From a virus (lineage: Duplodnaviria > Caudoviricetes), in the IMG/VR virus record IMGVR_UViG_3300021091_002229, positions 1,680 to 65,679 of that record: a stretch of DNA of 64,000 bases. One strand, 5' to 3'. The first letter of the stretch is position 1. The number at the start of each line of letters is the position of its first letter. Below, piece by piece: positions 1 to 64,000 of the stretch. The notes below the pieces were generated by a model. It was not told the origin of the DNA. It ran no database searches and was given only the letters and a program-made list of their open reading frames with translations. Position numbers and translations under genes: made by a program.

Positions 1-989
1 ACTCTGGGTCAACATACGGTACTGGTTCAATACTTTGGGATAGTTTAAATAATCACTGGATATTTGAAGTTGATGACCAAAACTATAATTCTACTATTGT
101 TATTGGTGGTCCAAAACATAGTGGTTCACTTGGAAGTGAAGTTGGATTAACTTCAAATCGTGTCCCAGTAGCAACAGATACAAACCACATCGACAGTAGA
201 CTAGTATCCAGTTCTATCCGTGTAGATTTCCCATCACGACTCACTCACGTTGAAGCAGGACTGGTTGTAACTGGTTCCGTAACATCCTCAGTAGGATTCT
301 CTGGTGATGGTAGTCAACTTACAGGTATCGTTACAGAACTTGCGCTTACTGGTTCAGATGGTGGTACAGGTACCGTATCGCTTAAGACACAAGCACTTAC
401 TGTTGATGGTACAAACGGTCTAACTGCAACAGTCAGTGGACAAACTATTACCATCAGTGGTAGTAATGCTACAACAACTACAAAGGGTGTTGCTCAATTC
501 GATAGTACAAACTTCTCAGTCGCTGGTGGTACAGTAGCATCGAACAATATTACTATTAACGGAACTACAGTTAATCTTGGCGGTACACGAAATATCACCC
601 TTCAACAAATTACTACACAAGGCGCAACCTCATCTGACCAAGTAATACTTAATGGCGGTGCGATTGTTCACGGGGTGCTATTTACCTCTGGTAGCAATAC
701 AGACGTTGATAGTGGCACTGAAGAAGTTGCCTCAATAGCCACTGGTAGTTTTGATGCAGCATATTTTGATTATGTGGTCAAGAAAGCAAGTAATTATAGA
801 GCAGGCACTGTCACGGCGGTGTGGGAATCTGGCACTAGTAATGTTGAATTTACCGACGTTTCCACTAATGATATAGGTAACACATCAGATGTAATTCTTT
901 CAGTTGATGTACTTTCAGGAAATGCACGTTTAAAAGCTACGGTATCTTCAGATAACTGGACTGTTAAGGCAGCCGTAAGAGCATTGTAA
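1..989 (+). CDS. Virion/tail-fibre-type structural protein, 5'-truncated by the window edge
   Basis: The frame of ORF 675..989 reads as coding upstream from position 3 (SGSTYGTGSILWDSLNNHW...VTGSVTSSVGFSGDGSQLTG); Ser/Thr/Gly-rich; shares the F.GDGS.LTG motif with the next gene. Confidence 0.7.
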   Translation, partial: SGSTYGTGSILWDSLNNHWIFEVDDQNYNSTIVIGGPKHSGSLGSEVGLTSNRVPVATDTNHIDSRLVSSSIRVDFPSRLTHVEAGLVVTGSVTSSVGFSGDGSQLTGIVTELALTGSDGGTGTVSLKTQALTVDGTNGLTATVSGQTITISGSNATTTTKGVAQFDSTNFSVAGGTVASNNITINGTTVNLGGTRNITLQQITTQGATSSDQVILNGGAIVHGVLFTSGSNTDVDSGTEEVASIATGSFDAAYFDYVVKKASNYRAGTVTAVWESGTSNVEFTDVSTNDIGNTSDVILSVDVLSGNARLKATVSSDNWTVKAAVRAL

Positions 990-1046
990 TATAGAAGTTA
1001 GTAGTACATTAAAAACTTACCTTTGGATATGTGAAGAAGGGGAATT

Positions 1047-2225
1047 ATGGCGAATGAATTTATAGCCAGAAAGGGACTAATTGTTCCTACTGGTAGTATA
1101 TTAGTATCATCTGGGTCGGTTACTGCAACCAACTTTATCGGTACCGCTAGTCAAGCAGTCACCGCATCATTCGCCTTAAATGCAGCTGGGTCAGGATTCC
1201 CCTTTAGTGGTAGTGCAGTCATCACCGGGTCACTTAATGTAACCCAGGCGGTGACTGCTTCGTTTTTTAAAGGTGACGGTAGTGAACTAACTGGAATAGA
1301 TGTAGGAACTGCAGTAGTAAGTGATATTTACAAATTTGTCGGCGATGGTACAACTCAACTGTATCTATTATCACAAAGTTATTTATTAGATAATATTAAT
1401 GTTAGTGTAGATGGATTAACATTTAGCCCAGCTATAGATTACAATTATCAAACCGGATCTATTGCATTTGTAGAAGCACCTCCATCATCATCTAATATTT
1501 TAGTCACTGCGCTTCTAAACTCAAATACCAAATTATCTGGCTCATTTACTGGGTCATTTATTGGTGATGGTCGTGGATTAACAAATATCCCACTTGCGGT
1601 CAATATTGACACTTACCAATTCATAGGTGATGGTACAACCGTAGGATATACATTAAGTCATTCTTATCAAGAAAAATCAGTATTCATTAATGTAGATGGG
1701 TTGGGATATAACCAACCAAGTGATTATTCGATAACAGGAGATGTTGTAACATTTACTTCCGCACCTCCGTCGGAATCAGTAGTTTATATTAGAGCACTAG
1801 TAAATACAGGAAATGATGTCACAGGATCATTTAGTGGTTCTTTCTTTGGGATTATATCCACAGCAAGTTATGCTTTTACATCATCGTATATACATCCTAG
1901 TGGATTACCATCTGGCGTAGTCTCTGCTTCGTCACAAGTCAATACAGGCTCATTTACTGGGTCGTTTAACGGTACTACCACATTTACACAATTACCAAAT
2001 ATTAGTATTGTGGCTGATAATCATTTATTTATTGCAGACGGAACTACAATTAATTACACATTATCACAATCGTATTCTCCTGCAATATTGACTGTATCTA
2101 CTGACGGCTTGGTAAATGCATTAATAGAAGATTATACGGTATCTACGAATCAACTTACATTCGTTTCCGCACCTCCATCTTCATCAAATATCTTGGTAAA
2201 AGGTATTAGAATAGCACTAATATAG
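1047..2225 (+). CDS. Virion structural protein with three repeated ~60-aa beta-rich domains
   Basis: Three copies of F.(G/A)DGTT..Y.LS.SY....+.V..DGL......DY......+.F..APPS.S.+.+; located among tail-fibre genes. Confidence 0.7.
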   Translation: MANEFIARKGLIVPTGSILVSSGSVTATNFIGTASQAVTASFALNAAGSGFPFSGSAVITGSLNVTQAVTASFFKGDGSELTGIDVGTAVVSDIYKFVGDGTTQLYLLSQSYLLDNINVSVDGLTFSPAIDYNYQTGSIAFVEAPPSSSNILVTALLNSNTKLSGSFTGSFIGDGRGLTNIPLAVNIDTYQFIGDGTTVGYTLSHSYQEKSVFINVDGLGYNQPSDYSITGDVVTFTSAPPSESVVYIRALVNTGNDVTGSFSGSFFGIISTASYAFTSSYIHPSGLPSGVVSASSQVNTGSFTGSFNGTTTFTQLPNISIVADNHLFIADGTTINYTLSQSYSPAILTVSTDGLVNALIEDYTVSTNQLTFVSAPPSSSNILVKGIRIALI

Positions 2226-2294
2226 AGGTAAAAAATGGTTTTATTAAAGGTTTCTTTATATTTATATCAGATAACTCATTTTCAGAGATTATAA

Positions 2295-4445
2295 ATGGCG
2301 ATAACTAGACTTACCGGTGTATTGATTAGAAGTGGAAGTATCCCAACGACGGCATTAAGTGGTGGGGTAGTTTCCAGTTCTGCACAGTTACCCACGGGAA
2401 CCGTTAGTAGTTCAGCACAGATAAAACCATTACTTCCAGAAGGGACGGTTAGTAGTTCTACACAAGTCACTTCACTGTTACCAACGGGTACAATATCTAG
2501 TTCTACTCAAGTTAATACACTGCTGGATTTAGATAATGTAGTTAGTAGTTCCGCACAAGTACAACTCAGTGGTATTACGGGTACAACATTCGCCTCAAAT
2601 AATTTTACATTCCCACAAAACTTAACAGTACAAGGAACACTTACCGCACAAGAAATTAACACGGAATATGTTTCTTCTTCAGTTATTTATGAAAGTGGTT
2701 CTACCAAGTTCGGTGACACATTTGATGATATACATCAACGAACTGGTTCATTAGAAATCACTGGTTCATTAATATTAAATAATACTTCATTTAACGCAGC
2801 AACTTCTGGAACATCGGGTACCTCTGGTTCAAGTGGTACCGCTGGTAGTAGTGGAACGGCGGGAAGTTCAGGAAGTACTGGTACATCAGGAAGTAGCGGA
2901 ACTTCTGGTAGTTCGGGATCAAGTGGAACCAGTGGCTCCTCGGGTTCAACAGGAACAAGTGGAAGTTCTGGCACATCGGGGTCATCAGGAAGTACAGGCA
3001 CATCTGGTTCCTCAGGAACTTCTGGAAGTAGTGGAAGTACTGGCACATCGGGTAGTAGCGGAACAGCCGGTAGTTCAGGAAGTACAGGTACTTCAGGATC
3101 ATCAGGAACTTCTGGGTCCGCAGGAACCGCAGGTAGTAGTGGTACCGCAGGGTCTTCTGGAACATCGGGTACACTTACACTAACTGGTACAACAGACAAT
3201 GGATTAATTACCCTTAATGGTTCTGCACCAAATGCAACCGTAGAAACCAATTTAACATTTGATGGAAGTTCCTTAGTAGTTACTGGACAAATTACTGCAA
3301 GCAGTATACGAGTTAATAGTACCGCATCACTACGATATCTAGAAACACAATTTGTAACCGCTTCGGTTATATACGAAAGTGGTTCTACGAAGTTTGGTGA
3401 TAGTTTTGACGATGTACACGAACGAACTGGCTCGTTACAAATTACAGGTTCGTTAATACTAAATAATACTTCCTTTAACACGGCAACATCAGGAACGTCA
3501 GGTACATCGGGTACCGCAGGAAGCTCAGGAACCAGTGGGTCGTCAGGTACATCTGGTTCTAGTGGTAGTACAGGAACATCAGGTTCTTCTGGCTCAACAG
3601 GAACATCAGGTTCTTCTGGCTCAACAGGAACCTCTGGTTCATCTGGTACATCTGGAACATCAGGTAGTTCAGGAACATCAGGTAGTTCGGGTACGTCTGG
3701 TTCGGCAGGTACGTCAGGCGCAGGAACCATCAGTGGTGGTGCCGCAGACAGAATAGCATTATTCTCTGGAGCAACTACTTTAACAAGTAATGCAGCACTA
3801 TCTTTTACTAGTGGTGTATTGACGGTTACTACTAATAATGCAAAATACTTCCAAGGTGGTGATGACGCATCGTTACATGATGTCAATGTTGCAAATACCA
3901 TTGGTATACAAGGTGTACAAGACAGTACTGTCGGTGCAATAAAATTTGGTAGTAGTGGACAAACACTATTCGGTAATGCTACCGGCATAAACATCGGTGG
4001 TACTAATCCGTCCGTATTATTCCAAGTCCAAGGTGGGGTATCTGGTTCGGGTGCACGATTCTCATCATTAGGCGTTGGGACTGCCGCGTCAGCAACCACA
4101 GGTGAAATTAGAGCAACTAACGAAATTACAGCGTTTTATTCCGACGCAAGATTAAAGAATTTCCAAGGAACTATTGATAACGCATTAGATAAAGTATTAT
4201 CATTGAATGGATATTACTTTATCGAAAACGAAATAGCTAAGTCATTAGGATATACAAATGATAAGAGGCAAGTAGGTGTAAGCGCACAAGAGGTACAGGC
4301 GGTTCTGCCAGAAGTAGTAACAGCAGCTCCAATCGACGATAAGTATTTGACTGTAAAATACGAAAAATTGGTTCCTCTATTAATTGAAGCAATTAAGGAA
4401 CTTAAAGCCGAGCTGGATGAATTAAAAAATAACGGTAAATCATAA
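2295..4445 (+). CDS. Tail fibre protein with Gly-X-Y (Ser/Thr) collagen-like tracts and C-terminal S74-type intramolecular chaperone
   Basis: C-terminal YSDARLKN...GVSAQEVQAVLPEVV...YEKLVPLLIEAIKEL is the S74/ICA signature; N-terminal P.GTVSSS.Q repeats; duplicated VIYESGSTKFGD.FDD.H.RTGSL.ITGSLILNNTSFN module. Confidence 0.88.
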   Translation: MAITRLTGVLIRSGSIPTTALSGGVVSSSAQLPTGTVSSSAQIKPLLPEGTVSSSTQVTSLLPTGTISSSTQVNTLLDLDNVVSSSAQVQLSGITGTTFASNNFTFPQNLTVQGTLTAQEINTEYVSSSVIYESGSTKFGDTFDDIHQRTGSLEITGSLILNNTSFNAATSGTSGTSGSSGTAGSSGTAGSSGSTGTSGSSGTSGSSGSSGTSGSSGSTGTSGSSGTSGSSGSTGTSGSSGTSGSSGSTGTSGSSGTAGSSGSTGTSGSSGTSGSAGTAGSSGTAGSSGTSGTLTLTGTTDNGLITLNGSAPNATVETNLTFDGSSLVVTGQITASSIRVNSTASLRYLETQFVTASVIYESGSTKFGDSFDDVHERTGSLQITGSLILNNTSFNTATSGTSGTSGTAGSSGTSGSSGTSGSSGSTGTSGSSGSTGTSGSSGSTGTSGSSGTSGTSGSSGTSGSSGTSGSAGTSGAGTISGGAADRIALFSGATTLTSNAALSFTSGVLTVTTNNAKYFQGGDDASLHDVNVANTIGIQGVQDSTVGAIKFGSSGQTLFGNATGINIGGTNPSVLFQVQGGVSGSGARFSSLGVGTAASATTGEIRATNEITAFYSDARLKNFQGTIDNALDKVLSLNGYYFIENEIAKSLGYTNDKRQVGVSAQEVQAVLPEVVTAAPIDDKYLTVKYEKLVPLLIEAIKELKAELDELKNNGKS
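2808..3176 (+). repeat. 41 consecutive Gly-X-Y codon triplets (GTS/GSS/GST/GTA)
   Basis: Counted from the translation; 9-nt periodicity with synonymous variation. Confidence 0.95.
3492..3716 (+). repeat. 25 consecutive Gly-X-Y codon triplets (second tract)
   Basis: Counted from the translation; includes an exact tandem 27-nt unit acaggaacatcaggttcttctggctca near 3570-3630. Confidence 0.95.
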
Positions 4446-4463
4446 TACCGGTAGGAGTGAATA

Positions 4464-4640
4464 ATGGGTATAATACCAGCCACCGGTTCGGAAATAGCAA
4501 TGGGAAGAGTGCGTAATGCGTATGGATTATCAGGTCAAGTTGCATTGCGTGCCAATCTAGGTGCTCAAATTGGTATTACTACTGGCCAAATCCGTCTTTC
4601 TATTGATTTCGGTGGCAGAACCACACCAAATAATTATTAA
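4464..4640 (+). CDS. Small 58-aa tail-fibre-associated protein (absent from the ORF track)
   Basis: ATG 4464 with AGGAG RBS at 4453; MGIIPATGSEIAMGRVRNAYGLSGQVALRANLGAQIGITTGQIRLSIDFGGRTTPNNY*; fills the gap after the fibre gene. Confidence 0.75.
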   Translation: MGIIPATGSEIAMGRVRNAYGLSGQVALRANLGAQIGITTGQIRLSIDFGGRTTPNNY

Positions 4641-4649
4641 TACTGGGAC

Positions 4650-4678
4650 TTGACAAAGTTAGTAGTATAATATATATT
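4650..4678 (+). promoter_or_regulatory. sigma70-type promoter at the start of the island
   Basis: TTGACA(4650)-N17-TATATT(4673), intergenic, upstream of 4710. Confidence 0.75.
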
Positions 4679-4709
4679 TAATTACGGTTTTTAATAAGGG
4701 GTTACTTTT

Positions 4710-5168
4710 ATGAGTGAAATAACATTCGAAACATTATTGGCAGCAGTAAATACCAACCCATCGGAATACGAAGAAAAGTATGTCCGATGGGTTTCTATTG
4801 GGTATGACAAAAAAGTTTTGGCAGAATTATTGTATGAATTACAATATCTCAAAGAAAAAGAAGAGTGGCCAGAACGAATTAAATTTTTAGAAGGTATTCT
4901 TGCCCAATATAATCCCCAACATTTATTGAACTTATTAAACGGTGAAACACAAACTACACGGTTTGCGTTAATTGAAAAATGGGCACGTCAAGGCGCGATG
5001 GAAATTCTCATCTTCGACAAATACAGTATTGAAACATTAAATACTGTTACTCAATTTCCATTGGCAGACTATCAACTATATGTAAAACGAGTACAAGAAA
5101 TTACTACGATGATTCGTGAAATCACCAGCCAGGCAGCAACACTAGCATCTGGAGTGGCTGGGTTATGA
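4710..5168 (+). CDS. Hypothetical protein
   Basis: 152-aa ORF with RBS; ATGA overlap with the next gene. Confidence 0.7.
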   Translation: MSEITFETLLAAVNTNPSEYEEKYVRWVSIGYDKKVLAELLYELQYLKEKEEWPERIKFLEGILAQYNPQHLLNLLNGETQTTRFALIEKWARQGAMEILIFDKYSIETLNTVTQFPLADYQLYVKRVQEITTMIREITSQAATLASGVAGL

Positions 5169-5860
5169 AGAACATCTACGATTTGACAATTTGGCAAACC
5201 AGACCCATTAAGTTAGCAATTCTTATTCCGTGTAGAGAATCCGTATATAGTTTATTTACTGCATCCTTAGTAGAGTTGGTCAAGACTACAACGATGGCAG
5301 GAATAGATGTTCATGTCATTTATGACCAAAGTACAATTTTACTTACACAACGAGAACGATTAGCACAACAAGCACTTACGATGAAAGCAGACTATGCGTT
5401 ATGGCTAGATTCGGATATGATGTTTCCAAGTACGACTGCGATGCGTTTAATGGCACATAACGTAGATATTGTATGTTGTAACTATATGAAGCGGTCAGTA
5501 CCACTTCAAACAGTTGCGTATCCAGAACGAGGTGATTGGGAAAATTGGTTACCCTTAGAAGCCGATCAAGAACTTCAAGAAGTTGAAGGGATTGGTATGG
5601 GGTGTATGATGATGAAAACAGAAGTACTGAACAAGCTGGTTCCTCCATACTTTGCCTTTGAATATAAAGATAAAGAATGGCATGGTGAAGATTTCTTTTT
5701 CCAAAGTAAATTACGCAAAGCTGGATATAAGATACTCGTTGATATGAATCTTAGTTTCCAAGTTCGTCATGTAGGACAGTGGGCATTTGGACCGAGTATC
5801 GGTACTAACGAAGAACAAAGAATCAAGAGACATACAAAAAAGGTAAAGAAAAATGGTTAA
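5165..5860 (+). CDS. GT-A fold (GT2-like) glycosyltransferase
   Basis: LAILIP..., ALWLDSDMMF (DxD), GMGCMMMK, HGEDFFF, VRHVG motifs. Confidence 0.8.
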   Translation: MKNIYDLTIWQTRPIKLAILIPCRESVYSLFTASLVELVKTTTMAGIDVHVIYDQSTILLTQRERLAQQALTMKADYALWLDSDMMFPSTTAMRLMAHNVDIVCCNYMKRSVPLQTVAYPERGDWENWLPLEADQELQEVEGIGMGCMMMKTEVLNKLVPPYFAFEYKDKEWHGEDFFFQSKLRKAGYKILVDMNLSFQVRHVGQWAFGPSIGTNEEQRIKRHTKKVKKNG

Positions 5861-6965
5861 TAATGAAACATGGTTAGCGCATAGTGATTTATTTAAAAAA
5901 TATTGGGTAATTGAAACTAAGCCGTGGGTGCGTAGTCTGGGTTGGTTTACTGACTATATGGAAACGGTAAAAGATGCTGATGGCTGGGCACAAGCTGGAG
6001 AAAAAGAACTTTCAGTATTTGATTATGTTCAAATTATTGACCAACCACTGGCAGAAAAGAAACTCTATCGGTGTACTAATCGCGCAACATGGGAACATAT
6101 TTCTGGTCCCGTACTATTTGTTGTTCGTAAAGATTCAGAACAAGTGTTTATTGCAGGATGGGCAGGAGAACGAAAGATTATCGAAAAGATGAAGAAGGAA
6201 AGTGATGATCCGTGGCAGTGGTCAGAAAAAATGATTGTAGAAGTCAATCCAGCATCTGCAATTCAAACAGTGTCAGTAATACGAAAACCCAGAAAGAAAA
6301 ATATACCTCCTGTATTTTTTGTTAGTAATGGTGAAAGTAATGCTGATGAGAATTGGAAGCACTTGACCAAACTGTATTCTAAAGCAGTTCGTATTGATGG
6401 AATTGATGGACGGAGAAAAGCATTTCATCGTTGTGTAGATTTGGCAGGAGAAGCACAGCAGTTCTTCGTCGTTACGGGGAAAACATATGTGACGGATGTA
6501 ACTGTATTTGATTATCCTGTAGAAACTATATCCGATGCGCATATTATCTTTCATGCGAAGAATATGAGTAATAGATTAGAATACGGTCATATGGGTATAG
6601 TGTGTTACAATAGTAATCTTGTACTAAATACACCAGCAAACTTCGGATTAGATTTTACACAATATAGTAAAACTATCACTGTTCCTCATACGGTAAGCGA
6701 AGGGTATTTCGCAACCACTCCATTTGAAGCATGGAGAACCGCATTCCGTGAATCAGTTAAATTAGCGAGTGCATATACTACCGATGCACATTTGTGGTTA
6801 CAACGCTGGACAGCATTCGCGGAAGGAGAAAATGCTGAATGGGTATTAACTGGTGCTCGGGAAGGACAAGAATATGCAGAACAATTTAAAAAGGATAAAG
6901 ACGAGTTAAGAAAGACAGTTGATTGGAATTGGTTGCAAACCAAATTTGAAGAATTTCATGGATGA
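5853..6965 (+). CDS. Phage glycosyltransferase-like protein
   Basis: VFFVSNGESNADENW...DGIDGRRKAFHRC...LEYGHMGI...PFEAWRTAFRESVKL; the position where a DxD would be expected reads VTGK. Confidence 0.5.
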   Translation: MVNNETWLAHSDLFKKYWVIETKPWVRSLGWFTDYMETVKDADGWAQAGEKELSVFDYVQIIDQPLAEKKLYRCTNRATWEHISGPVLFVVRKDSEQVFIAGWAGERKIIEKMKKESDDPWQWSEKMIVEVNPASAIQTVSVIRKPRKKNIPPVFFVSNGESNADENWKHLTKLYSKAVRIDGIDGRRKAFHRCVDLAGEAQQFFVVTGKTYVTDVTVFDYPVETISDAHIIFHAKNMSNRLEYGHMGIVCYNSNLVLNTPANFGLDFTQYSKTITVPHTVSEGYFATTPFEAWRTAFRESVKLASAYTTDAHLWLQRWTAFAEGENAEWVLTGAREGQEYAEQFKKDKDELRKTVDWNWLQTKFEEFHG

Positions 6966-7578
6966 TATATTACTTATAAGTTCTTCTCGTATTATCCAAT
7001 GGATGAATGTTATACGAGATGCTCCATCAGAAATAGAATATAGATTACTAGAGAGCTTTTGGGATAGCCAACTTAGAAGTAAATCGTGGTTAGTAAATAA
7101 TATAAAAAAGTATATGCCCGAATTGTCTGGTAATGTATATATTATGGGTGGATGGTACGGAGTCTTGTCACAATTAATAGTTGACAATTTTCGTACATCC
7201 ATATATAATATTGACTTGGATGCCAGTTGTATTAAATACGGTGGGTTACTTTCTAATCACGACTATAGAATAAAGTTTCTTACAAGAGATATGGCGGAGT
7301 TTAGTAATTATATAAACCCTCAGTTAATAATTAATACAAGCACCGAGCATGTTAAACAAGAAACATATAATTCGTGGCTAGAAAAAGTACCATCGGAAGT
7401 TCCGATAGTTATTCAAGGAAATAATTTTTATGAGTGCTTTGACCATATTAGATGCTTTGATACATTAGAAGAATTTAACACAAACAATTTATTAAAAAAC
7501 ATAGTTTATACTGGTACCTTGGAATGTATGGGACCAAATAAACCATTTCACCGATTTATGACAATAGGATATAAATAA
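6958..7578 (+). CDS. Class I SAM-dependent methyltransferase
   Basis: YIMGGWYG motif I, IDLD acidic motif, INTSTEH; likely start is ATG 6958 overlapping the upstream stop. Confidence 0.75.
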   Translation: MDDILLISSSRIIQWMNVIRDAPSEIEYRLLESFWDSQLRSKSWLVNNIKKYMPELSGNVYIMGGWYGVLSQLIVDNFRTSIYNIDLDASCIKYGGLLSNHDYRIKFLTRDMAEFSNYINPQLIINTSTEHVKQETYNSWLEKVPSEVPIVIQGNNFYECFDHIRCFDTLEEFNTNNLLKNIVYTGTLECMGPNKPFHRFMTIGYK

Positions 7579-7579
7579 T

Positions 7580-8992
7580 ATGGGCGCAACAGACCTGTTT
7601 CAATCCACAAAAAGAAAATTAGATGTTATCAGTCCAACAGCATGCGTAGCTAAGTGGCAACAAGTTACTATTCATTTAGCTAACGGCACAACACATAGTT
7701 GCCATCATCCACGGGTTCACCAAGTTCCGATTGAGGAATTAGAAACTAATCCAAGTGCGTTACATAACACTAAGTATAAAAAAGAGCAAAGAAAGCTTAT
7801 GTTAGAAGGAAAACGTCCGGATGAATGCGATTATTGCTGGAGAGTAGAAGATAATGTAAAGGGAGAACTCGCTGCAGAGGTGTTCAGCGATAGAATAGTA
7901 AAAAGTTCAGAGGAATGGGCATCACGCCACATAGATACTCTTAAACAAGTACCGTGGAATACTAATGTAAATCCATCCTATATGGAAATTGACTTTGATA
8001 CCACATGTAACTTTAAATGTGCATATTGCTCTCCATTATATTCTACAACATGGATGCAAGAGGTTAAGTCACATGGTCCATATAAATTACCGACCGTTAC
8101 ATTTAATGATGTAAGTAATTTAGAAAAAGGTAAAGGATTGCCAATACTTCAATCAGAAGAAAATCCATATATCGATGCATTCTGGAAATGGTGGCCGGAT
8201 GCAGCGAGACATTTACATACTTTTAGAATTACTGGCGGAGAACCGTTATTAAGTAAGCATACTTTTAAAGTACTTGACTTCTTAATCGACAATCCACAAC
8301 CGCATATGGAGTTTAACATTAATAGTAATTTGGGTGGACCTAAAGAAATTATTGACAAATTCATTGAAAAAGTTTCTGTAATTCAAGATAAAAAAGCAGT
8401 TAAGGAATTTAAACTGTTTACTAGTAACGAAGCTCATGATAAGCGCGCAGAATATATTCGTTTTGGTTTAAATTATAATTACTGGTTAAATAATGTTGAT
8501 AGAATTTTAAGTGAAATCCCAGACAGTAGAGTTACTATGATGAGTACATATAACTTATTGTCAGTAACTTCTTACTTAGACTTCTTAAAAGATATGTTAG
8601 AATTAAAGTTACGATACGCGCATCAGAAAAAAAGACAACTTCCACTTGCGGTTGATGTACCATATTTAAGACATCCTGAATTTTTAGCAGCATGGATATT
8701 AACAGAAAACTTCTTAAGTCACATAGAAGAATGTGTTACTTTTATGTATCAAAACCAGCAGTTCGGTAGATGGTATCCTTTGGCGACAAAGGGATTCTAT
8801 GAACACGAAATTCATAGAATGGAGCGTTTATTTTATTTAGTACAACAAAATATGGGTGTAAATAAACCAACCAACATAGAACAAAGAAGAAATTTTGCTG
8901 CGTTTATAGATGAATATGACAAGCGCCGTGGGACAAGTTTTGTAGGGACATTTCCTGAACTAGAAAAATTTTATAGTTTCTGTAAGATTTAA
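7580..8992 (+). CDS. Radical SAM protein with N-terminal SPASM/twitch-like Cys cluster
   Basis: CNFKCAYC (CxxxCxxC), ITGGEP; N-terminal C..KW...SCHH...ECDYCW. Confidence 0.9.
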   Translation: MGATDLFQSTKRKLDVISPTACVAKWQQVTIHLANGTTHSCHHPRVHQVPIEELETNPSALHNTKYKKEQRKLMLEGKRPDECDYCWRVEDNVKGELAAEVFSDRIVKSSEEWASRHIDTLKQVPWNTNVNPSYMEIDFDTTCNFKCAYCSPLYSTTWMQEVKSHGPYKLPTVTFNDVSNLEKGKGLPILQSEENPYIDAFWKWWPDAARHLHTFRITGGEPLLSKHTFKVLDFLIDNPQPHMEFNINSNLGGPKEIIDKFIEKVSVIQDKKAVKEFKLFTSNEAHDKRAEYIRFGLNYNYWLNNVDRILSEIPDSRVTMMSTYNLLSVTSYLDFLKDMLELKLRYAHQKKRQLPLAVDVPYLRHPEFLAAWILTENFLSHIEECVTFMYQNQQFGRWYPLATKGFYEHEIHRMERLFYLVQQNMGVNKPTNIEQRRNFAAFIDEYDKRRGTSFVGTFPELEKFYSFCKI

Positions 8993-8994
8993 AT

Positions 8995-10374
8995 ATGAAA
9001 AAAGTAAATGTTTTATATGAATTCATGACACCAAATGGATTCTTACCGTTCGGGTATGAATTAACAGACTTACCAATAATTTTTAGTGTAATCAATGAAG
9101 ATTTATTTACAAGGGCGCATACTACGACCAGAATAATCAAATCAAATAAATTCGAAGTATCGGCAAACACTGAGGATATTTTTGATGTCATGTCAGAATA
9201 CTTTGAAGGGACGGATAGATTTAATAGAGTATTGATTAAAGATATCAATAGAAAACAACTAAAAAATGATTACAATTTATTTGCGGTAACGCCTCTTCAT
9301 AATGAAAGTATAGTTGAATACGTATCTATATTAAATTTTGAGGATATGTTCAGCAAAAAGTCTTTTCGTTTGTTTGAAGAAGAAGCCAGTGTGAAATTAG
9401 TTTTTATCGATAACAAAGAAGGTGGATATGAATATCCTGATAAATTTTTCGATAATATTTATACTTTTGTAAACAAATATAAATTACAAAGTAATAAAAT
9501 AATCTTCATAACAAATACTTCAAACATAAAAGAAATTTATGAAGATTATTTAAATAGGCATAACATACCTTCGTTTATGATATGCGATTCTATTAATTTT
9601 TGTATATACGGGCAGCCTGGAAAAAATATCATACGATATGAAAATACTACGAACAATTATGAAGCGGATAAAATTATTGAAAGAGAAACGGAATATTCAA
9701 TAAGTTTAGCACCGCATACAAACCTGCGAGAAAAGTATTTTCTTTGTTTAAATAGAAACAGTGGTAGATTTCATAGACCTAAATTAGTATTAGAATTGAT
9801 AAGAAATGGAATATTTGATAAAGGATTGGTTTCTCTATTTAAGTCACAAGAGTTTGATAACTTTTGTGAGAAACTAGAAAACATCCATTTTAAAACACAT
9901 ATCAAAGAAAAGTATCCTTTTATTGTAGACTATGAAGATGCAGACGCTGTAGCTGACATGCACAACTATTTTACGAAAAAAGAAATATGGGACGCTACAT
10001 ATTTTTCGGTGGTTACGGAAAGTTCTACAATACCCAAATCGGTTTTCATTACAGAAAAAGTAGTTAGACCTATGATATATTTTCATCCGTTCATAGTCTA
10101 TGGAAATCCAAATACATTAAAAGAATTGAAAAATATGGGATTTTACACATTCCCAGAATTTTTTGATGAAAGCTATGATACAATAGAAGATGAGAATGAA
10201 AGGTTGAATGCAATTATAGAAAATGTAAAAAGATTATGCGCATTATCAGTAGAAGAATTGCACAACTTATACTGTTCCGTGTATCCAAAGTTAGTTCATA
10301 ATAGAAATTTATTAAGTTCATTGGAAAAAGATAGTTTTGTTGCTAATAAATTTTTACATCTTATAAGTTTATGA
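8995..10374 (+). CDS. Putative glycosyltransferase-like protein, paralogue 1 of 5
   Basis: FLCLNR..RFHR, VVTES..FITEK..PFIVYG..GFYTF..FDESYD motif shared with four other island genes. Confidence 0.5.
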   Translation: MKKVNVLYEFMTPNGFLPFGYELTDLPIIFSVINEDLFTRAHTTTRIIKSNKFEVSANTEDIFDVMSEYFEGTDRFNRVLIKDINRKQLKNDYNLFAVTPLHNESIVEYVSILNFEDMFSKKSFRLFEEEASVKLVFIDNKEGGYEYPDKFFDNIYTFVNKYKLQSNKIIFITNTSNIKEIYEDYLNRHNIPSFMICDSINFCIYGQPGKNIIRYENTTNNYEADKIIERETEYSISLAPHTNLREKYFLCLNRNSGRFHRPKLVLELIRNGIFDKGLVSLFKSQEFDNFCEKLENIHFKTHIKEKYPFIVDYEDADAVADMHNYFTKKEIWDATYFSVVTESSTIPKSVFITEKVVRPMIYFHPFIVYGNPNTLKELKNMGFYTFPEFFDESYDTIEDENERLNAIIENVKRLCALSVEELHNLYCSVYPKLVHNRNLLSSLEKDSFVANKFLHLISL

Positions 10375-11819
10375 AAGATATTTTTCTAGTTAACGATTAT
10401 ATATCGCCACATAATGAGTTAGAAAACGGATTGAATTTTGAGTATTTTCAATCTTACATCGATGCGGATTTTGATAAACAATTTAATGTGATATCAAATT
10501 TACAGAGTAAATATTATGATGGAGTTTCGGTTTGGTCGGGTCAAGGTACTATTTTATACGCAGCGACTGGAGAAGTTTCTACATACGATGTTTTTGAAAA
10601 CAATCACAAAACAGATGGCTTGTATTTGTATACAATATCTCCATTTGGTGGTGCTGGGTGTGCGTTCGGAGTAAATGATAGTCTACATCAACACAGGTCA
10701 TTTTTCTTCTTCATTCCAGAAAAAACAAAATATCTACTTAAGAATCTTAATAATTTTTATCTTTTTATAAATTACTCAAATGAAGGTACACTAGATTCAA
10801 ACTTTTTTGAAGTTATTTATAGGGACGCAGAAGAGTTCGGTATTCCGTTTGAAAAAATAATATTTTGTATATCAGATTATGGTATTCAAGAAAACTTTGA
10901 TAATTGGTATGCCGGATATAAGCAACGACCACAGAATCTAGATAAAAATATATCAAAAATTAAGGTGCTGTATCATACATGGTCATTAAAGGATAAGGCC
11001 AAAGAGTTTGTGCGCATATTAAATAATGAACTTACTACATTTAACAATAACAATAATAGATGTAGTGTTGTGAAAAAAGAAGAAGTTACCAAACAAATTG
11101 TAAGACAAAATAAATTCTTAATGTTAAATAGAAGGTTACGTCCTCATAGACTGTACGCCACTTTACTGTTCAATAAACTAAACATATTAAATCAATTTTC
11201 GATATCGTACGATTTGGATAAGCTCGTAGTATTCGATTTTAATGACACAGCCCAATATAAATCTTGTCATTTAGGAAGAGAAATACCATACAGTACTATG
11301 AAACTGGAGTACGATAAGTTAAAAAAAGATAAACCTGTCAGTATTGTAGATTTTAGAGAATTGGATAAAGTTTGGGGATTTAATTTTGAGGAAAAGAAAG
11401 TATATTTGAATTCCTATATACACATCACACCAGAAACTAATTTTTTTGAGAATGGCGGATATTTTTCAGAAAAAACATGGAAACCAATAGGACACTTACA
11501 ACCGTTCATTTTTATGGGTCCAGCCTATGGTCTTAAGGAAATTAGAAAATTAGGATTTAAAACATTTTCTTCTTTTATAGACGAAAGTTATGATGATGAG
11601 GTTGATAACGGAAAGCGATTTGTGATGATAATAAACGAAATAGAAAGGTTATCGAAATTGTCAATAAATGATATTCACGAATGGTATCATTCTATTTTTG
11701 AAGATACTTTGGTGCATAATCAGAATTTATTTTTATCCTATGCAGATGACAAATTAATGAAAGAAGTTTTTACTAAAAATTTATTTGAGGTTTTAAATGT
11801 TAATACCCAATGTAAATAA
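10371..11819 (+). CDS. Putative glycosyltransferase-like protein, paralogue 2 of 5
   Basis: FLMLNRRLRPHR, ITPET..FSEKTWKPI..PFIFMG..GFKTF..IDESYD. Confidence 0.5.
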   Translation: MKDIFLVNDYISPHNELENGLNFEYFQSYIDADFDKQFNVISNLQSKYYDGVSVWSGQGTILYAATGEVSTYDVFENNHKTDGLYLYTISPFGGAGCAFGVNDSLHQHRSFFFFIPEKTKYLLKNLNNFYLFINYSNEGTLDSNFFEVIYRDAEEFGIPFEKIIFCISDYGIQENFDNWYAGYKQRPQNLDKNISKIKVLYHTWSLKDKAKEFVRILNNELTTFNNNNNRCSVVKKEEVTKQIVRQNKFLMLNRRLRPHRLYATLLFNKLNILNQFSISYDLDKLVVFDFNDTAQYKSCHLGREIPYSTMKLEYDKLKKDKPVSIVDFRELDKVWGFNFEEKKVYLNSYIHITPETNFFENGGYFSEKTWKPIGHLQPFIFMGPAYGLKEIRKLGFKTFSSFIDESYDDEVDNGKRFVMIINEIERLSKLSINDIHEWYHSIFEDTLVHNQNLFLSYADDKLMKEVFTKNLFEVLNVNTQCK

Positions 11820-12804
11820 TGAATGGGAACAACTTAAAAAAATAATATTAGGAACTGTAACTAATGCACAAATACCCACTACAAAAGATAGAGGGCTACA
11901 TTGTATAGATTACGCAAATTACACAGACAAGCAATTTGCTAATATTCCTACGGGAAAATATCCGATACAAGTTTTAGAAGAAACACAACAAGATTTGCAA
12001 GAAATTGAAAGAATTTTACAAAGCTTAGGAGTTGAAGTACATAGATCTCCGATAATCACAGGCAATAGACCATTTAATGATTCTTATTATGATTATTGTC
12101 CTCGTGATTCTATGTTAGTTATTAAGGATAAAGTTATTGCCACACCAATGACATTGCGGCAGCGTAGGGATGAAGCTGACAAATACAAAAAATTATTTAC
12201 TCCAGAAAGTTGGGTAGAATTTCCAAAACCGACAGCAGACGATAGCCTATATGATCGTAGTGATTTATCCAGAAGCACATTAATGAACCTTGAACCAGTA
12301 TTTGATGCCGCAAATGTATTGAAAGCAAATGATGATATATTGTATCTGATATCTAACACAGGAAATAAGGCCGGAGCGGAGTATTTACAAAACTGGTTAC
12401 GAGAAAACATATCTGATAGATATAGAGTACATCTTGCAGAAAATATCTACGCCTATATTCATATAGATACTACTTTTGTATTTTTACGAGAAGGATTAGT
12501 ACTGGTAAATCCATCTAGAGTTAATATTTACAATAAACCAGATTTTTTAAGAAGTTGGGATACCCTAAATGCACCCGAACCATATCCTACCCAAGTTATG
12601 TCAGATTGGTGTCCAGCATCACCGTGGTTAGGTATGAATATCCTTTCTATTAATGAAAAGTTGGTTATGGTAGAAGAACATCAAATTATGTTAATGAGAA
12701 TGTTAAAGAAATTTGGTATAGAATCTATACCTGTTAAGTTGAGGCACGCAAGAACTTTAAGTGGCGGTCCTCATTGTATTACATTAGATATTGAAAGAGA
12801 GTAA
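11797..12804 (+). CDS. Amidinotransferase (glycine/inosamine-phosphate amidinotransferase family, StrB1/AGAT-like)
   Basis: NEWEQLKKIILG, YCPRD, FDAAN, HIDTT, C-terminal GGPHCITLD with catalytic Cys. Confidence 0.88.
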   Translation: MLIPNVNNEWEQLKKIILGTVTNAQIPTTKDRGLHCIDYANYTDKQFANIPTGKYPIQVLEETQQDLQEIERILQSLGVEVHRSPIITGNRPFNDSYYDYCPRDSMLVIKDKVIATPMTLRQRRDEADKYKKLFTPESWVEFPKPTADDSLYDRSDLSRSTLMNLEPVFDAANVLKANDDILYLISNTGNKAGAEYLQNWLRENISDRYRVHLAENIYAYIHIDTTFVFLREGLVLVNPSRVNIYNKPDFLRSWDTLNAPEPYPTQVMSDWCPASPWLGMNILSINEKLVMVEEHQIMLMRMLKKFGIESIPVKLRHARTLSGGPHCITLDIERE

Positions 12805-12808
12805 TCCC

Positions 12809-12837
12809 TTGACATATTTACAAAAACGTGTTATAAT
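12809..12837 (+). promoter_or_regulatory. Consensus sigma70 promoter with extended -10
   Basis: TTGACA(12809)-N17-TATAAT(12832) with TG at 12829; AAGGAGG RBS downstream. Confidence 0.88.
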
Positions 12838-12865
12838 TAGTTAACCTTTAAGGAGGGTAAATGTT

Positions 12866-13648
12866 ATGAAGGAATGGAAATACATAACTGAAGAAGAACA
12901 ACAGCAAATGTTGTTTGCATGGCGGTACATTGGTTTCGTAAATTTAGAACTTTTGACCGAAGAAGAAGTAGAAGAAATTAACGAAGAGATGGATACTCTT
13001 CGTTGTGCAAGAACTGGAACCACTTCGCCGGACGGAAAGGTTTGGGGGGAATGGGATCCATTTTCATATCCACACAAGTTATCTCCGAAGTTAGCAAAAC
13101 TTTATTCACATCCAAAAATTCTTGAAGCTTCTGAATTCTTAATGAGGTCGGAAATAATCGGTATGCAAAGCTGGGGATATTTTAAGCCACCCGGACAACT
13201 CGGCCGGGACATGCACCAAAACGCATTCTATACAAAGTGCGGTCCAAACGAAATTATCAACGTGGCTATCGCATTGGATAATCACGATCCAGTAAATGGT
13301 GCAGTATGGAATTATGAGGGGTCACATCTTCTTCCAGTACTTCCGATTGAAATTGACGAAGAACGAACAAAGACCAACCCAGCATTCTGGCACAACGAAC
13401 GTGGTAAGCCTTGTGTAATGCCAGAAGGACACGGATTCCGAAAGATTGAAGGTTTCCAACGAAAGGGAACGATGACTCTTCTGCATTCTCATGTTGTTCA
13501 CGGCTCTGAACCAAATGTATCAAACAGAATGCGCCGTAACTTTATCGGGGGATATTTGAAAAAGGGAGCACCATTTGCTTCTGGAAATCAAATGAAGCGT
13601 GAACCAATCGATATGTACGCAATGCGACAGGAGCATTGGGGGTTTTAA
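12866..13648 (+). CDS. PhyH-family 2OG-Fe(II) dioxygenase
   Basis: FKPPG..MHQN, IALD...NGA..YEGSH, VVHGSEPN.S.R.RR; the usual HQD reads HQN. Confidence 0.8.
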   Translation: MKEWKYITEEEQQQMLFAWRYIGFVNLELLTEEEVEEINEEMDTLRCARTGTTSPDGKVWGEWDPFSYPHKLSPKLAKLYSHPKILEASEFLMRSEIIGMQSWGYFKPPGQLGRDMHQNAFYTKCGPNEIINVAIALDNHDPVNGAVWNYEGSHLLPVLPIEIDEERTKTNPAFWHNERGKPCVMPEGHGFRKIEGFQRKGTMTLLHSHVVHGSEPNVSNRMRRNFIGGYLKKGAPFASGNQMKREPIDMYAMRQEHWGF

Positions 13649-13649
13649 A

Positions 13650-14618
13650 GTGAGAGTCTTATTAACTGGTGGTGCTGGTTATTTAGGTTCTATAATCACC
13701 AACAAGCTACTTAATGACGGATATGCGGTGACTGTGTTAGACTCTTTGGAGTTTAACCAGTTATCGCTGCTCCCGTGCGTTAAAAATAAAAACTTTAATT
13801 TTATTTATGGTGATGCTAGAAATAAAACCATCCTTAAAAAATTAGTAGAATCACACGATGTTGTTATACCTCTTGCAGCTAGAGTAGGATTTCCTGCGTG
13901 TGATGCTGACCCATTGACCGCAACACAACTGAATTATGAACAGATTGTTGATGTTGTCGAGTTTTCGAAGGGTAAAGCTAAGATATTATTTCCCAATACA
14001 AACAGTGGATATGGAGTAGCAGAAGGTGGACAGGTGTGTAAAGAAACCAGTCCACTTAACCCTATTTCTCATTATGGGGTAACCAAAGTAAACGCAGAAC
14101 GATTCTTACTACAGAATAGTGATGCTATATGTTTTAGATTGGCTACGGTGTTTGGTCCATCGCCACGAATGAGAACTGACTTATTGGTAAACGAGTTTGT
14201 ATATAAGGCTATCACCGACAAATATATTGTACTGTTCGAACCACATTTCAAGAGAAATTATATTCATATTGAAGATGTGGCAAACGTATTTTCGTTTATG
14301 TTAGCAAATTATGACACATATAAGAATGAAGTATTTAACGTAGGATTGTCAGATGCCAATTTGTCAAAGTTAGAGCTGGTTAATCTGATTAAGAAATACG
14401 TACCAGATTTCGCTATAAGTGTGTCTGACTATTACGAAGATCCGGATAAGCGAGATTACATCGTATCTAATGAAAAGATTGAAGCAACCGGATGGCGTCC
14501 GCAATATAGTATTGATGATGGTATTATAGAACTTATCAATACGTACAGAATGATTGTCCCCAGAATGTCATCTGAGTTCAGAAACGGATTCCCACTTGGG
14601 TACGCAAACAACCTATAA
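13650..14618 (+). CDS. NAD-dependent epimerase/dehydratase (extended SDR)
   Basis: LTGGAGYLGS, YGVTK (YxxxK), RLATVFG; GTG start at 13650 just after the upstream stop. Confidence 0.9.
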   Translation: MRVLLTGGAGYLGSIITNKLLNDGYAVTVLDSLEFNQLSLLPCVKNKNFNFIYGDARNKTILKKLVESHDVVIPLAARVGFPACDADPLTATQLNYEQIVDVVEFSKGKAKILFPNTNSGYGVAEGGQVCKETSPLNPISHYGVTKVNAERFLLQNSDAICFRLATVFGPSPRMRTDLLVNEFVYKAITDKYIVLFEPHFKRNYIHIEDVANVFSFMLANYDTYKNEVFNVGLSDANLSKLELVNLIKKYVPDFAISVSDYYEDPDKRDYIVSNEKIEATGWRPQYSIDDGIIELINTYRMIVPRMSSEFRNGFPLGYANNL

Positions 14619-14619
14619 T

Positions 14620-15171
14620 ATGAACTACAAATACACTCGTTGGAATGACTTTGAGGTTCGTCCATCAAAAGTATTTGGTGACGAAGTTCCTATGTTTTCT
14701 CCTACATCATATCAAGAATTTCGTGGGGAAATCTGGACTAGCTATCATTCTAAGTTCCATCCGATAAAAGATTATATTAGTTATATGAAAGACCCCGTAG
14801 TACATGATAGACACTCTCGGTCATATAAAGGTGTATTGCGGGGACTGCATTATGACCACAAAACGTGGAAAATGGTCCAGGCGCTAGTAGGCGACATTTA
14901 TTTAGTGGTACTGGATGTTCGTGAAGATTCACTTACATATGGAAAATGGGAATCGTACATAATCTCAGAAGCCAATAAAATGCAAGTGCTTGTTCCGCCG
15001 GGGTTTGCTAATGGTCATTACGCATTAACAGACTGTGTATTTAGTTACAATTTGTTTTATGATGGAGAGTTTGTAGATGTAGATAAACAATCTGTAATCA
15101 AATGGAATGACTCAAAGTTTAATATGGAATGGCCTACGAATAATCCAACATTACAAAAGAGAGATTCTTAA
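14620..15171 (+). CDS. rmlC: dTDP-4-dehydrorhamnose 3,5-epimerase family (RmlC-like)
   Basis: S.KGVLRGLHY, LDVREDS.TYGKW, VPPGFANGH, IKWND...WP. Confidence 0.85.
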   Translation: MNYKYTRWNDFEVRPSKVFGDEVPMFSPTSYQEFRGEIWTSYHSKFHPIKDYISYMKDPVVHDRHSRSYKGVLRGLHYDHKTWKMVQALVGDIYLVVLDVREDSLTYGKWESYIISEANKMQVLVPPGFANGHYALTDCVFSYNLFYDGEFVDVDKQSVIKWNDSKFNMEWPTNNPTLQKRDS

Positions 15172-15804
15172 ATGATTGTCAATCTAGAAAAATATCCTAT
15201 AGTTAGGGATATAAAGCAAACACCAGATGATTTAATATTATTTGAAAATAAGATAATAGAGCATTGGGAAGGTGGAAAAATTCGTGGCCCAATACATCTT
15301 TCGAATGGAAATGAAACTCAGTTAATTGAAATATTTGCAAGAATTAAATCAACTGATTGGGTGTTTTCTACATGGCGTTCACATTATCATGCTTTACTTA
15401 AAGGAATCTCACCAGATTGGATAGAATCTGAAATTCTTCAAGGTAAATCAATTACTCTGTGTAATATAGATGAAAAGTTTTATTCCTCTGCTATTGTAGG
15501 AGGAACGCTCTCTATTGCATTAGGTGTTGCTGCTGGAATTAAGCGTGATGGTGGAAATGAAAAAGTGTGGTGTTTTATTGGAGATATGTCATTCGAAAGT
15601 GGTATATTTTATGAAGTTCACAAGTACGCTAGGAACTTTGGATTGCCTTTATATTTTGTAGTGGAGGACAATCATGTGTCTACGAATACTCCTACGGAAG
15701 CTACATGGAATTATACGCTTCGTGATATTCCAAATGATGTTATTTATTACAACTATAAATCAAAATATCCTCATTATGGCACTGGAAAATGGGTAGTGTT
15801 TTGA
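15172..15804 (+). CDS. ThDP-dependent enzyme, short E1-alpha-like subunit
   Basis: GPIHLSNG.E, STWRSHYHAL, GDMSFESG...VVEDN (GD-x25-N ThDP motif); only 210 aa. Confidence 0.82.
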   Translation: MIVNLEKYPIVRDIKQTPDDLILFENKIIEHWEGGKIRGPIHLSNGNETQLIEIFARIKSTDWVFSTWRSHYHALLKGISPDWIESEILQGKSITLCNIDEKFYSSAIVGGTLSIALGVAAGIKRDGGNEKVWCFIGDMSFESGIFYEVHKYARNFGLPLYFVVEDNHVSTNTPTEATWNYTLRDIPNDVIYYNYKSKYPHYGTGKWVVF

Positions 15805-15808
15805 GTTT

Positions 15809-17008
15809 ATGCGGTATAATTCTGAACAGCACAACTTTAAAAGATTTATAGAAGAGTGGGATACTGACTCCGAGTATGTTTTATTTGGAGCAAGTAAAGA
15901 GTGCGTTCAGTTTATTAGAAGTTTAGATTTGTTGATGGGAGAAGAGACGCTAAAGATAAAGTATATAGTTGACCATAATCTTAAGAGTTCCACGACAGTT
16001 GACAGTATACAAGAAATAAGTTCATTCTATCGGCAGTCCAAGAAAATAGATAACAAACGCAATAACTTAGGGTTAGTTCATATAGATGACTTTAATGATT
16101 CTGAAGCAAAGGTCATTATTACAACTGACGAATTTAGAAACGAGTATAAAAAGTATCTAGAAGAAAGAAACATAAAATCTACTTGGTACAAAAATATAGC
16201 AGCTATTTGGCCGTTTGAACATAAAAACAAAGTACACATATTTCAGACAGACATATTGGTTACGGAACGCTGTAACTTGAATTGTTCTCACTGTAATATG
16301 TTTATACCGCATTATGAAACCCCCACACATAGAGATGCGGATATTATAATAAATGATATTGATTTGTTATTTGCTAAGGTAGATTATGTGAGTATACTTC
16401 ATCTAGTCGGAGGAGAGCCGTTTTTATATCCGAATATAGATGCTGTAATTAAGCATATAGTTAACAATTACATCAGTAGAATAGATAAGTTTATTATCAC
16501 GACAAACGGAACGGTTACACCAAAAGATACTACTATAGAACTGCTACTAAATAATGATGTAATACTAAGCGTCAGTAACTACTCTAATAAACTAGAGAAA
16601 CTTAAGACGAAGGTAACCAAAAATATAGAAAATTATCAGAACAATGACATTACGCATTATGTTAGAAATAACATAGAGTGGTATGATTTTGGTGATTTGA
16701 GAGTAAAGAAAAACCTACCAGAAGATGAGTTAATAAAACATTTCGATAGTTGTACGGCTCCGTTTCGTGGATTAAATAATGGTAGGTTTTACTACTGCCA
16801 CTTAAACACCAGTGCGGTATTAACAAAGCTATTTCCACAAAACGACAACGATTATGTAGATTTGAAAGTTGTATCAAGAGAGGATTTATTAAAGTTTGAC
16901 TTAGGATATACGAATCTTGGATATATTACATTTTGCGATAATTGTAACGGATGTAACACTGGAATAAAAATACCTGTAAGTTATGAAAACCAAGGAATTA
17001 GACAGTGA
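15809..17008 (+). CDS. Radical SAM protein with N-terminal Rossmann-like extension
   Basis: CNLNCSHC, VGGEPF, TTNG; C-terminal C...YYC...CDNC twitch-like cluster. Confidence 0.88.
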   Translation: MRYNSEQHNFKRFIEEWDTDSEYVLFGASKECVQFIRSLDLLMGEETLKIKYIVDHNLKSSTTVDSIQEISSFYRQSKKIDNKRNNLGLVHIDDFNDSEAKVIITTDEFRNEYKKYLEERNIKSTWYKNIAAIWPFEHKNKVHIFQTDILVTERCNLNCSHCNMFIPHYETPTHRDADIIINDIDLLFAKVDYVSILHLVGGEPFLYPNIDAVIKHIVNNYISRIDKFIITTNGTVTPKDTTIELLLNNDVILSVSNYSNKLEKLKTKVTKNIENYQNNDITHYVRNNIEWYDFGDLRVKKNLPEDELIKHFDSCTAPFRGLNNGRFYYCHLNTSAVLTKLFPQNDNDYVDLKVVSREDLLKFDLGYTNLGYITFCDNCNGCNTGIKIPVSYENQGIRQ

Positions 17009-17478
17009 TTGTTATAGTTGATATTGATGGTACGGTTGGTACCCATAAAAAAAGAACTGAGTTGGCTACGGATAGTAATGGGGTGTTTGATTGGGATATC
17101 TTTTATACTCACGAAAATGTGATGTTGGATGAACCGATTTGGCAAACAATTAATAATGTTCGTTGGTATAAAAGTAAAGATTTTAAAATAGTAATGTTTA
17201 CCGCAAGACCAGAATTTGTAAGACATTCTACTGAGGAATGGTTAAATTTATATGGTATACCATTCGATGAATTATATATGCGAAGCGCTGAGGACCATAC
17301 GATACCTGCGGTAGAACTAAAAAAGAAAATGTATGAAGCATTTATTGATAGAGAAGTGTTCTGTGCATTTGACGACAGAGATGAAATAATAGAACTGTGG
17401 GCTTCGTATGGAATACCAACATTTAAAATAGACTATGAAATCGATAGATTACCAAACAAAATTATTATTAAGAACTAA
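17005..17478 (+). CDS. HAD-family phosphatase (similar to the T4 PNK phosphatase domain)
   Basis: DIDGT, FTARP, LYMR, K, FDDR motifs I-IV. Confidence 0.85.
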   Translation: MIVIVDIDGTVGTHKKRTELATDSNGVFDWDIFYTHENVMLDEPIWQTINNVRWYKSKDFKIVMFTARPEFVRHSTEEWLNLYGIPFDELYMRSAEDHTIPAVELKKKMYEAFIDREVFCAFDDRDEIIELWASYGIPTFKIDYEIDRLPNKIIIKN

Positions 17479-18433
17479 GAATTGGCAAACCCCTAGCTCA
17501 TTTGAAGAGTTAGGGTATATCTATTTTGGACCTTTATTGTTTAACTTCTTTGCATGGCTATGTAATAATATAAATGACTCCGATAAGATACTATTTAATT
17601 CACGGGAAGGCTTCTTTCTAGAAAAAATCTATAAAATATTTCAAGTAAAATACAACTTGCCAGATTCGGTTTATTTTAAAACATCAAGAAAAATTGCCTC
17701 AATTTCAGCTTTATTTGATAAACAAGACATCTACAATACATTCCAACTTCATCGATATTCTGGAAGATTATCTAACTTATTAAAAGACAGATTCGGAATC
17801 AATCCTATGATTGACTCCGATTATTTGTTAGATACCTATCAGACAATACCAAACCTAGAAGCGTATATAGAAAATATATTGAACAAATCGATTGGTATAC
17901 GGAACGAGTATGGTAAATATATTACTGATGTAATAGGTAATTCCAAAAATATAATAATGGTAGATAGCGGGTATCAAGGAACAACTCAATATTATATCCA
18001 GAAAGCATATGGGTTGACATTTAATGGAAAATATATTACATTTAAAGGTAACGAGTATCTTAAAAATGTTACGGGGTTTTATGATTTCAGTAAAACAAAG
18101 TTTCAACAGAATATAATATTTTTTGAATCGGTTTTTATTGATAGAGTTGGTTCATTTGTAGATATAAAAGATGGACAATTTATAAATGAACAACTTGAAG
18201 AAAAAACACAATTTTTCCAGCAAAAAGAACAGATAGTAATAGGAATAGGTAAGTTTGTAGAAGATATGTTGGATTGTGGTGTAGACATTGAATCAGCAAC
18301 TTACGAATATTCTGACTATATTTTTGATTTGATGTGTAAAAAAGATTTCATAAAAAATACACAGTTGATTGATATTTTTTATCACGATAACTATTACACA
18401 AGGGATAGTGTGAAAAAAATCATAAGGAATTGA
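17435..18433 (+). CDS. Putative glycan phosphoribosyltransferase-like domain protein
   Basis: LGY..FGP, FNSREG, TSR, MVDSGYQGTTQ (PRPP-loop-like); overlaps the HAD gene. Confidence 0.55.
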   Translation: MKSIDYQTKLLLRTKNWQTPSSFEELGYIYFGPLLFNFFAWLCNNINDSDKILFNSREGFFLEKIYKIFQVKYNLPDSVYFKTSRKIASISALFDKQDIYNTFQLHRYSGRLSNLLKDRFGINPMIDSDYLLDTYQTIPNLEAYIENILNKSIGIRNEYGKYITDVIGNSKNIIMVDSGYQGTTQYYIQKAYGLTFNGKYITFKGNEYLKNVTGFYDFSKTKFQQNIIFFESVFIDRVGSFVDIKDGQFINEQLEEKTQFFQQKEQIVIGIGKFVEDMLDCGVDIESATYEYSDYIFDLMCKKDFIKNTQLIDIFYHDNYYTRDSVKKIIRN

Positions 18434-19647
18434 AAATGATTAATAATTTAAATTTTGTATTTTTGGATGATACACTAAAGACAAATGGCGAGGGAGTATA
18501 TGGTAGAACTGGTCCGCTTATTAATTATTTAGAAAGTAGAAAGTTAAGTTACACTTTAAACGGTGAAATTAAGGCTGGATTTAAAAATATTTTACCTATA
18601 GAGTTAAGCGGTGGTTGGGCAGTTAGAGATGTACCCGATGATATACTAAGATTTATTAGTGAGAGGGATATAAAACTACTGCTAATAAATTTACCCGACC
18701 CTACCCCAAAAACCGGACATATTTTCTCTTTAAATTATTTAAAAGATAAAATAAATTTCGATAAAGTTATTTATATAGACACAAATTTACGATTGCCAAG
18801 CATTTCAACGAGCTATTCTCGTAAAATATACTGGCCAACGCACTCTTGGCCAAAAGTATACGCGTTTAATTATTTTATAGAAGAGGCCACTTGGGATAAA
18901 GAACGATTTTACGGTAGTGAAAATTCTCTTGGATATGTTAGCGAACCAATAGAGTTACATGAACTAAATAATTTTAGAAATAAGAAGTTTATTTGTTTTA
19001 ATAGAAACGCAGCTAGAGCTCATAGATTTATTTTATTAGATGAATTTATAAAAGGAACATTTATCGATTCATATTTTAGTTTCCTTAGACCAATGGATTA
19101 CTTTGAAGAAAACAAACAGTTTTATAAAAAGTATAGTGAAATAGAACTAACCGATGATGATTTGGAGACTTACAATCAAAAATTACCCATAGAATTAGAC
19201 ACACACGCCACTACTCAAAAAGACAGTTTTGATGTGGGAAATACGTTTAAAAAAGATTTGTTTTTAGATAGTTGCATAAACCTGGTTACAGAAACCTCGT
19301 ATATAGATAATGAACTGTTTTTATCGGAAAAGATACTAAAACCTATATTAAGCTACCAGCCGTTTATCGTCTTTGGTCCACACGGATACCTAACCGAGTT
19401 AAAAAAATATGGATTCAAGACATTTTCTGACTTTTGGGATGAAAGTTACGACGATATAATAAATCCAGTACAGCGTATGAAATCGCTAATTTCTTTGGTA
19501 AAATCGTTAAATAACAAATCTATAGAAGAGTTGAATGATATTTATAAGAGTACAGTAGATATTTGTGTATATAATAGAAACTTGTTCTATAGTTTAGAAT
19601 TGGATACTTTAAAAGTTATATTTGAGGATATAAAAAATGAATGGTAA
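18430..19647 (+). CDS. Putative glycosyltransferase-like protein, paralogue 3 of 5
   Basis: FICFNRNAARAHR, LVTET..LSEKILKPI..PFIVFG..GFKTF..WDESYD. Confidence 0.5.
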   Translation: MKMINNLNFVFLDDTLKTNGEGVYGRTGPLINYLESRKLSYTLNGEIKAGFKNILPIELSGGWAVRDVPDDILRFISERDIKLLLINLPDPTPKTGHIFSLNYLKDKINFDKVIYIDTNLRLPSISTSYSRKIYWPTHSWPKVYAFNYFIEEATWDKERFYGSENSLGYVSEPIELHELNNFRNKKFICFNRNAARAHRFILLDEFIKGTFIDSYFSFLRPMDYFEENKQFYKKYSEIELTDDDLETYNQKLPIELDTHATTQKDSFDVGNTFKKDLFLDSCINLVTETSYIDNELFLSEKILKPILSYQPFIVFGPHGYLTELKKYGFKTFSDFWDESYDDIINPVQRMKSLISLVKSLNNKSIEELNDIYKSTVDICVYNRNLFYSLELDTLKVIFEDIKNEW

Positions 19648-20602
19648 AAAGGTTTTGATTACAGGTGCTAACGGTCTTGTTGGCAATTATGCGGTTCAAA
19701 AGTGTATGGAACGAGGTGCTATAGTTACAGCAGTAGATATTGTACCACCATTGAACCAAATTGAAAAGTATAAAGAAAATTATAATTTCATCCAGGCCGA
19801 TTTGCGTGAATTCATGCAGTGCAAGGAAGTTGTTAAAGGCCAAGATATAATATTTCATATCGCCGGAGTAAAGGGTTCCCCCAAGAGGGCGATGGAACAA
19901 CCTGCAGATTACTTCGTCCCAATGTTACAATTTAACACTAATATGATGGAAGCCGCTCGACTGGAAAATGTCGAGTGGTATGTCTTCACGTCTACTGTAG
20001 GTGTATACCAACCCGCAGAAGTATTTATTGAGGACGATGTATGGAAAACCTTCCCATCAGAAAAAGATAAGTATGCTGGTTGGGCTAAGCGACTTGGTGA
20101 ACTTCAAGCAGAAGTATACCAAGTATCCTACAACTGGAATAAGGCATCTATCGTTCGCCCAGCGAATATCTATGGTAGACACGATAATTTCGGTCCAGAA
20201 TCTACTGTCATTGCCTCATTAATTAAAAGATTGTTTGGTGAAAAAGAACACCCACTAGTATGTTGGGGTGATGGTTCACCAATTCGTGACTTCATTTATG
20301 CAGGTGATGTGGCAGACGGTATCATCCAAGCATACGAACAGCGCATCACACAACCAATCAATTTGGGTAGTGGAACTGGAGTGACGATTAAGGAACTCGC
20401 AGAAACTTTAGTTGAACTGTATGAAGAAATGTACGGTGTTAAGGTTGCAATTGAATGGGATCCTACAAAACCAAATGGTGACACTAAGAGACTAATGAGC
20501 ACAGAACGAGCTGAATCTTTTGGAATCAAACAACAGGTATCATTAAAAGAAGGTTTACGGGAAACTATAGATTACTACCTAACACATTTTAAAGGAAACT
20601 AA
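19637..20602 (+). CDS. NDP-sugar epimerase/reductase (GDP-fucose-synthase-like SDR)
   Basis: ITGANGLVG, YAGWAK, RPANIYG, WGDGSPIRDF. Confidence 0.88.
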   Translation: MNGKKVLITGANGLVGNYAVQKCMERGAIVTAVDIVPPLNQIEKYKENYNFIQADLREFMQCKEVVKGQDIIFHIAGVKGSPKRAMEQPADYFVPMLQFNTNMMEAARLENVEWYVFTSTVGVYQPAEVFIEDDVWKTFPSEKDKYAGWAKRLGELQAEVYQVSYNWNKASIVRPANIYGRHDNFGPESTVIASLIKRLFGEKEHPLVCWGDGSPIRDFIYAGDVADGIIQAYEQRITQPINLGSGTGVTIKELAETLVELYEEMYGVKVAIEWDPTKPNGDTKRLMSTERAESFGIKQQVSLKEGLRETIDYYLTHFKGN

Positions 20603-20605
20603 GTT

Positions 20606-21589
20606 ATGAACAAAACAGATAAGATTTTAGTTACTGGAGCAAGCGGGTTTATTGGTTCTCGTTTGTTAAAGATGTTATATGAAATGGGATATACCAATTT
20701 GCGTGCTACATCGTGGAACAGAGGATTACGAGATGCTTTATCAGGCGTGGAGCACATCAAGGGTAACTTACAAGACGCAGATTTTTGTGAAATTATATCA
20801 AAAGATGTAGATGTAGTGTTTCATTGTGCAGCAAATACATCTAATGCCCTTGATACAAAGTTTAACCCACTTCTTCATGTTACTCCAAATATTGAAATGA
20901 ATGTCAACCTTATGGAACAAAGTTGGAAAAATAAGGTTCGTAAGTTTATTTTCATCTCGTCAAACACCACATACCCAGATATGGGAAGTGAGCCGTGTAA
21001 GGAAGAATCTGTCGTGCAAACGCCAGATATTGTTCCTGTGTATAAAGCAGTGGGTTGGATGAAACGGTATTGTGAAACCTTATGCGACTTCTTCTCCAAT
21101 CAAATTCATAATCCTATGCAATGTGTGATTATTAGACCATCAAACGCATACGGTCCAAATGACAAGTATGATTATGAAAAGTGCCATGTGACACCAGCTA
21201 ATATTCGGAAAGTAGCAGACGGGCTAAGCCCAATCCCAGTATGGGGAGATGGTACAGAAGTTCGTGATGTTATTCATGTGGATGATATGGTCAGCGGATT
21301 TATTACCGTAGCTGAAAAGGTAGATACTTATGACATTTATAATGTATCGTACGGCGAGGGATATACCGTTATGGAAGTATTAAATACTATCAAAGACATC
21401 GAAGGTAATACCAATCCAGTCAACTTTGTAAACAACAAGGCACCAATGATTCCAGTTCGTTTACTGGACAACGCCAAACTAAAAAACTTGGGATGGGCCC
21501 CGAAGTATAATCTGCGTGATGGATTGGCAGATGCACTACGGTGGTACAAGGAAAACAAACATCAATTTAATCCAAATTCACAACCATGA
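20606..21589 (+). CDS. NDP-sugar epimerase/reductase (GDP-fucose-synthase-like SDR)
   Basis: VTGASGFIGS, RPSNAYGP, WGDGTEVRD; the catalytic YxxxK reads VGWMK. Confidence 0.85.
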   Translation: MNKTDKILVTGASGFIGSRLLKMLYEMGYTNLRATSWNRGLRDALSGVEHIKGNLQDADFCEIISKDVDVVFHCAANTSNALDTKFNPLLHVTPNIEMNVNLMEQSWKNKVRKFIFISSNTTYPDMGSEPCKEESVVQTPDIVPVYKAVGWMKRYCETLCDFFSNQIHNPMQCVIIRPSNAYGPNDKYDYEKCHVTPANIRKVADGLSPIPVWGDGTEVRDVIHVDDMVSGFITVAEKVDTYDIYNVSYGEGYTVMEVLNTIKDIEGNTNPVNFVNNKAPMIPVRLLDNAKLKNLGWAPKYNLRDGLADALRWYKENKHQFNPNSQP

Positions 21590-22101
21590 GCTACAAAGAC
21601 GAACTAACTAACGCTATGAAACTGTTGATGGATAAACCAGAAACAATTTTTATTGGTCAGCAAATAGTATATTATGGTAATCCTATGTCAAAAACGATTG
21701 AGGGGTTACCAAAAGAGCGTATGATAGAAACCCCAGTAATGGAAGAAACCCAAATGGGGATGACACTGGGCATGGCTATGATCGGAAAGTTAGTGGTAAG
21801 TTTTTATCCTAGATGGGATTTCTTGATTTCTGCGATGAATCAGTTAGTAAATCACCTTGATAAGTACACACTTATGACGGGCAAAAATGTCCATGTGATT
21901 ATACGAGTTGGTAAAGGGTCGGACAAACCATTAGACCCAGGCCATCAACATAAAGCAAATTATATAAAACCATTTGGTGACATGCTAAAGACAATAACAT
22001 TACTAGATTGTAAAACTCCAGAAGATGTAAAAAATCATTACAATACCGCAATAAATGTTCCTGGGGTATACATCATAAACGAATATCCAGAACTATATTG
22101 A
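21586..22101 (+). CDS. ThDP-dependent enzyme, E1-beta/transketolase pyrimidine-binding domain only
   Basis: FIGQ, IETPVMEE..G..LGMA, DFL..AMNQLVN, PGHQH; C-terminal domain absent (171 aa). Confidence 0.8.
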   Translation: MSYKDELTNAMKLLMDKPETIFIGQQIVYYGNPMSKTIEGLPKERMIETPVMEETQMGMTLGMAMIGKLVVSFYPRWDFLISAMNQLVNHLDKYTLMTGKNVHVIIRVGKGSDKPLDPGHQHKANYIKPFGDMLKTITLLDCKTPEDVKNHYNTAINVPGVYIINEYPELY

Positions 22102-22102
22102 T

Positions 22103-23008
22103 ATGCAAAAATCTATTTTATTTTTGGGTGATAGTTTTACATGGGGGGAAGGTTTAGAACTTTATTGTGAAACTCCCAAATGGATTGCCGAAAGAGAAAA
22201 AGATAATAATAATTGGTTAATTTTGTTGGAAAAGCAGGACGAGGATAGCATTAATTTTCGTGAGCAAAATAGATTTCCTGCGTTGGTAGCTAAACATTTT
22301 AACAAAACCGCATTGGTAAGTGATACTAATGGAGGATGTTTAGCAGGAAGTATAGCAACTGCTCATAAGTTTTTATTTAATCCAGATTTGTATATAGATA
22401 CAATTGTTTTACAGTTCTCTAATTTTCAAAGAGATCCGTTGCATGTAAATTTTAGTTGTACTTGTGAATTTTGTATGACTACCACATTCGCACGATTGTT
22501 TGAAAATGCAGATGAACTTTTAGAAAAAATAATAAAAAGAACAAATTTAGATTCCAAAGAAAAGTTAATATCACTTGAATTAGAAAAACTAATAGGAAAG
22601 AATTGGTTTGATAATGATAATTTTGTAGATTTGTTTATTCAAGCAAGAAAAAAATGGTATGTAGATATACTATTTAATTTTTACAATCTTAATCTTACAC
22701 CGTGGGAATCTGATGGGAAAAGGAAAATTTATTTTATAGATTCGTGGGAAGAAGAAAGTAGCGATGCAATATTTGATGAATATTTACACCAGCATTACCC
22801 GCAATTTAAATATCGGAAGAATATGATACCACTAATCGGTAAGGACAACAAATTGTACCCCCGATGGAAAATGTGGGAAAATACATTTGAATATAAATCA
22901 ATTTATCATGAGTTCAAAAATACAGAAAATGGACATCCTACATTAGAACAACACCAATATTTGGCACAATCAGTTATAAAGTTTCTTGAGGAAAAACAAG
23001 ATGAGTAG
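22103..23008 (+). CDS. SGNH/GDSL-like protein, paralogue 1 of 7
   Basis: N-terminal FLGDSFTWG; C-terminal GHPT..H..A. Confidence 0.65.
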   Translation: MQKSILFLGDSFTWGEGLELYCETPKWIAEREKDNNNWLILLEKQDEDSINFREQNRFPALVAKHFNKTALVSDTNGGCLAGSIATAHKFLFNPDLYIDTIVLQFSNFQRDPLHVNFSCTCEFCMTTTFARLFENADELLEKIIKRTNLDSKEKLISLELEKLIGKNWFDNDNFVDLFIQARKKWYVDILFNFYNLNLTPWESDGKRKIYFIDSWEEESSDAIFDEYLHQHYPQFKYRKNMIPLIGKDNKLYPRWKMWENTFEYKSIYHEFKNTENGHPTLEQHQYLAQSVIKFLEEKQDE

Positions 23009-23765
23009 ATTTCATACAATAACACCATTAGATTTTTCTGAGTGGTTTGTACGGCCTGATGAACAAGATACATTCAGTCCATCTGAATGGGCACTACCGT
23101 TCCCGTGGATATCTATGTTCGTATACACACATATGCGAGCAACATTTTCTGGGTATAATGGATACGACAACCCAGAAGAATTACCAAAAGTTTTACAAAT
23201 TGGATGTGCGCAAGGTGGGGATGCGGTAGAAATTGCGAAAGTCTTAAAGTTACCAATGATAAATGGAAAACTTCATATTATTGACTGGTTTAAAGGAAAC
23301 CTTACTGTGGATAGAGAAAAAGGGTGGTCGTATAATAAAAATAATGTAGAACATTGGAAATCGCATTTGTGGTCAGTAGCTGAAAAGTTTAAAGTAGATG
23401 ATATTATAACGGTGTTTGAAGGTGATTCACGTGAAGTCATACATCAAATGCAAGATGATTATTATGATATGATATTTATCGACGGTGGACACGAATATAG
23501 TATTGCAAAATCTGATATAGAAAACGGATATAAAAAATTAAAGTCTGGTGGTATTATGGTACTAGACGATGTAAGCGGGGATGATAATGTATATGAAAAA
23601 TATGATTTGAAAACTGCGTCAGATGATATTATAGAATTTGACACATACACATTTCCAGACGGAGTACGGTTTCATGCAGGAGTTGTAAAGGCTGTACGAG
23701 AATTTTTTGGAAATGACATTATTAGAATTAAATCACACGATAAAGCATATCATTTTAAAAAATAA
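23001..23765 (+). CDS. Class I SAM-dependent methyltransferase (Methyltransf_24-like)
   Basis: LQIGCAQG, IDWF, EGDS, IFIDGGHEY..D..LKSGG.MVLDD. Confidence 0.85.
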   Translation: MSRFHTITPLDFSEWFVRPDEQDTFSPSEWALPFPWISMFVYTHMRATFSGYNGYDNPEELPKVLQIGCAQGGDAVEIAKVLKLPMINGKLHIIDWFKGNLTVDREKGWSYNKNNVEHWKSHLWSVAEKFKVDDIITVFEGDSREVIHQMQDDYYDMIFIDGGHEYSIAKSDIENGYKKLKSGGIMVLDDVSGDDNVYEKYDLKTASDDIIEFDTYTFPDGVRFHAGVVKAVREFFGNDIIRIKSHDKAYHFKK

Positions 23766-23769
23766 TCTT

Positions 23770-24900
23770 ATGAAATGGAATAGAAGACTACTTGATTATG
23801 ATGGAGGGTCCGCTGCAAATATGTTGGAACCGTTTTTTCCAGCAGCAGACAGTAGACCTACGGCAGCGGGTACCTATGATGTTGTTTTCCTAAATAGAGA
23901 TGATGTACAAGGAAATTTTGATGAGGTGCTACAATACCTACACGCAGATTCTAAAATTATAGTAAATATTGTGCCCGAAAGTGGATGTTTTAATGAATTC
24001 TTAAACTATTTTGATGAACTAACTAAAAAACACTTCAACATACAGTTTTATCTAATTGCTGATGTGGACTTTGATTATAATTTTAGTAACAATGTAAAAG
24101 TGTGTTCATCATATAATCTTTCTCTTTTAATGTTCTTTGAAAATTATTCATACCAAAGACCAAACAATCAAGCTTATACTATAGATGGTTACAGAGTTTA
24201 TCAAAAAACCAATGGGTTCTGTTGCTTGAACGGGAGACTTCGAACGCATAGAGTCTTTTTATTATTAGAAATGTTGAAACGAAACTTGTTAAAGTTAAAT
24301 AGAGAAAATGATAATACTAATATGATATCGTTTCTATTTTATACCAATGAAGGAGTTACGGATTACGAGGAATATTCTATTATGGTAGATAATATTAACA
24401 TTTCCGGCGTAGATAAAAATATTTTATTAGATGCAAAAAAATATTTACCAATAAAACTTTGGGACGAGGATGGTAGTCCTCCTAAACTACTGTTAGGCGG
24501 AGATAATGTCTCTAGGGTATTGAATTTTGTAACAGAAAATATATCTGGAATGGATTGTTCTACGGGTATTATTACTTTTACGGAAAAAGCGTGGGCACCA
24601 TTTAAATTACATCAAATACCAATCTATAGTTCTGTACCTGGATATGTGTCTACTATACGAAATATGGGGTTTGATTTGTTTGATGATGTGGTAAACCATA
24701 GCTACGACAGCGAATTAGATAATGTAAAAAGACTTCAGTTAGCAGTTGACCAGCTGGAAAAAGTATCTAAATTAAACTTAGTGGAGTTTTACCGAAAGAA
24801 CTATTCCCGATTTATTAAAAACAATCTTTTAAGTGAAGAATTAAAAATGAAGGGATTTTTCACTTTAAAAAACTTTATATTGGAGCAAGACCTCATATGA
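23770..24900 (+). CDS. Putative glycosyltransferase-like protein, paralogue 4 of 5
   Basis: FCCLNGRLRTHR, VTEN..FTEKAWAPF..GFDLFDD..HSYD. Confidence 0.5.
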   Translation: MKWNRRLLDYDGGSAANMLEPFFPAADSRPTAAGTYDVVFLNRDDVQGNFDEVLQYLHADSKIIVNIVPESGCFNEFLNYFDELTKKHFNIQFYLIADVDFDYNFSNNVKVCSSYNLSLLMFFENYSYQRPNNQAYTIDGYRVYQKTNGFCCLNGRLRTHRVFLLLEMLKRNLLKLNRENDNTNMISFLFYTNEGVTDYEEYSIMVDNINISGVDKNILLDAKKYLPIKLWDEDGSPPKLLLGGDNVSRVLNFVTENISGMDCSTGIITFTEKAWAPFKLHQIPIYSSVPGYVSTIRNMGFDLFDDVVNHSYDSELDNVKRLQLAVDQLEKVSKLNLVEFYRKNYSRFIKNNLLSEELKMKGFFTLKNFILEQDLI

Positions 24901-25025
24901 TTACTTTGATAAGAAAATTATATAATCTCTACGTAGAAAAAAAGAAGAGGAAAAAGTTAGAGAAATTATATAAGGAAAGATTAGAAGAATTAAAAAAAAG
25001 AGATCCCTTTATTTACAAACACTAA
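24897..25025 (+). CDS. Small basic 42-aa protein ending in RDPFIYKH (absent from the ORF track)
   Basis: ATGA-coupled to the upstream stop; MITLIRKLYNLYVEKKKRKKLEKLYKERLEELKKRDPFIYKH*. Confidence 0.7.
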   Translation: MITLIRKLYNLYVEKKKRKKLEKLYKERLEELKKRDPFIYKH

Positions 25026-25037
25026 TAGGGTAGCATC

Positions 25038-26306
25038 GTGAATAATAAAGAAACATTTTGCATATTACCGTTTATACATTTATACACACAACCGAATGGT
25101 GAGGTAAAGCCATGCTGTATTGCTGGAGGCTTTGACAACAAACAATTTTTACGTGAAAAAAGTATAGAGGAAATATTTAATTCCGATGAGTATAAACAAC
25201 TTAGACATGATATGTTAAATGGTAAGCGTAATAAAGCTTGCGAAGTTTGTTATAAAAAAGAAGATATAGAAGAATCATCGCCCAGACAGATGTTCAATAA
25301 TAATACTTTGTGGACTATGCCAGAAGTAAACGAAGATTATTCAGTCGCCTCCCAGTTTCAACACATAGACATTAGATTTTCTAATTTATGTAATTTTAAA
25401 TGCAGAATGTGTAACTATTCGTTTTCTTCAAATTGGTACGATGACACCGTAAAATTACGTAAACATCATGTTCATAATGAGCATTTGAGTCATATAGTTA
25501 ATAAGAAAGCAAAGGTAATGAAAGCATCGTCTACGCTAGTTGCAGATTTAAAACCACACTTGATTCATTTAAAGAGTGTGTATTTTGCTGGCGGAGAACC
25601 TTTAATAATGCCAGAACATTACGAACTTCTTAAATTTTTATATGATACATTAGAAGTAAGACAAGATACCGGAAAGAGAAGATTAAGTATTCACTACAAT
25701 ACCAATTTGTCTGTAATAAAATACGATGAACAGAGTTTAATAAACTTGTGGGATGGATTTGAAAGAGTATTTTTATCTATCTCATGTGATGGAATAGGTA
25801 AAATTGGAGAATATCAACGTGTAGGATTCAATCACGAACGCTTCGTAGAAAATTTGAATACTATCAAAAAATATTTCACATCCGGCGGTACGTATGAAGT
25901 AGCCAACGGTATGATGTATAACTTCCAATATACCACAACAATATGGAATGCATATCATATATTTGATTTTATAAACTTTATGTTAGACAATCAATACATA
26001 ACATCAACTGACCAAATTGATTTTTACTACGCATGGACTCCGCTTACGGTTTCAGTAAACAATCTAACACAGTCAGAAAAAAATAGATTGGTTAATTTTT
26101 TAGAAGCTGGAATAACAAGTACAAACTTAACACCTAAAACGGTTTCAGAAATACAAAAGATAATCAAATATATTCAAACACCAAATTCAACGGACATAAG
26201 AGATTTATTAATTTATACAAGAGTATTGGATGAATTTAATAACACAGATGTTATGATTTTAAATGGAGTTAATTTTAACGATATGTTACAAGAAACATAT
26301 GGATGA
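25038..26306 (+). CDS. Radical SAM protein with N-terminal SPASM/twitch domain
   Basis: CILPF...PCC...CEVCY at the N-terminus; CNFKCRMC; FAGGEP; YNTN. Confidence 0.9.
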   Translation: MNNKETFCILPFIHLYTQPNGEVKPCCIAGGFDNKQFLREKSIEEIFNSDEYKQLRHDMLNGKRNKACEVCYKKEDIEESSPRQMFNNNTLWTMPEVNEDYSVASQFQHIDIRFSNLCNFKCRMCNYSFSSNWYDDTVKLRKHHVHNEHLSHIVNKKAKVMKASSTLVADLKPHLIHLKSVYFAGGEPLIMPEHYELLKFLYDTLEVRQDTGKRRLSIHYNTNLSVIKYDEQSLINLWDGFERVFLSISCDGIGKIGEYQRVGFNHERFVENLNTIKKYFTSGGTYEVANGMMYNFQYTTTIWNAYHIFDFINFMLDNQYITSTDQIDFYYAWTPLTVSVNNLTQSEKNRLVNFLEAGITSTNLTPKTVSEIQKIIKYIQTPNSTDIRDLLIYTRVLDEFNNTDVMILNGVNFNDMLQETYG

Positions 26307-26313
26307 TGAATAA

Positions 26314-27225
26314 ATGAAGTACATATTGACCACCGGATGTTCTTTTACTAATAATATAAGATTGAACCCAGACAATCTAACCGAGATAGTTCCACCGCAT
26401 TTGCGCTCTTGGCCATATCATTTACAACAAGAACTTGGAAACGAGTATACCGTTTTAAATTATGGTGGAGCAACGAACGACAATATATCTATGTGCAGAA
26501 TCATTTTATATCACATAGATAGAATGATTAAAGAGAATATAAATCCGAAAGATATTAAAGTTGTAATCCAGTGGTCATCTGCCACTAGACAAGCAATTTA
26601 TATGAATAAGCAATTGGATTATGCATCTCATAATATGGGGCATACGCTTGTCTACCATAATAATTGGGAAAAGACTTCCGGAGTATTTTATTTGACAGGC
26701 GGATTCGACCCACCAACGGGAAAGGGAAGTGCAATTGAATGGTTAGGTATAGAAAACGCAGTAAAGTATTGGCAAGCGGAAATAATGTGGAACAATACTA
26801 TCAATAATGTAATGCATTGGTTTGAAACTTGGTTATTACTGGAAAAAACATGCAAAGAGTTAGAAATTGATGTATATTATATGAATATGTGGGACACATT
26901 TTCTTACCAAGCAGAATGCAATTTTCTTTCAAGACAGCCAACAGAAGAAATATGGATGAGTAAAATAGAAGTACTTAAACCATATATAGAAAAATTACCC
27001 ATAAAATCCGATAGACATTGGTTTCACAAACATTATAAGGGATTGTTGGAGTGGGCAATTGACAATCGGGATGATAGTATACCTATATTTCAAGAATGTT
27101 TGCATCATCAAATAAAAACATATGATGAATTTATAGAAAAGATGGGTGGACCATACGGACATCCCTCTACAGAAATGATGAAAATATTTGTCAAAACAGA
27201 ATTGCTAAAGTTACTAAAGTTATGA
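26314..27225 (+). CDS. SGNH-like protein, paralogue 2 of 7
   Basis: TTGCSFT, NYGGATNDN, IQWS..R, GHPS. Confidence 0.65.
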   Translation: MKYILTTGCSFTNNIRLNPDNLTEIVPPHLRSWPYHLQQELGNEYTVLNYGGATNDNISMCRIILYHIDRMIKENINPKDIKVVIQWSSATRQAIYMNKQLDYASHNMGHTLVYHNNWEKTSGVFYLTGGFDPPTGKGSAIEWLGIENAVKYWQAEIMWNNTINNVMHWFETWLLLEKTCKELEIDVYYMNMWDTFSYQAECNFLSRQPTEEIWMSKIEVLKPYIEKLPIKSDRHWFHKHYKGLLEWAIDNRDDSIPIFQECLHHQIKTYDEFIEKMGGPYGHPSTEMMKIFVKTELLKLLKL

Positions 27226-27950
27226 AATCATTATACACCAACGGTGATTCCGTAGTATGGGGTGCCGAACTACAAAACAAAGCAGAGGAAAGATTTTCAC
27301 GCATATTGGCTGACAAATTATCAGCGATTGATTGCAATAATGCATCCGCTGGTGTATCCAACGATTACATCTATCGACAAACAATGAGAGATGTGGCTCA
27401 TTGGATAGACACAAAGCAACTGTGGAGCGAAGAATCTGGGTGGGTTGACACCGAAGAAATATTTGTAGTGGTGGGATGGACAGCGCCTACCAGATTCGAG
27501 TGGTGGGATGGACAGAAATATGTACAAGAACGATTGTGGGCTGGGTATGATAAGTGGGGAAGTCCCGACGAACACAGAACTACAGAAGATGAGTTCGTAT
27601 TACACCAAACAGAACTTATCCCATCTTATATAAGAACTTTAAATCAAGTAAACGCACTACACTCGTTTTTAACGGTAAAATCAGTTCCGCATTATTTTTT
27701 TAATGTATTTTACGAATACGATGAAATACAAGAACCAATTGATAAAATAGACGCTTTTGGCAGAAGACACCACCAATTATTGATAAATTCTTTGTTAAAA
27801 CTGACTCCAAACTCGTTTAAAAGCAAGACGATGTATAATTATACAAAGGAAAACGGTGGTGGATTTTTACCCAGAAACCACCCCGATAAACTGTCCCACA
27901 AATTATGGGCGGAGTTTTTATATGAAAAAGCGAATCGCGGTGTGTCTTAG
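27222..27950 (+). CDS. SGNH-like protein, paralogue 3 of 7
   Basis: NGDSVVWG, NNASAGVSNDYI, VGWT..R, NHPD..H..WA. Confidence 0.7.
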   Translation: MKSLYTNGDSVVWGAELQNKAEERFSRILADKLSAIDCNNASAGVSNDYIYRQTMRDVAHWIDTKQLWSEESGWVDTEEIFVVVGWTAPTRFEWWDGQKYVQERLWAGYDKWGSPDEHRTTEDEFVLHQTELIPSYIRTLNQVNALHSFLTVKSVPHYFFNVFYEYDEIQEPIDKIDAFGRRHHQLLINSLLKLTPNSFKSKTMYNYTKENGGGFLPRNHPDKLSHKLWAEFLYEKANRGVS

Positions 27951-28884
27951 TGGTCAAGCCAGAACATGGAAATTTTGTTTTAATAATATTACAAATTTTT
28001 TAAAGCACAAAGATTATGAATTTGATTTTTTTATTCACACATGGGAAAATAATTTATATTCACCATCGGTAAATTTAAATTATGTATATGATACTGATGT
28101 TAAAGAATATATAAGTTCGTATAAACCAAAATTATTTAAAATTCAAGATGAGAATAAATTCAACAAAAGAATAGCGGGCAAACTAAAACACAGAGATTAC
28201 ATTAATAGTTTGTATTCAATTTATAGCTTTAAACAAAGTATAGTCCTTAAACAGATTTATGAACGAAACAACAATTTTAAATATGATTATGTTATAAAAT
28301 TAAGACCTGATGTTTTTTTTGTAAATAGAACATTTGATGAACATATGTCTTTTTTAGAAAATGAAGAAAAATCTTTTCTAACATACTTTTCATATAATGA
28401 TGATTGGAAAACAAACTTAAATAATACATGGGCAGCTGATTTATACTGGATATTTAGTAGTAGTGATGACGCAGATTTGTTTGCAACACACTTCAAGAAA
28501 AAAATAGAATATGAAAAAAATAACGATGATATATACACACAATACCGTCATACAGCACTTAATGAATTCAAACCAATAAATTTACAAGAAAAATTAGAAG
28601 ACAGTAAATACTTTTTAATGTATATACATAGACCATATCATATTTCATTTATTAATGATTTAGATAAAACATTTGATAAAAGTATACACAAAAAAATGCA
28701 ATATTTTGATGCCGTATTTAGAAAAATTGGAATCGACGATGCGTTTCGAGGTGTTCGTGTATTTCAAGATATTCTTAAAGAATACAGCAAAGAAGAATTT
28801 AACTCTATGAGTGTTGTCGAACTCCTCCAACAGAATAAATTCATAAAAGATATCATCTTAATAAATTTAGAAAAATACTTATAG
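27922..28884 (+). CDS. Glycan-biosynthesis-associated protein (GT-like)
   Basis: KRIAVCLSGQART, DFFIHTW, YDYVIKLRPD, a pattern I associate with polysaccharide-locus proteins. Confidence 0.5.
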   Translation: MKKRIAVCLSGQARTWKFCFNNITNFLKHKDYEFDFFIHTWENNLYSPSVNLNYVYDTDVKEYISSYKPKLFKIQDENKFNKRIAGKLKHRDYINSLYSIYSFKQSIVLKQIYERNNNFKYDYVIKLRPDVFFVNRTFDEHMSFLENEEKSFLTYFSYNDDWKTNLNNTWAADLYWIFSSSDDADLFATHFKKKIEYEKNNDDIYTQYRHTALNEFKPINLQEKLEDSKYFLMYIHRPYHISFINDLDKTFDKSIHKKMQYFDAVFRKIGIDDAFRGVRVFQDILKEYSKEEFNSMSVVELLQQNKFIKDIILINLEKYL

Positions 28885-28913
28885 ATATAACACTTAAACA
28901 GGATGTGTATTAG

Positions 28914-30545
28914 ATGTATATAATTGGAATATCGTGTTTTTATCACGATTCGTCTATTTGTTTGTTCAAGGACGGTGAATTGGTTTTTGCGTGTGAAGAA
29001 GAACGGTTTACTGGCAAAAAACATGATTCGTCGTTCCCCTGCAACGGATTGCGTTACATATTAGACACATATAATATAAGTCTAAATGAAATAGAAAAGT
29101 TCTGCTTTTACGAAGCTCCCACATTAAAACTTGGGAGAATATTAAAAAACTATATCAGACATCCTATTTCATCCTTTTCATTTACCAAACAATCCCTAAT
29201 AAACTGGTACAATAATACCCGAATTCTACGAAAAGAAGTCGGGGACAATGTGTATTTTCAACCGCACCATCATTCCCATTTATATTATTCATATTATACT
29301 TCTAAGTTCAAAGATGCAGTGGTTGTGTCAGTCGATGGTGTTGGGGAAACAGATACCGCAGCCGTAGCGATTGTCAAAGACGGTAAATTTACATTCAAGT
29401 CATTAATGAAATACCCACAGTCATTGGGACTATTTTACTCTGCGATGACTTCATTTTTGGGATTTAAACCTAACAACGGTGAATATAAACTAATGGGATT
29501 GGCTGGGTTTGGTAATCCTTATCTATACTACGACAAAGTTAGTAGTTTAAGTATGAAACACTTTGTATGGAATATTTCCGATGAAGTAATGTTTAACGAA
29601 AATTTATCAAGTATATTAGAAATATCAAACAGACTTCCCGAAGAAGAAATACTACAGGTTCACAAAGATATTGCAGCAGCAACCCAACTGGTATATGAGC
29701 ATGGCTTATTTTCATTATTAGACCAAGTGGCCAAAGAAACCGACATCAGAAACTTATGTCTTGGTGGTGGGTGTGCCTACAACGGCGTTGCTAATGGCAA
29801 AATAACGAACATTACCCCGTTTACAGAACTGTGGATACCTCCTGCTCCATCTGATGCTGGGTCATCCGTAGGTGCTGTGTTAGGATACTTACGACAGCGA
29901 AATGGGTTTGCATTACGAGTAAAAGAAACTCCATTCCTAGGACCAGAATATTCTGACGAAGATATTATCAAACAATTACCAGAAGTAAAGCTAAAGAAAG
30001 TAAGTGATACTAAACTGTACAAAATAGTTTCCCAAGAATTACAGAGGGGGAAAGTAGTTGGGTGGCTTAGAGGTAAGTCTGAGTTCGGTGCAAGAGCATT
30101 AGGGCATCGGTCAATCCTAGCAAATCCATTCATTGATGGGACCAGAAACAAGGTAAACAGTATTATCAAGAAGAGAGAAGGGTTCCGTCCATTTGCACCT
30201 ATGGTCCGCTATGATATTCAATCCGAATATTTTTACGAAGACAATTATGTTCCGTATATGAATCAAGTGGTAAATGTAAAAGAAGAACATCAACACTTAT
30301 TAAAGGAAGTATCGAATGTAGACGGAACCGCTAGGATACAAAGTGTAACTCGTACTGAAAATCCCACCATTCATAAGTTACTTACAAAGTTTTCAGAAAC
30401 CTCGGGTAATCCACCCATCCTATTGAATACATCATTTAATGTTCGTGGTCAAACGATGGTCTTGACACCACGTATGGCATATGATACATTTATAAGTACC
30501 GATATTGGCGTACTAGTATTAAATAATTTTATTATAATAAAGTAA
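28914..30545 (+). CDS. O-carbamoyltransferase (NodU/CmcH/TobZ family)
   Basis: HDSS, EEERF..KKH, HH.SH, DGVGE, EYKLMGLA, GGCAYN, EFGARALGHRS, KKREGFRPFAP, DGTARIQ, LLNTSFN. Confidence 0.95.
   Translation: MYIIGISCFYHDSSICLFKDGELVFACEEERFTGKKHDSSFPCNGLRYILDTYNISLNEIEKFCFYEAPTLKLGRILKNYIRHPISSFSFTKQSLINWYNNTRILRKEVGDNVYFQPHHHSHLYYSYYTSKFKDAVVVSVDGVGETDTAAVAIVKDGKFTFKSLMKYPQSLGLFYSAMTSFLGFKPNNGEYKLMGLAGFGNPYLYYDKVSSLSMKHFVWNISDEVMFNENLSSILEISNRLPEEEILQVHKDIAAATQLVYEHGLFSLLDQVAKETDIRNLCLGGGCAYNGVANGKITNITPFTELWIPPAPSDAGSSVGAVLGYLRQRNGFALRVKETPFLGPEYSDEDIIKQLPEVKLKKVSDTKLYKIVSQELQRGKVVGWLRGKSEFGARALGHRSILANPFIDGTRNKVNSIIKKREGFRPFAPMVRYDIQSEYFYEDNYVPYMNQVVNVKEEHQHLLKEVSNVDGTARIQSVTRTENPTIHKLLTKFSETSGNPPILLNTSFNVRGQTMVLTPRMAYDTFISTDIGVLVLNNFIIIK
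30462..30490 (+). promoter_or_regulatory. Candidate internal sigma70 promoter in the 3' end of the carbamoyltransferase gene
   Basis: TTGACA(30462)-N17-TACATT(30485) with TG extension, 65 nt before ATG 30555. Confidence 0.5.
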
Positions 30546-30554
30546 GGGAGTGTT

Positions 30555-30959
30555 ATGAGCGAAAGAAAGTATTTACCAACCTTAGCAGAACTTGTGGATA
30601 GGCTATCTATTTCACAGTTGAAAGAGGTGTTTATCCCACAGCACAAGGATGAATATTCACAAGAAATTAAAGATATTGTACACGATATTCAATTAGTATT
30701 AGATGAACAACAAGGAGCACTTACCGCCGACACTATTCGTGCTATTGTGGTTCTTTCGCAGATGAACTTACATATTTGGCATAATGAGTCGAATTATCGT
30801 AAGGGTATCAAGGAGGGTAATAATCTTGAACTGACGCACGGTATCAATGGTATTCGCAACACCGCCAAGAACAAGATACAAGAAATCGTTGGTGGTCGGA
30901 AGGACTATAAGATTGATTGTTTAGCAGCAGAATTTAAAGATTGGGAAATTAGCTGGTAA
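30555..30959 (+). CDS. Conserved-looking helical hypothetical protein
   Basis: LAELVDRLSI.QLK...N.HIWH.E...N..RN..KNKI; GGGAG RBS. Confidence 0.6.
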   Translation: MSERKYLPTLAELVDRLSISQLKEVFIPQHKDEYSQEIKDIVHDIQLVLDEQQGALTADTIRAIVVLSQMNLHIWHNESNYRKGIKEGNNLELTHGINGIRNTAKNKIQEIVGGRKDYKIDCLAAEFKDWEISW

Positions 30960-30960
30960 T

Positions 30961-31950
30961 ATGAAACAGTATAAATATTTAGTAGTTTGCGGATGTTCTC
31001 AGACATACGGACAAGGATGCGAAGAGCATGAAACATATGGATATCTACTGGCCAAAAAGTTCGGATTGAAATTGATAAATTTGGCTGTGTGTGGAACTGG
31101 ATGGTATGCGGTCGAAACATCTATAACATCATTCATACATAATAATAAAAATATAGTCGATGAGTGTTTTTTCATATTACAGAAGTCTGCGTTAGATAGA
31201 CGAGTAAATTATGACGAAATCGCAATAGCTAGAACTGATGTGTGGGAACATTGGAACATAAAATACTTGTCTAAAATTAATGTATGTTCTTTGGGATTTC
31301 TTGATTGGAAAAAGCATTATCATCCCAGCCACCGTCCCAAGTGGTGGATGGACAAACATCCCCATAGACCAAGCGGAATGTGGTCAAATGTACAAGACTT
31401 GAATATAAGATTGAAATATTTTCCAGAGCATAAACACTATCCGAATTCTAGAAATCATTGGAAATTAAATAAGGACAATAGTGTAAATCCTCCACTAATC
31501 CATGAACAGTTTCAAGAATTAATGTTACATTGGGGACTGAGAATTAATTCGTTTCATTTGTTTTTAAAGAGTGTTGGCGCTGACCACATTATTGTAGATG
31601 GATATTCACCGTTTTTGTCATATAAACTGAACTTTACCAACTATTATAATACAAATGATGAATATGAAATGGTAAAAGAATTCTGGTCAACCGGAACAAA
31701 TGGAGTAGATACAGACGATGTTATGATATATGACTTTAAGAACATCGAAGCTGCTTGGGTATTTGATAGTATTGATATAAAAAATAAGATAGATGATGTA
31801 GTATTGTGGAGTTTGTATCAATTCAAAACACATAATACTAAGTGGAATATTGATGGTGGTCACGCAGGACCGTTAGGTATGAAATTGATAGCAGACGTTT
31901 TGTATAAGAATTTGGTAAGTAAAGGATGGTTTGCCGAAGTATCCAACTAA
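30961..31950 (+). CDS. SGNH-like protein, paralogue 4 of 7
   Basis: CGCSQTYG, INLAVCGTG, C-terminal DGGHAG. Confidence 0.65.
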   Translation: MKQYKYLVVCGCSQTYGQGCEEHETYGYLLAKKFGLKLINLAVCGTGWYAVETSITSFIHNNKNIVDECFFILQKSALDRRVNYDEIAIARTDVWEHWNIKYLSKINVCSLGFLDWKKHYHPSHRPKWWMDKHPHRPSGMWSNVQDLNIRLKYFPEHKHYPNSRNHWKLNKDNSVNPPLIHEQFQELMLHWGLRINSFHLFLKSVGADHIIVDGYSPFLSYKLNFTNYYNTNDEYEMVKEFWSTGTNGVDTDDVMIYDFKNIEAAWVFDSIDIKNKIDDVVLWSLYQFKTHNTKWNIDGGHAGPLGMKLIADVLYKNLVSKGWFAEVSN

Positions 31951-31963
31951 AACGAAATATTAT

Positions 31964-32173
31964 ATGATAATTGTAGAAACTAAAAAACGAACGATATTCA
32001 AAACTGTTAGTTGGAGATTGGTTGCCGTACTGAATTCGTTTTTAGTTTTGACAATACATCTAACGGATAGTAATCTGTTGAACGCTATATACATGAATAT
32101 TAGCGGGTTCTTCGCTTTTTATTTTTTTGAAAGAGTCTGGAGTAAAATAAACTACGGAAGGTATCTAGAATGA
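31964..32173 (+). CDS. DUF2061-like small membrane protein
   Basis: KRTIFKTVSWR...FYFFERVWSKI; paralogue of 39525. Confidence 0.7.
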   Translation: MIIVETKKRTIFKTVSWRLVAVLNSFLVLTIHLTDSNLLNAIYMNISGFFAFYFFERVWSKINYGRYLE

Positions 32174-33372
32174 TATATGTACTTGATAGAAAAACTTGGC
32201 ATTTTGACCCAACGTGGTCTGCGCCAGGAAATCCATTTCAATATGTGGACTTGGAATATTTTATTACAAAGTTTTTGTTTATAAACGAACCAACCACAGT
32301 TAATGTTGTAAATGAAGATAATAGAGCGTCTTTAGAGTTCGTTGACGAATTACTAAAGAACAATTCAGATATAAAAGTATTTGCTTGTAATCTAGATGCG
32401 TTTGTTGATAAAAAGTTGTTACTGCTTTATGACGAAGAAATTTGCAAAAAATACCCACATGTATTTTTTATATTTTTTTATCATGAGTTGGATTTTACGC
32501 TTTTTTTAAATAGTAAAGTAAAAGAATTGAAAAATATCGCGTATGTGTTAAATTCGTTTAGCACAAGTGACATGCCATCGTTAACCAATAAAGTTTTTCC
32601 ATACTATATAATAAATTCATATCTACAAAAAAATTATAGGCTACTACGTCAGTTGTATCAGAGTCAATATAATCTGAGAAAGTATAAGAAGTATAACTTT
32701 TTAAATGGTATACATAAGCCACATAGATATGCAGCATATCAGTTAATTAAAAAGCATGACCTTCTGGATGAGGGATTCTTTTCTTATTTAGACTATCCTC
32801 ACTTTTTAGAACAAGAAGAACATAAAAAACAAACGGCGGAATGGCTAAATATTTCATTAGAAGAGTTTGAAAATGAATTAAAAACTATGAAGATTCCGTA
32901 TCTGTTGGAAACGCATGAACCAATGCCACAACCAGGATTATATGTCACTCCATTTCTAACTCCACCAATATATTCTTGGCAAAGTTATATATCCATCACA
33001 TCGGAAACTAACTATATAGAAAGCTCAAATATTGTTTCCTTGTCTGAAAAATCTTTCAAAGCATTTTCTGGGTTTAATATTCCTTTGATTTATGGACAAC
33101 CGAATATCGTTGATTATTTGAAGGGACTGGGGTTTGATATGTTTGATGACTTGTTCGACAATACGCCGACAAATAATAAAGCAGATACCTTAACTAAGTT
33201 AGATAAAAATTTACAAGTTATTAAAAATATGTCTCTTGAAGAATTACATAATTTTTATGTAAACAATTACGATAGAATAAAGCATAATTTTTATCATTTG
33301 ACTAAACGAATGAAAAATTCTCACTCTGATACAATTAAACAGTCTTATGAAAAATTACAACATATCCGATAG
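32170..33372 (+). CDS. Putative glycosyltransferase-like protein, paralogue 5 of 5
   Basis: YNFLNGIHKPHR, ITSET..LSEKSFK..PLIYG..GFDMFDD. Confidence 0.5.
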   Translation: MIYVLDRKTWHFDPTWSAPGNPFQYVDLEYFITKFLFINEPTTVNVVNEDNRASLEFVDELLKNNSDIKVFACNLDAFVDKKLLLLYDEEICKKYPHVFFIFFYHELDFTLFLNSKVKELKNIAYVLNSFSTSDMPSLTNKVFPYYIINSYLQKNYRLLRQLYQSQYNLRKYKKYNFLNGIHKPHRYAAYQLIKKHDLLDEGFFSYLDYPHFLEQEEHKKQTAEWLNISLEEFENELKTMKIPYLLETHEPMPQPGLYVTPFLTPPIYSWQSYISITSETNYIESSNIVSLSEKSFKAFSGFNIPLIYGQPNIVDYLKGLGFDMFDDLFDNTPTNNKADTLTKLDKNLQVIKNMSLEELHNFYVNNYDRIKHNFYHLTKRMKNSHSDTIKQSYEKLQHIR

Positions 33373-33976
33373 TTGGGATTGGGTCACACATTTTGAAAAT
33401 ACTTTAGCAGAGTATTGTGGGTCAAAATATGCGGTGGCGTGTGATTCCAATACCAATGCAATACGACTCGTATTACACTACTTGAGTATACAAAACCAAC
33501 GCATACACATACCCGCAAGAACATATGTGTCAGTACCCAACCAGATTATACTGTCGGGGAATATACCAGTATTTGTAGATATCGAGTGGCAAGGATTATA
33601 TAATATTGGGAATACTTCTATTGTTGATGCGGCTACAGCCTTTTATAAAGGGATGTACCAAGAAAAATATACAATATTATCTTTTCATTTCAAAAAGATT
33701 TTAAATATTGGAACGGGTGGGATGATTTTGACCAACGATAAAGAGTTTGAACAGTGGGCACGCCCTATGATTTATGATGGCAGACATAAAAATAAGATGT
33801 ATACAGATGACCAATTTGAGTGTGTGGGGTGGCATATGTATATGACGCCAGAGCAAGCAAAGCGTGGATTGGAAATATTCCATTCTGATAAAATTAAAGA
33901 TTGGAATACATCGTGTGGAAGCAGTAATACCTATTCTGATTTACGGCAACAAAATATATTTAAAAAATATCTATGA
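33347..33976 (+). CDS. Short DegT/DnrJ/EryC1/StrS-family PLP sugar aminotransferase
   Basis: FE..LAEYCG.KYAVA.DS.T.A, IP..TY.SV, VDAA, LSFHFKK...G.GGMILT; 209 aa, no C-terminal small domain. Confidence 0.8.
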   Translation: MKNYNISDSWDWVTHFENTLAEYCGSKYAVACDSNTNAIRLVLHYLSIQNQRIHIPARTYVSVPNQIILSGNIPVFVDIEWQGLYNIGNTSIVDAATAFYKGMYQEKYTILSFHFKKILNIGTGGMILTNDKEFEQWARPMIYDGRHKNKMYTDDQFECVGWHMYMTPEQAKRGLEIFHSDKIKDWNTSCGSSNTYSDLRQQNIFKKYL

Positions 33977-34668
33977 AAAAAGTATTTCATTATGGATGCT
34001 CGTTCACAGAAAATATAAAATCGTTTGGACTGGACACTCAGTTTACCAACAGTTGCTTATATTATAACTATGGAAAAACAAGTTCGGGTAATAGATATAT
34101 TATTAATGCGTTTAAGGATACTGCCGAGCCTAATTCTACGACGATTATACAGTGGTCGTCTTTAACAAGACCATCTGATGAAAATTTTAAAATATTACAA
34201 ACGTCTACCAATCCTTTGTATGATTATCTAGAGGAATGGTATATTATATTAGAAGAAGCCAAGCAATTTGCAAAGCAAAATAATATAAAATTAGTACAAT
34301 ATATAGGATGGGCACAGTGGAAGGATAATGAATTAAACAAATACCATCAAGAAAAATTAAACTCATTTGATATTACTTGGTTTGAATCAAAAAAGCAGTG
34401 GGACATGATTCCAGCAAATTGTTTTCAGTTCCAAATTCCAGTCAAATGGAGTTCACCTCCCAAAGAAACACCCGAAGGTACCTTCTCGCTTTGGTCAGAT
34501 ATAAGTTGGGGAGGTATGAGTGAATGGATACGATCTAATGTTGATGTAAAGGAACGATATCTAGGGTGGACAACGGATGTTAAAGTAAACGGAAGATATT
34601 ATGACTCACATCCGTCTGAATACGCCACTACCCAATTTATAAAACAAGTTCTATTACCAAAGATTTGA
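33973..34668 (+). CDS. SGNH-like protein, paralogue 5 of 7
   Basis: YGCSFTE, NYGKTSSGN..I, IQWS..R, DSHPS. Confidence 0.65.
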   Translation: MKKVFHYGCSFTENIKSFGLDTQFTNSCLYYNYGKTSSGNRYIINAFKDTAEPNSTTIIQWSSLTRPSDENFKILQTSTNPLYDYLEEWYIILEEAKQFAKQNNIKLVQYIGWAQWKDNELNKYHQEKLNSFDITWFESKKQWDMIPANCFQFQIPVKWSSPPKETPEGTFSLWSDISWGGMSEWIRSNVDVKERYLGWTTDVKVNGRYYDSHPSEYATTQFIKQVLLPKI

Positions 34669-34672
34669 TGAA

Positions 34673-35710
34673 ATGAAATACATAATTAACACAGGCTGTA
34701 GTTACGGCGTTATGTTTATGTCCTTTAAAGAATTTACGAAAGGTAACAACAGCGAATTTAGAATTATAGATTTACATTGCGATTCTACTGGCGCAGATTA
34801 TGCAAAAAGAAGCGTGATGTATACTGTGTCCAAATTGTTAGAGCGTAATGTATCTCCGAAAGACATGTATGTAATAACAGAATGGTCACAGCCCAATAGA
34901 CTACATGCTGAGTTACCACTAGAGCTTTGTGGAGAAATATTAAACAGTGATAAAAATTTTATAGAAGATACATTTGTTCTGGATAATACATTTAATAAAG
35001 CTCACACATCTGACAAATTTATTATAAAATATAAATCGTTGACTACCATATTCGATGATAGAGTGTATACAAACCCAGAGCATTCTGATTTAAACTCGTT
35101 TACTAACGAGTCTCTTCGTTATTATATAAAAGAGTTTGTAAATAATGCACCAATAAACAGTAAACCGATTGATAGACTGGAAAGTTATCTTACAAATATA
35201 TTAGATCTTCAGAACTTTTTAAAATCGCTTGGTATTCAATATTCATTTTTTCTAATGAACAATTCTTTTGAAGGATATTATAAAGATTTCTCTAATTTTT
35301 ATGATGTAGAAATTACAAGAAATTCTCTTCAACAAGAAAAGATAACATTACCAAACATAAAGGAATCGTTACATATTAAAAGTTTTTCAGACTATCTCTC
35401 TAAAGTATGGAATTTAATAGATTTATCTAATTTTCATTTTTACAAAACCGAAAATTTTAATTATGGCGGTATAGATGAATATACTATGGAAAAGTTCGGA
35501 CACGAAGCATATACTTCTGGTGCGAACCTATGGGACATACCAGATAAAGGATATATGACATCATTTGGTGCACACCCACATGAATCGGTATATGTGAACT
35601 TTTTTATGGATTATATTTACGAAAAAGTGAAACCGTTTATGGGTGAACTGGAGTTCGATTTTACCGATAGATGGTCAAGAAAAAAACACAATGCAATTAG
35701 GCAAGGTTAG
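34673..35710 (+). CDS. SGNH-like protein, paralogue 6 of 7
   Basis: TGCSYG, ITEWSQPNR, GAHPH. Confidence 0.6.
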   Translation: MKYIINTGCSYGVMFMSFKEFTKGNNSEFRIIDLHCDSTGADYAKRSVMYTVSKLLERNVSPKDMYVITEWSQPNRLHAELPLELCGEILNSDKNFIEDTFVLDNTFNKAHTSDKFIIKYKSLTTIFDDRVYTNPEHSDLNSFTNESLRYYIKEFVNNAPINSKPIDRLESYLTNILDLQNFLKSLGIQYSFFLMNNSFEGYYKDFSNFYDVEITRNSLQQEKITLPNIKESLHIKSFSDYLSKVWNLIDLSNFHFYKTENFNYGGIDEYTMEKFGHEAYTSGANLWDIPDKGYMTSFGAHPHESVYVNFFMDYIYEKVKPFMGELEFDFTDRWSRKKHNAIRQG

Positions 35711-35712
35711 TA

Positions 35713-36060
35713 ATGACAAATTTAGTTTACTTTTTTTATTCTTTGGGATTGTTTATTTTAGGTTCGTTCGGACACTGGTATATCATGTACTGGCAGTTTA
35801 AGAATCCCAACTGGATTAAAATGCCAGTACCATATATATTAGCAGCAGTATCCGCATTTTTCTGGATTTCCGCTTCTCATTATGGAGTCAAAGCTTTTAA
35901 TGGTGAGATGTGGTCGAATCGTTTCTTATTCTTCGTAACGGGTATAATGGTAGCAGCTATATTATATCCATATCATTTTGGACAACCGTTTACAGAAAAA
36001 ACGTTTGTGCAATTATTACTTGCATTGACAATAATCCTTGTAAGTCTACTTTGGAAATAA
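35713..36060 (+). CDS. Small membrane protein (about 4 TM)
   Basis: Four hydrophobic segments in 115 aa. Confidence 0.65.
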   Translation: MTNLVYFFYSLGLFILGSFGHWYIMYWQFKNPNWIKMPVPYILAAVSAFFWISASHYGVKAFNGEMWSNRFLFFVTGIMVAAILYPYHFGQPFTEKTFVQLLLALTIILVSLLWK

Positions 36061-36061
36061 T

Positions 36062-36841
36062 ATGATACATAAAAAAACAGAGTGGGATTCTAGTAAAACT
36101 AAGTATGGATTTGGTAGAAATAAAGTAGATAATTTCTTAGATGAGTCTACAGCTCATGCTCTATACGAAGAATGTATGTCTGCGCCTAAAGGTGGATGGA
36201 CGGTGTTTACTCGTGCGGGTTCTCGTATGGAAGAGTTTAACGATTTGATTTCGTTACCAACCGCACACAGAGTTACATACGATATTATGCATTCTGGTGA
36301 GTTTTTATACGAACTAGAACAAATGACAAACATTGTCGGATTGTTACCCGACCCACATTTAGTTGGTGCGGGATACTCTATTATCAGAAATGGAAATAAT
36401 CTCGGGTGTCACTATGATTTTAATTGGAACGACCGTGTACGATTACATAGAAAATTGACATCATTATTATACATTACACCGGACTGGCAAGATGATTGGG
36501 GTGGTCACATTCAATACTACGATGATAATATCGATGTCAATCCAAACGCAAAACTAATTGAATCGGTAGCACCAAGATTTAATAGATTTGTTATTAACGA
36601 GAATATTAAGCACGGACCATATCACCGAGTCAGTGCGGTAAACGCACCAGATGATATTGGTCGGTGTGCAATTCGTTTCTTCTATTATATCAGTACTTCT
36701 GACCCAGATAAGGATAATCCTCCGCACAGAAGTACATATAAATCTAATGAATACTCACATCACAAGTTGTATGAAGAAGAAAATTGGAATGGTCATTTCG
36801 TAGGACAAGGTGGCGAGGACTATGGGTATAAACCAAAATAA
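36062..36841 (+). CDS. 2OG-Fe(II) oxygenase (prolyl-hydroxylase-like)
   Basis: PDPHLVGAG, HYDFN, LLY...W...WGG, PRFNR, YH.V, R.AI. Confidence 0.85.
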   Translation: MIHKKTEWDSSKTKYGFGRNKVDNFLDESTAHALYEECMSAPKGGWTVFTRAGSRMEEFNDLISLPTAHRVTYDIMHSGEFLYELEQMTNIVGLLPDPHLVGAGYSIIRNGNNLGCHYDFNWNDRVRLHRKLTSLLYITPDWQDDWGGHIQYYDDNIDVNPNAKLIESVAPRFNRFVINENIKHGPYHRVSAVNAPDDIGRCAIRFFYYISTSDPDKDNPPHRSTYKSNEYSHHKLYEEENWNGHFVGQGGEDYGYKPK

Positions 36842-38759
36842 GATATCGTTTGTACAACCAAACTTCCGACAAGGACCTGGTGGAGTTGCGGCATACCTTC
36901 CATATAGTGTGGGTATATTGTGGTCATACGCACTGACAAATGAAACAATAAAAACTAACTTAGTATTAGATAAGTTAGTTTATAAACGGGAACCTATTGA
37001 AGAGTTGGCAACTAGGTTATCAAAAAACAATATAGTCGCGTTTTCAACTTATGTCTGGAATAGAAATTATAATTTTAAGTTGGCAAAACGAGTTAAAGAA
37101 CTAAATCCAAATGTATTGGTGTTGTTTGGTGGACCGGAGCCGCCAATAACAAATCCAGATATATTTTCTATCATGCCGTTCTGTGATATAGTTGTCAAGG
37201 GGGAAGGAGAATATACTTTTTCTTCGTTGATTGAAAAGTGGATTAATAAGGAAGATTACAGCAAAGTATCTGGATTGCTTATAAACGAAAACGGTAAGTG
37301 TAAAGACACTGGTGTACCAGAACGCATACAAGATTTAGATACTGTTCCTTCACCATATTTAACTGGTGTATTTGATTCTATATTACCGCTTGAGAGTGAA
37401 TGGAACGCTGTCATAGAAACCAACAGAGGATGCCCATATCAATGTACATTTTGTGATTGGGGGTCATTAACATACTCTAAGATGAAAAAATTTAATCTTA
37501 CCAGAGTATTTCACGAAATCGAATGGATGTCCGAAAACAAGATTGGATATATGGATGTTGCTGACTCTAACTTCGGTATTTTTATAGAAAGAGATAATTC
37601 CATAGTAGACAAGCTAATCGAAGTACAAACAAAGAATGGATATCCGTATCGGACGGGGTGGAGTTGGGCTAAGAATCAGCAGTCAGAAGTTGTACAGATA
37701 GCAAAGAAACTTATTAGAAGTGGACACTTTAATAATGGTCTCACCATATCATTACAAAGCATGGACGAAAATACTCTAAAGACTGTCAAGCGAAATAATA
37801 TGGGTATCAATAAAATCCATCAGATATTCGATGAGTGTAGAAAAGATGGCGTACCACTTAATGTCGAGTTGATATTAGGATTGCCTGGAGAGACACTAGA
37901 AAGTTGGCAAAATACGATGTATGGAGTGTTTGAAGTTGGTCAACATGATAGTGTAGAGGTGTGGCAGGCGCAGTTGTTAGAAAATGCCGAGATGAATTTA
38001 ACTCAACGACAATCCTTTAATATACGAGGACAAAAAGTAACCGATTATTTTCCAAATGGAGTGGACAACGAAGCACCAGAATACTCGGAAATAGTAACGG
38101 AAACTTCTACAATGAGTTTGGATGATATGATAGAAGGGTATAAGTTATCGTGGTTTTTGATAACTTGGCATACCGGCGGATTTTCGCAGTATATTTCCAG
38201 ATTTCTAAGAAAATATATGAACTTATCTTATAAAGAGTTTTATACGGGATTCAGAAAGTTTTTAGAAGTCAATGAGTTTTGGAGAGAGCAAGAATATAAA
38301 ATGACTAACATTATAAAAGAATGGTATACTAATGGTGGTCAAATCATATCTCAATTGGGGCCGATAACGATAACAGCTTCTACAAATCAGTATAGAACAT
38401 TATTTGAAATTCATTTTAATCAGATGTACGAAAAAATGTATCAACTTGTAGATGATTACACAAAAACCTTTGAGCTACCAAGTCTACTACATTCTGATTT
38501 GATACGCTTAAATACATGTGTTGTGGCAAGACAAAGAAATTTAAAGGATTATCAAATTAAAACAAAGTATAATATACTAGAATATATATCAAGTAGTCAT
38601 ATCGATTTGCGTAAAGTAAATTCACTAGTTGATATCAAATATCCACATGACCCAATACGAAGTAAAGAATTGGCTTGGTTTATGGAAAGTATCTTTTTTG
38701 CTAGACGACGCAGTTTTGGTAAAAATTATTTAAGTGGTGGTGTAAATTATGAAAATTGA
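36822..38759 (+). CDS. Cobalamin-binding radical SAM protein
   Basis: N-terminal B12-binding domain (STYVWN, FGGPE, GEGE, PSPY); ETNRGCPYQCTFCDW; ELILGLPGET. Confidence 0.9.
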   Translation: MGINQNKISFVQPNFRQGPGGVAAYLPYSVGILWSYALTNETIKTNLVLDKLVYKREPIEELATRLSKNNIVAFSTYVWNRNYNFKLAKRVKELNPNVLVLFGGPEPPITNPDIFSIMPFCDIVVKGEGEYTFSSLIEKWINKEDYSKVSGLLINENGKCKDTGVPERIQDLDTVPSPYLTGVFDSILPLESEWNAVIETNRGCPYQCTFCDWGSLTYSKMKKFNLTRVFHEIEWMSENKIGYMDVADSNFGIFIERDNSIVDKLIEVQTKNGYPYRTGWSWAKNQQSEVVQIAKKLIRSGHFNNGLTISLQSMDENTLKTVKRNNMGINKIHQIFDECRKDGVPLNVELILGLPGETLESWQNTMYGVFEVGQHDSVEVWQAQLLENAEMNLTQRQSFNIRGQKVTDYFPNGVDNEAPEYSEIVTETSTMSLDDMIEGYKLSWFLITWHTGGFSQYISRFLRKYMNLSYKEFYTGFRKFLEVNEFWREQEYKMTNIIKEWYTNGGQIISQLGPITITASTNQYRTLFEIHFNQMYEKMYQLVDDYTKTFELPSLLHSDLIRLNTCVVARQRNLKDYQIKTKYNILEYISSSHIDLRKVNSLVDIKYPHDPIRSKELAWFMESIFFARRRSFGKNYLSGGVNYEN

Positions 38760-39528
38760 TATTACAAATAAAAAATATCTGGTAACATCTGGTTGCTCTT
38801 TCACAGATGGGTTTAACATGAAAGAAAAGGGAAGTTGGGCTTATTATTTATCTGATATGCTGGGATTGGAATTAATAAACAAAGCACGGGGTGGTAGTGG
38901 AAACGAATATATTTCAGACTCTATAATTATAAAACTTATGAATAACCCTGAAGTAATGGAAAACTGTGTAGTTGGTGTTGCTTGGTCATCTTTTTCAAGA
39001 TTGATGAGTCCTATATATGACGGTACTTGGAATGTGTTGGATACCGTTCAACCGTTTGATTTTATGGACATAAATGGTAGTAAGGGAAAGTATTACGAAC
39101 AGAGAAAAGCAGGAGAAGTATTTTTTAAAGATATACTTTTTTGTGTTTATAAAACTTATATGGCAATAGCAAAACTAAATCATTTTTTAGATTTGTATAA
39201 AATTCCTTATTTTTATATGGACGCGATATCACCAAATAAAGTAAAAAGAACGGATAGTGAAGTGCATATTATAGGTATGCACGAATCTGTTCTGACTATT
39301 GATGCAAAGGCTTGGCCAAATCAATATAGAGATGTCATCAATGATACTTTTAATTCTACTATATTTAAAAATTATTTAAATATTAATGGGCATACAACAA
39401 TATCTGAATTCATATTTACCGACTATAACAAGTATCAGAGTGGAAATCCCGGCCACCCCAACGATATAGCATCTATAGAAGTTGCAAAATCTATTTGTAA
39501 TCAAATTGAATTTATGAGATTGACATGA
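38749..39528 (+). CDS. SGNH-like protein, paralogue 7 of 7
   Basis: SGCSFTDG, INKARGGSGNEYI, VAWS..R, GHPN. Confidence 0.7.
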   Translation: MKIDITNKKYLVTSGCSFTDGFNMKEKGSWAYYLSDMLGLELINKARGGSGNEYISDSIIIKLMNNPEVMENCVVGVAWSSFSRLMSPIYDGTWNVLDTVQPFDFMDINGSKGKYYEQRKAGEVFFKDILFCVYKTYMAIAKLNHFLDLYKIPYFYMDAISPNKVKRTDSEVHIIGMHESVLTIDAKAWPNQYRDVINDTFNSTIFKNYLNINGHTTISEFIFTDYNKYQSGNPGHPNDIASIEVAKSICNQIEFMRLT

Positions 39529-39746
39529 CAGTTCACGTAAAAAGACACATAGTTAAGGCAATTACTTACAGAATAGTAGGCACCTTGACAACATTCATCA
39601 TTTCGTATATATTTACGGGTAGCATATCTCTATCATCAGCGATAGGAGTTACTGAGTTAGTAGTAAAACCCGTCAATTATTTTTTACACGAACGGGTGTG
39701 GTATAAGTGGATAAAATTTGGTCTTACTAATAAGAACAAGGATTGA
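39525..39746 (+). CDS. DUF2061-like small membrane protein
   Basis: KRHIVKAITYRIVGT...YFLHERVW. Confidence 0.75.
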   Translation: MTVHVKRHIVKAITYRIVGTLTTFIISYIFTGSISLSSAIGVTELVVKPVNYFLHERVWYKWIKFGLTNKNKD

Positions 39747-39749
39747 TAT

Positions 39750-40514
39750 ATGAGAATTTTGATTATGGGATTGCCTGGGTCTGGAAAGACCACATTATCT
39801 AAAGTATTAGCGGAAAAGTTAGGCGCTGCCTATTTTAACGCAGATGAAGTGCGAAAACAATTTAATGATTGGGACTTTTCTGAAACGGGTCGCAAACGTC
39901 AAGCCCATCGGATGCGTGAACTGTGTGATATGGTTGAGACTCATCACGTGGTAGCAGATTTCGTTTGCCCCACAGAACAGACCCGTGAATTCTTTGCACC
40001 AGATTTCGTTGTGTTTATGAATACGATAGACGCTGGACGGTTCGAGGATACCAATAGAGTGTTTGAGGTACCCGAAAAGGTAAACGTATTGGTGAATGGA
40101 TGGATAGACCCAAATGCACAAGCAGACATCATTATTGAACAAATTAAGAAAGCGGACGTACAGTTTGGTTGGCAGAACCCGACGGGTCTTATGATAGGTC
40201 GGTTCCAACCATTTCACGATGGACATTTGAAGTTATTTGAGACTATTTTGGAAAAGGAAGGTCAGGTACTCATCGCCATTCGGGATACCTACAATACCGA
40301 CGAAAAGAATCCATTCAATTATGTCGAAGTGGTTGAAGGTATCCATAAGAAACTGGAAGATAAGTATAGTGGAAAATACTATATAATATCGGTCCCAAAC
40401 ATCACAGGCGTTTATTATGGTCGAGATGTGGGGTATAAGGTAGAAAAAATCAATCTTGACCCTCAAACTGAATCCATTTCCGCCACCCAAATTCGAAAGG
40501 AAATGGGTAAATAA
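39750..40514 (+). CDS. Adenylyl-sulfate kinase (CysC)-like domain fused to an HxGH nucleotidyltransferase domain
   Basis: MGLPGSGKTT, NADEVR, DFS..GR, DFVCP; then GRFQPFHDGH...ISATQIR. Confidence 0.82.
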   Translation: MRILIMGLPGSGKTTLSKVLAEKLGAAYFNADEVRKQFNDWDFSETGRKRQAHRMRELCDMVETHHVVADFVCPTEQTREFFAPDFVVFMNTIDAGRFEDTNRVFEVPEKVNVLVNGWIDPNAQADIIIEQIKKADVQFGWQNPTGLMIGRFQPFHDGHLKLFETILEKEGQVLIAIRDTYNTDEKNPFNYVEVVEGIHKKLEDKYSGKYYIISVPNITGVYYGRDVGYKVEKINLDPQTESISATQIRKEMGK

Positions 40515-40518
40515 ACAC

Positions 40519-40526
40519 TATTTATA
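40519..40526 (+). promoter_or_regulatory. TATTTATA motif (candidate late promoter); also at 2259, 43724, 48664, with variants at 28876, 58949 (TACTTATA), 57160 and 63970
   Basis: Recurs in short intergenic gaps upstream of mainly structural gene starts. Confidence 0.55.
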
Positions 40527-40532
40527 ATAGAT

Positions 40533-41108
40533 ATGAGTTTGTACATACCAGAGGATTGTAATAAAATTCACCTTCTTTTTTCAGGAGGTGCCGATAGCAC
40601 AATACTCTTGTATTTGTTGTTGTTGGAACAACAAAAAAAGCCAGAGTTAGAAATTAAGTGTTATGGACTAATGATGGCCAAGCCAACCACAAAATTTTCT
40701 AGATGTGTAAGTATTTTAAATGTATTAGAACATCAGTTTGAAAACAAAATACCCTTTAAAAACTTCGATAAAAAATTTATTCTTAGAGAATTTGCAGAAT
40801 TAATATTATCGGTTGAACCTGGTTATGTGTTTTCTGGTTGTAATAAAGTATTGGGTTTTCTAGAACCAACAAATTATATTGAGGGGGATACTCCACCCGT
40901 CCGCGGAGAACCTTTCAATAAGTTTCATATACGACCATTTATAAACATGGATAAGGCAGAAATAATATCTTACTACATCCAACATAATGTATTGAACTTG
41001 TTGAATATGACACATTCGTGTGGGTATGATATGGAAACGCCTTGTGGTGGTTGTTATTTTTGTTTAGAACGGAAATGGGGACTACACAAATGTGGTCTAA
41101 ATATTTAA
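40533..41108 (+). CDS. QueC-like PP-loop ATPase
   Basis: LLFSGGADST; RPFINMDKAEI; THSC...PCGGCYFCLER zinc motif. Confidence 0.75.
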   Translation: MSLYIPEDCNKIHLLFSGGADSTILLYLLLLEQQKKPELEIKCYGLMMAKPTTKFSRCVSILNVLEHQFENKIPFKNFDKKFILREFAELILSVEPGYVFSGCNKVLGFLEPTNYIEGDTPPVRGEPFNKFHIRPFINMDKAEIISYYIQHNVLNLLNMTHSCGYDMETPCGGCYFCLERKWGLHKCGLNI

Positions 41109-41127
41109 ATTTTTCAGAGGAAACTCT

Positions 41128-42636
41128 ATGGCAAAGTATGTAATATCTTATGATAAAAATGTAGATTTTTCAACATTACAATCTTCGTTAACAACTTCTG
41201 GTTGTACAATCGTTGATGTATTTGAATCATTAGGTGCGTTGACCGTAGAAGCATCAAATACAGATTTTTCATCAGTATCGGGTGTATTGGATTATGAAAT
41301 AGAATCTCAAATAACTGTAAATGCTCAATGGCACTTAAACAGAATTTGTAGCGAAACCTTACCTATGCGTAAGATTTACCTTTCACGCAACAAAGGATTA
41401 GGAAGTACGGTATATCTGGTGGATTCTGGAGTAGATGCTACGCACCCAGAACTTTCCAACGCAGACATTCAAAATTTATGGAGTTGGAATGGAGATTTTA
41501 CAGACACCAATGGCCACGGAACTGGGTTGGCAAGTATTTTGGTTGGTACAAATTTAGGTGTATCTACCCAAACAACTTTAAAAAGTGTAAAAATTCCTCT
41601 AGGTCAATCGATACCTGTATCAATATTATTGAATGCATTTAATGTTATACTAAATGACCATTTATTAACATCTGGCCTTAAGGTTGTTAATTGTTCGTGG
41701 ACTATTCCAAAGAGTTTAATTTTAGATAATAAAATCACAGAATTACAACAACAGGGACTAGTTGTGGTTGCGGCGGCAGGTAATGAAATAGCAGAAGCTA
41801 ATACATTATCTCCTGTTGGATTAAATACTGTACTTGGTGTTGCTGCATCAGATGCATATGATAGAGTTATTTCGTGGGCAACTGGCGTTGGTAGTAACTG
41901 GGGTCCCGACGTAGATATTACCGCACCAGGAATCGATATAGAATTGGCTAAACTAGATGGTACTACTGAAGTAAAGTCGGGTACATCTATTGCTGCAGCG
42001 GTTGTCGCTGGGGCAGCATGCCAGTACATAGTAGATAATCCGTCCGTAACATCGTCTGCGGTTATACGAGATATGATACTTACTGATGCAAAAGAAGATA
42101 TGTTATTTAGAAATGAAAGTATTTATGGAACTACTCCTAATAGATTATTACATATTCCATTTACTGATTTGATTATTTCTCCAACAAAAGAAGATAGAAT
42201 TATTTATGTACAAAAAGGAACTACAGTAACACTTCCACTAGAGTTATCACCGATTGTGGGCTCATTAAACATTGATGATGTTGTTGCTGGCGCATCACGA
42301 AGAACAGCACCATCTTGGGTAACCCTAACAGATAATACTTTAACAGTATCTCCCCCAGCAACCATAGAAGATTCTGGCATTTATGTATTGGAAATAGATA
42401 TTTTAAATGATAGCAATGTTTCTATTGGATACACACAGATTATGATAAAGGTATATCAATCGTCTATAGAAGAATTAGACGGCAGAGACATATATTTTTA
42501 TCACAAAATAGACGAAAACGAAAATGTGGTTGTACTACAATCATTCTGCGGAGGATTCTGCACCAATAATACCACCTGTGTTAATTCCGGTGGGAAGAAC
42601 TGTGGATGTGCTGGTTATGGTTGTGCATCAGACTAA
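41128..42636 (+). CDS. Subtilisin-like S8 serine protease with prodomain, Ig-like domain and Cys-rich tail
   Basis: VDSG (Asp), NGHGT (His), AAAGN, APG, SGTSIAA (Ser): intact triad; terminal six-Cys segment. Confidence 0.9.
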   Translation: MAKYVISYDKNVDFSTLQSSLTTSGCTIVDVFESLGALTVEASNTDFSSVSGVLDYEIESQITVNAQWHLNRICSETLPMRKIYLSRNKGLGSTVYLVDSGVDATHPELSNADIQNLWSWNGDFTDTNGHGTGLASILVGTNLGVSTQTTLKSVKIPLGQSIPVSILLNAFNVILNDHLLTSGLKVVNCSWTIPKSLILDNKITELQQQGLVVVAAAGNEIAEANTLSPVGLNTVLGVAASDAYDRVISWATGVGSNWGPDVDITAPGIDIELAKLDGTTEVKSGTSIAAAVVAGAACQYIVDNPSVTSSAVIRDMILTDAKEDMLFRNESIYGTTPNRLLHIPFTDLIISPTKEDRIIYVQKGTTVTLPLELSPIVGSLNIDDVVAGASRRTAPSWVTLTDNTLTVSPPATIEDSGIYVLEIDILNDSNVSIGYTQIMIKVYQSSIEELDGRDIYFYHKIDENENVVVLQSFCGGFCTNNTTCVNSGGKNCGCAGYGCASD

Positions 42637-42648
42637 TACACAATTTTT

Positions 42649-43335
42649 ATGGTTTTGACATCGTTACATGATAGTAAACAATATTTTTGGATAAAGGTTC
42701 CTCGAACCGCAACACAAGCATTTAGTAAGTTTTTTACTAAATATGTTCCAAAAGAACCAGGAATTCCTGATGACATACATAGACATTTTTCTTATTTGGA
42801 ATTGCAAGAACTATATAATCAAAAATTACCAGCGATTAGTGTAGTTCGTCACCCTGTGTCAAGATTCAAGTCTATTATATATTATCTTGCGGAGAGACAC
42901 TCTAATACACAATCTAGTGCAAAGTTATTATGGGAATCTACTGAAAGTTGTGTGAATTTTTTAAACACTGTGTTTGACCGCAATTGTGAACTTAAAGGAG
43001 CATCGATTCCTAGTATTTTTCTAGATACAGATGTTACTGAATTTATACCTATACGAAATTTTATAAACGCAACAGCTTCTTTTTTTAGAACTCAAGCAGA
43101 ATATGCATATCATCCAAAAGTTAAAATATTTCATTACGAAAGGTTGAATGAGTTTATCGAGTGGATAGATACATCATTGGGATATGATACAAGTAGAATA
43201 TATAGATTTAATGCTAGTGTAGAAAGCACCCAGATAAATGTAGACTTTACTCACCCAGAATTTGTAAAAACAATAGAAAACTTATATTATATCGATTATA
43301 AAGTTTTTGGTTATCCGTTGCGGTATCTATTATGA
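42649..43335 (+). CDS. Sulfotransferase family 2 (carbohydrate sulfotransferase-like)
   Basis: IKVPRTATQ (5'-PSB), VRHPVSRFKS (3'-PB), Y..DY..FGY. Confidence 0.78.
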   Translation: MVLTSLHDSKQYFWIKVPRTATQAFSKFFTKYVPKEPGIPDDIHRHFSYLELQELYNQKLPAISVVRHPVSRFKSIIYYLAERHSNTQSSAKLLWESTESCVNFLNTVFDRNCELKGASIPSIFLDTDVTEFIPIRNFINATASFFRTQAEYAYHPKVKIFHYERLNEFIEWIDTSLGYDTSRIYRFNASVESTQINVDFTHPEFVKTIENLYYIDYKVFGYPLRYLL

Positions 43336-43571
43336 ACATTCCAAATATATCTGAAATAGTTGTAGCTTGGCACCGAGCAAGAAAGCCAACACCAGAACAA
43401 AAAGAAATCGCAGAGTATCGGGCATCTGTTTGTGATGCTTGTGAGTTTAAAGAATTTAAAACTCTGGTTAGGACATATACTTGTAGAGCATGTGGGTGCC
43501 CTATATCAAAAAAAGTTTATAGTCCATTATCTGGATTGAAAGCATGTCCTAAATCAAAATGGGAACGATAA
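43332..43571 (+). CDS. Small Cys-rich putative metal-binding protein
   Basis: R..VCDAC...CRACGC...CPKSKW. Confidence 0.7.
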   Translation: MNIPNISEIVVAWHRARKPTPEQKEIAEYRASVCDACEFKEFKTLVRTYTCRACGCPISKKVYSPLSGLKACPKSKWER

Positions 43572-43753
43572 TATGAAACAAACACGGTAACATATACACA
43601 TAAGCCATTACGGAATCAACTGATAATATTTGATTCTTTAAATAGCTTAGGTATTGACCACAAAATAACAGAAGTTAAAGATTGGTATAGGTATGTATAT
43701 AGAGTTTATTTTAATCGATAAGATATTTATATTAGTACTTTAAAGGATTACTT

Positions 43754-45187
43754 ATGGGATTTATAAACCAATTTTCACGTAATATAAATAAACGGACAGA
43801 AACCGTCATCTCAAAGGATGCGGTATCGGGTAATATCGCAAGTTCCTCATTACAAACTATGGGTGGGGCATTTGTGTTACTAGACGCCAAGGTATCCACA
43901 AATCCACCAGTACGACTAAGACTATATACAGACTCATCCAGTATGGTTATAGATGCTAACCGTGCAGCGGGAAATTTTAATCTCTCCCAATCGGTAGGAT
44001 TAATTGCAGATATCAACCTCACAACTACAGAAAAATTAGTATTTGCACCGCCGGTAATTGGACACACTTATGCTGGTGGGTTGGTTTGGTATAATTTGAG
44101 TGGGTCGGGTTTACAGAATGTTACCCTCACTACCTACGCTTTAAGTGATGTTGGGGACAGTCAAGAAAACAAACAAGCCATTAATATTAGCGGGTCACAA
44201 GTATTGGTCACTAGTGGGTCAATATATGGGGTTAGTGGAAGTATTACCACTCCGAAGAGCTATGTAATTTTAAAGGCAAGGGGTACTTTTAACTTCAACG
44301 TAGACCAACAATGGGAACGTGGACTCTCATCGGTTGATAATGATGGCTGGGAATTCTGGCAAACTAGTTCTCTTACTGGTGAACTACATTCAACCGTAGA
44401 CCCAACCAAAGTAACTCAACAATTTCCAGAAATTCCAGTTGGGTCTACTTTATATGCTGCAAAGATTGCTACAAGAACAGGAACATTTTGGAAAGATGGT
44501 AATTTTTACTACCTACCAGTAGACGTAGGGAATGTGTACAGAATTTCTGGTTGGGTGTATGGTACTCACGATGGTACCGCAAATGATACACTATTCCAAA
44601 ACAGTGCTATTGGATTTTTTGCAATAGGTGCAGACAGTGGTGGTAATTTACTACCAGATTACATAACAGCAACTGCAATGCCTTCTGCAAGTTGGCAATA
44701 TGTTTCCCAAGACTTTAATGTTGCAGCAGGTACCTCGTCTATACTAATTGGCACATTTATGAATGGACCATACCCAGCTGGATATGGATTCGGCGCACCG
44801 GTATGTGAAGCCGCATATAATTTAGACCCAATAGCATGTCCTGGATACGCATGGTACACAGGATTTACTGTAGAAAATGTAACCGATTACGCTGCTAGAA
44901 TACGACTATATTCTACTGATATAGCAGATGTACCACTAGCAGAACAAATCAGATCATTCGGAGTTGTTCCAAATTCTGGGTCAAAGCTTATCGCTGATAT
45001 GATGTTTGATTCAGCAAGTTATCAGTATCCGTTAGTTCCTGTATTGGAAGCATATACGTGGGATGACCCTAATTATAGTCCTGGGGTAAATAGAACAAGT
45101 TACATATTAGAAAATTTATCTAATGTAACCACGGTATATTCTGGTTCATTAAATGCAGACCTTACCATTTATAACTTAGAAGATTAA
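43754..45187 (+). CDS. Virion structural protein with internal carbohydrate-binding-like insertion
   Basis: Two R(L/I)RLY..D...R...(L)IAD modules flank an aromatic-rich beta segment; preceded by TATTTATA. Confidence 0.5.
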   Translation: MGFINQFSRNINKRTETVISKDAVSGNIASSSLQTMGGAFVLLDAKVSTNPPVRLRLYTDSSSMVIDANRAAGNFNLSQSVGLIADINLTTTEKLVFAPPVIGHTYAGGLVWYNLSGSGLQNVTLTTYALSDVGDSQENKQAINISGSQVLVTSGSIYGVSGSITTPKSYVILKARGTFNFNVDQQWERGLSSVDNDGWEFWQTSSLTGELHSTVDPTKVTQQFPEIPVGSTLYAAKIATRTGTFWKDGNFYYLPVDVGNVYRISGWVYGTHDGTANDTLFQNSAIGFFAIGADSGGNLLPDYITATAMPSASWQYVSQDFNVAAGTSSILIGTFMNGPYPAGYGFGAPVCEAAYNLDPIACPGYAWYTGFTVENVTDYAARIRLYSTDIADVPLAEQIRSFGVVPNSGSKLIADMMFDSASYQYPLVPVLEAYTWDDPNYSPGVNRTSYILENLSNVTTVYSGSLNADLTIYNLED

Positions 45188-45190
45188 TCT

Positions 45191-45454
45191 ATGCGTTTTT
45201 ATCCATTTGGGTCAAGTTCATTAAATCAGGTATATAATACTTCTCTTGCAACCACGGCGTCATTATCAAGTTATGCACTATCAGCAAGTTACGCCACTCG
45301 TATCACTAGTGCATCGTATGCTACGTCTGGTGTGCCGGGGGCAAATGGTGTAAATGGTAGTTGTAGTTTTGCTGCTGGATTAACTGGAGATATTGGATTG
45401 CAAGGAGTCGGTGGATTAGCTGGTGGTGTATCTTTACCCGTAGGAGTACCATAA
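45191..45454 (+). CDS. Small virion protein with short collagen-like tract
   Basis: MRFYPFG start, ASYA repeats, GVPGANGVNG and GLTGDIGLQG. Confidence 0.55.
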   Translation: MRFYPFGSSSLNQVYNTSLATTASLSSYALSASYATRITSASYATSGVPGANGVNGSCSFAAGLTGDIGLQGVGGLAGGVSLPVGVP

Positions 45455-45455
45455 C

Positions 45456-46013
45456 GTGCAATTTTATCCCAATAATATATCAGTAAATGAAGTAGGATTT
45501 GCTGTAAGTGCGAGTATTGCTCGGTCTGGTTCACTTATTAGAAACTTTGCTGCCGTACCCGTAACCGCTATTTTAGCACTAAACATCACTGGTTCTACTG
45601 GAGCCGCTGGTTCCAATGCAGGCCCGATAGCAGGACCAAAAGGTGCACAAGGGCCAAGAGGAGTAACAGGCCCACGTGGTAATAGTGTATATTTAATATC
45701 AAGTTCGTGGCATGATGCTACTAAGGCTGGCGCATCTTGCGCATCAGCACCAGCAAGTTGTCATGAACATACATTCTATTCATCATACGTGGTGGGTGGA
45801 ATTAGATATTGTGACTTTAGTAGTACAAACATAACAGTCTATAGTACTAACTCTACACTAAGTGCAGGAAGTAGTCCAATGTTCTTTAATAGTGTTTGTA
45901 CCAATCCTGCACTTAATCAAAATCTCGGCGCATACGCACCAGACTCAATAGCATATTCCACAGATGGTAGTGGTACCTTACAGACGTTGGGTGTATGTGA
46001 TGAATCACTATAA
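45456..46013 (+). CDS. Collagen-like, Cys-containing virion protein
   Basis: GTG start, QFYP; GPKGAQGPRGVTGPRG. Confidence 0.6.
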   Translation: MQFYPNNISVNEVGFAVSASIARSGSLIRNFAAVPVTAILALNITGSTGAAGSNAGPIAGPKGAQGPRGVTGPRGNSVYLISSSWHDATKAGASCASAPASCHEHTFYSSYVVGGIRYCDFSSTNITVYSTNSTLSAGSSPMFFNSVCTNPALNQNLGAYAPDSIAYSTDGSGTLQTLGVCDESL

Positions 46014-46024
46014 CATAATTTAAT

Positions 46025-46525
46025 ATGTCATATTATTTTCCTTTTGGTGGTGGTCAAGCAATCACGGTACAAAATATAAGTCACTCGTTGCTTGCAGTAA
46101 CCGCGAGTGCACCGACATCAAATATAATTACAGTTATAACCGCATCTTATGCGGCGGCAAGTGGAAGTACACCCTCCGCTGGATTTGCTGGGTTAAGTGT
46201 AACTTTAGAAATATGCCAAACTTCCGCAAGTGTAAACCCATCACTACTGGTATCTGGGTCTAGTGGGTCACAAGGACCAACAGGATCAAATGGAACAGAC
46301 GTATTAACGTGTCCAGACGGTACGGTTCGCTGTACTAGTTTAGAGCCATCATTGTCTGCCCAGTTTTTTATTGGGGGCGTTCGCGGTGCTAATTACAATG
46401 TTCCGTCTGGGTCACAATATAGTATTGTCTGTATGCAAATCCCAACTACGTGTAGCGCCGCACAAGCATTAGCTGGTTGTCCTAATTCCTTGTATATACC
46501 TACTCCACGACCAAGTATCCCTTGA
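46025..46525 (+). CDS. Small Cys-containing virion protein
   Basis: MSYYFPFG start, TASYA, GSSGSQGPTGSNG, six Cys. Confidence 0.55.
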   Translation: MSYYFPFGGGQAITVQNISHSLLAVTASAPTSNIITVITASYAAASGSTPSAGFAGLSVTLEICQTSASVNPSLLVSGSSGSQGPTGSNGTDVLTCPDGTVRCTSLEPSLSAQFFIGGVRGANYNVPSGSQYSIVCMQIPTTCSAAQALAGCPNSLYIPTPRPSIP

Positions 46526-46550
46526 CAAATAATAAACTATATTTTAAATT
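46522..46550 (+). promoter_or_regulatory. sigma70-type promoter
   Basis: TTGACA(46522)-N17-TAAATT(46545) upstream of 46578. Confidence 0.65.
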
Positions 46551-46577
46551 TAACTAAACTCTAATAAAAGGTAATTT

Positions 46578-46796
46578 ATGACAGAAATGGTTCCAGTACC
46601 TTTAGCACTTCGTCATTTAATTGAAAGTAATAATCAATTACTGAAGATTCATCAAGCAGATTTGACCGCCAAGGTTATGCAAGCAAATGAAGAAATGATG
46701 CGAGTGTTAAATCTAAATCCACAAGAAGGGTGGAGACTAGACATAGAAACGTATTCCTACGTCAAGGTCGAAGATGCTACACCAGTCAGCGAATAA
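46578..46796 (+). CDS. Hypothetical protein
   Basis: 72-aa ORF after the promoter, with AAGG RBS. Confidence 0.6.
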   Translation: MTEMVPVPLALRHLIESNNQLLKIHQADLTAKVMQANEEMMRVLNLNPQEGWRLDIETYSYVKVEDATPVSE

Positions 46797-48663
46797 CGCG
46801 ATACTGACGTTTGGGAAGTTTAGGGGATATTCACTCGCCCACGTATACTATAATAATCGGTCATACCTTACATGGATGACGCAAACAGTCGGAATTCCCG
46901 AGGTCTGGAAAGAAGCGGCGACACTCACCCTTAAATGTGAAGATATCTCGCATTTGAAGATAGCGAGAACTAATAATCCAACCGTCACCAATACACCGCA
47001 AGCATCTACGGATACCGTAGTCACTATTCACCTAAAGGATAGTAAAACTGCGGTTGTTGTCATGCCGTATAACCCCACATTGATGGCGAAGTTCAAGTAC
47101 GAGGTAGATGGTCGGAAGTGGAATGGAGAGGAAAGGTGGTGGGAGTTTCCTGCCGTTCATCTCCCGAAAGCATTTAACGTGTTTGGTGCAACCAATATCA
47201 AGTGTGACGAAAAGGTATTGACTTTACTAGAGAAACTCAAAGACCGCAGAGAAGACCTTGACGAGATTCGGGTTAAAGACGATGTGGAGTTTGATATCAA
47301 GGGAATGAAATTACAACTTTACCCTTATCAGAAAGTGGGCGTCAAGTTCGTGGAACGAGCAGATGGTCGGTGTCTTATTGCCGATGCGCCTGGATTGGGT
47401 AAGACTGCACAAGCTATCGGATTCGCCCAACACAAGAACCTGAAAACCGTTATCGTCTGTCCACTATCAGTAGTAGTAAATTGGAAACGTGAAATCAAAA
47501 AGTTCGCGGGAAAGGATGCCACCATTTGGGACAGTAAGAGTTATGATGGAAAGCTCTCCAATCAGTTTCATATTGTCCACTATGATGCGGTCGGGAAGGT
47601 AGTCACCGATTTACGAAAGCAAGAATTTGATATGCTGGTATGTGATGAGGCAACCTATCTGAAAAACAGACAGACTATCAGAGCAAAGAGTATCTTGGGG
47701 TCATATAAGGAACGCCGAAAGTATCCAGGCATCAAAACTAAATATTGTCTTTTCCTAACAGGTACTCCTGTGATGTCCCGTCCTATAGAAGCGTTTGCTT
47801 TGTTGAATTTCCTTGACAAAGAACGTTTCAATAACTTCTTCCATTTCACCCAACGATACGGTGGATGGAAGGGAGAGGCTCCTCGCAATCTCCAAGACCT
47901 CCACGACCGAACGAAAGATTTGGTTATTCGTCGTAAGAAGGAACAGATTCTTACCGAACTTCCCGCAAAGCAACGAAACGACCTGTATGTAGAACTGACG
48001 AAGGACGAACAGAAACAATATAAGGAACTCTTACGAGAAGTCTTTGGTCGTTGGAAGGTAGAGAAACCCACCATCGGTCACATGCCAAAAATTCAAAGTT
48101 TCTTGATTGAAAAGAAGATTCCACGGTTGGTCGAAATGGTGGACGAGTTCTTAGACAATGACAAACCTATTCTTATTTTCAGTAATTATCTTGCCCCGTT
48201 AAAGTTCTTGGCTGAACAGTACGGAGATAAGGCGGCACTGTTGACGGGTGAAATGAATAGTAAAGAACGGCAACATACGATTGACCGATTGACTAACAGT
48301 GAGGCAAAAGTCGGATTGTTCAGTTTGATGGCAGCCGGCATGGGTATTGACGGACTCCAACACCAGATAGATACCGTGGTATTCTTGAATTGCGATTGGG
48401 TGCCTGCGAATCATGAACAAGCAGAAGACCGTACCCACCGTATCGGTCAAAAGGGACAGGTCCAAGTCTATTATATGTTATGTGCCGATACGATTGACGA
48501 ATATATGCGGGATATCCTCAAAGAGAAACAACAGGTGGCAGACTTGGTGGTGGACGGGGCGTTGGTCACCCCAGAACGCTCGAAGTCCTATTTTAAAGAG
48601 TTTGTGAGTAAAATTAACCAGATTTATACACAGGATATTTCTACTAAAAATATAGACGATTGA
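46774..48663 (+). CDS. SNF2-family helicase with HARP-like domain (SMARCAL1-like)
   Basis: LYPYQ, DAPGLGKT, VCDEAT, LTGTP, QAEDRTHRIGQ; YN..L...K..GRKWN....WEFP HARP-like segment; N-terminal FGKFRG. Confidence 0.9.
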   Translation: MLHQSANNAILTFGKFRGYSLAHVYYNNRSYLTWMTQTVGIPEVWKEAATLTLKCEDISHLKIARTNNPTVTNTPQASTDTVVTIHLKDSKTAVVVMPYNPTLMAKFKYEVDGRKWNGEERWWEFPAVHLPKAFNVFGATNIKCDEKVLTLLEKLKDRREDLDEIRVKDDVEFDIKGMKLQLYPYQKVGVKFVERADGRCLIADAPGLGKTAQAIGFAQHKNLKTVIVCPLSVVVNWKREIKKFAGKDATIWDSKSYDGKLSNQFHIVHYDAVGKVVTDLRKQEFDMLVCDEATYLKNRQTIRAKSILGSYKERRKYPGIKTKYCLFLTGTPVMSRPIEAFALLNFLDKERFNNFFHFTQRYGGWKGEAPRNLQDLHDRTKDLVIRRKKEQILTELPAKQRNDLYVELTKDEQKQYKELLREVFGRWKVEKPTIGHMPKIQSFLIEKKIPRLVEMVDEFLDNDKPILIFSNYLAPLKFLAEQYGDKAALLTGEMNSKERQHTIDRLTNSEAKVGLFSLMAAGMGIDGLQHQIDTVVFLNCDWVPANHEQAEDRTHRIGQKGQVQVYYMLCADTIDEYMRDILKEKQQVADLVVDGALVTPERSKSYFKEFVSKINQIYTQDISTKNIDD

Positions 48664-48705
48664 TATTTATATAAGTGGTAAAACCTAATAGTTTAAGGAG
48701 TTATT

Positions 48706-49455
48706 ATGGCAGAATACAATTTCCCGACAGAAACGATAGACCTCCCAAGTGGTGGGAAGTTCTATCCAGAGGGAAGTCCACTACGAAGTGGCAAAATTGA
48801 TATTAAATATATGACGGCAAAGGAAGAAGATATCCTTACCTCAACGAATTTAATTCAAAAAGGTGTGGTAATTGATAAGTTGATGGAAAGTTTGATTGTT
48901 ACGCCTGGAGTCAAGCCCGATGATTTATTAATTGGGGACTTGAATGCGGTGATGATTGCGGCTCGTATCTTGGCATACGGGAAAGATTATCCCATAGATG
49001 TAGTATGTAATAGTTGCGCTACTAAGTTTTCGCATGTAGTAGACCTTACAGCGTTGGAAACGATTTCACCAGAAACAGCTTCTCAATTGGAATACGCTGT
49101 AACATTACCAACCGGGGTAAAGGTTACATTTAAATTATTAACTCGTTCAGATGAAAAAGAAATTATGAATGAAGTTAATTCTCTAAAAAAATTTAATGGG
49201 TCAGTTGATTCTGAATCAACTACACGCTTAAAATATATTGTAACATCTTTTAATGGTATACGGGATAGTAAAGCTATAAGAGAATTTACAGAAGCAATGA
49301 TTATCCGCGATGTTCGTGCGTTACGTGAAGAATATAAAAAGGTTTCTCCAGATGTGAGTTTTGACCTTAATATATTATGTCCGTCGTGTGATACTACGAT
49401 TAAAGCGAGGATGCCCTTTGGGGCCAACTTTTTTTGGCCTGACCTCGGAGCATAA
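48706..49455 (+). CDS. T4 gp26-like baseplate hub subunit / tail assembly chaperone
   Basis: IDLPSGG.FY, MTAKEEDIL, L.GD...+.AR...YG, two CxxC, terminal NFFWP; upstream of the tape measure gene. Confidence 0.8.
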   Translation: MAEYNFPTETIDLPSGGKFYPEGSPLRSGKIDIKYMTAKEEDILTSTNLIQKGVVIDKLMESLIVTPGVKPDDLLIGDLNAVMIAARILAYGKDYPIDVVCNSCATKFSHVVDLTALETISPETASQLEYAVTLPTGVKVTFKLLTRSDEKEIMNEVNSLKKFNGSVDSESTTRLKYIVTSFNGIRDSKAIREFTEAMIIRDVRALREEYKKVSPDVSFDLNILCPSCDTTIKARMPFGANFFWPDLGA

Positions 49456-49642
49456 AGTCGAAATTCATAAAACTTTATTTGCGATGGCATATTATAGTAA
49501 TGGAGCATTCAGTTTTGAACAAGTATATAATATGCCGGTTTATTTACGAAGCTTCCACATGAAACAATTGGAAGATGCAAAAATAAAAGAAGCAGAGGCT
49601 GTTAAATCCGCACAAAAAGGTAGTAGACCTCAAAAGAGATAG
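49433..49642 (+). CDS. Tail chaperone extension (gp51-like), probably expressed by frameshift
   Basis: FGLTSEHKVEIHKTLF...VYNMPVYLR..; overlaps the T7 run at 49429-49435; no convincing own start. Confidence 0.6.
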   Translation, partial: FGLTSEHKVEIHKTLFAMAYYSNGAFSFEQVYNMPVYLRSFHMKQLEDAKIKEAEAVKSAQKGSRPQKR

Positions 49643-49644
49643 AT

Positions 49645-51408
49645 ATGGCAGATCCAGGAGATGAATTAAAAAAACTTAAAGGTAATGATACGTTTGAACT
49701 TGCTTCGGCAGTCAAATTATTAACTGCTGCTATAAAAGATCAAATTAATGGTACAAAAACATCAATCCTAGAAGCTCAGGTGCTTGTTGACGAGCAAAGG
49801 GAATACCGAAAACAATTAGAGGACTCTACCGAGGCACAAGAAAAACATACCGCGGCTGTAAAGAACGCAGGAGAAAAATTATTAAAATTTGGTGATGAGC
49901 TAGTAAAAATTGGTGAAGCAGGAATAAAATTTGCTTCTACCATTGGTGTCAGTGCTACAGCAGGCGTCAAAGTAGAACTTGCAAATAGAAATGCTATTGC
50001 AAAACAACTTTTCAAACTGGACGCAGATAGAGCGGTATCCCTCGCACAACAACAAGCAGCACAGAAATCATTAACCGATAGTTTTATTAGTACCCGCGAA
50101 GGATTTGAACTTAGTGCGAAGGGTACCCAAGCATTTGCTGCAAATCTTAAGGGTGGATTCAAATCAGAATTTGAACTTACCAATGAATCTCTCCGTGCGT
50201 TAGTAACCACAGGAATGTCTAATGTAAAACAATTTGAAGAGTTCCGTAAAGCAAGCGGTCGTGCAAGTTTATCGTCTGGTCAATTTGCTACTATTGTTGG
50301 CAAAAATACACTTTCTTTCTTATTATACGGAAAAAGTTTTGCTAAAGCAGCAGTAGATGCAGAACGGTTGGGTATTAACTTAGCCAGTGTACAAGCTTCA
50401 CAAGAAGGACTAGTTACTAATCTTGATGGAGCAATCGACACCGTAGCACAATTAAACCAAGTCGGGGCACAACTAGATTTTGGTAGATTGATACAGATAG
50501 CTGAACAAGAAGGGCCTGATGCATTGATGGCATATGCTAGAGCAACGGTTCCAAGAGACTTATTACAAAGCGCAAGCACTCGTGCGTTATTTAAACAATT
50601 AGGAATTTCAGCCGAAGACTTTTTGAAGGCGGGTGGTGAACAACAAAGTGCCGCTCAGAAGATAGAAGAACAAATGACTCAGGCTGCAACAAAAGTTGGT
50701 ACATTCGCTAAAAAACTTACCGAAGCAGCCAGAGTAAAAGATATCCTTGAAAGTTCATACTATAGTGTAGCAAAAGCAGCAGCTTTCGCAGCCGTATCAT
50801 TATATGCATTAGGTGCTAGTGGACTAATGGGAATGGTTATGAATCTAATCGGTAAATTTGGTGGACTATCGGCAGTACTGGGAATGGTATTACCCGTATT
50901 GGCTATTATAGCAGGAATTTTTGGTATGGCTAAAGGTCGGTCTATGGTAGAACAAGGTAATGTCGGTGCCGGGATAGCAATGGGAGCAGGTAGTGGAGCC
51001 CTTTCCGGCGCAGGTGTAGGAGCAATAGTAGGGTCGGTTATTCCAGGTGTCGGGACAGCAGTAGGTGCTGGAATTGGTGCATTACTTGGCGCGGGAGTTG
51101 GATTAGTTGCAGCAGGAACCGCAAAACCTGCAAATGATATGTTTTCAGCTGGATACGGTAGTAGAATATTGGTCACCCCAAACGGTGCATTTGCACTTAA
51201 CAACGCCGATGATATTATCGCAGGTACCAATTTGTTCCCAAAGGGAGCATTACAAATGGGTGGCGATACGTCACAATTGTCTAATAAAATAGATAAACTA
51301 ATTGATGTTATTGCTAATGCAACCACCACGATTAATGTTGGTGGTATAACTCAAGAGGTTCCTCGTATGAAATTGGTTGGTGTGTATTCTCGTAATGAGG
51401 TAAACTAA
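49645..51408 (+). CDS. Tape-measure-like protein
   Basis: Ala/Gly-rich helical protein with hydrophobic segments and GA.VG...PGVGT..GA; follows the chaperone pair. Confidence 0.72.
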   Translation: MADPGDELKKLKGNDTFELASAVKLLTAAIKDQINGTKTSILEAQVLVDEQREYRKQLEDSTEAQEKHTAAVKNAGEKLLKFGDELVKIGEAGIKFASTIGVSATAGVKVELANRNAIAKQLFKLDADRAVSLAQQQAAQKSLTDSFISTREGFELSAKGTQAFAANLKGGFKSEFELTNESLRALVTTGMSNVKQFEEFRKASGRASLSSGQFATIVGKNTLSFLLYGKSFAKAAVDAERLGINLASVQASQEGLVTNLDGAIDTVAQLNQVGAQLDFGRLIQIAEQEGPDALMAYARATVPRDLLQSASTRALFKQLGISAEDFLKAGGEQQSAAQKIEEQMTQAATKVGTFAKKLTEAARVKDILESSYYSVAKAAAFAAVSLYALGASGLMGMVMNLIGKFGGLSAVLGMVLPVLAIIAGIFGMAKGRSMVEQGNVGAGIAMGAGSGALSGAGVGAIVGSVIPGVGTAVGAGIGALLGAGVGLVAAGTAKPANDMFSAGYGSRILVTPNGAFALNNADDIIAGTNLFPKGALQMGGDTSQLSNKIDKLIDVIANATTTINVGGITQEVPRMKLVGVYSRNEVN

Positions 51409-51411
51409 TTT

Positions 51412-53154
51412 ATGCCAAGACTACTAATAGATTTGTTTGAAAGTAGGAAGCAAGAAATCTACAATAAATTTGCCGCCGACTCTGACCAACTGATATCCAT
51501 TAAACCGGATACAAAGAACCAATCGCAATTTACTACGAGAGATGCTATACAAGCATTAAAGCAATTAAAATTACCTAGTGGAACAGGAGTATTTACATCA
51601 AATAGTAGAGTTAAAGACGATGATCGTTCAGTTCCGGTTGTATCCACAGCCAGAGATGCTGTACGTATATTTAAATTTTTACGGTCACCACAAGGTACTT
51701 TATTCATTGCTAAACAATTATTGTTACAAACGGGAAACACATTTCAGAACACTAGATTATATAATCCGTTATCTACAATAGCCAGTACCGTCCCTTTTAT
51801 ACATGTTAAGCGTAGTTTACCTCCGTCTCTCGGAATAGTACCTTCTATACCCGGATTATTACAAACTACCACGGTAACAGATATATCCAGTAGATTTCAA
51901 ATAGCTGGTGCATTAAATGCATTTTTTGGTGGTCGGGATAGATTCTTCCCAACAGTTAAATCTATAGCATCGACATATTTAACAAGTCAATTAAAACAAG
52001 TAGCAGGACCGTTTATTCCACAAAGTTATAGGTCATCACGACCAGAATTTAAGATATTTGGTAACGGTCTAGCTCCTCGCCTTAGTGGGGGTGCTGGTCC
52101 TGTTGTGTTCGATCCTCAACCATTAGAAAGTCGAGGACTTCCACGACTTAATAATATAGCAACTGTTAAATCGCGAGTAATAAGCAAAACTCGTTCTGCT
52201 TTGTTAAATGTAGCCAAAGCAGGAATTAGTAAATTAATACCAAAATCTTTACGTGGAGTAGTACCAGAGATTGAACCAGAGGAACGAATAGAAATACCAA
52301 CATTTACTGAGTCGGCGAATAATTTTCGAAAAAAGTTTTACGAGGACAAAAGACTAATATCAGGAAATGAAAAGTATAGATTACATAGTGCATACCTAAC
52401 GGATAAAAATCCAGGTGATGATTCTGACACAAATGATGCGCCATTTGGTAAACCTAAGAGTGGCGGGTCTAAAGGGACATCGTATATTATTCAGGACAGA
52501 TACAACCTATATAAACGATTTAATACTGACACTAAAGTAGCAAATTTAATACAATATAGTATAATTAGAACTCCTCCGGACGATCTTGTCAACGAGGGAA
52601 AAACTGATATCATAAAGTTTATGTTCTCTGACTCAAATAATCCTGCTGCACCTGTACAATTTCGTGCATTATTATCGTCAATTAAAGAATCTATAAAAAC
52701 AGAATTTAACGAACAACGTTATGTGGGGCGCACTGAACGCTTTGTTACATATGGTGGAGCAAAACGTAATGTGAGTTTGGGATTTAATATAGTTGCATTC
52801 TCTCAACCCGAAATAGATGCGGTGTGGACACGCGTAAATTACCTATCAGGATTAGCATTTCCTAGAGGCGTTATATATGGTTTTATGATACCACCACTTT
52901 TCAAAATTACTGTCGGTGGAATTTATGATGACCAACCATGTTATATAGAATCGTTGGATTATGATTTTCTAGATGAGTCAATTACATTTGATATAGATAA
53001 AGAGGTTCCTTTCGCAGTCAATGTAAATATGCAACTAAGTATTCTTGAAAAAAGCACCAAGTTTCATAACAGTCCATTTTATAAAATTACTGAAAATGTT
53101 GAGAAAGAACAATCTACCTCGGCAGCAAACGAGGCCGCATCTAGATCAGTTTAA
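51412..53154 (+). CDS. Baseplate / tail-tube-initiator-like protein
   Basis: C-terminal FRA.+..I.E....FNE..YVGR.E.F.TYGG..R.+S..F...PPL..+TVG..Y...P; position in the tail module. Confidence 0.65.
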   Translation: MPRLLIDLFESRKQEIYNKFAADSDQLISIKPDTKNQSQFTTRDAIQALKQLKLPSGTGVFTSNSRVKDDDRSVPVVSTARDAVRIFKFLRSPQGTLFIAKQLLLQTGNTFQNTRLYNPLSTIASTVPFIHVKRSLPPSLGIVPSIPGLLQTTTVTDISSRFQIAGALNAFFGGRDRFFPTVKSIASTYLTSQLKQVAGPFIPQSYRSSRPEFKIFGNGLAPRLSGGAGPVVFDPQPLESRGLPRLNNIATVKSRVISKTRSALLNVAKAGISKLIPKSLRGVVPEIEPEERIEIPTFTESANNFRKKFYEDKRLISGNEKYRLHSAYLTDKNPGDDSDTNDAPFGKPKSGGSKGTSYIIQDRYNLYKRFNTDTKVANLIQYSIIRTPPDDLVNEGKTDIIKFMFSDSNNPAAPVQFRALLSSIKESIKTEFNEQRYVGRTERFVTYGGAKRNVSLGFNIVAFSQPEIDAVWTRVNYLSGLAFPRGVIYGFMIPPLFKITVGGIYDDQPCYIESLDYDFLDESITFDIDKEVPFAVNVNMQLSILEKSTKFHNSPFYKITENVEKEQSTSAANEAASRSV

Positions 53155-53166
53155 CAGGATTAAATC

Positions 53167-53424
53167 ATGGAACGTTATACTACTACACCGAAAATAGATA
53201 CAACAAAAAAGATAGCGTATTACACATCAGTAATACCTACAAAAATTCCTACAGAAGATATTCCATTTTATTATATTGTGCAGGATGGAGATAGACTGGA
53301 CACATTATCATATAAGTTTTATAATACTACAACAAATTGGTGGGTACTCGCTAAAGCAAATAATTTAGCAAATGGTAGTATGGCGATACCTGTAGGTACT
53401 CGTTTATTTATTCCAAACGTATAA
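53167..53424 (+). CDS. LysM-like baseplate wedge protein
   Basis: YIVQDGDRLDTLSYKFY....WWVLAKAN....I.VGTRLFIP. Confidence 0.85.
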   Translation: MERYTTTPKIDTTKKIAYYTSVIPTKIPTEDIPFYYIVQDGDRLDTLSYKFYNTTTNWWVLAKANNLANGSMAIPVGTRLFIPNV

Positions 53425-53433
53425 CTGTAATTT

Positions 53434-56400
53434 ATGACTATAAGATTTTCTTCACTTCCGATAAAAACTCCTAAACTTAGAATTTCTAGTGGTCTTGGTT
53501 TTAGAGAAATATTAATAGATGGTAGACTAAAAAGGGCAAACCATACAGGAGTGGACATACCTGCACCAAGTAATACCCCAATATATGCGGTAAGTTCAGG
53601 AGTGGTAGTGCGGGTAGTAAGTCAACCTTCTTCCGATAACGATTGTGGTGTATCCGTAAAGTTGGAGCATACTGAAACCGATGATACGTCTAAAAAGTAC
53701 ACAACATTATATTGTCATCAATTGGTAGGTGGACCAAAAGTTACCCAAGGAGAACAGGTTGCCGCGGGGCAAGAAATAGGTAGAGTGGGTAATACGGGAT
53801 TTTCATCAGGTCCCCATTTGCATTTTCAGTTAGCAGATTCTAATGGTACGCCAATAGACCCTACTCGATATTTAAATGAAATTAGGGGGACTACGGAAAT
53901 AGTATTACCTCGTACAGAAGCACCCGCTCGCCCCAACTCTCGTAGACCGATAGGGGTTACTGCTCCAGAAACAAATATCACTCCATTTATTAGTACACTA
54001 GAATCTTTTCACCCACGGGTTCAGTTTGAACTAACTAGTAGAAGATTATCGGACAATACAGCAAATACATACACACCGTTTGTTAAACTAACATCTCTAG
54101 TTAATGTTTTACGACAAAATTTAGAAGATGGTGCTCCTGCTAAAGTTATAAGTGACGGGGAAACGGACTTACAAGATATTTCGGCGTGGTGTCCATCGTT
54201 AGGACCACACGGAGAAGAAGAACTAATATTTGATGATTTGTATTTACCACAAAGTAATAGAAGTATTGTTGGATATGCTGTAGCAACCCAAACAGATGGT
54301 ACTAATCAGATTAGAGTTCCTGTTGTGGTAGAAGCTAGAACAGCAAATAAGACAGAACAGGCTAATATCCCTATGCCTGGTATAACCGAAGTCAGCACCG
54401 AACGAAGTTTGGCCGGCCCTATGGGAGTGAGAGGTGGTTTATTTAAGGCGGATATTAAAATTATTGCATACTCAGTTGGGCAGGTAGATACGTTACTAAA
54501 GTATTTCCTTCGTCCGGCGACAAGAGTTGTGTTAGAATTTGGTAATCAATCCGCTACACAAAGAGAAAATTTTGTGGGAAGTACTGAACGAGTTAATACA
54601 TTTAAACCGTTTAATTGGAACCAACGATCAGACGAAATCGGCAAAATATTTAGTGATATAATAACTACTCCTGATTCTGGGTCTGCGTTTATCAATGAGT
54701 ATGTGTACAACAATAATGGAAATTATGAAATCTTTTTTGGGTATGTAGTTAAGTTTGATTTGAAATATAACAAGAATAATACATATGAAATTTCGTTAAC
54801 GGTTCACTCAATTCAACATTTTGAAATACCTACTACACATACTGGTGTAAAGGCGTTGTGTCCTGATGCTACCAACCCTTGTAAGGTATATGATGTACGG
54901 CAATACTTTTCACCACAATCGGCAACTTTATATAACTCATTTACTTCTTTTATGACGGAAGAATTAAAAAAGGTAGAACGGGCTAAAGCACAATCAAAAT
55001 CTTATGAATGGGCCGACGATTTTATACTGATAGCAAACAACCAACCTGGTGTAAATGGTGCGGGGTCTGCTGAGGCAGGAACAACCGAAGCAGAATATTT
55101 CGTTTCATGGAGATTTTTCATAGAACGACTAATGTTAGACGCAGACCGAGGTATTATAAGTGTTATCAGAGATGATAATACAAAAAAATTATTAGAGTTG
55201 GGATTGCTTAGAGCAGTAAGAAGTCCGTCTCAAACGGAAGTTACAAACGGCGCGATAAATAATAAATTACAAGCAAATCAAGTAAACTATCATCCTCACT
55301 TACGTTCAACTAACCCAAATGTGATGGTAATTTATAATTACACCGCAGAGTCAAAAAAGACTGCGGCAGAATATCAAACGTATACCGATTTTGTAAACGT
55401 ATTTAATCCTACCCAAACCGAGTATGATAGATTCAGAGGTAATACCAGTATAGCAAATTTTATAATAGGAAGTGGTGTTGGCACATTCAGAAATATAGAT
55501 AAAAATAATCAAGATAGTCCTGGTATTGGTTCGTTAACAAACGGAGTATGGTTAAACACTAAAGCTATTAAACAGGCATTCACTTCACAAGATACAATAA
55601 CATCTGCTATAGACTATTTGTTAACGACGATGAACGACGCAACCGAAGGGTATTGGAATCTACAACTATACTCATCAGACCGACAAAATTCCGGTTTATT
55701 CGTTGTTGATATGGGATTATCTAAACGATTATCAGTTATGCAAAAACCGCCGGTAGCAGACCCAACAGTAACAACAGAAGACCGTCCATATATTGACAAC
55801 GAGGAAAAAAATAGAGAAAGTGTACTAGACGGTATCGATAAGATTACTATAGAACGATATCAAAAATCTACAGAAGGTATTGGTGTTGATGAACCTAAGT
55901 ATTTGTATATGTTTAATCGGGGAACTAAGGCATTAACTGATGGTAAATACTTAGGTAGTGAACTATTGGACTTGAATGTAGAATTTAATTTACCACAAGT
56001 TATAGCAGTACAAGCGATAGCCGGTATTGGGGGGCCGGCACAGAAAAGTACATTACAATCTATTGATATCCCTGAACTGAACCGAATCAGTCTTATTAAA
56101 GGTATATTTAGTGAATGTACGAAAAATGAAATATGTTCTCCCACAGAGGAAACTTGTCCAGATAATCAATTGTTTAAAGGTCAGAAATATAATATTCGTA
56201 GAACGGACGAGACCACACGAGTCCCAGCATCGGTCCGAGCTGAGTTCCTACGTCGTCAACAAAGGGGTGCAGCTCCAGCCGATAATACAAGAGTAGAGTA
56301 CCCCAGAGTAGAACGTAAACCTGCCACCACTCCAGCACAAGCTGAGGCACTACAATCTCTGTTTGCACAAGAGAATGGAATGACTGTTGACTCGTTACGT

Positions 56401-57150
56401 GAATTGAATAGTTTGGGAACGGCATTATATTTTATAGTAATTAATAAAGGACTGTTTCTCAAAAAATTAAATTTTGACTCGACAAATGCAGAAGACGGAA
56501 GAACGATACCAGAAACCCATGCATTCAATAGTTCAAACTTAACAAAAACTATTTCGTCAGTAACGTTACCAGGTATCGGGGGTATAGAGTTATTACAATC
56601 TTTTCTAATCGACCGCGTTCCTACTATTTTAGAACGTGGATTTTATGTGGTTACAAAAATTGTAAATAAATTCACACCATCTGGTGGGTGGATAACGACA
56701 ATTGACGGAAGATTTAGATATGCCCCAGAGAGAGAAACCAAGGCAAACACACGGGGTACCAATCTACCAAAAATCTGTACAACACCTTCGACCCCCGCGG
56801 AGCCTGGTGGAACAACTCCACCAACAGAAGGTGGTCCGTGGGCGGCATATAAAATACCAGTAACATCAACACAACTTGTCACAATAATCAAAAAGTTCCA
56901 AAGTGACAATGGATTACCACAAACAGGTCAACGTAATAGAGCTACCATAACTAAATTAAGAGAGTTCCAAGCTAGATACGGATTAAAAGTAGATGGTAAT
57001 CTTGGAAGAGCAGGACAAACTACGCCAAAGATGGTTGAGTTACTAAAGGCAGGCCAGTCTTTGGTTGCTACGGCTCCATCTACACCTACTATTGCACAAC
57101 GTTTATTAGCTGGTGAAGTCTTGGATGAATCGGGTCAACCTATACAATAA
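53434..57150 (+). CDS. Baseplate hub-like protein with N-terminal M23 peptidase and C-terminal peptidoglycan-binding domain
   Basis: HTGVD, LYCH, VGNTGFSSGPHLHF (M23); FQSDNGLPQTG and FQARYGLKVDG (PG-binding); TLPGIGGI...GW.TTI.G hub-like end. Confidence 0.8.
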   Translation: MTIRFSSLPIKTPKLRISSGLGFREILIDGRLKRANHTGVDIPAPSNTPIYAVSSGVVVRVVSQPSSDNDCGVSVKLEHTETDDTSKKYTTLYCHQLVGGPKVTQGEQVAAGQEIGRVGNTGFSSGPHLHFQLADSNGTPIDPTRYLNEIRGTTEIVLPRTEAPARPNSRRPIGVTAPETNITPFISTLESFHPRVQFELTSRRLSDNTANTYTPFVKLTSLVNVLRQNLEDGAPAKVISDGETDLQDISAWCPSLGPHGEEELIFDDLYLPQSNRSIVGYAVATQTDGTNQIRVPVVVEARTANKTEQANIPMPGITEVSTERSLAGPMGVRGGLFKADIKIIAYSVGQVDTLLKYFLRPATRVVLEFGNQSATQRENFVGSTERVNTFKPFNWNQRSDEIGKIFSDIITTPDSGSAFINEYVYNNNGNYEIFFGYVVKFDLKYNKNNTYEISLTVHSIQHFEIPTTHTGVKALCPDATNPCKVYDVRQYFSPQSATLYNSFTSFMTEELKKVERAKAQSKSYEWADDFILIANNQPGVNGAGSAEAGTTEAEYFVSWRFFIERLMLDADRGIISVIRDDNTKKLLELGLLRAVRSPSQTEVTNGAINNKLQANQVNYHPHLRSTNPNVMVIYNYTAESKKTAAEYQTYTDFVNVFNPTQTEYDRFRGNTSIANFIIGSGVGTFRNIDKNNQDSPGIGSLTNGVWLNTKAIKQAFTSQDTITSAIDYLLTTMNDATEGYWNLQLYSSDRQNSGLFVVDMGLSKRLSVMQKPPVADPTVTTEDRPYIDNEEKNRESVLDGIDKITIERYQKSTEGIGVDEPKYLYMFNRGTKALTDGKYLGSELLDLNVEFNLPQVIAVQAIAGIGGPAQKSTLQSIDIPELNRISLIKGIFSECTKNEICSPTEETCPDNQLFKGQKYNIRRTDETTRVPASVRAEFLRRQQRGAAPADNTRVEYPRVERKPATTPAQAEALQSLFAQENGMTVDSLRELNSLGTALYFIVINKGLFLKKLNFDSTNAEDGRTIPETHAFNSSNLTKTISSVTLPGIGGIELLQSFLIDRVPTILERGFYVVTKIVNKFTPSGGWITTIDGRFRYAPERETKANTRGTNLPKICTTPSTPAEPGGTTPPTEGGPWAAYKIPVTSTQLVTIIKKFQSDNGLPQTGQRNRATITKLREFQARYGLKVDGNLGRAGQTTPKMVELLKAGQSLVATAPSTPTIAQRLLAGEVLDESGQPIQ

Positions 57151-57164
57151 TACACAGAATATTT

Positions 57165-57593
57165 ATGTATCCACTTAGCAATAGACCAAAAATTACACGC
57201 AAAGATATAGGGTTGGGATATGTGATGCGGTATTTTATCAAAACAACATCGTTTAAAGACATTATAGAAGTAGACCAAAAACAATACGAATTGTTTAGAA
57301 CGAATACAAATTATATTACCTTAGAATTAAAATGGCTCATTTCTGGATTTGCCAATGACATCGAAGCACAAGATGGAAATATTATTTATGGGGTTAGACA
57401 CAAAAATAGAGTAACAATTGATTGGTATACTCAAAAATTACCTGGACTAGATAGAATATTACGTAATCCATTAGAATATTTCCAAGGTATTATTAACAAA
57501 GAGCAAACTCCAGTTATTAACGAACCAACATCTGGTAACGAACCGCAACTAACACCAACCCCACTATCCTATTCAAGTAACCCATCGTACTAA
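57165..57593 (+). CDS. Hypothetical protein (tail module)
   Basis: 142-aa ORF with GY+.RYF.K motif. Confidence 0.6.
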   Translation: MYPLSNRPKITRKDIGLGYVMRYFIKTTSFKDIIEVDQKQYELFRTNTNYITLELKWLISGFANDIEAQDGNIIYGVRHKNRVTIDWYTQKLPGLDRILRNPLEYFQGIINKEQTPVINEPTSGNEPQLTPTPLSYSSNPSY

Positions 57594-57596
57594 GAC

Positions 57597-57625
57597 TTGA
57601 CAAATACAATCTAACATATTATATT
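57597..57625 (+). promoter_or_regulatory. sigma70-type promoter
   Basis: TTGACA(57597)-N17-TATATT(57620); GAGG RBS before 57654. Confidence 0.78.
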
Positions 57626-57653
57626 TGATTTATAATATGTTATTGAGGAACTA

Positions 57654-58928
57654 ATGGTTATTACACATCTAGACGATATTACGAAACTCACTAACCGCTT
57701 ACAGGAAGAGACTGCATATGTCTATCCCGTGGCGGTTGATGCGTTTCTACATCTTGTTCAAAACAAACTGTCCTCACTCCATTTTCGATTTGAAGATGGG
57801 ACATTTTATACTATATCGGTGAATCATCCCGATGCCCCACACTTTGAGATTGACCTATCCCGTGCATATAAATTGGTCACTCTACACCAAAAGGAACTTC
57901 GACACCTGACCAACGCGGTCAATGTGATTGATTTGGCAACGATAGTCCATCTCAGTAATGATGTGATTCCGTTATATCGTGAATTTTATACGATGGTGAT
58001 GCATCAGATTAAAAATCAGTTCAAGTTCAAGAATTTGCATTATAGTATCCCACTTACTTCGTGGGTAGAAACAGCAGAAGCATTTCTTCAACATTGTGAA
58101 CATCTCCATAAGCGATATGAATCTATGGAACTTGACCCATCGTTCCAGTTTATCAATCAAATCACGATTCCTACATTAGCCAATATTGAAAAGTCTGGTT
58201 TGTATACTACTGATAACACGTTTGTATATTCTGACTATAACCTCTATACATCCACAGGTCGTCCGAGTAATGCGTTCGGTGGGATTAACTTTGCCGCACT
58301 GAACAAGAATGATGGGAGTCGTGAAAAGTTTGTCAGTAGATTTGGGGAGAACGGAACCCTTGTTCAGTTTGATTATGAGGCGTTTCACTTACGATTGGCT
58401 GGGAAGTTGATAGATTACTATCTTCCCCCGACCTCACTTCACACGTACCTCGCACAACAATACTATGGTAATATGACCATAACCAAAGAGCAGTATGAGG
58501 AATCAAAAGCCCGTACGTTTGCGATTATGTACGGACAATCCGATGACACGGGTGGTGTAGAGTTCTTCCAAAAGATTAAGGAGTATTCATCCAAATTGTG
58601 GAAAGAATACCGTCAGAATGGATTTGTATTGTCAGGAACGGGTCGCAAAATCACCATGCCAGACCCAAGTAAGAACAAGGTATTCAACTATATGATGCAG
58701 TTGACCGAAACCGAAGCGGCTATATCCCGTGTTAAAGATGTCTGCGGTTTCTTGGGTATGTATGAATCCAAAGTTATTCTGTATACCTATGATGCAATTC
58801 TATTGGACGTTCACAACGATGAACTAGATTCTATGGAAAATATATCAAAATTATTGAGTGCGGGTGAATATCCTGTTCGGCAGTATCGTGGTCACAATTA
58901 TAATGAATTAAACGTATACAAAATATAG
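57654..58928 (+). CDS. Compact, divergent family A DNA polymerase-like protein
   Basis: TSTGRPSN, motif A FDYEAFHLRL, motif B YEESKARTFAIMYG, motif C LYTYDAILLD. Confidence 0.8.
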   Translation: MVITHLDDITKLTNRLQEETAYVYPVAVDAFLHLVQNKLSSLHFRFEDGTFYTISVNHPDAPHFEIDLSRAYKLVTLHQKELRHLTNAVNVIDLATIVHLSNDVIPLYREFYTMVMHQIKNQFKFKNLHYSIPLTSWVETAEAFLQHCEHLHKRYESMELDPSFQFINQITIPTLANIEKSGLYTTDNTFVYSDYNLYTSTGRPSNAFGGINFAALNKNDGSREKFVSRFGENGTLVQFDYEAFHLRLAGKLIDYYLPPTSLHTYLAQQYYGNMTITKEQYEESKARTFAIMYGQSDDTGGVEFFQKIKEYSSKLWKEYRQNGFVLSGTGRKITMPDPSKNKVFNYMMQLTETEAAISRVKDVCGFLGMYESKVILYTYDAILLDVHNDELDSMENISKLLSAGEYPVRQYRGHNYNELNVYKI

Positions 58929-58987
58929 TGTTATCGAATAAAATTTGATACTTATAAGAAGTTGGTTAACAGTCTTACGAGTATCAT

Positions 58988-59389
58988 ATGAATGAAACGC
59001 AACTGTTATGTACTTTTATAGCGGCTGATAAATTGGACGAAAATGTAAATTTAGTGAAGAATTCCTATACATTAGCATTCAACAATATATACGTACTAGA
59101 AAATGTTGATGACCCTACACAATTAATTTTAACATATAATATTGTAGCGGGTTCATTAAAAGAACATTACGCGCCACCAGCCTCAACTATATCAGTACAT
59201 AGAAAGAAACAAACAAATACAATATATACGATTAATGCATTAAACGCATTGATTGCAAGTAAGAACGGTGGTAAAATAGATAAATCCTATAAGATTGATT
59301 GGGATGAATTAAAAAATTCTATTTTAGTAACTGCGCACGGTCAATTAAAAATCGTTAAAACAAAAATAAAAGAAATATTAAACTTTTAG
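58988..59389 (+). CDS. Conserved-looking phage hypothetical protein
   Basis: LLCTF...TYNI...TISVHRKKQTNTIYTINALN; in the replication module. Confidence 0.65.
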   Translation: MNETQLLCTFIAADKLDENVNLVKNSYTLAFNNIYVLENVDDPTQLILTYNIVAGSLKEHYAPPASTISVHRKKQTNTIYTINALNALIASKNGGKIDKSYKIDWDELKNSILVTAHGQLKIVKTKIKEILNF

Positions 59390-59399
59390 TAAGTAGGAC

Positions 59400-59428
59400 T
59401 TGACAAACTAAACAAACCGTAATATACT
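59400..59428 (+). promoter_or_regulatory. sigma70-type promoter
   Basis: TTGACA(59400)-N17-TATACT(59423); AGGAG RBS before ATG 59492. Confidence 0.8.
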
Positions 59429-59491
59429 TCTTCCTACTTGGGGTATATTACAATAAACACCCTTAAACATTTTAAACACAGGAGAAGTACA

Positions 59492-60283
59492 ATGGCATTA
59501 GACATCAACGCACTAAAGAGTAAGCTTAACAGTTTCAAGCGGACAGGCGGTGGGGACCGCGATACCGCTATCTGGAAGCCGAAGGAAGGAAAGACAGTCA
59601 TCCGTATCGTTCCGTGGAAGGATAACCCCTCGAATCCCTTTATCGAACTCTACTTCCACTATTTGGGCAACAAGACCCATCTCTCACCTCTTTCATATGG
59701 CAATCGTGACCCGATTGCGGAGTTTGCTGATGCTCTCCGTTCTGACCAGTCACGTGACCCAAAGGAGCGTTATGCCGAAGCTCGTCCGTTCATGCCGAAG
59801 CTTCGTACTTATATCCCTATCATCGTTCGTGGTGAAGAGGATAAAGGTGTTCGGTTTTATTCGTTTGGCAAGACGGTCTATCAAGAGCTTCTTTCGTACA
59901 TCTCTGATCCTGATTACGGGGATATCACCGACGCCAAGACCGGCCGTGATATCGTAGTTGAGTACATCCCGAAGGAGAAGTCGGATACGAACTTCGCCAA
60001 GACTTCGGTAAAGGTGAAGCCGTCACAGACGCCACTTTCGTCTGATTCTGCGCAAATGAAGTTGTGGATGACTGAACAGCCCGACATCAAGGAACTTTAT
60101 ACTGAACCAACCTACAATGAGTTGAAGGTCACTCTTGAAAAGTATCTTGACCCAGATAATTCGGTCATTACTCCTGCCCGTGAGGCAGATGCTCCTAAGA
60201 CTGTAACGGAAACTGTTGCTGCTCCGAAGGAGAATGTCAAGAACGCAGTTGATGCGTTTGATGAGCTGTTCAACGATAATTAA
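59492..60283 (+). CDS. T4 gp32-like single-stranded DNA-binding protein
   Basis: WKP..G...IRIVP, PF.E..FHY, FGKTVY..L, DYGDITD...GRD; acidic tail DAFDELFNDN. Confidence 0.85.
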   Translation: MALDINALKSKLNSFKRTGGGDRDTAIWKPKEGKTVIRIVPWKDNPSNPFIELYFHYLGNKTHLSPLSYGNRDPIAEFADALRSDQSRDPKERYAEARPFMPKLRTYIPIIVRGEEDKGVRFYSFGKTVYQELLSYISDPDYGDITDAKTGRDIVVEYIPKEKSDTNFAKTSVKVKPSQTPLSSDSAQMKLWMTEQPDIKELYTEPTYNELKVTLEKYLDPDNSVITPAREADAPKTVTETVAAPKENVKNAVDAFDELFNDN

Positions 60284-60290
60284 CTAACCA

Positions 60291-60343
60291 AAAACACGCT
60301 GTGTGCTGGGTAGCCTCAAAACTATCCAGCGCCTGCGTGTTTT
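60291..60343 (+). other. Long intergenic RNA hairpin (terminator or processing site)
   Basis: AAAACACGC/GCGTGTTTT outer stem, GTGCTGGGTAG/CTATCCAGCGC inner stem (two G-U pairs), 8-nt loop CCTCAAAA. Confidence 0.75.
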
Positions 60344-60362
60344 GTTACATATAAGGAATCAT

Positions 60363-61523
60363 ATGGCAAAAGAAACGAAAACAAAGAAGTCCAGTCCATC
60401 GGCAGATAGAGATGAATTGGCACAAGTTATCGCAGATAGCTTGAATAAGTTATACAAGGATGGTCAAGTCGCTTATTTCCTTGATGGAGAAGAGGAGACT
60501 CCTACGGATTTGACCGACTTCATTTCCACTGGTAATACGATGTTGGATATCGCTATCAGCAATCGTCCGAATGGTGGTATTGCCGCTGGTCGTATCACCG
60601 AATTGACTGGATTGGAAGCATCGGGTAAGTCACTCGTTGGTGCACAACTTATTGCGACCACACAGAAGCGTGGTGGTGTTGCGGTTCTTATTGATACCGA
60701 AAACGCGGTGAACGATGAGTTCTTCCAAGCAGTCGGTGTTGATATGAAGAAGCTTGTTTATGTTCAACACGATACGGTTGAAGATATCTTTGATTCTATC
60801 GTGAACATCATTGAAAAGGTTCGTGCCGCAGCGAAGAAGGATAAGCTGGTCACGATTGTAGTTGACTCCGTTGCCGCGGCTTCTACCAAGACCGAAATGG
60901 CAACAGACTTCAATAAGGATGGATACGCGACTGCAAAGTCTATCATTATCAGTAAGGCAATGCGAAAGATTACCAACCTTCTTGGTCGTGAAAAGATTGC
61001 ACTGGTCTTTACCAATCAGCTTCGGTTGAAGATGAATGCTCCTGCGTTCTCTGACCCATATACGACTTCTGGTGGTAAGGCATTGGGATTCCACGCCTCC
61101 ACTCGTATCCGTCTGTCACAGATTGGGAAGTTGAAGGATTCAGCAGGGAACATCATTGGTATCACCACAAAAGCAGTGGTCACCAAGAATCGTTTGGGTC
61201 CGCCATATCGTGAAGCAGAATTCAACATCTACTTCAATCGTGGTATTGATGACTACAGCAGTTGGTTGGATGTCTTGAAGGAGAACGGCATCATCAAACA
61301 ATCTGGTGCATGGTATTCATATAATGATGAGAAGTTCCAAAGTAAGGAATTCCCAGCGTTCCTCGAAGCTGACCAAGACCGCAAGGAAGCGTTGTACGAG
61401 AAGATTTGTGACGCACTCATTATGAAGTACGAGAAGGACTTCGACCCATCTGCGGTCAACAAGGAAGCCGCAGAGGATGAGGACGAAGTATCACCATCCA
61501 AGAAACAATTACTAAATGACTGA
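60363..61523 (+). CDS. recA: RecA/UvsX recombinase
   Basis: FISTG...LD, GRITEL.GLEASGKS, IDTENA, VVDSVA, FTNQLR, TSGGKALGFHAS, KNR; AAGGA RBS before ATG 60363. Confidence 0.93.
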   Translation: MAKETKTKKSSPSADRDELAQVIADSLNKLYKDGQVAYFLDGEEETPTDLTDFISTGNTMLDIAISNRPNGGIAAGRITELTGLEASGKSLVGAQLIATTQKRGGVAVLIDTENAVNDEFFQAVGVDMKKLVYVQHDTVEDIFDSIVNIIEKVRAAAKKDKLVTIVVDSVAAASTKTEMATDFNKDGYATAKSIIISKAMRKITNLLGREKIALVFTNQLRLKMNAPAFSDPYTTSGGKALGFHASTRIRLSQIGKLKDSAGNIIGITTKAVVTKNRLGPPYREAEFNIYFNRGIDDYSSWLDVLKENGIIKQSGAWYSYNDEKFQSKEFPAFLEADQDRKEALYEKICDALIMKYEKDFDPSAVNKEAAEDEDEVSPSKKQLLND

Positions 61524-62556
61524 TTTATTGAAGGCGTTTAATGAGATGCAGTTTGACAGTAAGGATACGGGTTATAATTCCCGTGTCCTTATTGTTGACG
61601 CATTGAATACATTTATGAGAAGTTATGCCGCTATTCCTACATTAGATGACGATGGGAATCATATCGGCGGGATGGCTGGCTTTATGAAATCTTTAGGATA
61701 CGCTGTCAAGACATTCAAGCCTACCAGAGTCGTACTCGTCTTTGATGGTAAGGGTGGGTCACAGCGTAGACGAAAGATTTATAAAGACTATAAGGCAAAT
61801 CGCAAGCCACCTACTCGTTTGAATCGGCAGTATGATATGACTACCGATGAACAAGAGAAGGAAAATATGAAGTGGCAGTTAGTGTCACTTGTTGAAATGG
61901 TTGAATGTTTGCCAATATCAATTCTTGCACTAGACCATATCGAAGCAGATGATACGATAGCCTACTTCTCTCAATTGGTAACGAAGAATGGTGGAAACAG
62001 TATTATCTATTCTACAGATAAAGACTTTTTACAGATGGTGAGTGAAAGTGTAAAACTGTATAATCCCGTAAAGAAGAAAACCTTTAATATAGATGTCGTA
62101 TTGGAAACCTATGGTGTTCATCCATCTAACTTTGTATTCTATCGGTCACTACTTGGAGATAAGAGTGATAATATTGATGGAATCAAGGGGGCAGGTGAAA
62201 AGACCGTATTAAAATATATTCCAGAACTTGCCGACCCGAATGTTGAAGTGGATTTAGATTTGATTGAACAAAAATATGTTGATATTAAAAAGAAGCCAAA
62301 GTTAGTAGAGAATATTTTAGATAATACCAGCATAGTAAATAGAAATCTGCAATTAATGAATTTGCACGATGTGGATATTAATATTGATGCAAAGATGAAA
62401 ATATTACATAAATACGAAGAAGGCTGTCCTCCGCTTCGGAAGGCAGACTTGACAAAGCTGATGTTTAAGACTAAGATTATTAGTAGTATACAAAACTACG
62501 ATGAATGGATTACTTTTTCATTTAGTACTTTAGCGAGATATTATGGTAAATCATAA
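61516..62556 (+). CDS. 5'-3' exonuclease / flap endonuclease (T4 RNase H, Pol I N-domain-like)
   Basis: IVDALN, VFDGKGG, YKANR, EADD, STDKDF.Q, GDKSDNI.GIKG.GEKT. Confidence 0.93.
   Translation: MTDLLKAFNEMQFDSKDTGYNSRVLIVDALNTFMRSYAAIPTLDDDGNHIGGMAGFMKSLGYAVKTFKPTRVVLVFDGKGGSQRRRKIYKDYKANRKPPTRLNRQYDMTTDEQEKENMKWQLVSLVEMVECLPISILALDHIEADDTIAYFSQLVTKNGGNSIIYSTDKDFLQMVSESVKLYNPVKKKTFNIDVVLETYGVHPSNFVFYRSLLGDKSDNIDGIKGAGEKTVLKYIPELADPNVEVDLDLIEQKYVDIKKKPKLVENILDNTSIVNRNLQLMNLHDVDINIDAKMKILHKYEEGCPPLRKADLTKLMFKTKIISSIQNYDEWITFSFSTLARYYGKS
62449..62477 (+). promoter_or_regulatory. Candidate internal sigma70 promoter for the helicase gene
   Basis: TTGACA(62449)-N17-TAAGAT(62472) within the exonuclease 3' end. 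Confidence 0.5.
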
Positions 62557-63925
62557 GCAATACGATAAGAATGTAGATACGCTGGCAAAGTTCGGCCCGA
62601 GTTTCCAAGCAAAAGCAGTTGCTGCGATGCTGAACTCGCCGGACTTTGTTGCACAATCGTTTGATGTTATCAATCCAAACTTCTTTGAGTTGGATGCAAA
62701 TCAATGGATTGTGGAAACGACTTTAGAGTATTTCAATGATTATAAGGTGCTTCCAACATTGGAAGTGTTCAAGGTTGAAATGAATAAGGCGGTCAAGGAT
62801 GATACGTTGCGTACATCTATCGTTGAATCGCTCCGTAGTATTTTCCAGAAGATGAAGGACAATGATTTGGATTATATCAAGGACAGCTTTGTTGATTTCG
62901 CTAAGAATCAAACATTGAAATCAGCTATCATCAAGTCGGTTGATTTGCTTCAGATGGGTCAGTACGGTGAAATCAAGACCATCATTGACGGCGCGATGCG
63001 CAGTGGTCAACCCAAGACTATTGGTCACGATTGGAAGAAGGATGTTGAACAGCGTCTAACAAAAGATGCCCGTGCTACGGTTCCCACTGGGTGGGATGCA
63101 CTTGATTCGCTTATCGGTGGTGGGTTGGCTGGTGGTGAATTGGGTGTAGTCATCGCTCCGTCTGGTGTGGGTAAGAGTTGGGCACTTGCCACGATTGGTG
63201 CAAACGCAATACAAAAAGGCAAGAAGGTTGTTCACTATACGCTCGAGTTGAATGAGAATTATGTCGGTCTACGATATGATACAATTTATACGGGGATTGA
63301 ACCTGGGAAGATTCCAGAGCATCCTGATATGATTAAGGAGTTGGTCGAGAAGATTAAGGGTGAAATCATCATCAAGTATTATCCTGCTCGTACGATTACA
63401 TCCCATACGATTCAGGCTCACATTCAGCAGATGGCTTCGTTGGGATTCAAGCCAGACCTTATCATTGTTGACTATGCAGACTTGATGAGTGCAACCGCCA
63501 GAACCGATGCACGCTACCAAGAGTTGGGTGCGGTGTATGAAGAACTCCGTGGGTTGGCAGGTGAATTGCAGATTCCGATTTGGACAGCTTCTCAAACTCA
63601 AAGAAGTGCGATTCAAGAGGAAGTCATTCAAGCAGATAAGATTGCAGAATCATATAGTAAGATTATGACCGCCGACTTGGTACTCTCAATCTCACGGAAG
63701 CTAGAGGATAAGGTACATAAGACGGGTCGCGCTCATATTATTAAGAATCGATTCGGGGCTGATGGTCAGACATTCCCAATGATTATTGACGCAAGTGTAG
63801 GAAAGATAGAGATTTACGACGAATCCTCTGCCAAGGGGATTATGTTGAAGAAGCAAATGGAAAACGGCGAAACGGTTACAAAACAAAATCTTGCAAAGAA
63901 ATTATTAGAAATGGATTTAGAATAA
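62543..63925 (+). CDS. DnaB/gp41-like replicative helicase
   Basis: PTGW..LD, APSGVGKS, YTLEL, IVDYADL, WTASQ, AESY.K...AD, KNRFG. Confidence 0.93.
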   Translation: MVNHKQYDKNVDTLAKFGPSFQAKAVAAMLNSPDFVAQSFDVINPNFFELDANQWIVETTLEYFNDYKVLPTLEVFKVEMNKAVKDDTLRTSIVESLRSIFQKMKDNDLDYIKDSFVDFAKNQTLKSAIIKSVDLLQMGQYGEIKTIIDGAMRSGQPKTIGHDWKKDVEQRLTKDARATVPTGWDALDSLIGGGLAGGELGVVIAPSGVGKSWALATIGANAIQKGKKVVHYTLELNENYVGLRYDTIYTGIEPGKIPEHPDMIKELVEKIKGEIIIKYYPARTITSHTIQAHIQQMASLGFKPDLIIVDYADLMSATARTDARYQELGAVYEELRGLAGELQIPIWTASQTQRSAIQEEVIQADKIAESYSKIMTADLVLSISRKLEDKVHKTGRAHIIKNRFGADGQTFPMIIDASVGKIEIYDESSAKGIMLKKQMENGETVTKQNLAKKLLEMDLE

Positions 63926-64000
63926 AAATATCGTTGGGTAATCACCGAATTTTTCATGTAACACAGTAGTATTTATTTAACCCCAACCCCTAACGATTTT

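What the first reader, a model, noticed from the sequence alone, without database searches (positions are those of the whole stretch)
4710..43571. 39-kb phage biosynthetic island: candidate pathway for a heavily decorated glycan
Seen: about 45 co-oriented, mostly overlapping or abutting genes inserted between virion genes, almost all sugar-synthesis or tailoring enzymes: three SDR epimerases, RmlC, ThDP subunits, aminotransferase, amidinotransferase, carbamoyltransferase, two methyltransferases, APS kinase plus sulfotransferase, two 2OG oxygenases, four radical SAM enzymes, about 8 GT-like and 7 SGNH-like proteins. Established: these families build and decorate O-antigens, Nod factors and aminoglycosides, and virion glycosylation is known in some mycobacteriophages and giant viruses. 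Inference: the phage makes its own rare sugar(s) and attaches amidino, carbamoyl, sulfate, methyl and acyl groups to virion fibres, the host surface or DNA. I know of no characterised phage pathway of this breadth. No Wzx/Wzy/ABC export genes are visible, which favours a cytoplasmic acceptor.
Basis: partly seen in the sequence, partly recalled or inferred. Interest (0 to 1): 0.9.

Follow-up and report, generated by a model that had tools for sequence, protein, structure and literature searches.

The report
Phage sugar-building island beside tail fibres
An uncultured lake phage carries, right behind its serine/threonine-rich tail-fibre genes, a real 39-kb block of about 44 soluble sugar-making, sugar-attaching and sugar-decorating enzyme genes; islands of this kind have been described in other aquatic phages, but what they decorate has never been measured.

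Summary
Window 4710-43571 has 44 co-oriented ORFs, and 35 of 41 junctions overlap or lie within 12 nt. Most family calls are confirmed: 3 SDRs, RmlC, a split E1-like ThDP pair, a StrB1-like amidinotransferase, a carbamoyltransferase, 2 2OG oxygenases and 4 radical SAM enzymes. Seven proteins are assigned to GT families: Anp1-like o5165; the modelled GT-A/nucleotidyltransferase-type domain of o5853; and five paralogues of an unannotated family whose one modelled member, o8995, is GT-B. The 'APS kinase/sulfation' and 'SGNH' labels are not confirmed.

Seven related contigs keep the island between the same flanks. It is mosaic: precursor enzymes are about 88% identical and transferases about 63%. 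A core cassette (GT-B, 2 SDRs, ThDP pair, RmlC, N-twitch radical SAM) recurs in 71 viral loci with unrelated flanks, so co-occurrence is not random.

There are no membrane, export or priming enzymes. The island carries the same sigma-70-like promoter as the replication genes.

The closest known kind is the fibre-adjacent hypervariable 'host recognition cluster' of pelagi- and cyanomyophages (PMC7029224). This scan has noted similar islands on other DNA.

The acceptor is unproven. I favour the phage's own Gly-Ser/Thr collagen-like fibres (about 0.4), then the host envelope (about 0.3). Verdict: a new variant of a known kind, interest 0.55.

The parts
1047..2225 (+). Context: fibre-type protein o1047 (392 aa)
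   Evidence: Pfam Phage_T7_tail N-terminal domain, E 6.6e-8. PHROG virion structural protein, weak.
2295..4445 (+). Context and candidate acceptor: tail fibre o2295 (716 aa) with two Gly-X-Y tracts (41 and 26 triplets; X/Y are 61% Ser, 29% Thr) and a C-terminal S74 chaperone domain
   Evidence: Pfam Collagen and Peptidase_S74. Many PHROG tail-fibre families. Tracts counted. Six of the seven related contigs, all that cover the fibre region, have such fibres just upstream of the island.
4650..4678 (+). Sigma-70-like promoter before the first island gene (TTGACA, 17 nt, TATATT; part of ACTTGACAAA)
   Evidence: The exact 10-mer occurs 4 times against 0.29 expected. The other three sites precede replication genes. 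The promoter-like pattern is conserved before the o4710 orthologue in 6 related contigs.
4710..5168 (+). o4710, 152 aa, unknown; conserved 5' core
   Evidence: No Pfam, NCBIfam or PHROG hit. 86-97% identical in the 6 contigs that cover the place.
5165..5860 (+). o5165, Anp1-like (GT-A type) glycosyltransferase
   Evidence: Pfam PF03452, E 8.8e-7, 29.1 bits against a cut-off of 28.8. 63-96% identical in relatives.
5853..6965 (+). o5853, 370 aa; the C-domain (149-370) has a GT-A / nucleotide-diphospho-sugar transferase fold; the N-terminal 148 aa are unmodelled
   Evidence: AlphaFold model: C-domain blocks at pLDDT 67-96, residues 1-148 below 50. Foldseek top hits are all GT-A enzymes, E 3e-5. 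VIA Z 10.8 to STIV A197, with GT-A enzymes and sugar-phosphate nucleotidyltransferases mixed. Two homologues sit beside the radical SAM gene of Ralstonia phage RsoM2USA.
6919..7578 (+). o6919, 219 aa, unknown (a Rossmann methyltransferase-like motif read by eye)
   Evidence: No family hit. Homologue in RsoM2USA next to the radical SAM gene. Present in 8 of 71 distant loci. Sequence read.
7580..8992 (+). o7580, radical SAM enzyme with an N-terminal twitch domain
   Evidence: NCBIfam NF033640, 310.9 bits (cut-off 170). CxxxCxxC at residue 143. Present in 45 of 71 distant loci. No PDB sequence relative.
8995..10374 (+). o8995, paralogue 1 of the unannotated GT-B family (A1)
   Evidence: Model pLDDT 86.7. 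GT-B hits: Foldseek to GtfA, SdgB and T4 BGT at E about 1e-5. VIA Z 11.9 to 6eji, 11.7 to T4 BGT, 11.1 to an alpha-1,3-fucosyltransferase. No Pfam hit. No match in 50,697 GenBank phage records.
10371..11819 (+). o10371, A1 GT-B paralogue 2
   Evidence: BLASTP to o8995 and o18430, E 1e-21 to 1e-22. Alignment A1.
11797..12804 (+). o11797, amidinotransferase (StrB1 / AGAT family)
   Evidence: Profile against PDB: inosamine-phosphate amidinotransferase 1bwd, E 1.9e-104 over 2-326; also HsvA, SxtG and AGAT. C-terminal GGPHC.
12809..12837 (+). Perfect sigma-70 consensus promoter (TTGACA, 17 nt, TG-TATAAT) in the 61-nt gap before o12866
   Evidence: 12 of 12 matches. Conserved before the orthologue in G001, G002, G003 and G005.
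12866..13648 (+). o12866, PhyH-type Fe/2OG dioxygenase
   Evidence: Pfam PF05721, E 3.2e-18. Gained and lost together with o11797 in relatives.
13599..14618 (+). o13599, SDR NDP-sugar epimerase/dehydratase
   Evidence: Pfam Epimerase, E 2.3e-31; GDP_Man_Dehyd, E 5.4e-22. Present in 37 of 71 distant loci.
14554..15171 (+). o14554, RmlC-like 3,5-epimerase
   Evidence: Pfam dTDP_sugar_isom, E 4.8e-33. Present in 38 of 71 distant loci.
15172..15804 (+). o15172, minimal E1-alpha-like ThDP (PP domain) subunit, 210 aa
   Evidence: Pfam E1_dh, E 1.6e-14. NCBIfam PDH E1 alpha, far below the cut-off. Present in 44 of 71 distant loci, up to 79% identical. Adjacent to the beta-like gene in MAG contig L114.
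15809..17008 (+). o15809, radical SAM enzyme (no specific subfamily)
   Evidence: Pfam Radical_SAM, E 2.2e-12. All NCBIfam hits are far below their cut-offs. It moves as a trio with o17005 and o17435: all three are present in G001-G004, absent from G005, and found in 4 of 71 distant loci.
17005..17478 (+). o17005, HAD phosphatase
   Evidence: Pfam HAD_PNKP, E 5.8e-19.
17435..18433 (+). o17435, 332 aa, unknown; HAD-like only as a lead
   Evidence: No family or PDB hit. Atlas feature hits at 0.94 and 0.93 to clusters auto-named 'HAD family hydrolase'.
18430..19647 (+). o18430, A1 GT-B paralogue 3
   Evidence: 309 metagenomic relatives; none of the 120 listed has a Pfam domain or a name other than 'hypothetical protein'.
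19637..20602 (+). o19637, SDR epimerase/reductase
   Evidence: Pfam Epimerase, E 9.5e-39. Present in 63 of 71 distant loci, up to 90% identical.
20606..21589 (+). o20606, SDR epimerase/reductase
   Evidence: Pfam Epimerase, E 1.5e-43. Present in 64 of 71 distant loci, up to 85% identical.
21586..22101 (+). o21586, minimal E1-beta-like ThDP (Pyr domain) subunit, 171 aa
   Evidence: Pfam Transket_pyr, E 4.3e-7. NCBIfam PDH E1 beta, below the cut-off. Present in 50 of 71 distant loci.
   Evidence: No hit in Pfam, NCBIfam or PHROGs. 48-51% identical in relatives.
22986..23765 (+). o22986, class I SAM methyltransferase
   Evidence: Pfam Methyltransf_24, E 2.5e-16. Present only in G003 and G005 among relatives.
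23707..24900 (+). o23707, A1 GT-B paralogue 4
25038..26306 (+). o25038, second N-terminal-twitch radical SAM enzyme
   Evidence: NCBIfam NF033640, 314.7 bits. Pfam SPASM plus Radical_SAM. Present in 44 of 71 distant loci.
26314..27225 (+). o26314, member of paralogue family A2 (G-x-S ... GHP; 'SGNH-like' unconfirmed)
   Evidence: BLASTP links. Alignment A2. DUF6071, E 2.4e-4, below the cut-off.
27222..27950 (+). o27222, A2 family member
   Evidence: DUF6071, E 1e-4, below the cut-off. Alignment A2.
27856..28884 (+). o27856, unknown; DUF7796-like
   Evidence: Pfam DUF7796, E 8.7e-6, below the cut-off. phrog_13607 (unknown function), E 9.3e-11. No full-length counterpart in the relatives; only a 24-residue match in G001/G002.
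28914..30545 (+). o28914, carbamoyltransferase (NodU/CmcH/TobZ-type, two domains)
   Evidence: Pfam Carbam_trans_N, E 8.2e-62, and Carbam_trans_C, E 5.8e-57. A copy is present in all 7 related contigs: 82-91% identical in four, 36-42% in three.
30462..30490 (+). Promoter-like site (TTGACA, 17 nt, TACATT) inside the end of o28914, before o30555
   Evidence: The same site is found in G001 and G002.
30555..30959 (+). o30555, 134 aa, unknown, very conserved
   Evidence: No informative family or PDB hit. 82-97% identical in relatives. Present in 17 of 71 distant loci at up to 84% identity. A 26% homologue lies in MAG contig L114 next to the cassette.
30961..31950 (+). o30961, A2 family member
31931..32173 (+). 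o31931, small DUF2061 membrane protein
   Evidence: Pfam DUF2061, E 5e-5. One hydrophobic segment.
32170..33372 (+). o32170, A1 GT-B paralogue 5
33347..33976 (+). o33347, short (209 aa) DegT/DnrJ/EryC1-like protein
   Evidence: Pfam PF01041, E 1.7e-23, two stretches. The short length is conserved in relatives (209-212 aa aligned).
33973..34668 (+). o33973, A2 family member
   Evidence: Present only in G001 and G002 among relatives.
34673..35710 (+). o34673, A2 family member
35713..36060 (+). o35713, 115 aa, small protein with two hydrophobic segments
   Evidence: No family hit.
36062..36841 (+). o36062, Fe/2OG oxygenase
   Evidence: Pfam 2OG-FeII_Oxy_3, E 9.1e-13.
36810..38759 (+). o36810, cobalamin-dependent radical SAM C-methyltransferase (TokK/CysS/KedN5-like)
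   Evidence: PDB sequence search: TokK E 7.9e-76, CysS E 2.3e-63. NCBIfam KedN5 family, 252.9 bits, below the cut-off of 700. Among relatives only G003 has the orthologue.
38749..39528 (+). o38749, A2 family member
39525..39746 (+). Small DUF2061 protein (73 aa)
   Evidence: Pfam DUF2061, E 1.5e-20.
39585..39613 (+). Promoter-like site (TTGACA, 17 nt, TATATT) before the 3' module
   Evidence: Conserved in G001, G002, G003 and G005.
39750..40514 (+). o39750, P-loop kinase fused to an HxGH nucleotidyltransferase (NMNAT/cytidylyltransferase-like)
   Evidence: Pfam AAA_18, AAA_33, CTP_transf_like, and APS_kinase weakly at E 9.1e-6. NCBIfam NMNAT, E 6e-12. GLPGSGKT and GRFQPFHDGH motifs.
40533..41108 (+). 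o40533, PP-loop ATPase with a QueC-like Cys-rich C-terminus
   Evidence: Pfam QueC, E 2.4e-9 (C-terminal 55 residues only). SGGADS motif. Only 41-43% identical in most relatives.
41128..42636 (+). o41128, subtilisin-like S8 protease with an intact Asp/His/Ser signature and a Cys-rich tail
   Evidence: Pfam Peptidase_S8, E 1.3e-24. Motifs read. 44-68% identical in relatives.
42649..43335 (+). o42649, possible sulfotransferase-fold protein (weak)
   Evidence: Pfam Sulfotransfer_2, E 0.005, below the cut-off. PHROG 3347 'Galactose-3-O-sulfotransferase', E 3.3e-5.
43332..43571 (+). 79-aa ORF, unknown
   Evidence: Only a sub-threshold FYVE hit.

Best explanation
The block is a modular, phage-encoded glycan factory that works in the host cytoplasm. 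It belongs to the fibre-adjacent hypervariable islands known from aquatic T4-like phages.

Shown:
- It holds an NDP-sugar cassette of three SDRs, an RmlC-like epimerase and a minimal two-subunit E1-like ThDP enzyme.
- It holds seven proteins assigned to glycosyltransferase families: an Anp1-like protein, a GT-A/nucleotidyltransferase-fold domain, and five paralogues of an unannotated family whose modelled member is GT-B.
- It holds tailoring enzymes: a StrB1-like amidinotransferase, a carbamoyltransferase, two Fe/2OG oxygenases, a methyltransferase, a TokK-like B12 radical SAM methylase, two N-twitch radical SAM enzymes and a further radical SAM enzyme.
- All of these enzymes are soluble. No priming, flipping or export protein is encoded.
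- The cassette travels between unrelated phages as a unit. The transferases diverge much faster than the precursor enzymes.
- The island carries the same sigma-70-like promoter as the replication genes.

Inferred:
- The cassette makes a 6-deoxy sugar, probably with a two-carbon branch.
- The transferases build a short, strain-variable oligosaccharide.
- The tailoring enzymes add guanidino, carbamoyl, methyl and hydroxyl groups.
- The enzymes are made early in infection.
- The most likely acceptor is the phage's own proline-free Gly-Ser/Thr collagen-like tail fibres, encoded immediately upstream in every relative that covers that region. The fibres would be O-glycosylated before assembly.

The 3' module (kinase-nucleotidyltransferase, PP-loop enzyme, S8 protease, sulfotransferase-like protein) is specific to this lineage and may do something separate.
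For: Families and folds.

Soluble enzymes: no membrane-like segment in any enzyme ORF. No Bac_transf match in 5 related records.

Synteny: the island lies between the same flanks in 7 related contigs, is collinear in 4, and gains and loses modules. The variant islands are also glycan-type: G006 has a UDP-Glc/GDP-Man dehydrogenase, GT-B paralogues and a carbamoyltransferase.

Co-occurrence in 71 A1-bearing viral loci whose flanks share none of this phage's structural genes and only two weak replication-gene matches:
- o20606 in 64, o19637 in 63;
- ThDP beta in 50, ThDP alpha in 44;
- N-twitch radical SAM in 45, RmlC in 38.
The alpha and beta ThDP genes are adjacent in a MAG contig.

Divergence against G001, G003 and G005: precursor enzymes 87.9% identical, GT-B paralogues 62.6%, replication flank 90.7%. 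This is the pattern of glycan-diversifying loci.

Fibres: six of the seven related contigs (all that reach the fibre region) plus the window have 1-3 fibre ORFs just upstream with 26-210 Gly-X-Y triplets whose X/Y positions are about 70-94% Ser+Thr.

Fold neighbours of the GT-B model include the protein O-glycosyltransferases GtfA and SdgB. Neighbours of the GT-A-type domain include the PBCV-1 capsid-glycosylating enzyme and the peptide glycosyltransferases SunS and ThuS. These are fold-level resemblances only.

Promoters.
Against: - No measurement of any glycan exists, and no RNA data were available.
- The mobile cassette is not generally linked to Ser/Thr-rich fibres. Only 2 of 75 A1-bearing loci, both close relatives, have a collagen-like ORF within 10 kb. 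None of 71 distant loci has a Ser/Thr-rich ORF of at least 300 aa.
- The island uses the replication-gene promoter type. The TATTTATAT motif seen before three structural genes is not found before any island gene. That fits host take-over or DNA modification as well as it fits early stocking of enzymes.
- The GT-B fold is equally close to DNA glucosyltransferases and lipid- or glycan-acting enzymes.
- Soluble glycosyltransferases also build O-antigens on undecaprenyl carriers, so the lack of export genes does not exclude the host surface.
- The module turnover suggests several products rather than one.
Confidence: 0.42

Rival explanations
1. Host-envelope remodelling. The soluble phage enzymes extend or decorate host undecaprenyl-linked O-antigen, capsule or S-layer glycan intermediates. 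The host's own flippase and ligase export the product. The infected cell's surface then changes early in infection and blocks superinfection or grazing. This is the function proposed in the literature for such islands.
For: - This is the proposal for pelagimyophage and cyanophage islands (PMC7029224, passages; PMC1079782, passages; PMC12801897, passages).
- The island has early-type, replication-like promoters.
- The cassette occurs in many phages without Ser/Thr-rich fibres nearby.
- A cassette relative sits in an alphaproteobacterial MAG contig.
- Fold neighbours include LPS and O-antigen glycosyltransferases (WaaB, WaaG, WbnH).
Against: - No priming phosphoglycosyltransferase, flippase, polymerase, ligase or ABC exporter was found.
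- The phage would need the host's flippase to accept a foreign, heavily decorated unit.
- The phage looks lytic, and no integrase is seen in the window, so a slow surface change has little time to pay off.
- The island is fixed beside the fibre genes in every relative that covers that region.
Confidence: 0.28
2. A hypervariable parking lot. The island is not one pathway. It is a set of independent cassettes that accumulate in a recombination-permissive region and have different targets: an NDP-sugar cassette, a radical SAM / GT-A core, an amidinotransferase-dioxygenase pair, and a kinase / PP-loop / protease module.
For: - Modules are gained and lost independently between close relatives. The o15809-o17005-o17435 trio, the o11797-o12866 pair, o22986 and o36810 each vary on their own.
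- At least four internal promoters are present.
- The 3' module occurs in only 1 of 71 distant loci, while the sugar cassette occurs in most.
- The o5853 / radical SAM / o6919 trio occurs on its own in Ralstonia phage RsoM2USA.
- o39750 resembles NAD-salvage enzymes.
Against: - 35 of 41 junctions overlap or lie within 12 nt.
- Nearly all recognisable genes are carbohydrate-related, including in the variant islands.
- O-antigen loci show the same modular turnover and still make one product.
Confidence: 0.15
3. A small-molecule product. The island makes an aminoglycoside-like pseudo-oligosaccharide or another soluble glycoside that acts on the host or on competing phages.
For: - The best PDB relative of o11797 is the streptomycin enzyme StrB1 (E 1.9e-104).
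- A carbamoyltransferase, a DegT-like protein, B12 and twitch-type radical SAM enzymes, RmlC, SDRs and a HAD phosphatase are all classes that occur in aminoglycoside clusters. That association is from my recollection.
- No acceptor-priming enzyme is encoded.
Against: - No inositol-phosphate or 2-deoxy-scyllo-inosose synthase family was hit in any ORF.
- Seven GT-type proteins and seven unexplained paralogous proteins are too many for a pseudo-trisaccharide.
- The amidinotransferase is an accessory module: it occurs in 6 of 71 distant loci and is absent from three relatives.
- No resistance or export gene is present.
Confidence: 0.07
4. DNA hypermodification. The glycosyltransferases decorate hydroxymethylated or otherwise modified bases of the phage genome with a complex glycan to evade restriction.
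For: - The GT-B model is as close to T4 beta-glucosyltransferase (Z 11.7), T4 alpha-glucosyltransferase (Z 9.9) and the phage HY126 glycosyltransferase (Z 9.7) as to anything else.
- The promoters are shared with the replication genes.
- A QueC-like PP-loop enzyme is present.
- Diverse DNA glycans made by viral glycosyltransferases are reported (Pyle et al. 2024; seen only as a citation in PMC12619734).
Against: - No thymidylate-synthase-like hydroxymethylase and no TGT/DpdA was found in 5 related records. These are fragments, 15-42% complete, so the absence is weak evidence.
- The island sits in the fibre module.
- The range of sugar-tailoring enzymes exceeds any known DNA glycan.
Confidence: 0.05

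Closest known systems
Host recognition cluster (HRC) of pelagimyophages and cyanomyophages (Zaragoza-Solas et al. 2020, PMC7029224; passages read)
   Same: Both are large (mean 44.6 and 34.2 kb) non-syntenic islands inside the structural region, next to tail-fibre genes. Both hold glycosyltransferases, LPS-type sugar genes and radical SAM cassettes that come and go between close relatives. In both the function is untested.
   Different: - The lineage differs. The nearest isolate is Microcystis phage Mel-JY01 at 51.5% RecA identity, and it lacks the island in its first 100 kb.
- The VrlC and gp14 landmarks were not identified here.
- The GT-B family here has no match in any of 50,697 GenBank phage records.
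- The amidinotransferase, carbamoyltransferase, ThDP pair and N-twitch radical SAM content is not described in the passages I read.
- The authors favour host O-chain modification.
LPS / cell-wall gene clusters of large cyanomyophages (P-SSM2: 24 genes, PMC1079782; S-SCSM2R: 22 genes with 13 glycosyltransferases, PMC12801897)
   Same: Lytic T4-like aquatic phages carry dozens of epimerase, RmlC and glycosyltransferase genes. The target is unknown, and host-surface change is the usual proposal.
   Different: This is a single contiguous 39-kb block of 44 genes. It has radical SAM, ThDP, amidino and carbamoyl chemistry, and its glycosyltransferase families differ.
Virus-encoded virion glycosylation: mycobacteriophage capsid and tail-tube glycans (Freeman et al. 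2023; seen only as cited and paraphrased in PMC12619734; the paper itself is not held) and Megavirinae fibril glycosylation clusters (PMC10117803; abstract start in the search listing)
   Same: The virus's own sugar-nucleotide and transferase genes decorate its own particle. In Megavirinae the clusters are clade-specific and make rare bacterial-like sugars for surface fibrils.
   Different: Those glycans were measured and this one was not. The mycobacteriophage systems have few genes. Here the candidate acceptor is a Gly-Ser/Thr collagen-like tail fibre.
Bacterial O-antigen / capsule loci (Wzx/Wzy- or ABC-dependent)
   Same: NDP-sugar genes sit with transferases and tailoring enzymes in one co-oriented, low-GC, mosaic locus between conserved flanks. 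The transferases diverge fastest.
   Different: There is no priming phosphoglycosyltransferase, flippase, polymerase, chain-length regulator or ABC transporter.
E1-like two-subunit ThDP enzymes of branched-sugar pathways (AviB1/AviB2 of avilamycin; YerE of yersiniose as a functional analogue). Both are recalled; no paper was read.
   Same: A PP-domain subunit and a Pyr-domain subunit sit among NDP-4-keto-sugar enzymes, with no E2 or E3 partner.
   Different: The subunits here are much shorter (210 and 171 aa) and lie about 6 kb apart. No activity has been tested.

Membership tests
Fibre-adjacent hypervariable island (HRC type) of aquatic myophages | Lies in the structural region next to tail-fibre genes | tested here: met
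   Tail fibres o1047 and o2295 lie directly upstream. Baseplate genes lie downstream after four unknown ORFs and an SNF2 helicase.
Fibre-adjacent hypervariable island (HRC type) of aquatic myophages | Variable gene content between relatives while the flanks stay conserved | tested here: met
   Seven related contigs. Flanks are 80-99% identical. Island modules are gained and lost, and two alternative island versions of 23 and 30 ORFs exist.
Fibre-adjacent hypervariable island (HRC type) of aquatic myophages | Holds glycosyltransferases, LPS-type sugar genes and radical SAM cassettes | tested here: met
Fibre-adjacent hypervariable island (HRC type) of aquatic myophages | Placed between VrlC and neck protein gp14 of a pelagi- or cyanomyophage | tested here: inconclusive
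   No VrlC or gp14 family appeared among the window's Pfam and PHROG hits. The contig is about 21% of a genome. The nearest isolate is Mel-JY01, not a pelagi- or cyanomyophage.
Wzx/Wzy- or ABC-dependent surface-polysaccharide locus | Priming phosphoglycosyltransferase (Bac_transf or WecA type) | tested here: not met
   PF02397 matched in 0 of 5 related records, and the control matched in 9 of 14 genomes. No membrane-like segment in any enzyme ORF.
Wzx/Wzy- or ABC-dependent surface-polysaccharide locus | Flippase, polymerase or ABC exporter | tested here: not met
   No such Pfam family in the 42 larger ORFs. Only three small proteins have hydrophobic segments or a membrane-protein family: o31931, o35713 and the 73-aa DUF2061 ORF.
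GT-B glycosyltransferases (paralogue family A1) | Two Rossmann-like domains with top structural matches to GT-B enzymes | tested here: met
   o8995 model, pLDDT 86.7. All top Foldseek and VIA hits are GT-B enzymes, Z up to 11.9 over 291 residues. Only 1 of the 5 paralogues was modelled; the others are linked by BLASTP.
CAZy GT10 alpha-1,3-fucosyltransferases | Sequence-level membership | tested here: inconclusive
   VIA Z 11.1 and 10.7 to 5zoi and FUT9, with the lowest rmsd (4.2). No Pfam hit. The profile found no PDB sequence at E up to 1. The motif resemblance is recalled only.
Amidinotransferases (StrB1 / AGAT, guanidino-group-modifying superfamily) | Full-length sequence similarity and the C-terminal Cys motif | tested here: met
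   Profile against 1bwd, E 1.9e-104 over 2-326 of 327 positions; AGAT, E 1e-59. GGPHC is invariant in 4 of 4 aligned sequences. The catalytic role of the Cys is recalled.
PAPS synthesis plus sulfotransferase module | APS kinase, ATP sulfurylase and sulfotransferase domains above family thresholds | tested here: inconclusive
   - APS_kinase scored 26.2 bits over the P-loop part only; NCBIfam apsK models are far below their cut-offs.
- No ATP-sulfurylase family was hit. The C-domain scores best as NMNAT/cytidylyltransferase-like.
- Sulfotransfer_2, E 0.005, is below the cut-off; PHROG 3347 gives E 3.3e-5.
SGNH/GDSL hydrolases (paralogue family A2) | Match to an SGNH family or fold | tested here: inconclusive
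   No GDSL-type Pfam hit in 6 of 6 members at E up to 1; 2 of 6 hit DUF6071 below the cut-off. The PDB profile search gave only E 0.26 to a lysophospholipase L1-like esterase. G-x-S and GHP motifs are invariant. No structure was predicted.
RiPP biosynthetic cluster | Precursor peptide plus a maturase above equivalog thresholds | tested here: not met
   Radical SAM hits to PapB, ScmE and similar score 43 bits or less against cut-offs of 340 or more. The small ORFs are DUF2061 or unknown. No precursor was recognised.
Virion glycosylation systems | Glycan demonstrated on a virion protein | not testable with these tools
   This needs virions or co-expression. Only the adjacency of Ser/Thr-rich fibres is shown.
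Phage DNA glycosylation | Base hydroxymethylase or base-exchange enzyme in the genome | tested here: inconclusive
   PF00303 and PF01702 matched in 0 of 5 records, but the records are 15-42% complete.

The most novel reading that the evidence does not exclude
The phage O-glycosylates its own proline-free Gly-Ser/Thr collagen-like tail fibres with a strain-variable, hyper-decorated oligosaccharide, in effect an 'O-antigen' on the receptor-binding organelle. The glycan would contain a two-carbon-branched deoxysugar and guanidino, carbamoyl and C-methyl groups. It would be built by a glycosyltransferase family unknown outside metagenomes. The fast-evolving transferases would tune host recognition or shield the fibre.
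Probability: 0.35. Interest if true: 0.8.

Novelty: new variant of a known kind. Interest (0 to 1): 0.55.

Why it matters
Large aquatic phages spend 10-20% of their coding capacity on such islands, yet no product or target has been measured for any of them. This example is unusually complete and offers clear experimental handles.

- It has a mobile core cassette found in dozens of unrelated phage contigs.
- It has a glycosyltransferase family with 309 metagenomic members and no annotation.
- It has a StrB1-like amidinotransferase, which would put a guanidino group on a sugar.
- It has an obvious candidate acceptor next door.

If the fibres are the target, phage host range in lakes would depend on a hidden glycan layer that evolves like a bacterial O-antigen. 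If the host surface is the target, lytic phages would re-serotype their hosts within one infection cycle. In either case the enzymes are a source of rare-sugar chemistry.

Tried and rejected
DNA-level relatives: megablast of 20 kb of flank and 24 kb of island against GenBank phages gave no match.

Profile searches against PDB sequences:
- no hit at E up to 1 for the A1 GT-B family and the o5853 C-domain;
- only chance-level hits (E 0.14-0.36) for A2, o30555 and o17435.
o7580 has no PDB sequence relative. o15809 has only a weak radical SAM core hit.

NCBIfam and PHROGs found nothing for 10 and 8 of 10 unknown ORFs. Atlas feature searches gave only leads.

T4 late promoter TATAAATA: 11 sites against 12.6 expected, so rejected as a signal. 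TATTTATAT lies 30-42 nt before three structural genes, but 6 sites against 4.2 expected is not above chance; I keep it only as a note.

Test for a general link between the GT-B family and collagen-like or Ser/Thr-rich fibres: negative outside the close relatives (2 of 75; 0 of 71).

Mel-JY01: the flank is collinear but no island homologue lies in its first 100 kb. I did not fetch the other 90 kb.

Sequencing runs: 24 runs hold the DNA or part of it. All but one are labelled lake or other fresh water; one small-share run is labelled drinking water. No RNA holder is listed. I laid no reads.

Rejected readings:
- RiPP cluster: no precursor, and maturase hits are far below their cut-offs.

I ran no complex-prediction job, because an enzyme-substrate pair is a poor case for it.

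Literature: no held paper contains Mel-JY01. None contains phage, amidinotransferase, carbamoyltransferase, glycosyltransferase and radical SAM together. Supplements were closed and not consulted. The gene tables of PMC7029224 might list related families.

Full report
What the DNA is.

The window is bases 1680-65679 of a 65.7-kb IMG/VR virus contig that CheckV rates about 21% complete. It has no DNA-level match in 50,697 GenBank phage records. Its RecA-like protein is closest to Microcystis phage Mel-JY01, a 190-kb myovirus, at 51.5% identity. The baseplate-to-helicase flank is collinear with Mel-JY01, but no island gene has a homologue in that phage's first 100 kb apart from a weak HAD match. 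Twenty-four public runs hold the DNA or part of it. All but one are labelled lake or other fresh water (one small-share run is labelled drinking water), and none is on record as RNA.

The flanks are phage genes. Upstream lie a T7-fibre-like protein and a 716-aa collagen/S74-chaperone tail fibre. Downstream lie four unknown ORFs, an SNF2 helicase, baseplate proteins, an M23 tail lysin, a PolA-like protein, gp32-like and RecA-like proteins, a 5'-3' exonuclease and a DnaB-like helicase.

Checking the observation.

From 4710 to 43571 there are 44 + strand ORFs: 42 of at least 80 aa plus two small ones. Of the 41 junctions between the larger ORFs, 22 overlap and 13 are 0-12 nt apart. G+C is lower inside the island (0.30-0.39 per 2 kb) than in the flanks (mostly 0.37-0.44).

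- three SDRs, RmlC, E1-alpha-like and E1-beta-like ThDP subunits, a PhyH and a second Fe/2OG oxygenase, Methyltransf_24, a two-domain carbamoyltransferase, and four radical SAM enzymes;
- two of the radical SAM enzymes belong to the N-terminal-twitch subfamily NF033640 at about 311 and 315 bits;
- the B12-dependent radical SAM enzyme matches TokK (E 7.9e-76) and CysS;
- the amidinotransferase call, weak in Pfam, became very strong with a small profile: StrB1 inosamine-phosphate amidinotransferase, E 1.9e-104 over the full length.

The glycosyltransferase count is 7 with support:
- o5165 is Anp1-like, just over the Pfam cut-off.
- The o5853 C-domain folds as a GT-A/nucleotidyltransferase-type domain.
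- Five paralogues form a family with no Pfam domain. One member, modelled at pLDDT 86.7, is a clear GT-B enzyme.

Three labels fail or stay open:
- 'APS kinase' is a generic P-loop kinase fused to an NMNAT/cytidylyltransferase-like HxGH domain.
- The 'sulfotransferase' rests on a sub-threshold Pfam hit and one PHROG hit.
- The six 'SGNH-like' paralogues are real paralogues with G-x-S and GHP motifs, but no SGNH family or structure matched. The seventh, o22103, has no hit at all.

Is it more than chance?

A protein just downstream of the island found six related contigs, and the GT-B profile found a seventh. I fetched all seven whole and compared every window ORF with them.

- All seven contigs keep the island-to-downstream junction, and the six that reach the fibre region keep the fibre-to-island junction. 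G007 begins inside the island.
- Four contigs (two are the same phage) are collinear with the window but differ by whole modules.
  - The radical SAM / HAD / o17435 trio is absent from one.
  - The methyltransferase is present in two.
  - The B12 radical SAM enzyme is present in one.
  - Several A2 paralogues are private to single contigs.
- Three contigs carry alternative islands of 30 and 23 ORFs. These keep the 5' core (o4710, o5165, o5853, o6919, N-twitch radical SAM) and the 3' module (kinase-nucleotidyltransferase, PP-loop, S8 protease, sulfotransferase-like).
- The 23-ORF version replaces the sugar cassette with a UDP-Glc/GDP-Man dehydrogenase and four further N-twitch-like radical SAM genes, making five.
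- Against three relatives, precursor and tailoring enzymes average 87.9% identity, close to the replication flank (90.7%). The GT-B paralogues average 62.6% and the A2 paralogues 65.6%.

The GT-B profile also confirmed 338 of 446 candidate stretches in IMG/VR. I examined 71 kept loci from phages whose flanks share none of this phage's structural genes and only two weak replication-gene matches. In these loci the island genes co-occur strongly:
- the two SDRs o20606 and o19637 in 64 and 63 loci, up to 85-90% identical;
- ThDP beta in 50 and ThDP alpha in 44;
- the N-twitch radical SAM enzymes in 45 and 44;
- RmlC in 38 and o13599 in 37;
- o5853 in 18, o30555 in 17, the carbamoyltransferase in 15, the B12 radical SAM enzyme in 12.

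So a core cassette moves between phage lineages as a unit. An alphaproteobacterial MAG contig holds a 44-55% identical version with the two ThDP genes adjacent.

The GT-B family has 309 metagenomic relatives. None of the 120 listed has a Pfam domain or a name beyond 'hypothetical protein'. The family is absent from all GenBank phage records at E 1e-3. The N-twitch radical SAM enzyme occurs in one GenBank phage, Ralstonia jumbo phage RsoM2USA. There it sits between two o5853-like genes and an o6919-like gene, downstream of a 2,540-aa protein.

How it probably works.

All enzymes are predicted soluble. Only three small proteins have hydrophobic segments or belong to a membrane-protein family. 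No priming phosphoglycosyltransferase, flippase, polymerase or ABC exporter is present. Assembly is therefore cytoplasmic, on a soluble or membrane-peripheral acceptor.

I infer three steps:
- The SDR / RmlC / ThDP cassette turns an NDP-4-keto-6-deoxyhexose into a two-carbon-branched deoxysugar. The precedent, AviB1/B2 and YerE, is recalled and was not read.
- The GT-A-type and GT-B proteins build a short oligosaccharide.
- The amidinotransferase, carbamoyltransferase, oxygenases and methylases decorate it.

Transcription.

A 10-mer, ACTTGACAAA, occurs four times, all on the + strand, against 0.29 expected (0 of 100 shuffles reached 4). One copy is the -35 region of a sigma-70-like promoter before the first island gene. 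The other three precede the PolA-like, gp32-like and helicase genes.

The looser pattern CTTGACA-N17-TAnnnT appears at matching positions in the relatives. It lies before o4710 in six of them, and before o12866 and o39750 in four each. In the window and G001/G002 it also lies before o30555. The site before o12866 is a perfect extended consensus. The island therefore shares its promoter class with the replication genes. By contrast, three structural genes have TATTTATAT 30-42 nt upstream, though that motif is not above chance overall. I read this as early or middle expression. That reading is an inference, and no RNA data exist.

The acceptor.

For the fibre:
- The window and all six relatives that reach the fibre region have one to three fibre ORFs directly upstream of the island. 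These hold 26 to 210 Gly-X-Y triplets whose X/Y positions are about 70-94% Ser+Thr and essentially proline-free.
- Structural neighbours of the two modelled transferases include protein and peptide glycosyltransferases: GtfA, SdgB, SunS/ThuS and the PBCV-1 capsid enzyme.

Against the fibre:
- These are only fold resemblances. DNA- and LPS-acting enzymes score alike.
- Outside this lineage the cassette is not near collagen-like or Ser/Thr-rich ORFs (2 of 75; 0 of 71; flanks limited to 10 kb).
- The promoters are of the replication type.

The host-surface reading proposed in the literature stays serious. DNA glycosylation is unlikely but not excluded, because no hydroxymethylase or DpdA was found only in incomplete records. 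A small-molecule product is suggested by the StrB1 match alone.

Comparison with what is known.

Zaragoza-Solas et al. (PMC7029224, passages read) described a 'host recognition cluster'. It is a hypervariable island inside the structural module of pelagimyophages (mean 44.6 kb) and cyanomyophages (mean 34.2 kb). It holds tail fibres, glycosyltransferases, LPS-related genes and radical SAM cassettes that differ between close relatives.

P-SSM2 has 24 LPS-type genes (PMC1079782) and S-SCSM2R has 22 with 13 glycosyltransferases (PMC12801897). So the kind is known genomically, and its function is untested.

This scan's own notes list at least 15 similar islands on other DNA, with the same closest-known system, and the same ThDP/SDR cassette in dozens of windows. 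I had reached the HRC paper and the co-occurrence result independently.

What is new here:
- the phage lineage;
- the size and contiguity of the block;
- the unannotated GT-B family;
- the strongly supported amidinotransferase;
- the definition of a mobile core cassette;
- the replication-type promoters.

Verdict.

This is a new variant of a known kind. Interest is 0.55. The boldest reading still open, a strain-variable decorated glycan on the phage's own collagen-like fibres, has a probability of about 0.35.

Noticed in passing
window 4648-4657, 57595-57604, 59398-59407, 62447-62456: The exact 10-mer ACTTGACAAA occurs 4 times on the + strand (0.29 expected). Each copy forms the -35 part of a sigma-70-like promoter, before the island and before the PolA-like, gp32-like and helicase genes. 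The looser promoter pattern recurs at matching positions in the related contigs.
   Followed up: yes
window 2259-2267, 43724-43732, 48664-48672: TATTTATAT lies 30-42 nt upstream of the start codons of the tail fibre o2295, o43754 and the baseplate gene o48706. It is a candidate late-promoter box, but its overall count (6 against 4.2 expected) is not above chance.
   Followed up: partly
window 41128-42636: The S8 subtilase has an intact Asp/His/Ser signature, no signal peptide, a propeptide-like N-terminus and a Cys-rich C-terminal tail. It is only 44-68% identical between relatives whose flanks are above 90%. Its role is unknown.
   Followed up: partly
L113 (Ralstonia phage RsoM2USA MG752970.1, record 215949-219688): A four-gene group (o5853-like, N-twitch radical SAM, o5853-like, o6919-like) sits downstream of a 2,540-aa protein in a soil jumbo phage. 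All four genes are annotated as hypothetical. It looks like a minimal version of the island's 5' core.
   Followed up: partly
window 33347-33976: The DegT/DnrJ/EryC1-like protein is only 209 aa, against about 370 aa for the family by my recollection. The short form is conserved in four relatives, so it is not a fresh truncation.
   Followed up: partly
window 39750-40514: This is a P-loop kinase fused to an NMNAT-like HxGH domain (GRFQPFHDGH). The architecture recalls NadR-type NAD salvage rather than PAPS synthesis. It is 91-93% identical in G001/G002 and G006/G007 but only 66-69% in G003 and G005.
   Followed up: partly
L106-L107 (G006) and L109-L110 (G007), island region: This alternative 23-ORF island has five N-twitch-like radical SAM genes, a 740-aa B12 radical SAM enzyme, two PP-loop genes and a UDP-Glc/GDP-Man dehydrogenase. 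It has no SDR/RmlC/ThDP cassette.
   Followed up: partly
L114 (alphaproteobacterial MAG contig), about 8000-17000: A version of the SDR / ThDP-alpha / ThDP-beta / PhyH / o30555 cassette lies on a contig binned as a bacterium, with the two ThDP genes adjacent. I did not determine whether the contig is bacterial or a mis-binned phage.
   Followed up: no
window 30555-30959: This 134-aa protein has no family or PDB relative. It is 82-97% identical in relatives and up to 84% identical in unrelated phages, making it one of the most conserved island genes. It is probably an essential small enzyme or subunit of the sugar cassette.
   Followed up: partly
window 8995-33372 versus 12866-21589: The GT-B paralogues have G+C of 0.28-0.31. 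The precursor enzymes have 0.32-0.43 and the replication flank mostly 0.36-0.47. This low-GC transferase pattern is familiar from O-antigen loci.
   Followed up: partly
L002 (Mel-JY01 3065-13162): In Mel-JY01 a structural protein that shares the o2295 N-terminus is followed by a 1,226-aa 'FkbM methyltransferase' protein and a 639-aa cytidylyltransferase-like protein. This may be a small fibre-adjacent modification set in the nearest isolate.
   Followed up: no
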